A DNA stretch of 32,000 nt, taken from NCBI GenBank assembly GCA_963704755.1, contig OY969938.1, positions 690,001 to 722,000 of the forward strand. Direction: 5' to 3'. The notes below the pieces were generated by a model. It ran no database searches. It saw only the letters and a list, made by a program, of their open reading frames with translations, and was not told where the DNA came from. Source of the stretch: an uncultured Chloroflexia bacterium (GTDB lineage: Bacteria > Chloroflexota > Anaerolineae > Anaerolineales > Anaerolineaceae). The position numbers were made by a program, and so were the translations under genes. Below, piece after piece: positions 1-32,000 of this stretch (within the stretch, counting starts at the first letter, position 1; every line of letters starts with the position of its first letter).

Positions 1-1173
1 GACCACTTTCAAACGAGTGGTGGCCTTCTTGCGTTTCTGTTTGCTCTTCGAAGTACGCACTTCGTGCCACAGATCCACCGCAAGCTTGTCCAGGTCGAGC
101 CGGCGCAAAACGTCGTAGAACGCCTCAGCGCCCATATCAGCCCGGAAGACCTGGCCCCAGCGCGATTTTAGTTCACGGTAGCGGCTCTCGCTCAAGAATG
201 TGAACGGGCGCAGTTCCTGCAGCTCGTCGCGCAGGTGCGAATTATTGGACTGCGACTGGCTGGATTGATCCTCCAGGTTGTTGCGCAGCAGTTCCATCTC
301 GGTCTCGGCCTGGGCGCGGATCTCTTCGATCTGCATCTTGATCTGTTCCAGTTCACGCTGGACCTGATCCTTGAATTCGTTCTCCAACTCTTCCAGGCGT
401 TCTTTGACCACGCGCTGGACCCGGCCGATCGCCTGGGTCGAGATGGATCCACCGGCAGGAACGATTTCGACGTTGGCCGAAGCGAACACAATCGGGGTGC
501 GGGTGACCGTGCCGTCTTTTTCCTGGAGCTGGCGCTCCAGCGATTGGCCTTCCTGAATGACCGGCTCTAATTTCTGGGCGATCATCTCATCGCGGCGATT
601 TTCCAGGTCCTGGCGGCGCTGAGTCAATTCGCCGACCTTGTGGTCGCGGGCCTGTTTAACTTCCAAAATACGCGAGTTGATTTCGGTAGCCTGTTCACGC
701 TCCGAAACGCTGATCTCGTCCTCCAGCCGTTTGAGGGCCTTCTGGCGAGCATCTTCATCGACATAGGTCACAATGTATTGGGCGAAGTACAGCACGCGGT
801 CCAGGTTACGGCGGGAAATATCCAGGAGCAATCCCAGGTAAGAAGGCACCCGGCGCGTATACCAGATGTGTGCCACTGGCGTAGCCAGTTCGATATGCCC
901 CATCCGCTCACGGCGAACCGAGGAGCGGGTTACTTCAACACCACACTTATCGCAAATAATCCCTTTATAACGGGGATTTTTATACTTTCCACAGTAACAT
1001 TGGTAATCACGGGTTGGGCCAAAAATCGCTTCGCAAAACAAACCATCCTTTTCCGGGCGGAGCCGGCGATAATTGATGGTTTCGGGTTTAAGAACCTCCC
1101 CATAGGACCAGCTACGAATGGTCTCCGGCGATGCAAGGCTGATACGTAATGCGGTTAGACTTTTCGTTTCCAC
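1..1173 (-). CDS. rpoC: DNA-directed RNA polymerase beta-prime subunit, N-terminal 391 codons (gene continues past the left edge)
   Basis: Absent from the ORF track because it is open at the window edge. Minus-strand translation from GTG at 1173 (AGGAGG at 1181-1186, 7-nt spacer) reads [104 protein letters not shown]. This is the conserved beta-prime N-terminus, including the CxC...CxxC zinc motif. It later reads [18 protein letters not shown]...[12 protein letters not shown], equivalent to E. coli AKMGAEAIQALLKSMDLE...KRKKLTKRIKLL. The frame is exact (1173 = 391 x 3) with no stops. Confidence 0.95.
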
Positions 1174-1285
1174 TAATTCGCCTCCTGAACTGGAACCCTG
1201 GTATTAAACAAGTATAAACGCTCGAGACATCTCTCAGGCGTTAATTTCCGTTAAAAGGGCACTCATAACACACATGCAAACTGAA

Positions 1286-1313
1286 ATTATATCACAAATT
1301 AACAGAATTCAAG
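1286..1313 (-). promoter_or_regulatory. Candidate sigma-70-type promoter for rpoC (-35 CTTGAA region, TG-extended -10 TATAAT)
   Basis: The minus strand reads ...CTTGAATTCTGTTAATTTGTGATATAATTTCAG. TATAAT lies at 1291..1286, preceded by TGa (extended -10), and a TTGA-containing -35 lies about 16-17 nt upstream. A second TATAAT (1411..1406) with TTGGAA 18 nt upstream is an alternative. Sequence pattern only. Confidence 0.35.
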
Positions 1314-1541
1314 TAGTCAATTTGAATTAAATTAAATATTTTAAGATTTATTTTTTTACCCCACTGATCGACGTTTGTGCCCTATGCAATCTTCAGACGC
1401 CCCATATTATACCTCTTTCTGTTAGGGTTTTCCAATTAGAAAGAGAGTGTTTTTCTTTCTTTTTTTCTCCGTGAACTCTGTGGCTCCGTGGTTTTATCCT
1501 CTCCACGCTCTCTGCGCCTCTGCGGTTAATTTTCTCTCCCC

Positions 1542-4500
1542 CTACTCCGCAAAATCCACGGTCGGCGTCAGGTTCATGGGAAATTCGATGCTGAAGGTGC
1601 TGCCTTTGCCTAAATAGCTCTCCACGGTGACTTTTCCGTGGTGCCGTTCGGCGATCTTCTTTACGATCGTCAGGCCCAGGCCGGTGCCACGCTGGTCGAA
1701 GGCCTCTCGCCGGCCGGAGCGGTAGAAACGGTCGAACAGGCGGTTCAGGTCCACCGGCGCGATCCCGATCCCTGAATCGGCCACCTCGATCTTGACCATG
1801 TCTTCCTCCTGCAGCAGCCGCACCGTGACCTCGCCGTTCGAGCGGGTGTATTTGATGGCGTTATCCACCAGGTTGATCAAGGCTTGCTGTAACAACGCTG
1901 CGTCGGCAAACAGATTAATCCGCTTACCCTCCGGCAAGCCAACAAATTTTAGCTGGATATTCTTCTGGGCTGCCTGCGGGTAATACTGCTTGAAGACCTT
2001 CTCGACGATCGAATCCAGGGTGACTTCCTCCAGATTCAGGCTGATCCCCGCTTCGATCCGGCCCAGGTCCAACAGGTTGCTGACCAGGTGGGTCATATTC
2101 TCGATCCCGCCGACCATCTTGTTGATATAGTTCTTTTGCTGTTCGTTCAAATCCCCCACCATGGTCAACATGGTCGTATACCCGCGCATCAATGTCAGTG
2201 GTGTTCGCAAGTCGTGGCTGACGGTGGTAACGAACTCGGATTTGATCGTATCCAGTTCCTTGTAATGGGTAATATCGCGCATCACAATTACTTTCCCTAA
2301 CTGGAAATCTTCTCCGGTCACGGGTGCCACGCTCACCTGGAACATGCGCGAATTCGACAGGCTGATCTCGCGCGAGACAACCCGGTCCTCGATCGGCAAC
2401 GCGACCATCTCGACCAGGTCGTTCGACAAAAGCACTTCCCGTACCGCGGCGCCTGGATTATCCGAACTGACCAACCCCGGCACCTGTTTGGCGGCCGGGT
2501 TCAGCAAGAGCAGGCGGTCTTTTTCATCGAAAACCAGCACCGGCTCAGGCGCTGAGTTCAAAACTGCCTCGAAGCGGCGCCGCCCAACCTCGGCCGAAGC
2601 GTACAGGCGGGTATTCGCTGCCGCCAAAGCCGCCTCGTTCGCCAGTGTGCTGTAAAAGCGCACTTCATCCTGGGTGTACGAGTGCGGCTGGTCGAAGCCG
2701 ATCCACAAGACGCCGTAATAATTGTTCTCGAAGCGCAGGGAAAAAGCGATCAGCGACATGGGGCTCGGTTTTCCGGCGGTATTGATAATCCTGCGAATGC
2801 GGGCGGTATTGGAAATCGTCAGCACATCCTGGCTGCGCATCAGTTCGAAAATCTGGCTGTCCAAATATGCAAATAAGTCGGCGGCATCACCAATGGAGAA
2901 GGTGGTAAACTGGCCGTCGTTCATTTCCATGGTCACCCCTGGGGTCAGCACGACCCTTACCGAGATGGCGTTCTCGCCCTGGGCCGCCCGCAGAATGGGT
3001 TGAACCGCGTCGCCCACGTTGAGGTTAGACGCCACACCCTGGCTGACCTCCAGCAATTTGGTCTGTTCCTCCAGCCGCAGCTTTAAGCTCAGGCGCATCT
3101 GCTCGAAAGACTTTCCCAGGCGCCCGACTTCATCCACACCCGAAAACTCCACGGCCGAATCCAACTGCCCTTCGGCAATCAGGCTGGCCTGCAGAGAAAG
3201 CTGGTGCAGTTTGCGGGTCACTGAAAGCAGGCCGACCCGGGCGAACAAAATAATCAACCCAAACAGAACCATCAGGATGAGCAGCATCGGGACGGCAATT
3301 TCCAGGGCAATCTGCTGGGCGGCCTGGGCCGGCATACTGGTCAAAATACCCCAGGGACGGCCGACTACCGGCTGATAATACACCAGTTGGCGCGTGCCGG
3401 TCGAAGAAACGTCCTCATAGAAGCTTTCCACGTCACTAACCTGCCCTACATACTGGTCCGCCACGCTGAGCGCAGAGGTATCCAGGGTCTGGTAGAGCAC
3501 CTTGTGGTCCTCGTCCAGGATATACCCTTCGCCGCCATCCTTGGCCACGCCTTCGAGCGCATTCAAAGCCGGTTGGGTAAACGGGTTCGATTCCAGGTCG
3601 GTCCGGCCCAAGAGCACACCTTCCACCTCTCCGGACGCGTCACGGATCGCGGCGATAAACGAGACCTGGGCTGATTTTTCACCCGAGGCCGGTGGAATGG
3701 TGTAGGTCTGGATCATGACGCCTTCGGTGGCCAGCCCCAGGCCGGTTTGTTCATCCAGGCTCAGCTTGGACTGCTCCAAATCCGATTTGGGGTAGCCCGC
3801 GACCAGGTTCAAGGTCGAGTCGAACACAAAGAACTGCCGGAAAAACGGGGCTGTCTGGATCCGGTTGGCCAATTCCTCCTGAACAATTGCCGGTGAAGAC
3901 GAAAGCAAATCCGGCTGGGCCATATCCGTGACCAGGCTTTGGCCGACCTCCAGAAAATAGGGCAGCCCATCTGCCGCAATTTTTGAGGTGCTGGATAGCC
4001 GTGATTCGATCATCTTGTGGGCCGCACTGCCGGCCACCAGCCAATCGCTGACAATCAGGACGATCAACAAGGCGATGCCCAAAGGGATCGTGGTGGCCGT
4101 CACCCGGGTTTGCAGGCTGGATTCGGCCGGGGAGGGTTTCAATTCATGCGGCCGCGGCCAAATTGAGGGGAAGATCAGGTAAATCAGTTCGACGACCAGC
4201 CCGGCAGCGATCAACTCCAACCCACGTGCCAGGATGCGGAACCAGTTCTGGGTTAAGGCAAAATCTAATCGCTCGGCCAATGAGCCGGGGATCGTAAAAA
4301 ATGAACCCCACAGATAAATCGGTATGACAGCGATACTGATCGCTGCCGCTGCACCCAACGGGTGGCGCAGCACCTTGTAGAACCAGGTGCGATAATTTTG
4401 CCCGACCGCCATTCCCAGGAACAGCCCCACCCCGGCCATTTCCAGGGGAGTAAAGATGCTGTGCGAGCCGAATATGGCCAGCGCCAACCCACTCAACAGG

Positions 4501-4850
4501 CCAATGAAAGTTGCACCGACCGGTCCCAGAAAACCCGCCGCCAGCATGATCGGCAGCGCGAAGAACGGCATCAACACCGGCTGGACGCTTTCCACCGGCA
4601 AATTGGGTACCGGCACCAATCCGCTGGTGGCTACTTTTAGATTCAAATAAAGGGTGCACAAGGGCGCCAGAACGATAAATAATCCGTACAGGAAGGCTTT
4701 GTGTAAGGGTGTTTCTCTGGTTTTTCCCCAATAATGGATCATGCCCCAGGCCAATAACCCAACCATAAACAGCCATCCTGCCCAGCCGATCCATTGGAAA
4801 GGCAGGTCGATGTAAGGGGTTGAAGTTAGCCTCGATATCTGTGTGATCAT
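1542..4850 (-). CDS. Large membrane sensor histidine kinase: N-terminal multi-TM block, extracytoplasmic Cache-like region, HAMP, GAF-like, PAS, HisKA, HATPase_c
   Basis: 1102-aa ORF. The H-box is FVTTVSHDLRTPLTLMRGY, the N-box LVDNAIKYT, G1 DSGIGI and G2 GTGLGLTIVKKIAERHHG. About 6-7 hydrophobic helices fill the first ~280 aa. A further TM helix (LLILMVLFGLIILFA) precedes a HAMP-like linker. The ATG at 4850 directly abuts the upstream stop (TGAATG). Confidence 0.9.
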   Translation of the reverse strand: MITQISRLTSTPYIDLPFQWIGWAGWLFMVGLLAWGMIHYWGKTRETPLHKAFLYGLFIVLAPLCTLYLNLKVATSGLVPVPNLPVESVQPVLMPFFALPIMLAAGFLGPVGATFIGLLSGLALAIFGSHSIFTPLEMAGVGLFLGMAVGQNYRTWFYKVLRHPLGAAAAISIAVIPIYLWGSFFTIPGSLAERLDFALTQNWFRILARGLELIAAGLVVELIYLIFPSIWPRPHELKPSPAESSLQTRVTATTIPLGIALLIVLIVSDWLVAGSAAHKMIESRLSSTSKIAADGLPYFLEVGQSLVTDMAQPDLLSSSPAIVQEELANRIQTAPFFRQFFVFDSTLNLVAGYPKSDLEQSKLSLDEQTGLGLATEGVMIQTYTIPPASGEKSAQVSFIAAIRDASGEVEGVLLGRTDLESNPFTQPALNALEGVAKDGGEGYILDEDHKVLYQTLDTSALSVADQYVGQVSDVESFYEDVSSTGTRQLVYYQPVVGRPWGILTSMPAQAAQQIALEIAVPMLLILMVLFGLIILFARVGLLSVTRKLHQLSLQASLIAEGQLDSAVEFSGVDEVGRLGKSFEQMRLSLKLRLEEQTKLLEVSQGVASNLNVGDAVQPILRAAQGENAISVRVVLTPGVTMEMNDGQFTTFSIGDAADLFAYLDSQIFELMRSQDVLTISNTARIRRIINTAGKPSPMSLIAFSLRFENNYYGVLWIGFDQPHSYTQDEVRFYSTLANEAALAAANTRLYASAEVGRRRFEAVLNSAPEPVLVFDEKDRLLLLNPAAKQVPGLVSSDNPGAAVREVLLSNDLVEMVALPIEDRVVSREISLSNSRMFQVSVAPVTGEDFQLGKVIVMRDITHYKELDTIKSEFVTTVSHDLRTPLTLMRGYTTMLTMVGDLNEQQKNYINKMVGGIENMTHLVSNLLDLGRIEAGISLNLEEVTLDSIVEKVFKQYYPQAAQKNIQLKFVGLPEGKRINLFADAALLQQALINLVDNAIKYTRSNGEVTVRLLQEEDMVKIEVADSGIGIAPVDLNRLFDRFYRSGRREAFDQRGTGLGLTIVKKIAERHHGKVTVESYLGKGSTFSIEFPMNLTPTVDFAE

Positions 4851-6218
4851 TCAGGCCTGTTTTACAGCTTGCCGGTGAGATTCCCGCTCCAGGTGAGGTA
4901 AACCCGCTTTTTTATTATAGCCATTCCAGGCAAGCTGGTAGAGAATCCCTTGACCCTGCTCTGCAATAGCGCCTGCCGCTTCCAGCCAATTGCGGTCTAA
5001 TTGATCCGCCTCGCGGAAGCACGACTTGCTGTAACTCCTCAGCTCCTCCGGATGGGCCTGATCGATTTGCCCGGCGTTTTGGTAAAATCGCGCTTCAAGT
5101 TCATCCCGCTGTCCGGAAAAACTGGCGATTCTCTGGGGATAGGAGCGCAAAATTGTACGGTGGAGCAATTCGTGCCGCCAATACAAGCTGGATAGATCGT
5201 ATTTCCCGGCCGGCGCAGGGCCCATATCCGGCAAACCGGCTGTGAACCAGACCGGTTTGAATACGCTCGTGCAGGGCGCCGAGGTGGCCGTAACCCAGTG
5301 GGTAATAGCTCCCTCGCGTAAATAGGAGACCATCGATCCAACCGACTGGCTGGCTCGCACCGGGCCAAAGCCGGCGTGCATGCATACCTCTGCGCCCAGG
5401 ATGCCTTTGCCTGGGTTTCGCGGTTTGCCCGGTGTTAGCCCGTGCGAACGTAAAAAGGCAAACATATGCTCCGGGGTAAGCTGGCCGGCCGCCGCCTGCA
5501 TTGCGCCGGTCGTACAGGCCTTCCGCTTGCACAAATTGCTCAAACCGGTATAAAGCGGGTCGGCGTAGCAGCGCGCGAAGTCGAAATCCGCCTTCGATTT
5601 GCACCAGCCCCGGTCGATGGCGTAAGGGATGAGCTCGTTTGAAGCCAGGTCCATCTGCGCGCCGATGGTCAGCCCATTGGAGATCGAGCGGATGGTTTTG
5701 ACTTTCTCCGCCGCCCAATGCCGGCCGGCCGTTTCAAGGACCCAGGCCTGGTGCGTGTCCGCCAGCAGGAAACTGTTGTGATAATAAAATGGGTGGTCGA
5801 AGCCGCAGTTACCGCCCTGGCCGTACTTCTCCAACAGGCCAATGATCACCCACATGGCCTCTTCGGCGGTTACTGCCCGTTCGAGCGCCAGGCGAATAAA
5901 GTCCATCCCGATCAGGCCGGCGCCTTTTTGATACGGCACCCTGGTAAAGACCGCCTCGTTGCCAATCGTGAGCCCATACTCGTTTGCGCCCATTTCGGCG
6001 CCCCAAATCCAGAATGGTTTTGCCAGCAGGACGGCGTGTGTATGCTCCACCTGTGGTATTTCGACATAGGTACATTGGACCATCTCGCCTGGCTGGTGAT
6101 CCGCAGCGGGAACCAGAATCACCTCATGGGCCTCGTTTGGCTCCCGGTCCGAGTTCTTGGCAAAAATTACCGAACCATCACGAGTTGAATTTCCCAATGC
6201 AACGAACGTATCACACAT
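4851..6218 (-). CDS. Secernin-like Ntn-hydrolase peptidase (peptidase family C69-like)
   Basis: 455 aa starting MCDTFVALGNSTRDGSVIFAKNSDREPNEAHEV, so Cys2 would be the N-terminal nucleophile. The blocks AADHQPGEMVQCTYVEIPQV, PFWIWGAEMGANEYGLTIGNEA, GMDFIRLALERA, LLEKYGQGGN and AWVLETAGRHWAAEKV match my memory of human secernin-1 almost block for block. AGAGG lies 7 nt upstream of the ATG. No signal peptide. Confidence 0.88.
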   Translation of the reverse strand: MCDTFVALGNSTRDGSVIFAKNSDREPNEAHEVILVPAADHQPGEMVQCTYVEIPQVEHTHAVLLAKPFWIWGAEMGANEYGLTIGNEAVFTRVPYQKGAGLIGMDFIRLALERAVTAEEAMWVIIGLLEKYGQGGNCGFDHPFYYHNSFLLADTHQAWVLETAGRHWAAEKVKTIRSISNGLTIGAQMDLASNELIPYAIDRGWCKSKADFDFARCYADPLYTGLSNLCKRKACTTGAMQAAAGQLTPEHMFAFLRSHGLTPGKPRNPGKGILGAEVCMHAGFGPVRASQSVGSMVSYLREGAITHWVTATSAPCTSVFKPVWFTAGLPDMGPAPAGKYDLSSLYWRHELLHRTILRSYPQRIASFSGQRDELEARFYQNAGQIDQAHPEELRSYSKSCFREADQLDRNWLEAAGAIAEQGQGILYQLAWNGYNKKAGLPHLERESHRQAVKQA

Positions 6219-6247
6219 TCAAAGACCTCTTCGGGGATTGTTTTCAG

Positions 6248-7351
6248 TCAGGCATGAATTGGAAAAAAGACTTCGACGGAGGTGGTCTGGCCGGGTTGGC
6301 TTTGAATGCTCATCGTCCCGCCGTGAATCTCGGCCAATTCTTTGACGATCTCCAGGCCCATCCCAATGCCGGTGCGCTCGTACCCTTTGCGGTCGAACTG
6401 GATGTACCCGCCTACGCCGGCAATTTGCTCGGCCGTCATTCCCACTCCGTAATTTCTAATTATAAACTGGTACTGATTTTTAACCAGCACAACCCGCCCG
6501 GAAATCTGGATTGGTGAACTTTTCGGCGAATATTTCAGGGCATTGTCCAACAATTCCTCGACGATTTTTTGTAAATAGACCTCTGAAATACAGGCCGGGC
6601 TGTCTTCCAATTCCAGGTTCAGGTCGTGCTCACGGCCCTGGTCGAGCGCCAGCGCCTGGCTGATCTCTTCGATGACCGCCTTGACCGAGACGATATGCGA
6701 ATTCCTGGCCCTGACCAGCCGGTCCGAATCGACCAGGATCAGTTCCAAATCGGCATACAAGAGATAGCGCTGGATCGAACGCAGCAGTTTTTGGGCAGCA
6801 TCGTGAATCTCGGTGATGCTCTCGTAAATTTCAGCATTTCCATCTTCCGCATTTTGCTGCTGGACCAATTGCCCTGAGTGGCCCAAAATCACACTTAACG
6901 GGCCTAGTAATTCGTGCGGCAGTGAACGCGAGATATTGGTCCGCAGTTCGGCCAATTTCTTTTGCGCCTGTGAGACCAGCAAATCCTGCTTCATCAGGCG
7001 GGTCTCGACTGCCATCAGCAGTTCGAGGCGGGTAAACGGCTTGGTGATGTAATCATCCGCCCCCAGGGTCATCCCTTTACGCTGGTCACTGCGCTGAGAT
7101 TTGGCCGTCAGGAAAATGAATGGAATGGAAGCGGTGGTGGAATTCTTCGTCATCACATTCAAAACCGCATACCCATCCACCGCCGGCATGAGGATGTCAC
7201 AGATGATCAGGTCCGGCAGTTCCTCCCAGATTTTGCGAATCCCCTCTTCTCCATCTTGAGCGCCAATAGCCTGGTAACCTTCTTCACTCAGCAGTTCGAT
7301 GATGTTTTCACGAATATCCTGCTCATCTTCGATTACAAGTATTTTTCTCAT
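6248..7351 (-). CDS. Hybrid receiver (REC) - histidine kinase
   Basis: 367 aa. The N-terminal CheY-like domain has an intact acidic pocket (VIEDEQ), an acceptor Asp (LIICDILMP), LTAK and TKP. It is followed by an H-box-like SLPHELLGPLSVILGHS, an N-box LLDNALKYS and G2 GIGMGLEIVKELAEIHGG. The G1 box is degenerate (RNYGVG). Confidence 0.88.
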   Translation of the reverse strand: MRKILVIEDEQDIRENIIELLSEEGYQAIGAQDGEEGIRKIWEELPDLIICDILMPAVDGYAVLNVMTKNSTTASIPFIFLTAKSQRSDQRKGMTLGADDYITKPFTRLELLMAVETRLMKQDLLVSQAQKKLAELRTNISRSLPHELLGPLSVILGHSGQLVQQQNAEDGNAEIYESITEIHDAAQKLLRSIQRYLLYADLELILVDSDRLVRARNSHIVSVKAVIEEISQALALDQGREHDLNLELEDSPACISEVYLQKIVEELLDNALKYSPKSSPIQISGRVVLVKNQYQFIIRNYGVGMTAEQIAGVGGYIQFDRKGYERTGIGMGLEIVKELAEIHGGTMSIQSQPGQTTSVEVFFPIHA

Positions 7352-7380
7352 GAGGACGAATCGATTACGGGATGGAGGAT

Positions 7381-9609
7381 TTATTCATCGATGGAGGGAG
7401 GCAGCGGTAAGCAGACGATAAAATCCGTTCCGCCTCCTTCTCTGGATCTGAATTCAATGGTCCCGTTTAACAATTCTACTGACTTTTTTACAATCGTCAA
7501 ACCCAATCCGTTGCCGGGTACCTGGGCTACCGCTTTCGAGCGAAAGAAGGGTTCGTATAGATTCTTTTTATCGGCCTCAGAAATGCCAATACCGCGATCG
7601 CGGACGACAAACTTGATTTGATCCGCGGTGGTCTTCAACTCTACCAGGACGTCAGTCCCGGCCGGTGAATATTTGACCGCGTTCGATAAAAGGTTATCGA
7701 GGATACTTTGGACCGAATTCCGATCGATGCGGATAATCCCGGCATTTCCCGCGATCATCAAGCGGATATCGTGTTTTTCCCGGTCGATGCTGCGGATATC
7801 CCGGATCACTTCTTTACATAAACCGGCAATATCGTATTCTTCCAAGAGTAACGAGTGGCGGCTGTAGTACTGCTGGTTCACTTCCAGGATCTGGTCGAGC
7901 ATTTGGACGATCCGTGTCGCTGCCTTGGCAATCCGCCGGATGTGCTCCACCTGTTTTTCCCGGCTCCAATGGTCGCTATAATTCTCCAGCAGTTCGGCCG
8001 AGGACAAAATCGTGCTGAGCGGCGTTTTGAATTCGTGGGTAGTCATGGTCAACAAACGGTAACGCAGGTCATTGACCTCCCGCTCGGCAGACAGGGCCCG
8101 CTGCAAATTCTCTTCGATGCGGCGCCGGTCGGTGATATCTCGGGCAATGCCCATGATACTCTCGATCCGCCCGGCCGGGTCACGGACCGGCACCAGCCAG
8201 GTCCCTAACCAGACCGATTTAAGATCCAGGTCGGCTTTATATTCTACATACAGCGGCTTGCCGGTGCGGACCACCTGCTGGATGAGATCATTGCGGATCA
8301 ATTCGGCTATTTTTCCCGGCTTGTATTGGTCAACCTCCTGCTCGGAAAATCCGAGCGCATTCCGGGCAAAGCTGTTCAGGTATTCCAGACGTGAATCAGG
8401 GGAGATCAAAAAGATGATATCGTGCGAAGCCTCGGCCAGACTGCGGTAGCGTTTTTCACTGCGCATAATTTCTTCTGCCGCCCGAATTTGTTCGGTGACC
8501 TCGAGGAAATAGCCGGTGGCCCCGATCGGGTTTCCTGGCTCGTCAAGGACAACTTCGATTACGTCGTGGATGTAATGATATAACCCATCGATGAACTTCA
8601 TGCGGTAATCGAGCTGGCAGGCACCCGCAGAGTTGAGCAGGTCCAACCCGGCCAGCACTTTCTTGCGATCGTCCGGGTGGACCTTGGTCATCCAGAAGCC
8701 CGGATGACCGATGAACTCCTCGGCCGAAAAGCCGGTCCGTTCCCGGACGTTCTCGCTCATGTATTGGATGATGTTCGGGTAATGAAATGTGGATGAATAG
8801 ATCACTACCGGGCTGACCTGCATCAGGCGCTGGAACAGCTCTTTGGCTTCCCGCAGATTTAACTCAGCAAGCTTCAGGTCGGTCACATCCCGGGCGATGA
8901 CCATAATATTTATCTGGGCCAGTCCTGGCAACGGCAACGGGATCAGGGAAACGTCCAGCCACTTCTCCTCACTGGCGGCAATCCAATGAGAGATGTAGCG
9001 GATCTTTTTTCTGCCTGCCGTTACCTGCCGCATATTCTCGAAGAAATCCGGAAAGGAAGCTGCGAGGTACGCCTGGGGAACCTGCTGCCCGATTATCTGC
9101 GGGCGATCCAGTTCGAAAACCATCGCAGCGGCCGGGTTGGCGTACAAAATCGTCCAATTTGTATCGAACACAAAGATGATATTATCGGTTCCCTCGGATA
9201 CTTCGGGGAACCAGGCAATGTTGTCTAAAATTGCCCCTGAGACGGATTGTGACAGAAACCTGGCTTCCAGTTTCTCGAGCAGATCCATTACCCCCCGCGG
9301 CAGCCCATCCCAACTGACCACACGCTCGTAGCCCTGGGCCAGGCCGTCCAGGACGAGGCGCTCTTCGAAACGGTCTACTACCAGGATAGCCGGCCAATTG
9401 GCCAAGCCCTCCAGGCGGAGCGCTTCGCGGTTTTCGTTCGCGCTTGTTTCGTCCCGGTAACGAACGAGGCTTATGCCCGGTCGGTCCCCAACAACCTGGC
9501 CTGGGCTGTGTAATTCATATTCGCAACCGGCCTGATCCAGCATCTCTCGGATGGTGCGGATTTCATCCTCAGAAAATCCATACCCGATTATTTGGCCAGC
9601 CGATTGCAT
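7381..9609 (-). CDS. Multi-PAS sensor histidine kinase (cytoplasmic, no obvious TM segments)
   Basis: 742 aa. The H-box is THEFKTPLSTILSSAELL, the N-box LLSNAVKYS, G1 DRGIGI and G2 GNGLGLTIVKKSVELLNG. Three PAS-like repeats each end in a ...ARD(V/I)TD... motif. The first ~120 aa look like a degenerate flavodoxin/REC-like fold (tentative). GGGAGG lies 4 nt upstream of the ATG at 9609. Confidence 0.88.
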   Translation of the reverse strand: MQSAGQIIGYGFSEDEIRTIREMLDQAGCEYELHSPGQVVGDRPGISLVRYRDETSANENREALRLEGLANWPAILVVDRFEERLVLDGLAQGYERVVSWDGLPRGVMDLLEKLEARFLSQSVSGAILDNIAWFPEVSEGTDNIIFVFDTNWTILYANPAAAMVFELDRPQIIGQQVPQAYLAASFPDFFENMRQVTAGRKKIRYISHWIAASEEKWLDVSLIPLPLPGLAQINIMVIARDVTDLKLAELNLREAKELFQRLMQVSPVVIYSSTFHYPNIIQYMSENVRERTGFSAEEFIGHPGFWMTKVHPDDRKKVLAGLDLLNSAGACQLDYRMKFIDGLYHYIHDVIEVVLDEPGNPIGATGYFLEVTEQIRAAEEIMRSEKRYRSLAEASHDIIFLISPDSRLEYLNSFARNALGFSEQEVDQYKPGKIAELIRNDLIQQVVRTGKPLYVEYKADLDLKSVWLGTWLVPVRDPAGRIESIMGIARDITDRRRIEENLQRALSAEREVNDLRYRLLTMTTHEFKTPLSTILSSAELLENYSDHWSREKQVEHIRRIAKAATRIVQMLDQILEVNQQYYSRHSLLLEEYDIAGLCKEVIRDIRSIDREKHDIRLMIAGNAGIIRIDRNSVQSILDNLLSNAVKYSPAGTDVLVELKTTADQIKFVVRDRGIGISEADKKNLYEPFFRSKAVAQVPGNGLGLTIVKKSVELLNGTIEFRSREGGGTDFIVCLPLPPSIDE

Positions 9610-9670
9610 GAATCCTCCCGGTTAGTTCAACCCCGGATTTCCGCTTATACTACGAACCCCACTGGATACC

Positions 9671-10363
9671 TCAAGACGCATACGTGCCCGATTCGGCCAA
9701 TTTGAACACGATTTCCAGCACTTCCTCAACGCTGATCCGGTCGGTGTCAATGACAATGGCGTCTTCAGCCGCTTTCAAAGGTGCATGCTGCCGGCTCGAA
9801 TCGATCTGGTCGCGCACCTTCAGGTTGGACAGGATATTATCGTAATCGGCCAATTCACCCCGGTCTACAATTTCTTTATAGCGCCGCCTGGCGCGTTCTT
9901 CTACCGATGCTTCCAGGTAAATTTTCAATTGCGCTTCGGGCAATACAATCGTACCGATATCTCGCCCAACCATGACCACCTGGCCCTGTTGGCCGATCCG
10001 TCGCTGCTGTTCGGTGAGAACTTTCCGCACGCCCGGGTAAGCCGAAACCCTGGAAACGTTGGCGTCTACTTCCGGTTGGCGGATTTTCCAGGTCACATCT
10101 TCGCCATCCATAAATACTGTTTCCAGGCGACCATCGTCAACAGCCGGCGGTTCGATATCGATAGTGATCTCACCGGCCAGCCGGGTAATTGCTGTTTCAT
10201 CATCCACATTCCCCAGGTGCTGTAATGCTGCCAGAGTTGCCGCCCGGTACATCAGCCCTGTGTCGAAATACAGGTAATTCAGCCGGTGCGCCAGGTTTAC
10301 ACCCAGGGTAGATTTTCCGGACGAAGCCGGTCCATCGATGGTGATGATATTCGGTAAATCCAT
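9671..10363 (-). CDS. cmk: Cytidylate kinase
   Basis: ITIDGPASSGKSTLGVNLAHRLNYLYFDTGLMYRA (P-loop plus the cmk signature) and the later GRDIGTIVLP. The track ORF starts at TTG 10381. I prefer ATG 10363 (MDLPNIITIDGP) because AAGGAAAG lies 6 nt upstream. Confidence 0.9.
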   Translation of the reverse strand: MDLPNIITIDGPASSGKSTLGVNLAHRLNYLYFDTGLMYRAATLAALQHLGNVDDETAITRLAGEITIDIEPPAVDDGRLETVFMDGEDVTWKIRQPEVDANVSRVSAYPGVRKVLTEQQRRIGQQGQVVMVGRDIGTIVLPEAQLKIYLEASVEERARRRYKEIVDRGELADYDNILSNLKVRDQIDSSRQHAPLKAAEDAIVIDTDRISVEEVLEIVFKLAESGTYAS

Positions 10364-10401
10364 GCAAACTTTCCTTATCAATTTTCAGGATAGGTGTATT
10401 T

Positions 10402-12117
10402 TTAACTTTGTGAGTTCGAGGTCGTACCGGTTGGGAAAAGATCGGAGCGTACCCATAAAATGATCGAGGTCTTTTCGCTGGGGGCCGTTTTAAACGCAAA
10501 CCAGCGCAGCCATTCTTTCGGCAGTAAGATCGACCAGTTCGGCGCTTCCTCCCAGGTAAAGTCCTGGCCGCTGTATTCCGCCGGTTGAGATAATCCTGGC
10601 TGGTCGGCCGTCACGATCATATCAGGTTTTGCATCTACCGGAAGGGTATCCGAGAAAATAGCATTGCTATCATCCCGCAATACCCAGCGTAAGGCCGGTG
10701 AATCCAACCCCTGGACGACAATCTCGATGGATTGGGGGTCGCTATTATTGCGGGTGCTGATATCCGTTACCGAACTTGTAAATAGATTTTCCTGGCCGAA
10801 AAGCGGATCTGCCCGCCAGATCTGTGCCGCCGGGTCATTTCCCAGGCCGGCCGCTGACCAGGTGGTCGAGAAGCAAAAGAAACTCAAGGCGGCCAAAATT
10901 CCCCAGGACAGGCCTTTCACGGTCATTGGGGTGCCCCACAGGATATAGACCAGAATCCCCGAAATCGCCAGGAGGACAATGGCGATGACCGCCCGGATCA
11001 GGCGTAATTGTATATCTGATTCTCCCTGCATGTTTCCGAAAATGTTCAGAAAGTCAAAAAATAGAAAAACGGTCAGCGCAGCCGCACAAGCTGCGTAGAT
11101 GATCGTTTCGCGGGATTGCTCAGGGTTGTATTCCAACAAATCCGCAAGCTGGCGCGCCGCCAATGCTAACAGCGGCGCCAGGCACCAGACCAGGTCGGCA
11201 GCCTGATGGGCCGGATACACCAGAACGACGACCAGCGCGACCATCCATCCGGTAAAAAGGGCTCGATCTACCAGGGATTCATTGCGGAAACCCACCACGG
11301 ATTGAATCACACCCAGTACCAGCCCAACAGGTTGGTATACGATCAAGGCGAGGATCAAATAAGCAAAAGAGATTCCCGAAGGGCTGAACCAGCCTTTCCA
11401 GAAATTCACAAGTCCCAATCCAGCCGCCGAAATGCCATCCGGGACCAGCATGCCCAGACTGCCGATCGCCAGGACGGTTCCGCCCAGCCATAACAATCCC
11501 TGGCGCCAATCGAAGGGCTGCATTTCCGGCCGATCTTCTCCATCTCTTCCGGTTCCTAACACAAAACGGACAATAAGCCAGGTGATCATGCAGATCAACA
11601 ATCCCAACCAGATAGAAGGTCCGCCCAACAGGGCCAGTCCCAGGCTGACGCCGGCCAGAGCCGTCTTGCGCTTCTGGAAAAAGGCGAACCCTGCCGCCAG
11701 GAAAAGCACACTGAGCATGCGTCCATCCGCGCTTCGCGATACCGCTACCAGGCCCGGATCGATAGCCAGCAGAAAAGCCAGAACCAGGGCAGCCTTTTGG
11801 CCAATTTTTTCGTGGAAGAGCAGCGGAACCAGGCACAGGAGGGTCCCTGCCAGGGCGGGGATCAGCCGGGCCAGAAAAGTCGAGGGACCCAATAGAAAGA
11901 ACAGGGCAGTCGTTCCAACCAGGTATAACGACTGGGCTCCCTGGTACAGGATGGGCTGATGCCGGACCAGCTCGAGCGCCTGCAGTGCCAGTTTCGCCTC
12001 GCTGTCGCCCAGCGGCAATTGTCCCAGCCGTATAAACCGGATCGCCAGCGCGATAAGGAATACCCCGGCATACAGACTCTGTTCGATAGTAATCTGTTTG
12101 TTCTTCATCCTGGTCAC
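10402..12117 (-). CDS. Polytopic GT-C-like / PMT-like membrane protein with C-terminal soluble domain (possible TIGR03663-type companion of YYY proteins)
   Basis: 571 aa with about 12-14 hydrophobic helices. The N-terminal first-loop motif RFIRLGQLPLGDSEAKLA resembles the R-x-x-L...D-E-A loop of PMT_2/ArnT-like enzymes. The ~130-aa hydrophilic C-terminus is probably extracytoplasmic. GTG 12117 overlaps the upstream TGA (GTGA); ATG 12108 is an alternative start. The family assignment is by eye and only moderately secure. Confidence 0.6.
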   Translation of the reverse strand: MTRMKNKQITIEQSLYAGVFLIALAIRFIRLGQLPLGDSEAKLALQALELVRHQPILYQGAQSLYLVGTTALFFLLGPSTFLARLIPALAGTLLCLVPLLFHEKIGQKAALVLAFLLAIDPGLVAVSRSADGRMLSVLFLAAGFAFFQKRKTALAGVSLGLALLGGPSIWLGLLICMITWLIVRFVLGTGRDGEDRPEMQPFDWRQGLLWLGGTVLAIGSLGMLVPDGISAAGLGLVNFWKGWFSPSGISFAYLILALIVYQPVGLVLGVIQSVVGFRNESLVDRALFTGWMVALVVVLVYPAHQAADLVWCLAPLLALAARQLADLLEYNPEQSRETIIYAACAAALTVFLFFDFLNIFGNMQGESDIQLRLIRAVIAIVLLAISGILVYILWGTPMTVKGLSWGILAALSFFCFSTTWSAAGLGNDPAAQIWRADPLFGQENLFTSSVTDISTRNNSDPQSIEIVVQGLDSPALRWVLRDDSNAIFSDTLPVDAKPDMIVTADQPGLSQPAEYSGQDFTWEEAPNWSILLPKEWLRWFAFKTAPSEKTSIILWVRSDLFPTGTTSNSQS

Positions 12118-14723
12118 TTCCCGGCTAAGGCATCGAAAGTAGTGTAATCCGGCGCTTCATAGATTGTCACACTGCTGTTGCCGAATACTGCCGTCAGATT
12201 TGCCTTGAATTTATCTTCGCTAACCCGGTAAGTCGTACGTTCGGTCGGGCCAACATAAATATAGCGTATATTGTAACGCTCGATAATCGTCTTGGTCTCT
12301 TCCCAATTGCTCGTCTGGTAAAGCGTCTGGATATCCGTCGGTCGCGAGCCAATCGCGGTGTTGTTCCCGCGCCATTCGCCTTCGTGACCGGCCCAGCCCA
12401 GCACAGATGGCTCTCCGCTAAAGGTGCTTACGCGGGCGTATTGTGATTGGTATTGCCCGCCGGTCGCCTCGATGACTACACCATAAGGCGCTTTAGCCAG
12501 CCAGTCGAATGCGGCCCATTCATCCGCGGAATAAAATGAGGAGGCGCCATTCAGGGTCAAATGGATCGAATCACCATTCGCTTCACTGATTTTCTCCGGC
12601 AGTTGTATGACCGGATACACAAAGGCCAGCACCAGCGTCACAGATAACAGCGCTTTAACCCACACGGCACGCCGGGTTTTCAATTCTTCCCAGACCACGG
12701 CAAAGCCAAACGCGCCGGCCAGGCTCCACAGAATCCAGGTCTGGAAATAGAACTTGAAGATGGTGTTCATGCGTGTGCCGAAGCCATCCAATAAGTAGAA
12801 ATATTCCGGAAAGAGGGTCAACCCCACGCCCAACAGGACCAGCAGCAAAACAAACCCATCCGGCGTGTTGTTCTTTTCGTCTGTGGCTGCCGGGTTCGCC
12901 GCTTCGCCCGCCTGCGGTATAAATCGCCGGCCGCGCAGTGAGAGCAAGCCCCAGGTCAGCGCCAGCATCACCAGCAAGGTCAGCCAGGTACCGGGACTTT
13001 CCAGCCGGCGCAGAAAGGATTGTTGAAATAATTCCTGCCCGCTGCCCGCCTGGATCTGGAAGAACTGCGCCGCCAGGCTGTTCAAACGGTCTCCCAGGTT
13101 GACGATCGAATTGTTCGACAAATCCATCATCGCCTGGGCCAGTGCGTCACCGGCTTCGATGCCCAACCCGGCCAGGATCATCAGCAGCCACAAGCCGCCC
13201 ACGACCAAAGCCGAAAAACCAAACGCCTTGCCCAGGGCCGGGCGCACGGCTTGTTTTCGCCAGCAATAGATCAGCCAGACGAGCACCGGCACCAGCAGCG
13301 GGGCAAACATTACCCAAAATTGGACCCCGCGTGTGGAGAAAATCATACTGGGCAGGAAACCACCCGCCTGAGAAGAGAAACCCAGGTAAAAAGGCAGGTA
13401 CAGCACTATTCCACAGATAGCCAGCAGCAGCGCCATCTCGACGAATTCGACCAGGCGTTTCCCGCTCCAGCCCAGCCGGCGGAAACGGGTCAAAGTGTAC
13501 ACGGCGCTGAACAGGCCCACATAAATCGGGAAGTCCCAGGTATTGATGAAGGACAGCCCGCCAAAAACGACCGCGCTCAGCCAGAATCCCGGGTCTCGGA
13601 ACCACTTACCCGGAGAAATACCCCCAAATCGTTGGGCCAACCCCCATAGATAAAGATTCAAGGCCAGGGCAACCGCCAGCAGGACAAATGGCATATCCAG
13701 GACGTGCGGGTGCATATCGGCCAGCAGGTATGAAAAGAAGGGAAACTCGTCGATGACCTCTTTATTGCCATCGATCACCTGCGTTTCGCCGTTGACCACC
13801 TGGGTCTGGCCATCGATCAAATTGCGGTCCTGAATGACCCGCGAGCCGGTCCACCAGGAATAATAGCGGTGCGGAATGAAAGTGTACGGCTGGGTGGGCG
13901 GGTCGCGCAGATCGCGGATATCCAACCAGGTCCAGAAGTTGGATGGCGTCTGCCCGGCAGCCGCATCGGTCCACAAGACGCCCTTCGAATGGAGCACGTC
14001 CAGGATGCCGGACATATTCCCGATCAGCAGGATCAACACCGGCGCCAGGAAGGCCCAACCACGTGCTTTTCTTTCCGCCTGGCCGTTCTCCGCGCGCCGT
14101 TTGAAGAACAGGATCAGCAAATTGTAAAGAATACCAAATGCGGCCAGTGCGGTCAGAGCGAACCACAGCGCAATCGCCACGTTGAAAGCCACCGTGGTGA
14201 CCGTGCCGGTCATTCGTACCAGCAGGCTGACGATGACGTAGCCAAAATAGTAATACGAGATCGAATACCCTGAAAGCCAGGGATCCTGCGGTGGGAAGGA
14301 CGGCGAGCGGATGATCGAATTCAGGAAAGCCATTTCCATCGGCTTTTCGGTGTTTAAAATCTCCGGGTTGGCCGCCCGCACCAGCGCCCAAAGCACGAAA
14401 GCGACCGCGAATAGGGCTTCCGCCGTCAAGATCAGGCGGCGATGCGCGCTGATCCAGGCCTTGAATTCCACCCAATTACCGCGCAAACTGGCCAGCGAAA
14501 CGACCGCCAGAATGGCAAGCCCGATCAAAACCCCGCCGGGGTTATTTTCCAGAATGCCCAGCGAGGCTAACAGCCAGAAGGCATAGCCCCACACCAGCAA
14601 GGCCAGCGGCTTGGCCAGGGTATAGCCCCGGTCAGGCAGGAATCGAAGAAAACGGTAGGCCAGCGGAAATGCCAACCATCCGGCAATCAAAACGACCAGG
14701 TACCAGCTTATTATTGCAATCAT
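12114..14723 (-). CDS. Chlor_Arch_YYY (DUF2298 / TIGR03662-type) polytopic membrane protein
   Basis: 869 aa and very hydrophobic. It carries the signature PWLSGYSISYYYFGYV preceded by NTEKPMEMAFLNSIIRS. A second conserved block is IDEFPFFSYLLADMHPH. The C-terminal soluble domain is GVVIEATGGQYQ...IRYIYVGPTER. It is a clear paralogue of the C-terminal half of the 1754-aa neighbour. Confidence 0.85.
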   Translation of the reverse strand: MIAIISWYLVVLIAGWLAFPLAYRFLRFLPDRGYTLAKPLALLVWGYAFWLLASLGILENNPGGVLIGLAILAVVSLASLRGNWVEFKAWISAHRRLILTAEALFAVAFVLWALVRAANPEILNTEKPMEMAFLNSIIRSPSFPPQDPWLSGYSISYYYFGYVIVSLLVRMTGTVTTVAFNVAIALWFALTALAAFGILYNLLILFFKRRAENGQAERKARGWAFLAPVLILLIGNMSGILDVLHSKGVLWTDAAAGQTPSNFWTWLDIRDLRDPPTQPYTFIPHRYYSWWTGSRVIQDRNLIDGQTQVVNGETQVIDGNKEVIDEFPFFSYLLADMHPHVLDMPFVLLAVALALNLYLWGLAQRFGGISPGKWFRDPGFWLSAVVFGGLSFINTWDFPIYVGLFSAVYTLTRFRRLGWSGKRLVEFVEMALLLAICGIVLYLPFYLGFSSQAGGFLPSMIFSTRGVQFWVMFAPLLVPVLVWLIYCWRKQAVRPALGKAFGFSALVVGGLWLLMILAGLGIEAGDALAQAMMDLSNNSIVNLGDRLNSLAAQFFQIQAGSGQELFQQSFLRRLESPGTWLTLLVMLALTWGLLSLRGRRFIPQAGEAANPAATDEKNNTPDGFVLLLVLLGVGLTLFPEYFYLLDGFGTRMNTIFKFYFQTWILWSLAGAFGFAVVWEELKTRRAVWVKALLSVTLVLAFVYPVIQLPEKISEANGDSIHLTLNGASSFYSADEWAAFDWLAKAPYGVVIEATGGQYQSQYARVSTFSGEPSVLGWAGHEGEWRGNNTAIGSRPTDIQTLYQTSNWEETKTIIERYNIRYIYVGPTERTTYRVSEDKFKANLTAVFGNSSVTIYEAPDYTTFDALAGK

Positions 14724-14732
14724 AAAATGGGA

Positions 14733-15101
14733 TTATTTCGCGTCGGGTTCTGGCCAGTGGAAGTCCCCATTTTCTTCGGCGGGGAAAGGCAGCACCCGCA
14801 GCACTGCCTGGGGATAAACCGGGCCATAAATATGAGGATAACTTCCACCGTTCGGGGCTAACTCGTAGCGGACTTCGACCGGCAGGGTTTGCGTATCGAT
14901 CTCCAGCAAGACCAGGCCGTTATTACCATGATAAAACGAATTGGCCGTATCGACAACCTGATTCCGGGTCGAGGCGTGAATGAACCCCTCGCTGTCGAGC
15001 GATGCAGCCCGGTATTCTCCATTATCCAATACCTGGCGCCAGGCCGTCTCTTCCGTGATGTGATAGATCAATCGTTCTCTGAACGCAGTCTCTTGCGTCA
15101 T
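14733..15101 (-). CDS. DUF952 family protein
   Basis: 122 aa. LIYHITEETAW...SLDSEGFIHASTRNQV...LVLLEID...YELAPNGGSYPHIYGPV matches the DUF952 pattern as I remember it (I-Y-H/K-I, GFIH-S/C-S, FPHLYGPL). The ATG overlaps the upstream TGA (ATGA at 15098-15101), and GAGGTG lies 5 nt upstream. Confidence 0.82.
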   Translation of the reverse strand: MTQETAFRERLIYHITEETAWRQVLDNGEYRAASLDSEGFIHASTRNQVVDTANSFYHGNNGLVLLEIDTQTLPVEVRYELAPNGGSYPHIYGPVYPQAVLRVLPFPAEENGDFHWPEPDAK

Positions 15102-18100
15102 TTCAGCACCTCATATATGGACGTATCGCCATCTTGAAAAACTTTCTTCCACAAATCTCCGTCGAGTTGGTCGAACTTGGACAACCCAATCGCGTTGTAA
15201 TAATCCCGCTCGAGCTGGCCAACGACGATGTAACCAACGTTGTATTTTTTCAGAAAAGCCTGGGCAATCTCACGGTTAGGAGTCTCATAAAAATTCTGCA
15301 CTTCGGCCATGCGCTCGCCCACCAGGTTGGAGGTGAGCACGGCCCGCTGTTGGCTCTCATGCACGTCCCATCCGATAATGGTCGGCAGGCCGGTGTAAAT
15401 TGAGAAGCGCGAACCCCAATTGTAGGTCCCGGTACTGGCCTCGACGATCACCGGGGAGCCCTGGACATTCTCCTGCATCCAGCGAATGCCGGCATAGTCT
15501 TCGCTCAAGCCCAACTGACCCCAGGCACTGCTGTACACCGAGGTTTGCATATAGGCCATTCCATCCAGGGTGTGCGGCGCTAAACTGCTCATCCGGTCAT
15601 CGATCTTGGATAAACCGGCCGTAAAAGGATACAGCAAAGCACAAGCCACCAATACCGAAACCGCCCCCGCCCACACCCGGCGCAGGTTCGGGCGCCAGAC
15701 TTTCATCACGGACGGGATCAGCCAGGTGAGACTCGCCGCAGCGCTGATGGCAAACAGCACCCAGGCCTGCAGATAGAACTTGAAGACGGTATTCATTCGC
15801 CCGGCGCCTTCGATGACAATCAGGTCAACCGCCAGGGTCAGGATGTCAGCGGTGCCGATCAGGAACAACACGAACCTTTTTGCATCCGGCATAGCCGGCC
15901 GCAAGAGCAGCACCAGGCACCAGACCGCCAGGGTAACCGTAAACCAGGCAATTCCGATCCCATAGATGGTCAGATAGATGGCAGCAACCAGGTAAGCCGC
16001 CAGACCGATCCCGAGCCAGTTGCGGTACGGGCGCAATTTATTCAAGGATGAAAGCGGCGTACTGGCCATCCAATCGACCGTCTCGCTCACCATCCAGGAG
16101 ATAATCACCGTCAGGAATACACCCCAATGGATTATATATGAGTCAAAGGGGGTCTTTTCGTCGTGGGCCAGGTCGATCTTGTTGTAGCCCAGTGCGTACC
16201 ATTGGGTAAACGGCCGGAAAAGCAAGCTGCCCACCAGGTAGAACAACGCCAGGACACCCAGGGTAATCAACAATTTGCGGGCCCATTCAGGCAGATCGGA
16301 TAGAAAACGCTGGGGCGGGCGGATGTAACGCATGCCACCATAGAAAATCGCCACCCCGCCAATGGCCAGGTAAGTAGGAAAATCCCAGGTATTGGTCGGG
16401 CGCAGCGAGAAAATAGCGAGCGCACCCACAAAAATAGTGGCCAGGAATGGCAGCCAGGCTTTCCCTTTTTCGTCCAGTGACCAGCGCCACTGCCGGAAGA
16501 CCAATCCCAGGGCCCAGGCCAGGGCCAGGATCGTCAACGGCAGGGCGTAGAAGTGCGCATGCGGATCGGCATACAGGAAGGTAAAGTTTGGAAATTCGGT
16601 GATGGCCGAGCCCGGCAGCGCCCGGCTGGGAATCCAGTACCAATCGCCGATCCCATAGGGCAGGCGTGCGCCTTGCAAAACGGCCACCAGGCCCTGGAAC
16701 ATCCAGGAAATCTGGGCGAACAGGCTGCCGCCGTCTATGGATCCGCCCGGCGCGGCCAGGCGCATCAACCCTTGCCAGATCATGCGGATGGTTCCCAGGT
16801 TGCCCAGGATGATGGTGCCCGCGGCGGCTGACAGCCCGCCCATCAAGGGCAGCTTATCTCGATGCAGCCAGGGTTCGGCCAGTTCCTGTTCCGCCGGCGT
16901 GCGTCGCAGGCCCTTGACCAGGTTCCAGCCCAGCGAGAACGCCCCAAAGGCAATCGTCGCCGCGATGGTCGGCATGAACAGGTTATAGGCAATACTGGGA
17001 ACGATGCCCAACCATTTGATCGGCACACCGACCAGCACAAAGCCGTAGTAATAGTAATTGATGTATGAACCGCTGAACCAGGGGTTATAAGGCGGAAAAG
17101 TTGTGCTTTTCAACACCGCGTTGAGGTAGGCAAAATCCATCGGCTTCTCGCCGCCAAAATACGGGTGCCAAAGATCCGGGTTGCCAAAACGCACCCCCAC
17201 AAAAACCAGGAACAGCACCAGCGAGAGGATTTCGACCGTCAGGAAATAACGCTTGCGGCTTTTGATCTCGTCCAGCAGTTCGCCGCGCTGCCAGAAAGCT
17301 AATCCCAGGTTGGCGACCAGCAGAATCAGGAACGCGATTGAAATCGTCAGCCGGCTGAAGCTGATCCCGTTCGAACCGGCGATCCACACCAGCCAGGAAA
17401 GCAGCAGCATGCCAAAAATCCGCGCCAATGGAAAGCCATGATCGGATAGGCCGTGCATGGCTATGCGCAGCAAAGGATAGCAAGCCCAGCCCATCAGCGT
17501 AATGACCAGGTACCAAAAGATCAAGGCCAGGCCGGGATAGCGGTTGAAGAGCGCATTGGTATCGAATATCTGTGACCAGGTCCCACCCGCCTGCTGTACC
17601 GCCAGACGGTCCTCCGGCAGGTCGAGATTGGCCGGATAGCTGGGCGCTTCGCCAGGAATAACGTGCACCACACTGGTCAAATCCACGCTGCCCAGGATGC
17701 TGGCGACCTTCTGAGAGTCGTAATCCGCCGTTTTCTTGAAGATCAGCACCTTGGGATGGTCGTAAACCGTGAAGGCTTCTTCGGCGAACTGGTCGTTGAT
17801 AGTGATCGGGCCAATATTCGGGTAGGATTCGAACACTTTAACCAGTTGGAAGCCCAGGTCGCCCTGGAACATGCCCGGTTCGGCCACCCGGTAGCACCAC
17901 AGCATATCCTGCTCGGCCGGGCAGCCTAACAGGTTGCGATAATAAGTGCTGGTTAACGGGTAGCGTTCCTCGACCCGTGTAGTCGTGCCCCACTGGCGGT
18001 TCGAAGAGATAAAAATGTAGTCGGCGCTGTCCATGGTCGTTTCAAAGCGCTGCAGCTTGGCCTGGTCATCGTCGTAATACATCTCGAAGTTCAGGTTGTT

Positions 18101-20362
18101 CTGGTAGATCCCGCCGAACGGATCGTAATTATCCATCCTCAGGGGCAGGCCATCGTCCCAGCTCAATTCGTTTGCCGGCGCGCTGCCGTAAATCGCCAGC
18201 GCCCCCTGGCCCGAGACCATTTGCAGGTGGACGGTATAGGTCATGCCCTTGACCAGCGTAACCGGCGTGCCGAAGCTGACCTCGAAATTCTGCCCGCGCA
18301 GGTCCTGGGTGGTGCTGGTGAAATCACTGCTTATCTGGGCCGATGCCAGCGTCTTGGCCGAGCCGGATTCGGCAATGCTGATTTGCAGAGTCTTTTGGCC
18401 CGGGCCGGCTGCCAGGTCCACGGCCCTGAAAAGCTGCAAGCCCTGGATCGGCCCGTCCTGGTTGGCCTGGAACTGGATCTCCTGATCCTGGCCCGGACGG
18501 ACGGTGTCCATCAAAGGCGCGGTGGTCTGGACGGATTGGCCGGTCAGGCCGGTAATGGTCAGGCTCGCCGATCCGCTCAGGTTTAGCAAGCCCGCTTCGC
18601 TCGGATTGGAGATATCCACCCGGTAGGTCTGGCCTTTTTGTACCAGGATAGGTGTGGACAGGTTAATCTGGCGTTCGACATTCTGACCGGAAGAAAATAC
18701 GTCGCTGAGGGTGCCGTAGCCGCTGGAGCCGGTCGAGCCGTCCACCGCGCTGACGGTTACATCCAGGGTCTTTTGGTCCGGTTGGTTGAGCAGGTCTTCC
18801 ACACTGCCCAGGGTGACCGAGCTCAGCACCCCATCCTCCTGGGCGCTAAAGCTGATCGAGGTGCTCATCCCCGGCGCAAGGGTCAAGGATGGGTCGTAGG
18901 AAAGCGGTTGGCTGGTCGAGCCATCGGCATATTCGACCGTCACCGGGCCGGGTAGATTGGCGTAGATCCATTGGCTGGCAGCCACGCGCGTATTGGGTTG
19001 GATATAAATTCTGGTGAAAGCAAAGGCCCAGCCGGCCGTCGCCAGAAGTCCCAATGCACCGATGATTACAGCGGCGATCTTCCAGCCCCGCTGGGCCGGT
19101 TGGCCCGCTCGAATTTTGCGTACCGGCACATAATGCCATAACGTGTAAATGCCCCAGCCGGCCATCAACGCCAGGTTCGGGTAAATCGGTAGCTGGTAAC
19201 GCATGGTTGGGTTGCCCACCAGCGACTGCCAGATAAAGTAAGCCGCCGTCCAACCCCACAGAATAGCCGTCTTGGGCCATTCGCCTTTGATCATGCGCCA
19301 GCCCATCCACAAGAAACCGGCCCAGGCCAAAATACCCATCGGCCAGCCCATCCCCCACTGGACCATGTTCTGCAGCGAGAAGGTCACCGGGCGGCGCGCC
19401 CATTGCAGCGCAGGCGGGAAGTCAACATCACCGCTGGTCTGGGCAGCCAGGTCCTTCAGGTTTTGGATCCACTCCGGGTTGGGCAGGATATCGAAAAAGG
19501 AGGGTCCTTGAAAGGCATACGGCTGTAAGATGCGAAAGACCAGGAAGGCAGCGATGCCGCCCAGGATCAGTTCGCGCACCATCGCGGTCCAGTAGCGTTC
19601 ACGTTCGGCGCGCGGCAGCACCAGGATACGCACCAGCCAGGCTGCCGGGAGCAAAGCCGCCACCGGGGCCGTATTCACCTTGCAGGCCATGGCAATGCCA
19701 ACCGCCACGCCAAAGGCCAGGCTGGTGACCAGCGACTTCGAGCGGTACCATTTTCGTTCTGCCGGCTCTCGATATTGAATCGGTTGGGTCACCAGCACGG
19801 CGGCAAAAAACAAAGCCAGGGTGCTGAAAGTGGTTGCAAAAGAGTCGGAAGTGTAAAAATGCGACTGCTGGATTTGCATGACCGCCACGGCCGAAAAAGC
19901 CGCACCCAAAAGCCCCACCTTCTGGTTGAACAGGCGTTCACCGGTCAAAAAGATAAAGAAGATGGTCAGCAGGTCGAAGCAGGTCGAAAGCACCCGCCCA
20001 ATCATCAACGCCGAGCTCCAACTGCTGGCGCCATACAGCCACTGCATCAGGTAGCGGGTCAGGATCACCGGGAACGTGCCGTACACGAAGAAACCATGGC
20101 CGACGTTATTGGGATTCAAGGTCGAGATGGCCGTGTTGAAATACTCGGCGATGCTGTGGACGGGGCTCATATCGGCGGTCACCCAGACCAGGAAGCGCTC
20201 GTCCGGGTGCAAATACTGGAAATCGCCCCAAAAAATGCCGGAGAAACGGAAGTAGGCCGCGGCCGCCAGAATTAAAACCAGCACCAGGTCACCGATTAAT
20301 ATCTGGCGCTGGATGCGGTCTGACTTACTCGAAGAGATTTCGTCCATGGAGGATGTGGTCAT
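15098..20362 (-). CDS. Giant fusion membrane protein: N-terminal PMT_2/GT39-like GT-C module, tandem beta-rich extracytoplasmic repeats, C-terminal Chlor_Arch_YYY (DUF2298) module
   Basis: 1754 aa. The N-terminus has YLHPDERFLV, GRVLSTCFDLLTIFFIFLTGERLFNQKVGLLGAAF and IQQSHFYTSDSF, all PMT_2-like. Residues ~470-900 are hydrophilic and contain an internal duplication. Residues ~925-1754 repeat the YYY architecture: GGEKPMDFAYLNAVLKS, PWFSGSYINYYYYGFV, ITEFPNFTFLYADPHAH and the C-terminal SPVIVEASTGTYN...VGYIVVGQLER. The ATG overlaps the upstream stop (ATGA at 20359-20362). Confidence 0.85.
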   Translation of the reverse strand: MTTSSMDEISSSKSDRIQRQILIGDLVLVLILAAAAYFRFSGIFWGDFQYLHPDERFLVWVTADMSPVHSIAEYFNTAISTLNPNNVGHGFFVYGTFPVILTRYLMQWLYGASSWSSALMIGRVLSTCFDLLTIFFIFLTGERLFNQKVGLLGAAFSAVAVMQIQQSHFYTSDSFATTFSTLALFFAAVLVTQPIQYREPAERKWYRSKSLVTSLAFGVAVGIAMACKVNTAPVAALLPAAWLVRILVLPRAERERYWTAMVRELILGGIAAFLVFRILQPYAFQGPSFFDILPNPEWIQNLKDLAAQTSGDVDFPPALQWARRPVTFSLQNMVQWGMGWPMGILAWAGFLWMGWRMIKGEWPKTAILWGWTAAYFIWQSLVGNPTMRYQLPIYPNLALMAGWGIYTLWHYVPVRKIRAGQPAQRGWKIAAVIIGALGLLATAGWAFAFTRIYIQPNTRVAASQWIYANLPGPVTVEYADGSTSQPLSYDPSLTLAPGMSTSISFSAQEDGVLSSVTLGSVEDLLNQPDQKTLDVTVSAVDGSTGSSGYGTLSDVFSSGQNVERQINLSTPILVQKGQTYRVDISNPSEAGLLNLSGSASLTITGLTGQSVQTTAPLMDTVRPGQDQEIQFQANQDGPIQGLQLFRAVDLAAGPGQKTLQISIAESGSAKTLASAQISSDFTSTTQDLRGQNFEVSFGTPVTLVKGMTYTVHLQMVSGQGALAIYGSAPANELSWDDGLPLRMDNYDPFGGIYQNNLNFEMYYDDDQAKLQRFETTMDSADYIFISSNRQWGTTTRVEERYPLTSTYYRNLLGCPAEQDMLWCYRVAEPGMFQGDLGFQLVKVFESYPNIGPITINDQFAEEAFTVYDHPKVLIFKKTADYDSQKVASILGSVDLTSVVHVIPGEAPSYPANLDLPEDRLAVQQAGGTWSQIFDTNALFNRYPGLALIFWYLVITLMGWACYPLLRIAMHGLSDHGFPLARIFGMLLLSWLVWIAGSNGISFSRLTISIAFLILLVANLGLAFWQRGELLDEIKSRKRYFLTVEILSLVLFLVFVGVRFGNPDLWHPYFGGEKPMDFAYLNAVLKSTTFPPYNPWFSGSYINYYYYGFVLVGVPIKWLGIVPSIAYNLFMPTIAATIAFGAFSLGWNLVKGLRRTPAEQELAEPWLHRDKLPLMGGLSAAAGTIILGNLGTIRMIWQGLMRLAAPGGSIDGGSLFAQISWMFQGLVAVLQGARLPYGIGDWYWIPSRALPGSAITEFPNFTFLYADPHAHFYALPLTILALAWALGLVFRQWRWSLDEKGKAWLPFLATIFVGALAIFSLRPTNTWDFPTYLAIGGVAIFYGGMRYIRPPQRFLSDLPEWARKLLITLGVLALFYLVGSLLFRPFTQWYALGYNKIDLAHDEKTPFDSYIIHWGVFLTVIISWMVSETVDWMASTPLSSLNKLRPYRNWLGIGLAAYLVAAIYLTIYGIGIAWFTVTLAVWCLVLLLRPAMPDAKRFVLFLIGTADILTLAVDLIVIEGAGRMNTVFKFYLQAWVLFAISAAASLTWLIPSVMKVWRPNLRRVWAGAVSVLVACALLYPFTAGLSKIDDRMSSLAPHTLDGMAYMQTSVYSSAWGQLGLSEDYAGIRWMQENVQGSPVIVEASTGTYNWGSRFSIYTGLPTIIGWDVHESQQRAVLTSNLVGERMAEVQNFYETPNREIAQAFLKKYNVGYIVVGQLERDYYNAIGLSKFDQLDGDLWKKVFQDGDTSIYEVLK

Positions 20363-22596
20363 GGCCTGGTTGGTGGAACGTAATACTCCAAAAAGTCCTT
20401 CCCGGGCAGGTTGGCTTTATACAGATAGAGGGATCCATCCGGATAGAGGGTCTCCAAGTCCTGAACCGTTTCGCTATCCTGGGTATCCACAATGAATAAT
20501 TTTTCACGGGTGTCCGCCAGGGTGGTATCCAGGGCCGAGCGGTCGAGGGCAAAATCGCGCACACCGTAGCCGGCTTCGATCCCGACCAGGCGGGTGTCCA
20601 CCCAATAGGGGTAAGGGATCACGTAGGCCGTATCCGGGCTGCCGACTGAATCGGCAAAGCTGCGGATGACGTGGCCGAGATCCGAGGTGTTCCAGACTCC
20701 ACTCAGGAATTCCTGGCTGTATTGGCGGAAGACCAGGTCGAAATTCTGCGAGGCGGAAACGAACACCAGGCCCACCACCAGCACGCTGGGGACGATCACG
20801 CGCATTTTCCCGGCCAGGCGCTCTCTTAGGGCCGAATAGATACTTTCGATCCCGTAAGCCGCCAGGATAAACACAGGCACAATCGCAGCCCCGGTCCGGT
20901 TGAGCGACGGGTTTTCATCCGGGAAGGCCAGCGAAAGGATCGAGGGCAGCATAAGCAAAGGGATCGAAAGCAGCATAAACAGGTCGATCCAGTTGTGTTT
21001 ACGCAGGTAACGTACCACCACCAGCACCAACCCCAGGAAGAATAACGCCGCTCCGATCACGTCCAGGGCCGGCCGGTAGGGCACCGAATGGACCCAGATC
21101 TGGCCATCGTTATAAAAAAACATGACCAGCGAATTCCACAGGTTTTTCAGGAAGATCACCACAATCGAACCGGGATAAGCCGATTCGGTATTGGTGGTGC
21201 GGGTCAGCACCCGGTACCAGAACATCTCCGGGTTATCCAGCATGTAGCGGAACAACGGTAGAAAGATCGCCAGGGAGACGGAGGTCAGGATGACCAGCCC
21301 ACTGATGGTTTCCTTACGGTTACCCTGAGCAGCACGGTGCAGCAGATAAACGCCGATGCAAACGACCAGCACAAGCGGCATGATCCGCGCCGAGGTATAA
21401 CCGTGCAGCCCCATCCCCAGGGCGATGCCCGACCAGATGAAGTCGTTACGCTGGCGCCGGCGCAGCCCGCGGATGAGGTAATACAGGGCCGGGGCGGCGA
21501 ACAGCGGGTAAAGCGGAAAGCGCAGCCCAACCCGTGAAATCACGTTTGGCCAGTAGGCGATCCCGGCCAGCAAAAAGGCCAGCAAACCAACCCGGCGGTT
21601 GCCCAACTCTTTGCCCAGCAAGTAGATGTACGGCAGGGTGAAGAATCCGGCCAGCGTGGTCCCGATTTTCAGGGTCAGGAAAGAGATCTTGGTGCCAAAG
21701 ACAATCGCGACCAGGGCGCACATATACATCTGGATGGCTTCCCGGCCGGTGTTGCGCGGGAAGAAAATCGAAAACTTACCGGAAAGGACGTCGCTGATAT
21801 CCAGCAATTTCTCGGCGTGGTCGCTGAACATTTCGCCCGGCACCTGCGCCAGGTGATAGAAACGAAAAAATGCCACCACAGCCACGCACAAAACTACCAG
21901 CAGAGTCCAGCGGTCGATTTTAAGCGACCAGGAAGGCTTCCGGTAGAAAGAGCGCGCGCGGGCAACCAGCGATAGCCGGTTGTTTTCCGGCAGGTAAAAC
22001 CCATAGATGAGAAAAACCAGCCCGGACAGCCACAGCGTCAGGTTGAGGGCGGTAAAGCGGTTCCCACCAAACAGGCCGAACGACGCCAGCAGCAAGACGA
22101 CCGCGATATAGATCGGCATCCGTTTTACCGACAGGCCGAATGGTTTCGCCGAAAACTCGGGCAGGTCGTCGAAAGCCCATTCCCGCCGAACAATTCCAAG
22201 GACGGCAAAGGCCGCCGCCAGGATATACAGCAGTACCGCCGGGAGGATCTTCTGGTCGGGCGGCTCCATTTGCAATTGGGCCGCGATTGCCAGTACTAAG
22301 GCCAGCAGGATGGACCAGGGAAACCCCTTCCGGCCCTCGCGCTCGTCCGCCGGCAGGCTTACAGGCTCGATTTCCCCTTCATTCGCCGGCTCTTCCGGCA
22401 ACTCTTCTGAATTATCCAGCAAGGCTTCGGCCCAGGCCGGCCTTTCCATTTCAAGCGGCTGGTTGTGCAGTTCCGCCGGCGCTTCGTCCTGTGGCTCGCT
22501 GGGAATAACCGGTGGTTTACCCTTCCAGGGTGTCAGTAAGGCTTTTATGTAGTCGAGTACACTCGGTTCTTTCATAATAAATGAGTATTCCAGCAC
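20359..22596 (-). CDS. ArnT/PMT_2-like (GT-C fold) polytopic glycosyltransferase with acidic N-terminal extension
   Basis: 745 aa. FRFYHLAQVPGEMFSDHAEKLLD (first-loop acidic motif) and TTLAGFFTLPYIYLLGKELGNRRVGLLAFLLAGIAYWP are typical of PMT_2/ArnT-like proteins. About 13 helices and a ~120-aa soluble C-terminus. The start is uncertain: GTG 22596 from the track, or ATG 22575 (MKEPSVLDY). Neither has a clear SD. Confidence 0.72.
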   Translation of the reverse strand: MLEYSFIMKEPSVLDYIKALLTPWKGKPPVIPSEPQDEAPAELHNQPLEMERPAWAEALLDNSEELPEEPANEGEIEPVSLPADEREGRKGFPWSILLALVLAIAAQLQMEPPDQKILPAVLLYILAAAFAVLGIVRREWAFDDLPEFSAKPFGLSVKRMPIYIAVVLLLASFGLFGGNRFTALNLTLWLSGLVFLIYGFYLPENNRLSLVARARSFYRKPSWSLKIDRWTLLVVLCVAVVAFFRFYHLAQVPGEMFSDHAEKLLDISDVLSGKFSIFFPRNTGREAIQMYMCALVAIVFGTKISFLTLKIGTTLAGFFTLPYIYLLGKELGNRRVGLLAFLLAGIAYWPNVISRVGLRFPLYPLFAAPALYYLIRGLRRRQRNDFIWSGIALGMGLHGYTSARIMPLVLVVCIGVYLLHRAAQGNRKETISGLVILTSVSLAIFLPLFRYMLDNPEMFWYRVLTRTTNTESAYPGSIVVIFLKNLWNSLVMFFYNDGQIWVHSVPYRPALDVIGAALFFLGLVLVVVRYLRKHNWIDLFMLLSIPLLMLPSILSLAFPDENPSLNRTGAAIVPVFILAAYGIESIYSALRERLAGKMRVIVPSVLVVGLVFVSASQNFDLVFRQYSQEFLSGVWNTSDLGHVIRSFADSVGSPDTAYVIPYPYWVDTRLVGIEAGYGVRDFALDRSALDTTLADTREKLFIVDTQDSETVQDLETLYPDGSLYLYKANLPGKDFLEYYVPPTRP

Positions 22597-22617
22597 ATTC
22601 GAGTTTGCTGAAAATAT

Positions 22618-22629
22618 CCTTCGCGAAGG
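22618..22629. promoter_or_regulatory. Perfect 12-bp palindrome CCTTCGCGAAGG in the only sizeable gap of the glycan locus
   Basis: Read directly from the sequence. It lies 22 nt upstream of the GTG at 22596 and is followed on the minus strand by ATATTTTC. It could be an operator or a weak stem-loop. No family recognised. Confidence 0.3.
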
Positions 22630-22803
22630 TTGATTCCGGCCAGCTCAATGGTAATCGAATTCTTATTCCTCTGCCAACCTAAATCAGGGCTAAAACAATT
22701 CATCAGGCTCGTTGAAGATATTTCCGCATAGAGTTATTTGCAGTGCTTCACCGCGCAATCTACTCTATTCGGGGTTCTTACCCATTCAATTGAGCAATTA
22801 CAG

Positions 22804-23616
22804 CTAAGCAGCCTTGCGCCGGGTGATGTAGAAAGAATAAGAACCGTCCGGTACTTGCTTTGGCTCATCATAATAGGGCTGGCAAATCTGCCGGGTGAGG
22901 GCCAGGTTCCAGGGCACCGGCGCCAGGATCCACTTGCGGAATAAGAAGTGGCTGACGAGCGATGGCAGGCCAAAATAGTGGCCCCATTCCAGCACCGACA
23001 GCGCCTGGGGAGAAAAGTAATGCCACCAGTTTTCGATTTCGAAACCGGCTTTTTCCAGGCGAACCCGCCAGGTCTCGGGGTCGTCGCAGTGGTGGTGGCG
23101 CGAAATCCGGATGAAAAAATTACGGTAAGCCCGGGCCATTCCGTGCAAGCCAACCTTGTCCATCAGGCGGGCAAAAGACAGGTTGGGCAGGAAATTCTGG
23201 TTGGGCACACAGAAAATGAACGGCGCGCCAGGTTTGAGCACCCGGGCGACTTCCGCTAACACTGGGTCGAGTTCGGGAATATGCTCCAACACCGAATTGC
23301 TGACCGCGCTGCCGAAATACTGGCTGGGGAAAGGCAGCCGGTCCCCTGCTCCCTGGATCACCTCGTGGTAACCGCCTCGTTTTCCGGCTTGACGGACCGG
23401 TCCGGTCCATGGATCCAGGCCCACGTCCAACGGGTGATCGAAGGCAATGGTCGCAAAATGGCCATCGCCGCAGCCCAGGTCGAAGACCGGCCCAGGCAGC
23501 TCGATGTCGCGGTAAACTCGCGCTTCAACCGCGCGCAGTAGCCCGCGGAAATAGGGCAAATCCTTGATTTGTAGCCACAGGTAATCTTTTACCGGCGGAG
23601 TAGTTGTGGTTTGCAA
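22804..23616 (-). CDS. Class I SAM-dependent methyltransferase (Methyltransf_11-like)
   Basis: 270 aa. Motif I is VFDLGCGDGHF, followed by LPFPSQYFGSAVSNSVLEHI and LKPGAPFIF. The TTG start at 23616 has GGAGGG 7 nt upstream. Confidence 0.82.
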   Translation of the reverse strand: MQTTTTPPVKDYLWLQIKDLPYFRGLLRAVEARVYRDIELPGPVFDLGCGDGHFATIAFDHPLDVGLDPWTGPVRQAGKRGGYHEVIQGAGDRLPFPSQYFGSAVSNSVLEHIPELDPVLAEVARVLKPGAPFIFCVPNQNFLPNLSFARLMDKVGLHGMARAYRNFFIRISRHHHCDDPETWRVRLEKAGFEIENWWHYFSPQALSVLEWGHYFGLPSLVSHFLFRKWILAPVPWNLALTRQICQPYYDEPKQVPDGSYSFYITRRKAA

Positions 23617-23639
23617 ATAATATCCCTCCGAAATCCGGC

Positions 23640-24806
23640 TTAATGGGCAATCTGCTGCTGAATTTCGCTAAACAATTTTTCGTATTCGATGGCGATGTTA
23701 TCCGGCACGTAGGTCTGGCGGATCGGCTCTGGGTCGCGGATGAAAGCGGATCGGTTGGCAAAAATTTCCAGCAGCGAATTGGCCAGGGCATTTGAATCGC
23801 CGATCGGAATGATCTTACCCATCTGGTGGTTCAGTACCGGCTGGCGCACCCCGGGCAGATTCGAGGCAACACAGGGCGTTCCGTTCAACATGGCTTCGAT
23901 TTGCACCAACCCGAAGGCCTCGGTCGAATTTAGCGATGGCAGTACCAGTGCGTCCAGGTTGGGATAAAACCGGGCCATATCAGCCGGGTCCAGGTTGCCC
24001 AGGAAAATCCAGTTGCCGCTGACCTGGTAGCCGTTGATCTTGGGGACCAGGCGGGCTAAGTAAGCCTCTTCGCCAATAATATTCTGAAATGCACCGGCGA
24101 ACTGGACCTGCGCCTGCGGGTAAGCTTCCAGGATTTTCGGCAGTGCGTCCAGCAGTACTTCCACCCCTTTTTCGGTGGCAAATCGGGCGGCCATACCGAT
24201 GACCGGATGCTGGCCTTTCGGGTTCGTTTTGAGGCGAAAGGCCTGAACCAATTCTGGTTCAACTTCAGGCAGAACCACCGGCGGCGGAATAACCCTTAGT
24301 TTATCCAGGTAACGTTTCAAATAGCTCGAATTCTCGGCATAATCCCGCGTATACGTCACGATCCGGTGGGTAAAACGGGCAGCCAGCTCGTTCATTAGCA
24401 GAACGCCCTGGTTGGCGGCCCAACTGAGCAGCCCGCGCGGCATGCGCAGGTCACAATGATAAGTAATCACGGTCGGTTTGTGCTGCAGCCGCCCGCGTAA
24501 GGCTACCCCGGCCGCGTCGAACTGTGGCAGGTGAAGTTGAATCCAATCGTTTTCTTTGACCAGCCGGTTGGCGATGAAGCCAAACTGAGGCATGATCACG
24601 CCTTTGCTCAGGTGGATCAGAACCGGCACACGGATGATCCGCACACCATCGACCGTCTCTTCGCGCGGTAATTCAGGGTTGAATTGCGAAGTCATCACGG
24701 TGACTTCATGGCCCCTTTCGACCCAGGCTTTTGCCAATCGTTCCGCGTAAATTGTCAGGCCGGAAGTGTGCGGCCTGTAATAGGTAAGGACAATGAGAAT
24801 ACGCAT
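23640..24806 (-). CDS. GT4-family (GT-B fold) glycosyltransferase
   Basis: 388 aa. The N-terminus MRILIVLTYYRPHTSGLTIYAERLAKAWVERGHEVTVMT is typical of WcaI/WbuB-like GT4 enzymes. The E-x7-E motif is EAFGLVQIEAM. Confidence 0.88.
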   Translation of the reverse strand: MRILIVLTYYRPHTSGLTIYAERLAKAWVERGHEVTVMTSQFNPELPREETVDGVRIIRVPVLIHLSKGVIMPQFGFIANRLVKENDWIQLHLPQFDAAGVALRGRLQHKPTVITYHCDLRMPRGLLSWAANQGVLLMNELAARFTHRIVTYTRDYAENSSYLKRYLDKLRVIPPPVVLPEVEPELVQAFRLKTNPKGQHPVIGMAARFATEKGVEVLLDALPKILEAYPQAQVQFAGAFQNIIGEEAYLARLVPKINGYQVSGNWIFLGNLDPADMARFYPNLDALVLPSLNSTEAFGLVQIEAMLNGTPCVASNLPGVRQPVLNHQMGKIIPIGDSNALANSLLEIFANRSAFIRDPEPIRQTYVPDNIAIEYEKLFSEIQQQIAH

Positions 24807-24816
24807 ACCGCTACTC

Positions 24817-25842
24817 TTAGAACAGGCCCTGATTGGCTTTTACCCATTCGTACAAACGGGTTACACCTTCTTCGGCATTCACCTTCGGTGTCCAGCCCAG
24901 TACGCGTTCCGCCTTGCGAATATCGGAAACGTATACACGCTGGTCGCCCGGCCGCCAATCCGCAAAGTTGATCGAGATCTTCCTCCCGGCCAGCTTCTCC
25001 AGCATCGGGCCAAACTCGCTCCAGACCGACATGGTGAAGGCCGAGCCGCCGCCTACATTGAATACTTCTCCGGCTGTCTGGTTTGCATGGGCGATCGCTT
25101 TGTCGTAAGCGTTGCACAGGTCGTCGATGAACAACACATCGCGGACCTGTTTGCCATCGCCATAAATCGAAATAGGCACACCCTTCACCGCAGCGATGAT
25201 AAACCAGGCTACCCAGCCCTGGTCTTCGATGCCGAATTGGCGCAGCCCATAAATACAGCTCTGGCGTAATACGACCGATTTAAGCCCGTAAATGCGCGAA
25301 TAATCGCGCACGTACTGGTCGCCGCTGCCTTTCGAGCAGCCGTAAGGTGAATGGAAATCCAGCCCACGCTCTTCGGACATCCCGAAGGGAAAGTCTCGGT
25401 AAGAATAACGGGTCTCGTCTTCCACGATGGCGACATCTTCCATCCCGCCATAAACCTTATTGGTGGAAGAGTACAGAAAAACCGGTTCGCGGCCGGAAAG
25501 CCGGGCCGCTTCCAGGGTGTTAAATGTACCTTGTGCATTTATCTCGAAATCATTGCGCGGATCGGTTACCGAAGTGGTCACGGCGACCTGGGCGGCCAGG
25601 TGGACGATCACGTCGGCACCTTCAGCGGCCTGGCGAATTTTATCCGCATCGCGCACGTCACCAATGACCAGCTCGAACGCATCCGCACCATATTGAGCGC
25701 GTAACCATTCCAGGTTTCGTTTGGAGCCAGCTCTGGATAAATTATCAAAAACAATTACTTTTTCGTTGCGTTCCAATAACCTGGAAACGTAATTCGAGCC
25801 GATAAACCCCGCCCCCCCGGTAACAAGATATTGTGTCGGCAT
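24817..25842 (-). CDS. NAD-dependent sugar epimerase/dehydratase (extended SDR), CDP-paratose 2-epimerase (RfbE)-like
   Basis: 341 aa. The Rossmann motif is VTGGAGFIGSNY and the catalytic motif SPYGCSKGSGDQY (YxxxK). The blocks FDNLSRAGSKRNLEWL, SSTNKVYG, LDFHSPYGCSKG, RQFGIEDQGWVAWF, GDGKQVRDVLFIDD and GDQRVYVSDIRKA...WTPKV parallel my memory of Salmonella RfbE. GGGAGG lies 7 nt upstream of the ATG. Confidence 0.85.
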   Translation of the reverse strand: MPTQYLVTGGAGFIGSNYVSRLLERNEKVIVFDNLSRAGSKRNLEWLRAQYGADAFELVIGDVRDADKIRQAAEGADVIVHLAAQVAVTTSVTDPRNDFEINAQGTFNTLEAARLSGREPVFLYSSTNKVYGGMEDVAIVEDETRYSYRDFPFGMSEERGLDFHSPYGCSKGSGDQYVRDYSRIYGLKSVVLRQSCIYGLRQFGIEDQGWVAWFIIAAVKGVPISIYGDGKQVRDVLFIDDLCNAYDKAIAHANQTAGEVFNVGGGSAFTMSVWSEFGPMLEKLAGRKISINFADWRPGDQRVYVSDIRKAERVLGWTPKVNAEEGVTRLYEWVKANQGLF

Positions 25843-25869
25843 TCAAAGACCTCCCGAACAACTATGAAA

Positions 25870-26889
25870 TCAATTTAAACTATTGCTGTTCTTACGGACG
25901 CGTAAATCGCGGAACAGGTTCCCGATCGACTGCCCTTGCCTTACCAGGGCAATCATACCCAGGATGCCGGTAATAACAAACTGGATAAAATGTATAGTGA
26001 TTGCGCAGGCCAGGGCAGGCGTCTCTTCGATCCCCAGGATCGACAGCGCGCCTACTATGGCCGCCTCGAAAGTGCCCAACGCTGCCGGCGCAGAGGGGAT
26101 CGCAATTCCCATCGCCAGTACTGCATCGGTAAACATGCCCCACCAATAAGGCGCCGCCGGGGCAATCGCCAAAATAAACACGTAATATTCCGTCATGGCC
26201 ACGACCCATGAGAGTGCAATCGTGCCTAGAGCCAGCAAGAACTGGCACGGGTTTGCCAGGGTGCTGAAACCCTCCAAAAGCGAGTTGACCTGGGGTGCCA
26301 CGTACTTGCGCACAAAACCCCAATGGCTGCCCAGTTTATCGACCAACCCGCTGAAGAAAGACTGGTAGCGAGTCATCAGGAACAGCACCACCAGCATCGC
26401 GATGACGGCCAACAGGGTGATTACGGCCACCGAACGGGCCCAGGCCATTCCCAATGCCATCGGCAGGGTGATCAACATCATCGCAGCAGCCATCGCCAGG
26501 TCGAAAGACCGCTCGATGACGATCGTCGAAAGGATACCGACCGGGTTTAGCCCGGCCGCCTGGCCTAATAAAACCGCCCGCCCAAGCTCACCGGCCCGGA
26601 AAGGCAGCAAATTGTTGAGCAGATAACCCTGGTTGATGGCCCAGAACGATTGCATGACCGTTACCTTGTTGCCCAGGATGGTCCGCCAGGCCAGGCCGCG
26701 TATGTATAAAAACAAGAGGGTTAAGATCGCTACTGCGATAATATATATCAGCTTTATTTGCTCAATGGCCGGTCCTAATTCCTTCCAATTCACCGTACGA
26801 AAGACAAGGAACAATGCCACGGCCGAAATTATCACCCCAGGCAGCCAACCCTTCACCCGTTGCCAGAGATTTTTCCGTTCCGGATTCAA
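25870..26889 (-). CDS. Flippase-like membrane protein (UPF0104 / LPG_synthase_TM-type)
   Basis: 339 aa with about 8 TM helices. The basic N-terminus followed by [27 protein letters not shown], and [12 protein letters not shown], are typical of this family as I recall it. The TTG start at 26889 overlaps the lepA TGA (TTGA), and GGAGG lies 4 nt upstream inside the lepA 3' end. Confidence 0.7.
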
Positions 26890-28688
26890 TCTTCCTCCAA
26901 ACGCAGGATCGCCATGAAGGCTTCCTGAGGGATTTCTACATTACCAACCATTTTCATGCGGCGCTTACCGCGCTTCTGCTTTTCCAGCAGTTTTTTCTTG
27001 CGGCTGATATCGCCACCATAGCATTTGGCCAGCACATCTTTGCGCAGCGCTTTGACGTTTGCCCGCGAGATGATCCTGCCATCGGCCGAGGCCTGGATGG
27101 GCACATCGAATAACTGGCGTGGGATCAGGTCTTTCAGCTTGCTGACCAGCGCCTGGCCCTTATGGTAGGCTTCGTCCTTATGAACGATTGTCGCCAGCGC
27201 ATCGACCGGTTCGCCGCCCACCAGCACTTCCAGGCGGGTCAGGTTGCCGGGCCGGTACTCGGATAAATGATAATCCATGGAGGCATAACCGCGGGTGCGC
27301 GACTTGAGATCGTCGAAGAAGTCCACGATCAGCTCGGAGAGCGGGATGTCGAACGTCATCTGGACCCGGTTCGGCGCCGGGTACTCCTGCTCCACGAAAA
27401 CACCGCGGCGCGTACGCACCAGTTCCATCACCGTGCCGTAAAAATCGGTCGGGGTGATGATTTGCAGCACCATCCACGGTTCGCGGATCTCGGATATCTT
27501 CAATTCATCCGGCAGTTGCGAAGGCGAATCGATCCGCAGGACCTCTCCCTCCAGCATCACAATCTCGTATTCTACCGAAGGCGCCGTGACCACAATATCC
27601 AGATCGTACTCGCGCTCCAGCCGTTCCTGGATGATATCCATGTGGAACAACCCCAGGAAACCGCAGCGGAAGCCGAAATTCAAAGCCTGAGATTTTTCCG
27701 GCTGGTAGTCCAGGGCCGCATCGTTCAATTGCAGCTTTTCCAGGGCTTCTTTTAAATTAGCGTAATCTTCCCCTTCGACCGGGTAAATGCCGGCAAAGAC
27801 CATCGGCTTGGGATGGCGGAACCCGGGCAGCGGTTTATCGGCCGGGGCAGCCGTGGCGGTGATGGTATCCCCCACCCGGCACTCCTGGACCGTTTTCAAG
27901 CCGGTGGCGATATAGCCCACGTCGCCATCCAGCAACTCATTGACCGGGTGCATGATGGGGTCGAAATAGCCAATTTCGACCGGGCGCACGTCCGCCATGG
28001 TGGACATCATGCGCAGTTGTTCGTTCGCGCGGATACGCCCATCCATCACGCGGATATAGGCTACCACACCCTTATATGAATCGTAATGCGAATCGAAAAT
28101 TAAGGCCTGTAAAGGCAGGTCATCGGTACCTTTTGGCGGCGGTACCAGTTGAACGATCCTCTCCAGCACTTGATCGACATTCAAGCCCTCTTTGGCCGAA
28201 ATCGCAATTATGCTGGCGGGATCCACACCCAGCAAATTATGAATGTCCTCGGCCACCTCAATTGGGCGGGCCGAGGGCAAATCGATCTTATTGATCACCG
28301 GGATAATCACCAGGTCCGCGTCCAGGGCCAGGTACAGGTTGGCCAGGGTCTGGGCCTCGATCCCCTGGGTGGCATCCACTACCAGGATCGCCCCTTCGCA
28401 GGCCAGTAAAGCCCGGCTGACCTCGTAATTGAAGTCCACGTGGCCCGGGGTATCGATCAAATTCAGTTCGTATTGATTGCCGTCTTTTGCAACATAGCTC
28501 ATCCGTACCGCTGAAGCCTTGATCGTCACCCCTTTCTCGCGCTCAAGGTCCATCGTATCCAACACCTGGTCCATCATATCGCGGTCGGAAATCGTTCCGG
28601 TTAACTGCAACATGCGGTCAGCCAGGGTTGATTTGCCGTGATCAATGTGGGCGATAATACAAAAGTTACGAATATGATCTGTTGACAT
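26886..28688 (-). CDS. lepA: Translation elongation factor 4 (LepA)
   Basis: 600 aa. [23 protein letters not shown] (G1), DTPGHVDF (G3), NKIDLP (G4), and the LepA-specific C-terminus ...[23 protein letters not shown]. Confidence 0.97.
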
Positions 28689-28709
28689 AGACGCGGTTAG
28701 TATACCTTA

Positions 28710-28738
28710 TTAATAGCCAAACGGGACCACATCGGCAA
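28710..28738 (-). promoter_or_regulatory. Candidate lepA promoter (TTGCCG-17 nt-TATTAA)
   Basis: The minus strand reads TTGCCGATGTGGTCCCGTTTGGCTATTAA, ending 21 nt upstream of the lepA ATG. This would give a very short leader without an SD. Pattern only. It overlaps a 7-bp inverted repeat, GACCACA/TGTGGTC (28725-28731 / 28742-28748). Confidence 0.25.
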
Positions 28739-28772
28739 TTTTGTGGTCGGGTCTTCGCCCTTATCCCCCGGC

Positions 28773-28837
28773 CCTTTCCCCCAGAGTGGGGAAAGGCGAG
28801 CAATTTTGAAGCCCCTCTCCCGTTTCTGGGAGAGGGG
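28773..28837. repeat. Pair of GC-rich REP-like stem-loops
   Basis: Hairpin 1 is CCTTTCCCC-cagagt-GGGGAAAGG (28773-28796, 9 bp). Hairpin 2 is CCCCTCTCCC-gtttct-GGGAGAGGGG (28812-28837, 10 bp), followed by TTGGGGTGAGG. Both are polypyrimidine/polypurine arms of the same style. Confidence 0.6.
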
Positions 28838-28856
28838 TTGGGGTGAGGAGCATTCG

Positions 28857-28885
28857 CTTGTTTGGCGAGATAACCGCCAAACAAG
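28857..28885 (-). other. 11-bp stem-loop 10 nt downstream of the cpaE-like stop (possible terminator or RNA 3'-end stabiliser)
   Basis: CTTGTTTGGCG-agataac-CGCCAAACAAG. On the minus strand no U-tract follows it. On the plus strand TATTTACAGTTT follows, but no plus-strand gene precedes it. Confidence 0.35.
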
Positions 28886-28895
28886 TATTTACAGT

Positions 28896-30146
28896 TTAAG
28901 AGAATTGGAACAGGCGCATCCGCGGCTGTTCCGAGCGCTCGACGGTCACGGCTCGTTTGCGGACATGCTCGGCCAGCGAGGAAATTGCCTGGGCCAGTTC
29001 AGAATTCTTGTTCGTCCGCAGCAGCGGCTGTCCCAAAGCATCGGCGTGGCCCGTCACATCCACATCATCGGGCAAGGTTACCGAAACGGCGTATTTCAGC
29101 CGTTCGCCCACTTTGTCGACCGAAATCGGGCTGTTCGAATCGAATTTATTGATAATCAAAGCGATCCGGTCGCGTGTCATCCCAAAGGCATCCCACAGGT
29201 CGAGGAACAGGCGCGTGTTGCGGATGGCATTGATCTGCTGTGCCGTGACCAGGACCACTACTTCTGAAGCATCCAGGGCAGCCAAAACGGGATCGGAAAT
29301 GAACGAATCGGTATTGACCACAATGTAATCGTAATACCGGCGCATAAATTCCAGGATGCGGGCAAAGTTGTCGCCGGTGATCTTTTCGGCAAATTCCGGG
29401 CGCGGCGGCGCCGGCAGAATGTACAGCCCGGTCGCGCGGTTGAGCAGCATCACGCTTTCCACAAGTTGCAGATCCAGGTCGTATAAACGCGGGACCAGGT
29501 CCAACACCGAAAGCTGGCCCAATTCATTGAATAGCAAGTGAACATCGCCGTATTGCATACTGCCATCCACCAGGGCAACCCGCGCGTCCGAATCCATGTC
29601 CATAATCGCCAGGGCCAGGTTGGCCGCGATGGTGGTCGTCCCGACACCGCCCTTGGGGCTGTAAACCGAGACGATCCGCCCATTCGCGCCCTTACCGGAC
29701 GTGGCCGAAGAGACCGGCGAAACAGGCGCGTTGGCGGCCTGAATTTTCTGGCGGTCCTGCTGCGCCAGGTTCGAAGCCCGGTGAAGCACATCGGTCAGTT
29801 CTTTGACGGAGGCTTCGTGGGTTATGAAATCACAGGCGCCGGCGCGCACGGCCTGCAGCACGATATCGGTGTAATTATCCTGGGAGATCAAAACCACCTG
29901 GGTCTCGGGATGCTCTTTGCGCAGGATCTCGGTCAGGTTGATTCCATTCATGTCTGGCAGGTTATATTCCACCAGGGCCACCTCGGGCTTTAGATCGCGG
30001 ATCGCCTCGATGGCTTCCTGAGCAGCCAGAGAAGTATTGACCAGCTCGATGTCCTCGATTAAACCCAGTGTTTTTTGGAGATTTTTTTGTAACTGTGGAA
30101 TATTTTCAACCAAAATAACCGAGATAAGATCACGCTCTCCTAGCAT
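28896..30146 (-). CDS. CpaE/TadZ-like ParA/MinD-family ATPase with N-terminal degenerate (pseudo-)receiver domain
   Basis: 416 aa. The deviant Walker A is VYSPKGGVGTTTIAANLA, with the GKT lysine replaced by Thr as in CpaE/TadZ. The N-terminal ~120 aa have a CheY-like layout with EN for DD, E for the acceptor D (VALVEYNLPDMNG) and H for the conserved K (DFITHE). GGAGG lies 5 nt upstream of the ATG at 30146. Confidence 0.82.
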   Translation of the reverse strand: MLGERDLISVILVENIPQLQKNLQKTLGLIEDIELVNTSLAAQEAIEAIRDLKPEVALVEYNLPDMNGINLTEILRKEHPETQVVLISQDNYTDIVLQAVRAGACDFITHEASVKELTDVLHRASNLAQQDRQKIQAANAPVSPVSSATSGKGANGRIVSVYSPKGGVGTTTIAANLALAIMDMDSDARVALVDGSMQYGDVHLLFNELGQLSVLDLVPRLYDLDLQLVESVMLLNRATGLYILPAPPRPEFAEKITGDNFARILEFMRRYYDYIVVNTDSFISDPVLAALDASEVVVLVTAQQINAIRNTRLFLDLWDAFGMTRDRIALIINKFDSNSPISVDKVGERLKYAVSVTLPDDVDVTGHADALGQPLLRTNKNSELAQAISSLAEHVRKRAVTVERSEQPRMRLFQFS

Positions 30147-30231
30147 TCAGACCTCCAGGATATATACGTTTTGTATGGATTGGGCCAGGAAAGGATCAGG
30201 ACCCCCATCAATACCGGTTGCAATTTCTCGA

Positions 30232-30294
30232 AAAAAAGAAAGGTTTTCGGTTGGATTCTCTGGCGGCTACACCGCCAGAGAATCCAACCGAAAA
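30232..30294 (-). terminator. Intrinsic-terminator-like element: perfect 23-bp stem, 5-nt loop, U-rich tail (minus strand)
   Basis: TTTTCGGTTGGATTCTCTGGCGG (30244-30266) pairs with CCGCCAGAGAATCCAACCGAAAA (30272-30294); the loop is CTACA. The minus-strand continuation is CCTTTCTTTTTTTCG. No minus-strand ORF lies upstream of it, and the cpaE-like start is 85 nt downstream. Confidence 0.6.
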
Positions 30295-30320
30295 GTTCCA
30301 GCCTCGAATATACGCTATGT

Positions 30321-30349
30321 ATTATACATTTTCTGGCCTTTGGCAGCAA
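30321..30349 (-). promoter_or_regulatory. Candidate minus-strand promoter (TTGCTG-17 nt-TATAAT) firing into the 23-bp hairpin
   Basis: The minus strand reads TTGCTGCCAAAGGCCAGAAAATGTATAAT, with the -10 at 30326..30321. The predicted start is ~20 nt upstream of the hairpin. Pattern only. Confidence 0.3.
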
Positions 30350-30688
30350 TGGGAACGGCCTGTCCTGATCTTTCTCAAAGAATAGCAGTTCTATACCTTT
30401 TCGGATATAAAAAACACATTAACTTAATAAATTTATCAAGTCACTCAATGGTTAAGGTGGTTATAATTGATCTAGTATATGATAACGAAGTCAAGTGGGT
30501 CGTATATCCTTACCGATGTACAACCCCCGCCAAACGGTACATAAATTGCACCGGATTCGAAATCCATAGACGCAATCCGTTGTATAATTGTCAACGTGTC
30601 CGGGGGGTTTGTACTCACCAAAACTCTCTGACGTTATCAACAAAAAACGATCTATAACGGATTCGTCTCATTTTATAGGGAGTAAGTT

Positions 30689-32000
30689 GTGGTCGATAAT
30701 CCATCGGTCAAATCGGATAACGTCGTAGCCGCTGACAAGCCCAAAGAATCACAGAAAAATACAGGACCAGCTATGGTCACGCAAGAACTTCAAGAAGTTA
30801 ATCCTCCCGAATTACACGTTGAAGCTACCGGTCAAGATGAGAAAAAAGATCCGGTTGTTCGTGCCTGGATTGCCAATAAGGTTCAACCCCTATCGGACGC
30901 CATTCAGGAATGGAACCGCCTGCGCCATAAAATCCATAGTTACCCGGAAGCTACCCACCGACAATTAAAAGAAATCGAGCGGGAATTTACCCTTTACCGC
31001 CTGACCTTGACCGGTTTGAGCTATAAAGCCCCTCGCATCGAAGATGAGATCCTGGAAGTGTTCAACCGGGTCAACAACCAGATTCCGGTGATGGAGGAGC
31101 GCAACCATAAACGGCCGCTCTTACTGTACACCAATCCCTTGCTGCGTGAATTGGAGGAGTCCTGGGAGCACATTTTAGCCGATCAAGACCATCTGTGTAT
31201 GTTGCTCACCAAAGCGCCGAAAGGGCTGGAATTTTACAACCGCATGCAGATCGTTCGGGAGCAAAAACGCCAGGAAGAACTTCGCCAGAGGGAAAACGAG
31301 TCGCGTATCGAGACGGCCTACGAATCGATCAAAAAAGCGCTCAGCCTGGTCGAACATCAGTGCAAGGACGACGAACCGGTGCTGTTCGGCAACGAGATCC
31401 TCACCATTCAGGATGCCCAGAACCTGTGGAATGAAAACCTGACCGAGATTTTGACCATTCGGGATGCCCGCACAGCCGGCGTCGAAACCATCCTGGACAA
31501 AATGCATTCACTGGAAGAGACAATCCGCGATTACCCCTCGATCTCTAAACAGATCCAGCGAGTCGGCGAACGCTTTTCCCGCCTGATTGGTTATCACGAC
31601 CTGCTCTCCTCTTATGGAAAACGCATTATTCCCCAGGCCGAGATCGCGCGGGCATCCGCTATGATGTACGAGCAAATCCCGGCTTTGTGGTCTTCGGGTA
31701 ATTACTCTAATCTGAAGGTATACCTCGAACGGGTCGAAAATTTCCTGAATTTCTACGAAAACTCGGTTGAGTTGGAAGTGGCGATTGGCGAGCGTCGCCG
31801 TTCCGGGTTTACCCAAAACCTCACCTCCCCGGTTATCCCTGGGGCGAACGGGCTTTCTCCTTTGATCAACCTGGCCCGCGTGCTGGTCGCGGCCATCGAC
31901 CAGCGTGACCGCTTCATGGTCGGCCATTCCGACAGGGTCGCCAAGCTGGCCCTGGCCACCGGCCGTAAGCTGAACTGGTCCAGCTCGGAAATGGAATTTC
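30689..32000 (+). CDS. HD-GYP-type phosphohydrolase with ~400-aa unrecognised helical N-terminal region (3' end beyond the window)
   Basis: Absent from the ORF track because it is open at the right edge. The frame is stop-free from 30686 to 32000. GTG 30689 has GGGAG 6 nt upstream, directly after an in-frame TAA; ATG 30773 is an alternative start. The last ~35 codons read LINLARVLVAAIDQRDRFMVGHSDRVAKLALATGRKLNWSSSEMEF, which is the typical entry into an HD-GYP/HD domain (A-I-D-x-R-D-x-y-t-x-G-H-S-x-R-V). Confidence 0.78.
   Translation, partial: MVDNPSVKSDNVVAADKPKESQKNTGPAMVTQELQEVNPPELHVEATGQDEKKDPVVRAWIANKVQPLSDAIQEWNRLRHKIHSYPEATHRQLKEIEREFTLYRLTLTGLSYKAPRIEDEILEVFNRVNNQIPVMEERNHKRPLLLYTNPLLRELEESWEHILADQDHLCMLLTKAPKGLEFYNRMQIVREQKRQEELRQRENESRIETAYESIKKALSLVEHQCKDDEPVLFGNEILTIQDAQNLWNENLTEILTIRDARTAGVETILDKMHSLEETIRDYPSISKQIQRVGERFSRLIGYHDLLSSYGKRIIPQAEIARASAMMYEQIPALWSSGNYSNLKVYLERVENFLNFYENSVELEVAIGERRRSGFTQNLTSPVIPGANGLSPLINLARVLVAAIDQRDRFMVGHSDRVAKLALATGRKLNWSSSEMEF

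Follow-up and report, generated by a model that had tools for sequence, protein, structure and literature searches.

Among the closest described systems to the locus analysed here are the mycobacterial arabinan and lipoglycan pathways, whose differing GT-C enzymes (AftA, AftB/C/D and EmbA/B/C) are the products of tandem genes and in which PimA, a GT4 enzyme on the cytoplasmic side, is followed by PimE, MptA and MptB for LM/LAM. AftA is a polyprenyl-phosphate-arabinose-dependent GT-C, and the donors of ArnT (GT83, the undecaprenyl-phosphate-L-Ara4N:lipid A transferase) and of ALG12, ALG9, STT3 and Pmt4 (GT-C class A) are all polyprenyl- or dolichyl-phosphate-linked. In Haloarcula hispanica, the GT2 Dol-P-hexose synthase Agl22 is paired with the TIGR03663 protein Agl23, a reported lipid-linked sugar flippase that works in haloarchaeal N- and O-glycan pathways; purified Agl23 translocated M5GN2-PP-lipid in proteoliposomes, and Agl23 rescued yeast rft1-delta. 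Three-component systems (GtrA/GtrB/Gtr-GT-C; CsbB/GtcA/YfhO; UbiA-type PPPRS/MATE/GT136 pentofuranose) combine a lipid-phosphate-sugar synthase inside, a flippase and one GT-C outside. In GpgSDF (Pseudomonas aeruginosa GlcN-phosphatidylglycerol), HexSDF and MprF, a GT4 or other membrane-lipid synthase is paired with a UPF0104/PplT translocator, and an archaeal neighbourhood combining UPF0104, a PMT/STT3-like GT-C and an AglD-like GT2 provides a further precedent.

Here we describe nine genes from an Anaerolineae (Chloroflexota) genome. On balance, we favour the reading that they form one conserved cell-envelope glycan assembly locus of a monoderm Anaerolineae bacterium, in which a cytoplasmic priming and flipping arm feeds a line of GT-C enzymes.

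Organization of the locus

In the window, the 32,000-nt stretch of DNA that was analysed, nine co-oriented minus-strand genes lie between cmk and lepA (Table 1). The original prediction had spoken of ten genes while listing four plus five; with the number corrected, its description of the block holds, including the coordinates and lengths of all nine ORFs and the gaps of 27, 10, 23, 207 and 9 nt that follow from them. The 4-nt overlaps are present as ATGA at 20362-20359 and 15101-15098 and as GTGA at 12117-12114, the last of which hinges on the start chosen for the 571-aa ORF (GTG, or an ATG 9 nt downstream that gives the 568 aa of the public gene call). Together, the four polytopic proteins amount to 3,939 aa, or 11,817 nt. 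The lepA stop overlaps the earliest start codon available to the flippase-like ORF (TTGA, 26889-26886); if that codon is used, no intergenic space separates the block from lepA. Immediately past lepA is a TadZ-like gene for pilus assembly.

Table 1 Features of the locus and its flanks, in window coordinates
Feature	Position	Strand	Evidence or remark
cmk	9671-10381		flank
ArnT-like GT-C, divergent TIGR03663/Agl23 homologue (predicted), 571 aa (or 568)	10402..12117	-	hhalign, Foldseek
Stand-alone YYY protein, AftA-like GT-C fold (modelled), 869 aa	12114..14723	-	TIGR03662, AlphaFold/Foldseek
DUF952 protein, 122 aa	14733..15101	-	PF06108, 96 bits
GT-C+YYY fusion, 1754 aa	15098..20362	-	three regions
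Fusion residues 945-1754, first YYY (DUF2298/TIGR03662) module (F-YYY)	15098..17530	-	TIGR03662, DUF2298
Fusion residues ~471-944, soluble beta-sandwich region	17531..18952	-	DUF4082, PHR
Fusion residues 1 to ~470, PMT-like GT-C module (F-Nterm)	18953..20362	-	orthologue and profile-profile evidence
PMT_2-type GT-C, 745 aa	20359..22596	-	PMT_2, residues 291-447
Intergenic gap between halves	22597..22803	-	207 nt
Class I SAM methyltransferase, 270 aa	22804..23616	-	Methyltransf_11/23/25
GT4 (GT-B) glycosyltransferase, 388 aa	23640..24806	-	Glycos_transf_1, Glyco_transf_4
Extended SDR, CDP-tyvelose 2-epimerase-like (TyvE/RfbE-like), 341 aa	24817..25842	-	HMM and PDB sequence search
PplT/LPG_synthase_TM (UPF0104, MprF-flippase-like) membrane protein, 339 aa	25870..26889	-	PF03706, TIGR00374
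lepA	26886-28688		flank

GT-C modules of the polytopic proteins

Both regions predicted to carry the YYY domain matched it well above the TIGR03662 cut-off of 300 bits (490 bits for the 869-aa protein and 507 bits for fusion residues 945-1752), with 367 and 351 bits, respectively, to DUF2298 in Pfam and the NYYYYGF motif in F-YYY. The literature yields no experimental characterization of DUF2298, in agreement with the claim that it has no known function, and neither hhalign nor a PDB sequence search revealed a sequence-level relation of YYY to other GT-Cs. The AlphaFold model of the 869-aa protein (pLDDT 88.4, pTM 0.92) matched AftA (8if8; Foldseek E 4.8e-5, probability 1.0) as the sole full-length PDB fold with significance, the similarity being modest (TM 0.41 on query and 0.56 on target) and the RMSD high. 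Invariant YYY residues comprise E126-K127-P128-M129, YYY157-159, D336/H338/H340, D397 and R651. Arg and Lys are abundant in the flanking loops 24-38 and 80-98, an arrangement that by the positive-inside rule places the TEKPME loop outside; the equivalent AftA loop, after extra N-terminal helices, holds the catalytic D128/R132.

The 571-aa protein scored 50.5 bits against TIGR03663, below the family cut-off of 126.25, and its family aligned over the full length with true TIGR03663 members (hhalign 99.9%, E 1e-31); judged by sequence, it is a divergent, full-length TIGR03663/Agl23 homologue. The earlier view of the locus type as uncharacterized stands for DUF2298 but not for its companion TIGR03663, which is partly characterized as Agl23. 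The AlphaFold model (pLDDT 92.9, pTM 0.91) matched ArnT best (5f15; E 1.9e-8, TM ~0.53), followed by ALG12, ALG9, STT3 and Pmt4. With AftA and the ArnT/ALG/STT3/Pmt4 group as nearest matches, the YYY and 571-aa proteins have GT-C folds, as had been predicted.

Of the two PMT_2 matches expected, that of the 745-aa protein was found (34.6 bits; Pfam cut-off 26.1), whereas the N terminus of the fusion gave no Pfam PMT_2 match and only a weak STT3-family match (25 bits, residues 94-280). The assignment of F-Nterm as a PMT-like GT-C comes instead from profile-profile comparison with the 745-aa family (hhalign 95.6%, E 1.3e-8) and from stand-alone orthologues in three distant loci (L086, L089 and L090), the L089 copy exceeding the Pfam PMT cut-off. 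In the 745-aa protein, an acidic tail at the N terminus and additional transmembrane helices lie ahead of the GT-C core, which starts at about residue 230; the L089 orthologue of this protein is 33% identical (E 1e-73). When scanned alone, the beta-sandwich region of the fusion matched DUF4082 (29.3 bits; cut-off 28.4) and PHR (24.7 bits; cut-off 23.6), and its second half accompanies the stand-alone F-Nterm-type GT-Cs in the same three loci. This region is presumably extracytoplasmic, and we propose it as a candidate carbohydrate-binding part.

Every GT-C module has conserved acidic residues where the first long loop begins, after an in-to-out helix: T-E126-K-P-M-E130 in YYY; H-P-D54-E55 in F-Nterm, where H52-P53-D54-E55, R39 and R123 are invariant among 59 orthologues; S-D259-H-A-E262-K in the 745-aa family, where S258-D259-H260-A261-E262-K263 directly follows the first transmembrane helix of the core; and D38-x-E40 with R27 and R84 in the 571-aa family, where R27, E40 and R84 are invariant. 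Assigned by position and conservation, these are the likely active sites.

It is very unlikely, in our judgement, that some of the polytopic proteins, the 571-aa protein above all and possibly YYY, are non-catalytic and serve to translocate or scramble lipid-linked sugars or as scaffolds. The YYY and 571-aa models share the fold of genuine GT-C transferases, even if YYY cannot be linked by sequence to proven ones, and the invariant acidic and arginine residues occupy canonical positions; the 571-aa family nevertheless evolves fast (27-37% identity, against 45-60% for its neighbours), which may reflect relaxed catalytic constraint. The translocation and yeast rescue by Agl23, for which NCBIfam now names TIGR03663 'flippase activity-associated protein Agl23', favour such a role for this full-length homologue, but the locus already holds a dedicated flippase-like PplT, and the GT2-TIGR03663 fusions of relatives fit a donor synthase and its consumer equally well.

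Cytoplasmic-side genes

The 339-aa PplT matched PF03706 (142 bits) and TIGR00374 (59 bits; cut-off 43) in HMM scans, and we propose it as a candidate translocator of a lipid-linked intermediate. [quoted passage not shown] The GT4 enzyme (Glycos_transf_1, 95 bits; Glyco_transf_4, 65 bits) contains the predicted E-x7-E motif (EAFGLVQIE, residues 296-304), and its nearest PDB relative is PimA (full-length match, 64 bits). We propose it as a candidate cytoplasmic priming transferase with a membrane lipid as acceptor. For the methyltransferase, a PDB sequence search gave no informative relative; the proposed role is O-methylation of a glycan or lipid. The DUF952 protein, with CC0527 (function unknown) as PDB relative and no tblastn match in the distant loci, is classed as accessory or passenger.

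The HMM scan and flank annotation of the window revealed no polyprenyl-phosphate-sugar synthase (GT2 or UbiA), phosphoglycosyl transferase, Wzx/Wzy, ABC exporter or ligase, which leaves the proposed pathway incomplete in this stretch. Of the parts list for a lipid-linked glycan pathway that had been claimed, the SDR, GT4, methyltransferase and flippase-like protein are thus present and a GT2 donor synthase is missing.

These genes also bear on whether the GT-C/YYY proteins glycosylate surface proteins (S-layer, pilins or other) by PMT/TMTC/AglB-like O- or N-glycosylation, with the GT4, SDR and methyltransferase preparing the glycan. The GT4 resembles PimA, a lipid-acceptor enzyme, and PplT relatives move modified glycerophospholipids across the membrane, both of which speak against it. 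The 745-aa and F-Nterm-type proteins are homologous to PMT_2/PMT, the YYY C-terminal domain resembles that of the AglB oligosaccharyltransferase (Foldseek), and the matches of the 571-aa model include STT3 and Pmt4; yet the top structural matches are AftA and ArnT, with glycan and lipid acceptors, rather than oligosaccharyltransferases or PMTs, and AglB/PglB families gave no NCBIfam match close to cut-off. Five differing GT-C modules also fit a multi-linkage polymer better than en-bloc or single-sugar transfer. We regard protein glycosylation as unlikely, while noting in its favour the role of Agl23 in N- and O-glycan pathways, the protein-interaction modules of relatives (TPR repeats in the giant YYY proteins, NHL propellers in those of the TIGR03663 family) and the TadZ-like gene.

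Conservation and re-clustering of the genes

Gene order is conserved in about 80 Anaerolineales species. Counting loci with adequate coverage of the gene concerned, we found F-YYY in 63/63, F-Nterm in 55/56, the 571-aa gene in 66/69, the 745-aa gene in 47/52, GT4 in 47/50, the methyltransferase in 39/52 and the DUF952 gene in only 43/75. Because synteny is just as strong for the housekeeping genes cmk (61/64) and lepA as for those of the pathway, conserved order within Anaerolineales is by itself no evidence of function.

Linkage reaches beyond close relatives, to distant loci of 61-72% GC whose lineage is indicated only by sister proteins labelled Actinomycetota or Chloroflexota. There, YYY, PMT-like GT-Cs, GT4, methyltransferase and PplT re-cluster, reshuffled, split or fused, and are joined by GT2, UbiA and FAD-oxidase genes. 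In L089 (72% GC), about 11 kb encode GT2, TIGR03663, PplT, methyltransferase, GT4, an F-Nterm-like and a 745-like protein, GT2, UbiA and YYY. L087 has GT4 (47% identity), adjoining SDR (54%), methyltransferase, two YYY genes, an FAD oxidase, a GT2-TIGR03663 fusion and UbiA, and L092 has lepA, a PMT-like gene, PplT, GT4, methyltransferase, a 2434-aa PMT+YYY+YYY fusion, YYY, a 571-like gene and TIGR03663-NHL. GT4 is 36% identical in L089 and 37% in L092; methyltransferase homologues occur in both, and in L086 a Methyltransf_11-family gene adjoins LPG_synthase_TM and Wzy_C genes. PplT homologues were found in L086, L089, L090 and L092. Flanks are unrelated in L086, L087, L089 and L090, with lepA kept in L092. 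Fusions among relatives include PMT+YYY, as in the window, and PMT+YYY+YYY with or without TPR repeats; true TIGR03663 genes adjoin, or are fused to, a small GT2 of the ArnC/PpgS/Dol-P-hexose-synthase type near YYY genes.

This re-clustering makes a chance juxtaposition of the two halves unlikely and suggests that the families probably serve one pathway for a cell-surface glycan. The alternative is two independent modules side by side in an inherited order, a GpgSDF/HexSDF-like glycolipid arm (SDR, GT4 and PplT, with or without methyltransferase) and a GT-C/YYY cluster with another substrate. GT4 and UPF0104 do form a self-contained glycolipid system in P. aeruginosa, the equal synteny of cmk and lepA allows for inherited order, and some distant loci have a YYY/GT-C core without GT4, SDR or PplT nearby (L085 and L093) or only YYY, FAD oxidase, GT2 and TIGR03663 (L091). 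The 207-nt gap may divide two transcription units; it contains no credible ORF or significant RNA structure (z = -1.4), and its single sigma-70-like match (22677-22648) is no better than chance, with nine such promoter matches found against 10.9 expected. Since GT4, methyltransferase and PplT rejoin YYY and PMT-like genes in varied order and orientation in L086, L087, L089, L090 and L092, and GT4 directly abuts the giant gene in five Anaerolineales loci that lack the 745-aa and methyltransferase genes, we consider two independent modules quite unlikely.

Proposed pathway and comparison with known systems

For the favoured single glycan assembly locus, we infer the following steps. On the cytoplasmic face, the TyvE-like SDR would supply a C2-epimerized NDP-hexose, such as NDP-mannose derived from NDP-glucose; the GT4, which resembles PimA, would transfer this sugar to a lipid acceptor in the membrane (a glycerolipid or a primer linked to polyprenyl phosphate); the methyltransferase would modify the glycan or lipid; and PplT would flip the lipid-linked intermediate into the outer leaflet. 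There, five GT-C modules in four proteins (the 745-aa PMT_2-type, F-Nterm with its beta-sandwich, F-YYY, the 869-aa YYY and the 571-aa ArnT/Agl23-like) would lengthen and branch the glycan from polyprenyl-phosphate-monosaccharides, made by a GT2 (possibly also UbiA-type) synthase encoded beyond the window. Each module would form a different linkage, as do AftA/B/C/D, EmbA/B/C and PimE/MptA/B in mycobacterial arabinogalactan and LM/LAM. By analogy, a lipoglycan or wall-attached heteropolysaccharide is the most likely product. HMM, structural, synteny and literature evidence thus support the original prediction of a lipid-linked glycan pathway with extracytoplasmic YYY/GT-C steps.

The mycobacterial system resembles the locus in its tandem, differing GT-C genes, in its cytoplasmic PimA-like GT4, in beta-sandwich, CBM-like inserts and, through relatives, in UbiA genes adjoining YYY. 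AftA, the top match of the modelled YYY protein, appears to share with it extra N-terminal helices before the GT-C core, an acidic residue in the first long loop on the outer side and a mixed alpha/beta C-terminal periplasmic domain, the catalytic residue being Asp in AftA and, putatively, Glu in YYY (TEKPME). By contrast, GT85/GT53/GT87/GT89 have no sequence similarity to the window proteins, DprE1/DprE2 were not seen in the window or in the examined distant-locus gene lists, and the hosts here are Chloroflexota and non-mycolate lineages.

The ArnT/ALG9/ALG12/STT3/PMT group shares the 571-aa fold and, in the 745-aa protein, PMT_2, but identity to the 571-aa protein is only 9-15% (14% to ArnT), and HMM scans for GT83, GT22, GT66 and GT39 membership gave none near cut-off. 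To our knowledge, lipid A is absent from a monoderm Chloroflexota bacterium such as this. Agl22/Agl23 is mirrored by the 571-aa homology and by GT2-TIGR03663 pairs near YYY in relatives, whereas the window protein falls below the TIGR03663 cut-off and has no adjacent GT2; its modelled fold and motifs suggest a transferase, unlike the flippase reported for Agl23. Three-component systems have counterparts in the GT2, UbiA and PplT flippase candidate of locus relatives. They differ in having one GT-C rather than five modules and GtrA, SMR or MATE rather than PplT, and the window adds a GT4/epimerase/methyltransferase arm while lacking the donor synthase.

GpgSDF differs in its deacetylase, absent from the window, in the linkage of the pair here to GT-C enzymes and in the low score of the window GT4 against the GlcNAc-PG synthase model (35.8 bits; cut-off 480). 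The pairing of GT4 with a UPF0104/PplT translocator is common to the locus and to GpgSDF, HexSDF and MprF, and Chloroflexi and Actinobacteria have proteins in which PplT is joined to a GT-B enzyme.

Organization of the locus

Between cmk and lepA we found nine co-oriented minus-strand ORFs; the original prediction had placed ten genes there, and whereas its coordinates proved exact, its count did not. The ORF coordinates reproduce its gaps of 27, 10, 23, 207 and 9 nt, its 4-nt start/stop overlaps are present as ATGA, ATGA and GTGA, and its sum for the four polytopic proteins (3,939 aa) is correct. The GTGA overlap hinges on a GTG start, and the public call of the 571-aa protein is 568 aa with a start 9 nt downstream. 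GC content is uniform over the block, for which tRNA and Rfam searches returned no matches, and the 207-nt gap between the two halves contained no ORF, Rfam match or significant fold. Promoter (9 found versus 10.9 expected) and terminator (30 versus 23.8) scans were at chance level and thus do not inform the operon structure. The stop of lepA and the earliest possible start (TTG) of the ORF for the flippase-like protein PplT overlap as TTGA. Many Anaerolineales loci, and also the more distant locus L092, have lepA immediately upstream of this locus, so readthrough from lepA into the glycan genes may occur. Given the even composition, a chromosomal context syntenic in approximately 80 species and the absence of mobile-element genes, a phage, plasmid or defence-island origin seems unlikely. 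The two-copy 24-nt tandem repeat (84% match) inside the 745-aa gene is probably trivial.

Features of the window and of related loci, with gene presence counted in adequately covered Anaerolineales loci only
Feature	Position	Description	Present/covered
Three sensor histidine kinase genes and C69-family peptidase gene	1542–9609	Kinases: 1102 aa, dCache-HAMP-GAF-PAS; 367 aa, receiver-HK hybrid; 742 aa, multi-PAS	
cmk	9671–10381	Flank	61/64
571-aa protein		Agl23-like	66/69
GTGA overlap	12117–12114	Start/stop	
DUF952 protein	14733–15101	122 aa, between giant and 869-aa protein; Pfam	43/75
ATGA overlap	15101–15098	Start/stop	
Giant, YYY part		C-terminal module	63/63
Giant, N-terminal part		PMT-like module	55/56
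ATGA overlap	20362–20359	Start/stop	
745-aa protein		PMT_2 type	47/52
Tandem repeat	20930–20978	Inside 745-aa gene	
Gap between halves	22597–22803	207 nt	
Methyltransferase		270 aa	39/52
GT4		388 aa	47/50
TTGA overlap	26886–26889	lepA stop/PplT start	
lepA	26886–28688	Flank	
TadZ-like response-regulator/ParA gene	28896–30146		
Non-coding stretch	30147–31174	About 1 kb	
Hairpin and U-run	30225–30310	Minus strand	
Two ORFs	31175–31927	Minus strand; 110 and 139 aa	
FAD oxidase/GT2/TIGR03663, L086	7781–11632	Position in that locus	
FAD oxidase/GT2/TIGR03663, L087	8685–13224	Position in that locus	
FAD oxidase/GT2/TIGR03663, L090	7748–11692	Position in that locus	
FAD oxidase/GT2/TIGR03663, L091	7924–11623	Position in that locus	
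PMT-like + two YYY, L092	10001–17305	Position in that locus	
PMT-like + two YYY, L093	10001–18142	Position in that locus	

YYY proteins are predicted to adopt a GT-C fold

DUF2298/TIGR03662 (YYY) was found where it had been predicted, in the stand-alone 869-aa protein YYY869 (PF10060, 367 bits, cut-off 27.8; TIGR03662, 490 bits, cut-off 300.25) and in the C-terminal half of the 1754-aa giant (351 and 507 bits, residues 945–1752). YYYxG, the motif of the TIGRFAMs description, appears in YYY869 as S-Y157-Y158-Y159-F-G161, invariant in the 46 sequences of its alignment, and in the giant as NYYYYGF. The nearest named relatives of YYY869 are from Bellilinea, Longilinea and Anaerolineaceae; the original prediction places the YYY domain in Archaea as well, and among the loci analysed none was demonstrably archaeal. 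Clustered at 50% identity, the family has 9,775 representatives at E ≤ 1e-3 and 4,720 at the stricter E ≤ 1e-30, and the literature searched contained no characterization of DUF2298/TIGR03662; the similarly named Y_Y_Y domain is unrelated.

Searched by sequence against the PDB, the four polytopic proteins gave nothing meaningful and no GT-C match, and fold comparison alone was informative. The structure search against GT-C folds that the original prediction had proposed was run on AlphaFold2 models of the 869-aa and 571-aa proteins. For YYY869 (46-sequence alignment; pLDDT 88.4, pTM 0.92), the only significant full-length Foldseek matches were the two chains of AftA, the mycobacterial priming arabinofuranosyltransferase (8if8; E 4.8e-5, probability 1.0, TM 0.56 on target), and the C-terminal globular domain matched that of the archaeal oligosaccharyltransferase AglB. 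The 571-aa model (pLDDT 92.9, pTM 0.91) matched ArnT first (5f15; E 1.9e-8, TM approximately 0.53), followed by ALG12, ALG9, STT3 and Pmt4, with probability 1.0. These matches indicate that both are GT-C-fold proteins as modelled; for the YYY proteins the assignment is purely structural, hhalign on family alignments having found no sequence-level link between YYY and the 571-aa, 745-aa or giant N-terminal families.

The 571-aa protein has no Pfam match and scores 50.5 bits against TIGR03663, under the curated cut-off of 126.25. Its family nevertheless aligns over the full length with 60 true TIGR03663 members (hhalign probability 99.9%, E 1e-31; columns 8–571 versus 21–552), and we therefore consider it a divergent sister group of TIGR03663 that the curated cut-off leaves outside the family. 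It evolves much faster than its neighbours, with 27–37% identity across Anaerolineales versus 45–60% for adjacent genes, and its only invariant residues, besides a few Trp, are R27, E40 and R84. TIGR03663 corresponds to Agl23 of Haloarcula hispanica, which pairs with the GT2 Agl22 and for which published work reports rescue of yeast rft1-delta and in vitro translocation of lipid-linked glycans, an activity known from H. hispanica Agl23 only. The locus also bears on the question of whether Agl23/TIGR03663 proteins are flippases or transferases; that the Agl23-like or YYY proteins here act as translocators or scaffolds is, in our estimate, very unlikely.

Of the two PMT_2 domains originally predicted, the one in the 745-aa protein was confirmed (PF13231, 34.6 bits, cut-off 26.1), whereas the N terminus of the giant remained under the gathering score. 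The latter gave a 25-bit STT3-family match (residues 94–280); the fused relatives P0363 and L085, unlike the giant's own N terminus, match PMT/PMT_2. A TIGR03663 search did not match the 745-aa protein. As the GT-C modules matched one another only marginally in pairwise BLASTP, we used hhalign on family alignments, which showed the 745-aa family and the giant N-terminal module to be homologous (95.6%, E 1.3e-8) and both to have a weaker relation to the 571-aa family (75%). The 745-aa protein, through PMT_2, and the giant N-terminal module, through the 95.6% hhalign match and an orthologue that passes PMT, are accordingly predicted from sequence to be GT-C core-fold proteins. The giant's middle, scanned alone, passes DUF4082 and PHR, both beta-sandwich domains; an hhalign match between the N-terminal and middle segments was discarded as an artefact of overlapping extraction. 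Single polypeptides of 2,400–2,700 aa in relatives (P0363, P0383, P0416; loci L092 and L093) combine a PMT-like with two YYY modules, some with C-terminal TPR repeats, and are in effect the window's giant merged with a second YYY module.

Candidate active sites of the GT-C modules

In all five modules, the first long loop that follows an in-to-out helix begins with conserved acidic residues. The YYY loop reads T-E126-K127-P128-M129-E130, with an invariant E126-K127-P128-M129 core; loops 24–38 and 80–98 are Arg/Lys-rich, which by the positive-inside rule places the TEKPME loop outside. Further invariant YYY residues are D336/H338/H340, D397, R651, N653 and K657. The giant N terminus has invariant H52-P53-D54-E55 with R39 and R123, the 745-aa protein a conserved S258-D259-H260-A261-E262-K263 stretch, and the 571-aa protein D38-x-E40 with R27 and R84. 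In AftA, the first long outer loop carries catalytic D128 together with R132, and R415 serves the donor phosphate; AftA and YYY proteins alike have extra N-terminal helices ahead of this loop and a C-terminal domain of alpha/beta type. The conserved acids, assigned by position and conservation, are candidate catalytic residues.

The gene set is conserved in reshuffled distant loci

A single scan of genome contigs yielded 80 species-level loci, all from Anaerolineales, which could not alone test deep conservation. By tblastn, the order lepA, PplT, SDR, GT4, (methyltransferase), (745-aa), giant, (DUF952), YYY869, 571-aa, cmk is kept almost everywhere. Because cmk and lepA are equally syntenic, such within-order synteny is by itself no proof of a functional link. 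More distant loci, reached through weak matches of the 571-aa search (P0212–P0214), a protein search seeded with a true TIGR03663 domain and giant YYY proteins, were scored by tblastn and supplied the decisive evidence.

Gene content of distant loci
Locus	Genes
L089 (72% GC)	GT2, TIGR03663, PplT, methyltransferase, GT4 (36% identity), stand-alone giant-N-terminus-like, 745-like, GT2, UbiA, YYY
L087	GT4 (47%, E 2e-113), SDR (54%, E 3e-119), methyltransferase, two YYY, FAD amine-oxidase-like, GT2–TIGR03663 fusion, UbiA
L086 and L090	Two YYY, giant-N-terminus-like, FAD oxidase, GT2, TIGR03663, PplT; also Wzy_C and methyltransferase (L086) or UbiA (L090)
L092 (61% GC)	lepA, PMT-like, PplT, GT4 (37%), methyltransferase, 2434-aa PMT+YYY+YYY, YYY, 571-like, TIGR03663-NHL
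L085 and L093	YYY/GT-C core without the GT4 arm

Beyond close relatives, the same families recur with YYY/PMT-like genes in L086, L087, L089, L090 and L092. The L089 giant-N-terminus-like gene (32% identity) passes Pfam PMT, and its 745-like gene aligns at 33% (E 1e-73). The modules are also fused, as PMT+YYY in the window, as PMT+YYY+YYY with or without TPR, and, in relatives, as a GT2 of the ArnC/PpgS/Dol-P-hexose-synthase type joined to TIGR03663; a preprint describes fusions of PplT with GT-B enzymes in Chloroflexi and Actinobacteria. Together, linkage in distant loci and fusions make chance adjacency of the locus halves unlikely. That the halves are two independent modules which merely adjoin is likewise quite improbable in our judgement, since the same families re-associate in the reshuffled distant loci. 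The core set consists of two YYY subtypes, GT-Cs of the giant-N-terminal, 745-aa and Agl23 types, GT4, methyltransferase and PplT, and the variable set of SDR, GT2, UbiA, FAD oxidase, DUF952 and Wzy_C. The DUF952 gene, which tblastn did not detect in any of the distant loci, seems to be a passenger or accessory that the locus can do without; the sole PDB relative of its product is CC0527, of unknown function.

High-GC relatives repeatedly have TIGR03663, a small GT2 and a FAD amine-oxidase/phytoene-desaturase-like gene side by side, co-directional and with overlapping starts and stops in L086, L087 and L091, and UbiA prenyltransferase genes adjoin YYY or TIGR03663. This arrangement hints at a step that the window lacks, either a dedicated lipid carrier or a modification of the lipid-sugar.

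Cytoplasmic-side enzymes

The 339-aa PplT matches LPG_synthase_TM (142 bits) and the 'flippase-like' TIGR00374. The earlier label of 'RfbE-like' for the 341-aa SDR was apt, since by PDB sequence search this protein is by far closest to CDP-tyvelose 2-epimerases (TaTyvE 9rl0, E 1.7e-104; 1orr, 5e-88; next SDR, 1e-41); with GGAGFIG at the N terminus and Y167-G-C-S-K171, it is by sequence a predicted extended SDR of the CDP-tyvelose 2-epimerase-like type. TaTyvE interconverts CDP-glucose and CDP-mannose. The 388-aa GT4 (Glycos_transf_1, 95 bits; Glyco_transf_4, 65 bits) carries the expected E-x7-E motif as EAFGLVQIE (residues 296–304) and gives a full-length alignment to PimA, the phosphatidylinositol mannosyltransferase. 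The 270-aa protein is a class I SAM methyltransferase (Pfam/NCBIfam), for which NCBIfam and PDB searches gave no informative characterized relative.

A two-compartment model of glycan assembly

The interpretation of the YYY/GT-C and sugar-tailoring genes as a glycan pathway survived every test run, by HMMs, folds and distant synteny. From the observed folds, motifs and linkage we infer the steps, substrates and product, and on balance we lean towards a two-compartment glycan assembly line whose cytoplasmic arm feeds five outer GT-C modules. Inside, the TyvE-like epimerase would provide a C2-epimerised NDP-hexose, from which the PimA-like GT4 would load the sugar on a membrane lipid acceptor; the methyltransferase would modify the lipid-linked intermediate, and PplT would then flip it. 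Outside, the five GT-C modules would each form different linkages with polyprenyl-phosphate sugars as donors, a choice suggested indirectly by the GT2/UbiA genes adjoining or fused to relatives; the donor synthase (GT2, with UbiA in relatives) would be encoded outside the window. Such a line would yield a lipoglycan or a polysaccharide linked to the wall, by analogy with the mycobacterial PimA to PimE/Mpt to Emb/Aft route. Protein glycosylation, to which the PMT/AglB resemblances and the TPR/NHL fusions would point, appears to us an unlikely function of the locus.

Makarova et al. predicted a flippase role for UPF0104 proteins, whose genes share a conserved neighbourhood in archaea with PMT/STT3-like and AglD-like genes, and in GpgSDF a GT4 is paired with a UPF0104 protein, a glycosylated phospholipid being made and probably flipped. 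Systems of UbiA-type synthase, flippase and GT-C for pentofuranoses have been compared with mycobacterial arabinan synthesis (Kelly et al.). Relative to such three-component extracytoplasmic glycosylation systems, the window has the GT-Cs and a flippase candidate but neither GT2 nor UbiA synthase, whereas the full synthase, flippase and GT-C triad is found in L086, L089 and L090. Unlike the GT85 (AftA)/Emb arabinosyltransferases, the window shows no membership of that sequence family, no DprE1/E2 and no UbiA, which occurs in the loci of distant relatives only. We regard the locus as an uncharacterized variant of extracytoplasmic GT-C glycosylation and not a new kind, centred on a large GT-C-fold family of no known function.

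Anaerolineae are abundant filamentous bacteria of sediments, digesters and activated sludge, and their envelope chemistry, like that of most Chloroflexota, is poorly known. A conserved 16-kb locus, with GT-C enzymes occupying more than one third of the window, points to a major undescribed surface polymer. More speculatively, DUF2298/YYY might be a new, very large GT-C glycosyltransferase family (approximately 9,800 clusters at 50% identity) that polymerises, with PMT- and Agl23-like partners, a major glycopolymer, so far undescribed, in the envelopes of Chloroflexota, deep-branching high-GC bacteria and some Archaea; this could be an arabinan- or LAM-like lipoglycan built from polyprenyl-phosphate donors, possibly pentofuranoses because relatives have UbiA and FAD-oxidase genes next to YYY and the nearest fold is that of AftA. 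With a GT-C fold near that of AftA, candidate catalytic residues and partner genes, DUF2298 becomes a testable enzyme family and a candidate new CAZy family, and tests are feasible in the culturable carriers of the same locus, Bellilinea caldifistulae and Ornatilinea apprima.

Surroundings of the locus

The non-coding stretch upstream of the TadZ-like response-regulator/ParA gene (GC 43% for 30001–31000) yielded only sub-threshold miRNA-like matches in Rfam. Within it, a U-run follows a perfect 24-bp hairpin (MFE −53.9 kcal/mol, z = −8.8), an arrangement that looks like a strong intrinsic terminator. The two short ORFs beside this stretch have no Pfam match and an odd composition and may be spurious; a plus-strand gene runs off the window end. 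On the other side, after cmk, many Anaerolineales loci keep the gene for the 1102-aa kinase in synteny, and fewer keep that for the C69-family peptidase.

Follow-up and report, generated by a model that had tools for sequence, protein, structure and literature searches.

A 1754-residue fusion protein of two predicted GT-C modules, one of them YYY (DUF2298), in an Anaerolineae gene cluster

The window analysed here, a stretch of 32,000 nucleotides from an uncultured Chloroflexia bacterium, contains an ATG-started open reading frame (ORF) of 5.3 kb at 15098..20362 on the minus strand, which encodes 1754 amino acids plus a stop codon. The joining of a PMT_2-like membrane module to a complete YYY module in one chain, as described in an earlier note on this DNA, raises the questions of whether such a protein is real and what the two modules do together. 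Both halves are predicted to fold as GT-C glycosyltransferases, which depend on lipid-linked sugars, so the protein probably combines two enzymes in one chain for the synthesis of a cell-envelope glycan. The predicted layout from the N terminus is a GT-C module, two β-sandwich repeats, an α/β connector, and an OST-like GT-C module.

A frame of this length could consist of two genes joined by an assembly or frameshift artefact, and in four related MAG loci the gene is split into two or three frames. This explanation is nevertheless vanishingly improbable. The fusion is a single uninterrupted ORF in 72 of 75 complete related loci from independent assemblies, and the linker between the halves is itself conserved, with G927, T928, and W929 invariant in 34 orthologues. 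The broken copies all come from 'MFD' MAGs, which we take to be long-read (Nanopore) assemblies, and their frame changes occur at differing positions (query residues ~251–263, ~601–619, ~870–969, ~903–921, and ~1222–1228), as expected from sequencing errors. The homologue search returned more than 120 full-length orthologues with 47–58% identity, and genome matches to the fusion number at least 591, distributed over hundreds of Anaerolineae genomes and extending to Aggregatilineales. The 1754-residue ORF is borne out by the ORF call and these orthologues, and the suspicion of an artefact is refuted for practical purposes. As judged from these comparisons, the fusion is real and ancient, and its architecture is already visible in databases.

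By profile matches, the C-terminal half is a member of the TIGR03662 (Chlor_Arch_YYY) / DUF2298 family. TIGR03662 matches residues 945–1752 with 506.6 bits (cut-off 300.25) over model positions 3–726 of 727, DUF2298 (PF10060) matches the same half with 351 bits (cut-off 27.8), and the signature motifs of the family (YYYxG, EKPM, and EFP...DxHxH) are all present. The fusion differs from this family by a 925-residue N-terminal extension consisting of the GT-C module, the β-sandwiches, and the connector. A free-standing YYY paralogue of 869 amino acids is encoded at 12114..14723 on the minus strand (TIGR03662 490 bits, DUF2298 367 bits). The colinearity of residues ~925–1754 with this protein, claimed previously, is confirmed by BLASTP, which aligns the two in successive colinear segments, one of 486 columns with 28% identity (E 3e-32) and another of 241 columns with 31% identity (E 2e-25), a similarity far beyond chance. 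Inspection of the translations located all motifs quoted earlier in both YYY proteins: EKPMDFAYLN of the fused half corresponds to EKPMEMAFLN of the free protein, PWFSGSYINYYYY to PWLSGYSISYYYF, EFPNFTFLYADPHAH to EFPFFSYLLADMHPH, and VIVEASTG...YIVVG to VVIEATGG...YIYVG. Upstream of the YYY half, IQQSHFYTSDSF lies at residues 164–175 and AEEAFTVYDHPKVLIFKK at residues 860–877.

The N-terminal membrane module (residues 1–470; 18953..20362, minus strand) is PMT_2/ArnT/AglB-like according to its AF2 model and Foldseek. The 'PMT_2-like' label given to it previously is borderline by sequence: the full 1754-residue protein has no PMT_2 match in its N half in the Pfam scan, and residues 1–470 scanned alone score 26.0 bits against PMT_2 (PF13231; cut-off 26.1). 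In its predicted structure (model m9396d9cc1414; pLDDT 85, pTM 0.82), the module is clearly a GT-C fold, with PDB matches to AglB (7e-8, the best), ArnT (4e-7), and Pmt4 (5e-7), and weaker matches to STT3, ALG9/12, EmbC, and PglB (overall E 7e-8 to 1e-4). PF13231 or PF02366 is annotated in many orthologues of the fusion. The module scores 25 bits against archaeo_STT3 (cut-off 450) and has no match to TIGR03663 (Agl23) in the NCBIfam scan.

The HPDERF motif (residues 52–57; 20192..20209, minus strand) follows TM1 in the first outside loop, as placed by the AF2 helices, and all six residues are invariant in the 34 orthologues. Enzymes of the PMT type have a 'DE' motif, and by analogy D54–E55 are candidate catalytic acids of the N module. 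With PMT_2/ArnT/PMT (GT83, GT39) the module shares the predicted fold and the presence of D-E in its first outside loop, but it differs in its two β-sandwich repeats, its unique connector, and its constant fusion to YYY (80 loci). The weak PMT_2 score, and the asymmetry that GT-C dimers can have, would suit a chain in which one module is a degenerate pseudo-enzyme acting only as a structural partner; this is very unlikely, because both modules have invariant charged loop residues (34 orthologues; ~166 YYY copies).

Of the two β-sandwich repeats, repeat 1 (residues 472–606; 18545..18949, minus strand) is all-β in the AF2 model and predicted to lie outside the membrane. Repeat 2 (residues 607–735; 18158..18544, minus strand) is DUF4082/PHR-like, scoring as a lone fragment 29.5 bits for DUF4082 (cut-off 28.4) and 24.9 bits for PHR (cut-off 23.6), and Foldseek matches it to phage baseplate and fibre proteins. 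The two repeats are homologous to each other (hhalign probability 99.9, E 1e-31) and are probably glycan-binding. The α/β connector (residues 736–925; 17588..18157, minus strand) ends in ...FAEEAFTVYDHPKVLIFKK and leads into the linker ...AGGTW. It has densely packed invariant columns in the 34 orthologues and is retained in giant relatives that do not have the β-sandwiches; no family or fold could be assigned to it.

The YYY membrane module (DUF2298/TIGR03662; residues 926–1590; 15593..17587, minus strand) had been treated as a non-GT-C partner, and this is contradicted by structure prediction. Its model (m263f74214048; pLDDT 87, pTM 0.90) shows a GT-C fold preceded by three extra helices at the N terminus, and Foldseek matches it to DPY19 (3.8e-6), AftA (9e-5), AglB (6e-4), and PglB (0.03), although for both modules the global TM-scores are modest (0.3–0.55) and the rmsd is large. 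The C-terminal globular domain that follows (residues 1591–1754; 15101..15592, minus strand) is AglB-like, matching the C-terminal domain of AfAglB-S2 (3vu0 chains A–C) with Foldseek probability 1.00 and a TM-score (target) of 0.50–0.55; G-W-x-x-H at 1664–1668 and E1718 are near-invariant in it. By its predicted structure, YYY is itself an OST-like GT-C module, so that the chain would consist of two glycosyltransferase-type modules in tandem. No solved structure resembles either module at the sequence level, and the GT-C assignment of both accordingly depends on the predicted folds.

Three blocks of the YYY module are strongly conserved. An outside position is predicted for the GGEKPMDF loop (residues 1070–1077; 17132..17155, minus strand) from the K/R-rich character of the loop before it, QRGELLDEIKSRKR; E1072 occurs in every one of 166 YYY copies, and 157 of these have D or E at position 1076. 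The name-giving YYY motif, NYYYYG (residues 1102–1107; 17042..17059, minus strand), has Y1103 and Y1104 in all 166 copies and Y1105 in 163. The EFP-x7-D-x-H-x-H block (residues 1256–1270; 16553..16597, minus strand) is, from its conservation, a candidate metal or phosphate site, with E1256, D1266, H1268, and H1270 present in 167/167 copies, be they free, fused, or duplicated. That these acidic and histidine residues stay invariant whether YYY is free, fused, or duplicated argues that all copies are functional.

The D-x-H-x-H sequence resembles the D-x-H that binds metal in AglB, a likeness that is a lead only. Together with the Foldseek matches of the whole chain to AglB and PglB, the match of the globular domain to AglB, and the TPR repeats (which usually bind proteins) at the end of the giant relatives, it would be consistent with YYY being an OST-type enzyme that passes a pre-assembled, lipid-linked oligosaccharide as a whole to envelope proteins, the N module adding or priming a further sugar. 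This is unlikely, as WWDYG, DK/MI, and TIXE/SVSE are absent in the expected order from the YYY half, whose motifs fail to map onto the OST motif order; the sequence closest to WWDYG, GWDVHE (1664–1669), lies ~75 residues into the globular domain. The YYY half also has no STT3 match in the Pfam and NCBIfam scans, its top structural matches, DPY19 and then AftA, are not OSTs, and the fusion bears glycan-type β-sandwiches rather than TPR. Membership of YYY in GT66 is rejected on the lack of WWDYG and of a family HMM match. The fusion resembles AglB/PglB/STT3 (GT66) in its predicted build, a polytopic GT-C domain with a globular domain after it on the outside, but it has neither sequence similarity to these proteins nor their WWDYG, DK/MI, and TIXE motifs, and the YYY module differs in its three extra N-terminal helices and its outside start. 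If YYY were an OST, the fusion would be a machine for protein glycosylation in a bacterial phylum that is not known to have a described OST; we know of no OST/PMT machinery described in Chloroflexota.

Whether the locus contains both split and fused versions of the same modules, as proposed in the earlier note, depends on the half considered. The claim stands for the YYY half, but the N module has no close free counterpart: no free-standing form was found in 80 related loci, in which it is always fused to YYY. Alignment of residues 1–470 with the two proposed counterparts gave remote similarity to the 745-residue protein (BLASTP E 0.001 over 56 amino acids; hhalign E 1e-4 to 1e-3 over 227 columns, colinear) and none to the 571-residue protein (BLASTP, hhalign). 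As judged from these alignments, the 745-residue neighbour is only a remote GT-C relative of the N module. Free YYY forms make up 54 of 149 representatives, and adjacent separate DUF2298 and PMT2/PA14 genes are tabulated for another Chloroflexi genome (PMC8756737). Further fusions among the relatives include N-YYY-YYY-TPR (2434–2744 amino acids), YYY-YYY, and possibly a 745-like+N+YYY form. The TIGRFAMs text mentions multi-domain forms that combine an N-terminal region with two YYY copies and TPR, which were recovered here as the relatives of 2434–2744 amino acids. The predicted topology permits a seamless fusion: the N module ends outside, which is also where YYY begins, and the loop ahead of the EKPMD loop is K/R-rich. 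In one free relative, a signal-anchor helix precedes the GGTW linker.

The minus-strand order 745 / 1754 / DUF952 / 869 / 571 was given correctly before. Overlaps of 4 nt (ATGA or GTGA) join 745/1754, 1754/DUF952, and 869/571, and DUF952 is separated from the 869-residue gene by 9 nt. The upstream GT-C of 745 amino acids (20359..22596, minus strand; PMT_2 34.6 bits), whose stop overlaps the fusion start, is syntenic with the fusion in 63/80 loci, and a free YYY lies downstream of the fusion in 77/80. The DUF952 protein (122 amino acids; 14733..15101, minus strand; PF06108 96 bits) is encoded in just 17 of the 80 related loci, and is an accessory insertion rather than part of the core. The 571-residue polytopic membrane protein (10402..12117, minus strand), encoded by a gene syntenic in 59/80 loci, is Agl23-like, matching TIGR03663 with 50.5 bits (E 1.6e-13), which is under the family cut-off of 126.25. 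A conserved upstream block at 22804..26889 (minus strand), the order of which is conserved among related loci, encodes a SAM methyltransferase (22804–23616), a GT4 (23640–24806), an SDR sugar epimerase/dehydratase (24817–25842), and a flippase-like TIGR00374/LPG_synthase_TM protein (25870–26889). No GT2 polyprenyl-phosphate sugar synthase was found in the window. The cluster (flippase-like, GT4, GT-C, fusion, YYY, Agl23-like) is deeply syntenic: 35 of the 36 full loci show the canonical order, and its core is retained in Aggregatilineales at 31–36% identity. Conservation, gene order, and the still larger fusions together argue for a functional link between the modules, in agreement with the earlier proposal, and action on the outer face of the membrane fits the predicted topology.

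The Agl23-like neighbour bears on a different role for YYY. Agl23, the archaeal GT-C-like protein for which the family is named, has lipid-linked sugar flippase activity in vitro (PMC11182771). YYY and Agl23-like genes adjoin in 59/80 loci, and no functional study of DUF2298 proteins, biochemical or genetic, was found in the literature searched. The YYY modules could on these grounds be non-transferases, namely lipid-linked sugar translocases, as proposed for Agl23, or scaffolds that feed donor or acceptor to the N module and the 745-residue GT-C, a view that we consider rather improbable: the invariant E/D/H set in predicted outside loops, with the OST-like domain, resembles a catalytic site more than a scramblase, and two further candidates for flipping, TIGR00374 and the Agl23-like protein, are already encoded in the locus.

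Parallels also exist among mycobacterial arabinosyltransferases. EmbA/EmbB/EmbC, AftA, and AftD have GT-C cores with outside carbohydrate-binding β-sandwiches and act as dimers on lipid-anchored or wall polysaccharide, following cytoplasmic steps by GT4 enzymes and a flip. In Foldseek, the N module of the fusion aligns with EmbC over 918 columns (E 3.6e-6), and AftA is the second-best match of the YYY module. These proteins have no sequence similarity to the fusion, and in them two separate chains dimerise, whereas the fusion has two different GT-C modules in one chain. On the predicted folds, the fusion looks more like a covalent version of known GT-C dimers than the joining of two different functions.

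We therefore lean, with some confidence, toward a tandem of two GT-C modules dependent on lipid-phosphate sugars, which would carry out successive extracytoplasmic transfers in the synthesis of an envelope glycoconjugate. Module 1 (residues 1–470), PMT_2/ArnT/AglB-like and with the invariant D54–E55 in its first outside loop, would be followed outside the membrane by the two DUF4082/PHR-like repeats and the connector. The chain would then re-enter the membrane from the outside into module 2, YYY, with its AglB/OST-like globular domain and the invariant outside-loop residues E1072, D1076, Y1103, Y1104, E1256, D1266, H1268, and H1270. We infer that both modules are catalytic, with outward-facing active sites and polyprenyl-phosphate-linked sugars as donors, and that they cooperate by acting successively on one acceptor, as in EmbA–EmbB or Pmt1–Pmt2 dimers. 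The free YYY paralogue, the 745-residue GT-C, and the Agl23-like protein may be partners of the fusion, and the upstream GT4, sugar-nucleotide SDR, and flippase-like protein may synthesise a lipid-linked primer or donor and move it across the membrane. What they build would most likely be a conserved Anaerolineae envelope glycoconjugate: a lipoglycan, wall polysaccharide, or glycoprotein.

The YYY/DUF2298 family comprises at least 8,670 clusters at 50% identity. A wider and more speculative possibility, to which we give limited credence, is that it is a large class of OST-like GT-C enzymes, and that Chloroflexota fuse two to three catalytic modules with carbohydrate- or protein-binding domains into single-chain assembly lines that glycosylate envelope proteins or lipoglycans en bloc or in several steps. 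If so, YYY proteins would be a bacterial counterpart of the OST/PMT machinery.

The fusion gene is a single 1754-aa ORF with an ATG start on the minus strand of the window (15098..20362). Each end shares a 4-nt ATGA with a neighbouring gene: the start with the stop codon of the upstream gene for a 745-aa GT-C protein, and the stop with the start codon of the gene for a 122-aa DUF952 protein. The motifs quoted in the earlier note are all present in the fusion translation and in the free 869-aa YYY paralogue, and its gene order (745, 1754, DUF952, 869, 571) is confirmed. As also proposed there, residues 925–1754 are colinear with the 869-aa protein in BLASTP (28% over 486 columns, E 3e-32; 31% over 241 columns, E 2e-25).

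Among 5.8 billion proteins searched, more than 120 are full-length orthologues (1736–1845 aa, 47–58% identity, 98–100% coverage). They belong to Bellilinea, Longilinea, Thermanaerothrix and a large number of Anaerolineae MAGs, and their sole annotation is 'DUF2298' or 'YYY domain-containing protein'. A genome scan limited to one genome for each species gave at least 591 encoding stretches. The exact fusion protein is present in NCBI/ENA, and among named organisms its nearest relatives are species of Bellilinea (57% identity for the fusion protein, 85% for LepA). An assembly artefact, a concern of the earlier note, was checked in related genomes: 72 of the 75 loci containing all three parts have an uninterrupted ORF (median 1761 aa), and G927, T928 and W929 of the linker are invariant. 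The gene is broken in four loci (L041, L074, L076, L078), all in 'MFD' MAGs, which we assume to be long-read (Nanopore) assemblies. The break in L076 (q~903–921) is close to the module junction and resembles a natural split. Because the frame changes lie at differing positions in the four copies, they are read as sequencing errors, and these loci were not accepted as natural split copies. Short representatives carrying only the region between the N module and YYY (mid) plus YYY were likewise rejected as natural split forms, being mostly contig-end fragments without an initial Met. The fusion gene is thus real, and an assembly artefact behind it is excluded for practical purposes.

Searched by sequence against solved structures, neither of the two profiles (full-length and YYY) nor the N module gave a relevant match, so that fold comparison was needed, and both halves were structure-predicted from orthologue alignments. 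The model of the N part (residues 1–930; pLDDT 85, pTM 0.82) is polytopic and helical to about residue 470, followed by about 260 residues of beta strands and then an alpha/beta domain. As modelled, the N part has a GT-C fold, with Foldseek matches in the PDB to AglB (7e-8), ArnT (4e-7) and Pmt4 (5e-7), then STT3, ALG9/12, EmbC and PglB. The membrane part is borderline against PMT_2 (26.0 bits; cut-off 26.1), and many fusion orthologues pass PF13231 or PF02366. The motif H52-P-D-E-R-F57 directly follows TM1 and is invariant among 34 orthologues. The beta region consists of two homologous repeats, 472–606 and 607–735 (hhalign probability 99.9, E 1e-31), which have DUF4082/PHR character and structural matches to phage baseplate and fibre proteins. 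In orthologues of 1625–1708 and 1897–2002 aa, in which the best BLAST segment covers just 64–73% of the query, beta-sandwich repeat number and length differ between lineages. Within the fusion protein it is the middle region that varies, perhaps in adaptation to the acceptor.

End to end, the C half fits the NCBIfam model TIGR03662 'Chlor_Arch_YYY' (506.6 bits; cut-off 300), and it scores 351 bits against Pfam DUF2298, a family that also occurs in Archaea. Its predicted model (residues 925–1754; pLDDT 87, pTM 0.90) matches the C-mannosyltransferase DPY19 (3.8e-6), AftA (9e-5), AglB (6e-4) and PglB (0.03); over its final ~165 residues it resembles the C-terminal globular domain of AfAglB-S2 (probability 1.0, TM-score 0.50–0.55). 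These are fold comparisons with modest TM-scores and large rmsd values. On the basis of these matches, YYY as a GT-C module with an OST-like build is well supported but not proven. The supposition that YYY is a partner of a kind other than GT-C is contradicted by the predicted fold. A rival reading of the same AglB and PglB resemblance would place YYY in OST-like en-bloc protein glycosylation. A duplicate origin of the two halves found no sequence support: hhalign gave no signal between the N-module and YYY transmembrane parts, between the YYY transmembrane part and the 745- or 571-aa proteins, or between the alpha/beta connector (residues 736–925) and the YYY C-terminal domain.

Residue conservation was assessed in ~166 YYY copies from the 149 best representatives, comprising free, fused and duplicated forms. 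E1072, Y1103, Y1104, E1256, D1266, H1268, H1270 and W1534 are invariant, and K1073, P1074, M1075, R1247, N1524, K1528, H1668 and E1718 are nearly so. Kept in all copies, this set is a candidate catalytic site or metal-phosphate site. The rivals here are that YYY is a non-catalytic translocase or scaffold, against which stand the invariant E/D/H residues and the OST-like globular domain, and that one of the two modules is dead, to be set beside the residues invariant in YYY and the HPDERF motif invariant in the N module. In the searchable literature we found no functional study of DUF2298, PF10060, TIGR03662 or the 'YYY domain', nor of Anaerolineae envelope glycosyltransferases.

The predicted topologies of the two halves are compatible. 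The N terminus of the fusion is K/R-rich, and HPDERF is therefore predicted to face outward. Three YYY entry helices (943–968, 977–997, 1004–1024) follow the outside domains; after them comes the strongly K/R-rich loop QRGELLDEIKSRKR and then helix 1037–1059, and from this loop and the helix order GGEKPMDF and NYYYYG are predicted to lie outside. The free 869-aa protein begins directly at the first YYY helix, so its N terminus is predicted outside. In another free relative, P0173, a signal-anchor helix precedes the conserved GGTW linker. Since the GT-C is predicted to end outside and YYY to start outside, fusion is possible without topology change, and the predicted GT-C/YYY junction is topologically seamless.

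A profile built from the two YYY sequences of the window retrieved 8,670 clusters (50% identity) at E <= 1e-3 and 3,847 at E <= 1e-30. Among the best 149 of the 8,670, classified with our own module HMMs, 68 have the N-mid-YYY architecture of the fusion gene (some truncated), 54 are free YYY, 15 are N-connector-YYY-YYY (2434–2744 aa, Chloroflexota, most with C-terminal TPR), four are YYY-YYY and eight are mid-YYY, mostly contig-end fragments. In the giants P0121, P0124, P0125 and P0131 (2434–2744 aa, Chloroflexota), a PMT_2-like module and a connector without beta-sandwiches precede two YYY modules; a scan of P0121, P0124 and P0131 for C-terminal TPR repeats found them in P0124 and P0131 and none in P0121. 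These giant relatives carry three GT-C-type modules on one chain. P0222 (2315 aa, JGI, 9-kb contig) apparently has a 745-like GT-C ahead of N-mid-YYY (28% identity, E 2e-14); as a single cluster, it could reflect a gene-calling error or a frameshift and calls for caution. In the TIGRFAMs text for TIGR03662, a form combining an N-terminal region with two copies and TPR is named, and the multi-domain architecture is therefore already database knowledge.

The earlier note held that the locus contains split and fused versions of both modules; this stands for the YYY half, represented by the 869-aa protein, and fails for the N module, of which no free paralogue was found in 80 related loci. The N module is only remotely similar to the 745-aa protein by sequence (BLASTP E 0.001 over 56 aa; hhalign E 1e-4 to 1e-3 over 227 columns, colinear). 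A paralogous relationship to the 571-aa protein was rejected, with no similarity in BLASTP or hhalign. The 745-aa protein (20359–22596, minus strand) scores 34.6 bits against PMT_2 and has an apparently cytoplasmic, acidic, low-complexity N-terminal stretch of ~90 residues and several extra helices ahead of the PMT_2 core (residues 291–447); its GTG start is uncertain, with a 207-nt gap upstream. The 571-aa protein is related to TIGR03663/Agl23, with a score below threshold (50.5 bits; cut-off 126). Agl23 of Haloarcula is a proposed hexose-P-dolichol flippase and moves lipid-linked oligosaccharide across in vitro (PMC11182771).

The fusion lies in a cluster of 11 co-directional, tightly spaced genes on the minus strand (window 9671–28688), which in transcription order encode LepA, a flippase-like TIGR00374/LPG_synthase_TM protein (25870–26889), an SDR sugar epimerase/dehydratase, a GT4 without equivalog assignment (23640–24806), a methyltransferase, the 745-aa GT-C, the fusion, DUF952 (14733–15101; 96 bits), the 869-aa YYY protein, the Agl23-like 571-aa protein and Cmk. 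This order is kept in 35 of 36 related Anaerolineae loci with full flanks, and the core (flippase-like, GT4, 745, fusion, YYY, 571) extends to Aggregatilineales at 31–36% identity. Accessory genes are less constant: the epimerase occurs in 26 of 80 loci and DUF952 in 17 of 80, so the latter is a lineage-specific insertion, here translationally coupled (ATGA overlap) within a membrane-protein operon. Oddly, the block is always flanked by two housekeeping genes, lepA and cmk. The GT4 and the flippase-like protein are candidates for making and translocating a lipid-linked primer for the GT-C set; a GT2 polyprenyl-phosphate sugar synthase was not found within the window. Promoter-like sequences in the window are at shuffle level, terminator-like ones somewhat higher (32 versus a shuffle mean of 22.5, sd 4.6) with no clear operon boundary indicated, and an Rfam search of the window gave no match. 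Downstream of cmk (1542–9609, minus strand) lie three sensor kinases in series (a 742-aa PAS histidine kinase, a 367-aa receiver-kinase hybrid and a 1102-aa dCache-HAMP-GAF-PAS kinase) and, among them, a 455-aa C69/AAT-like Ntn-hydrolase. A response-regulator receiver fused to a ParA/TadZ-like ATPase (28896–30146, minus strand) suggests a Tad pilus locus upstream.

In the mechanism that we propose, the cytoplasmic GT4, supplied by the SDR enzyme, would place a sugar on a lipid carrier or anchor, and outward transport of lipid-linked sugars would fall to the flippase-like protein, the Agl23-like one or both. Four GT-C-type modules (the 745-aa protein, the N module, fused YYY and free YYY) may extend or decorate one acceptor at the outer face, with the fused chain acting as a covalent GT-C heterodimer whose beta-sandwich repeats would hold the glycan. 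A like logic underlies mycobacterial LM/LAM and arabinogalactan assembly, in which PimA/B and a flipping step are followed by the GT-C Mpt/Emb/Aft enzymes.

The sequence family, orthologues and multi-domain forms are already public in databases. New here are the predicted GT-C type of both halves, with an AglB-like C-terminal domain in YYY; one invariant E/D/H set kept in every YYY copy; the seamless fusion topology as predicted; a series of two- and three-module chains; and the location of the gene in a class-wide conserved, probably envelope-glycan, cluster. By the models, the fusion is a tandem GT-C. Practical value is limited, since the architecture is in public databases and the functional claims rest on prediction.

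GT-C enzymes produce N-glycans, O-mannans, mycobacterial arabinans and modified lipid A, and to our knowledge all characterised ones have one catalytic module per chain, often in dimers. If both halves are active, the fusion would represent a naturally occurring covalent heterodimer of GT-C modules, with relatives that have three modules, and would offer the first functional handle on DUF2298, with its thousands of sequence clusters in Chloroflexota. Anaerolineae are filamentous bacteria that abound in digesters and sediments, and as far as we know almost nothing of their envelope chemistry has been described; the conserved cluster (flippase-like, GT4, four GT-C-type modules, Agl23-like) would define core envelope-glycan machinery of this class.
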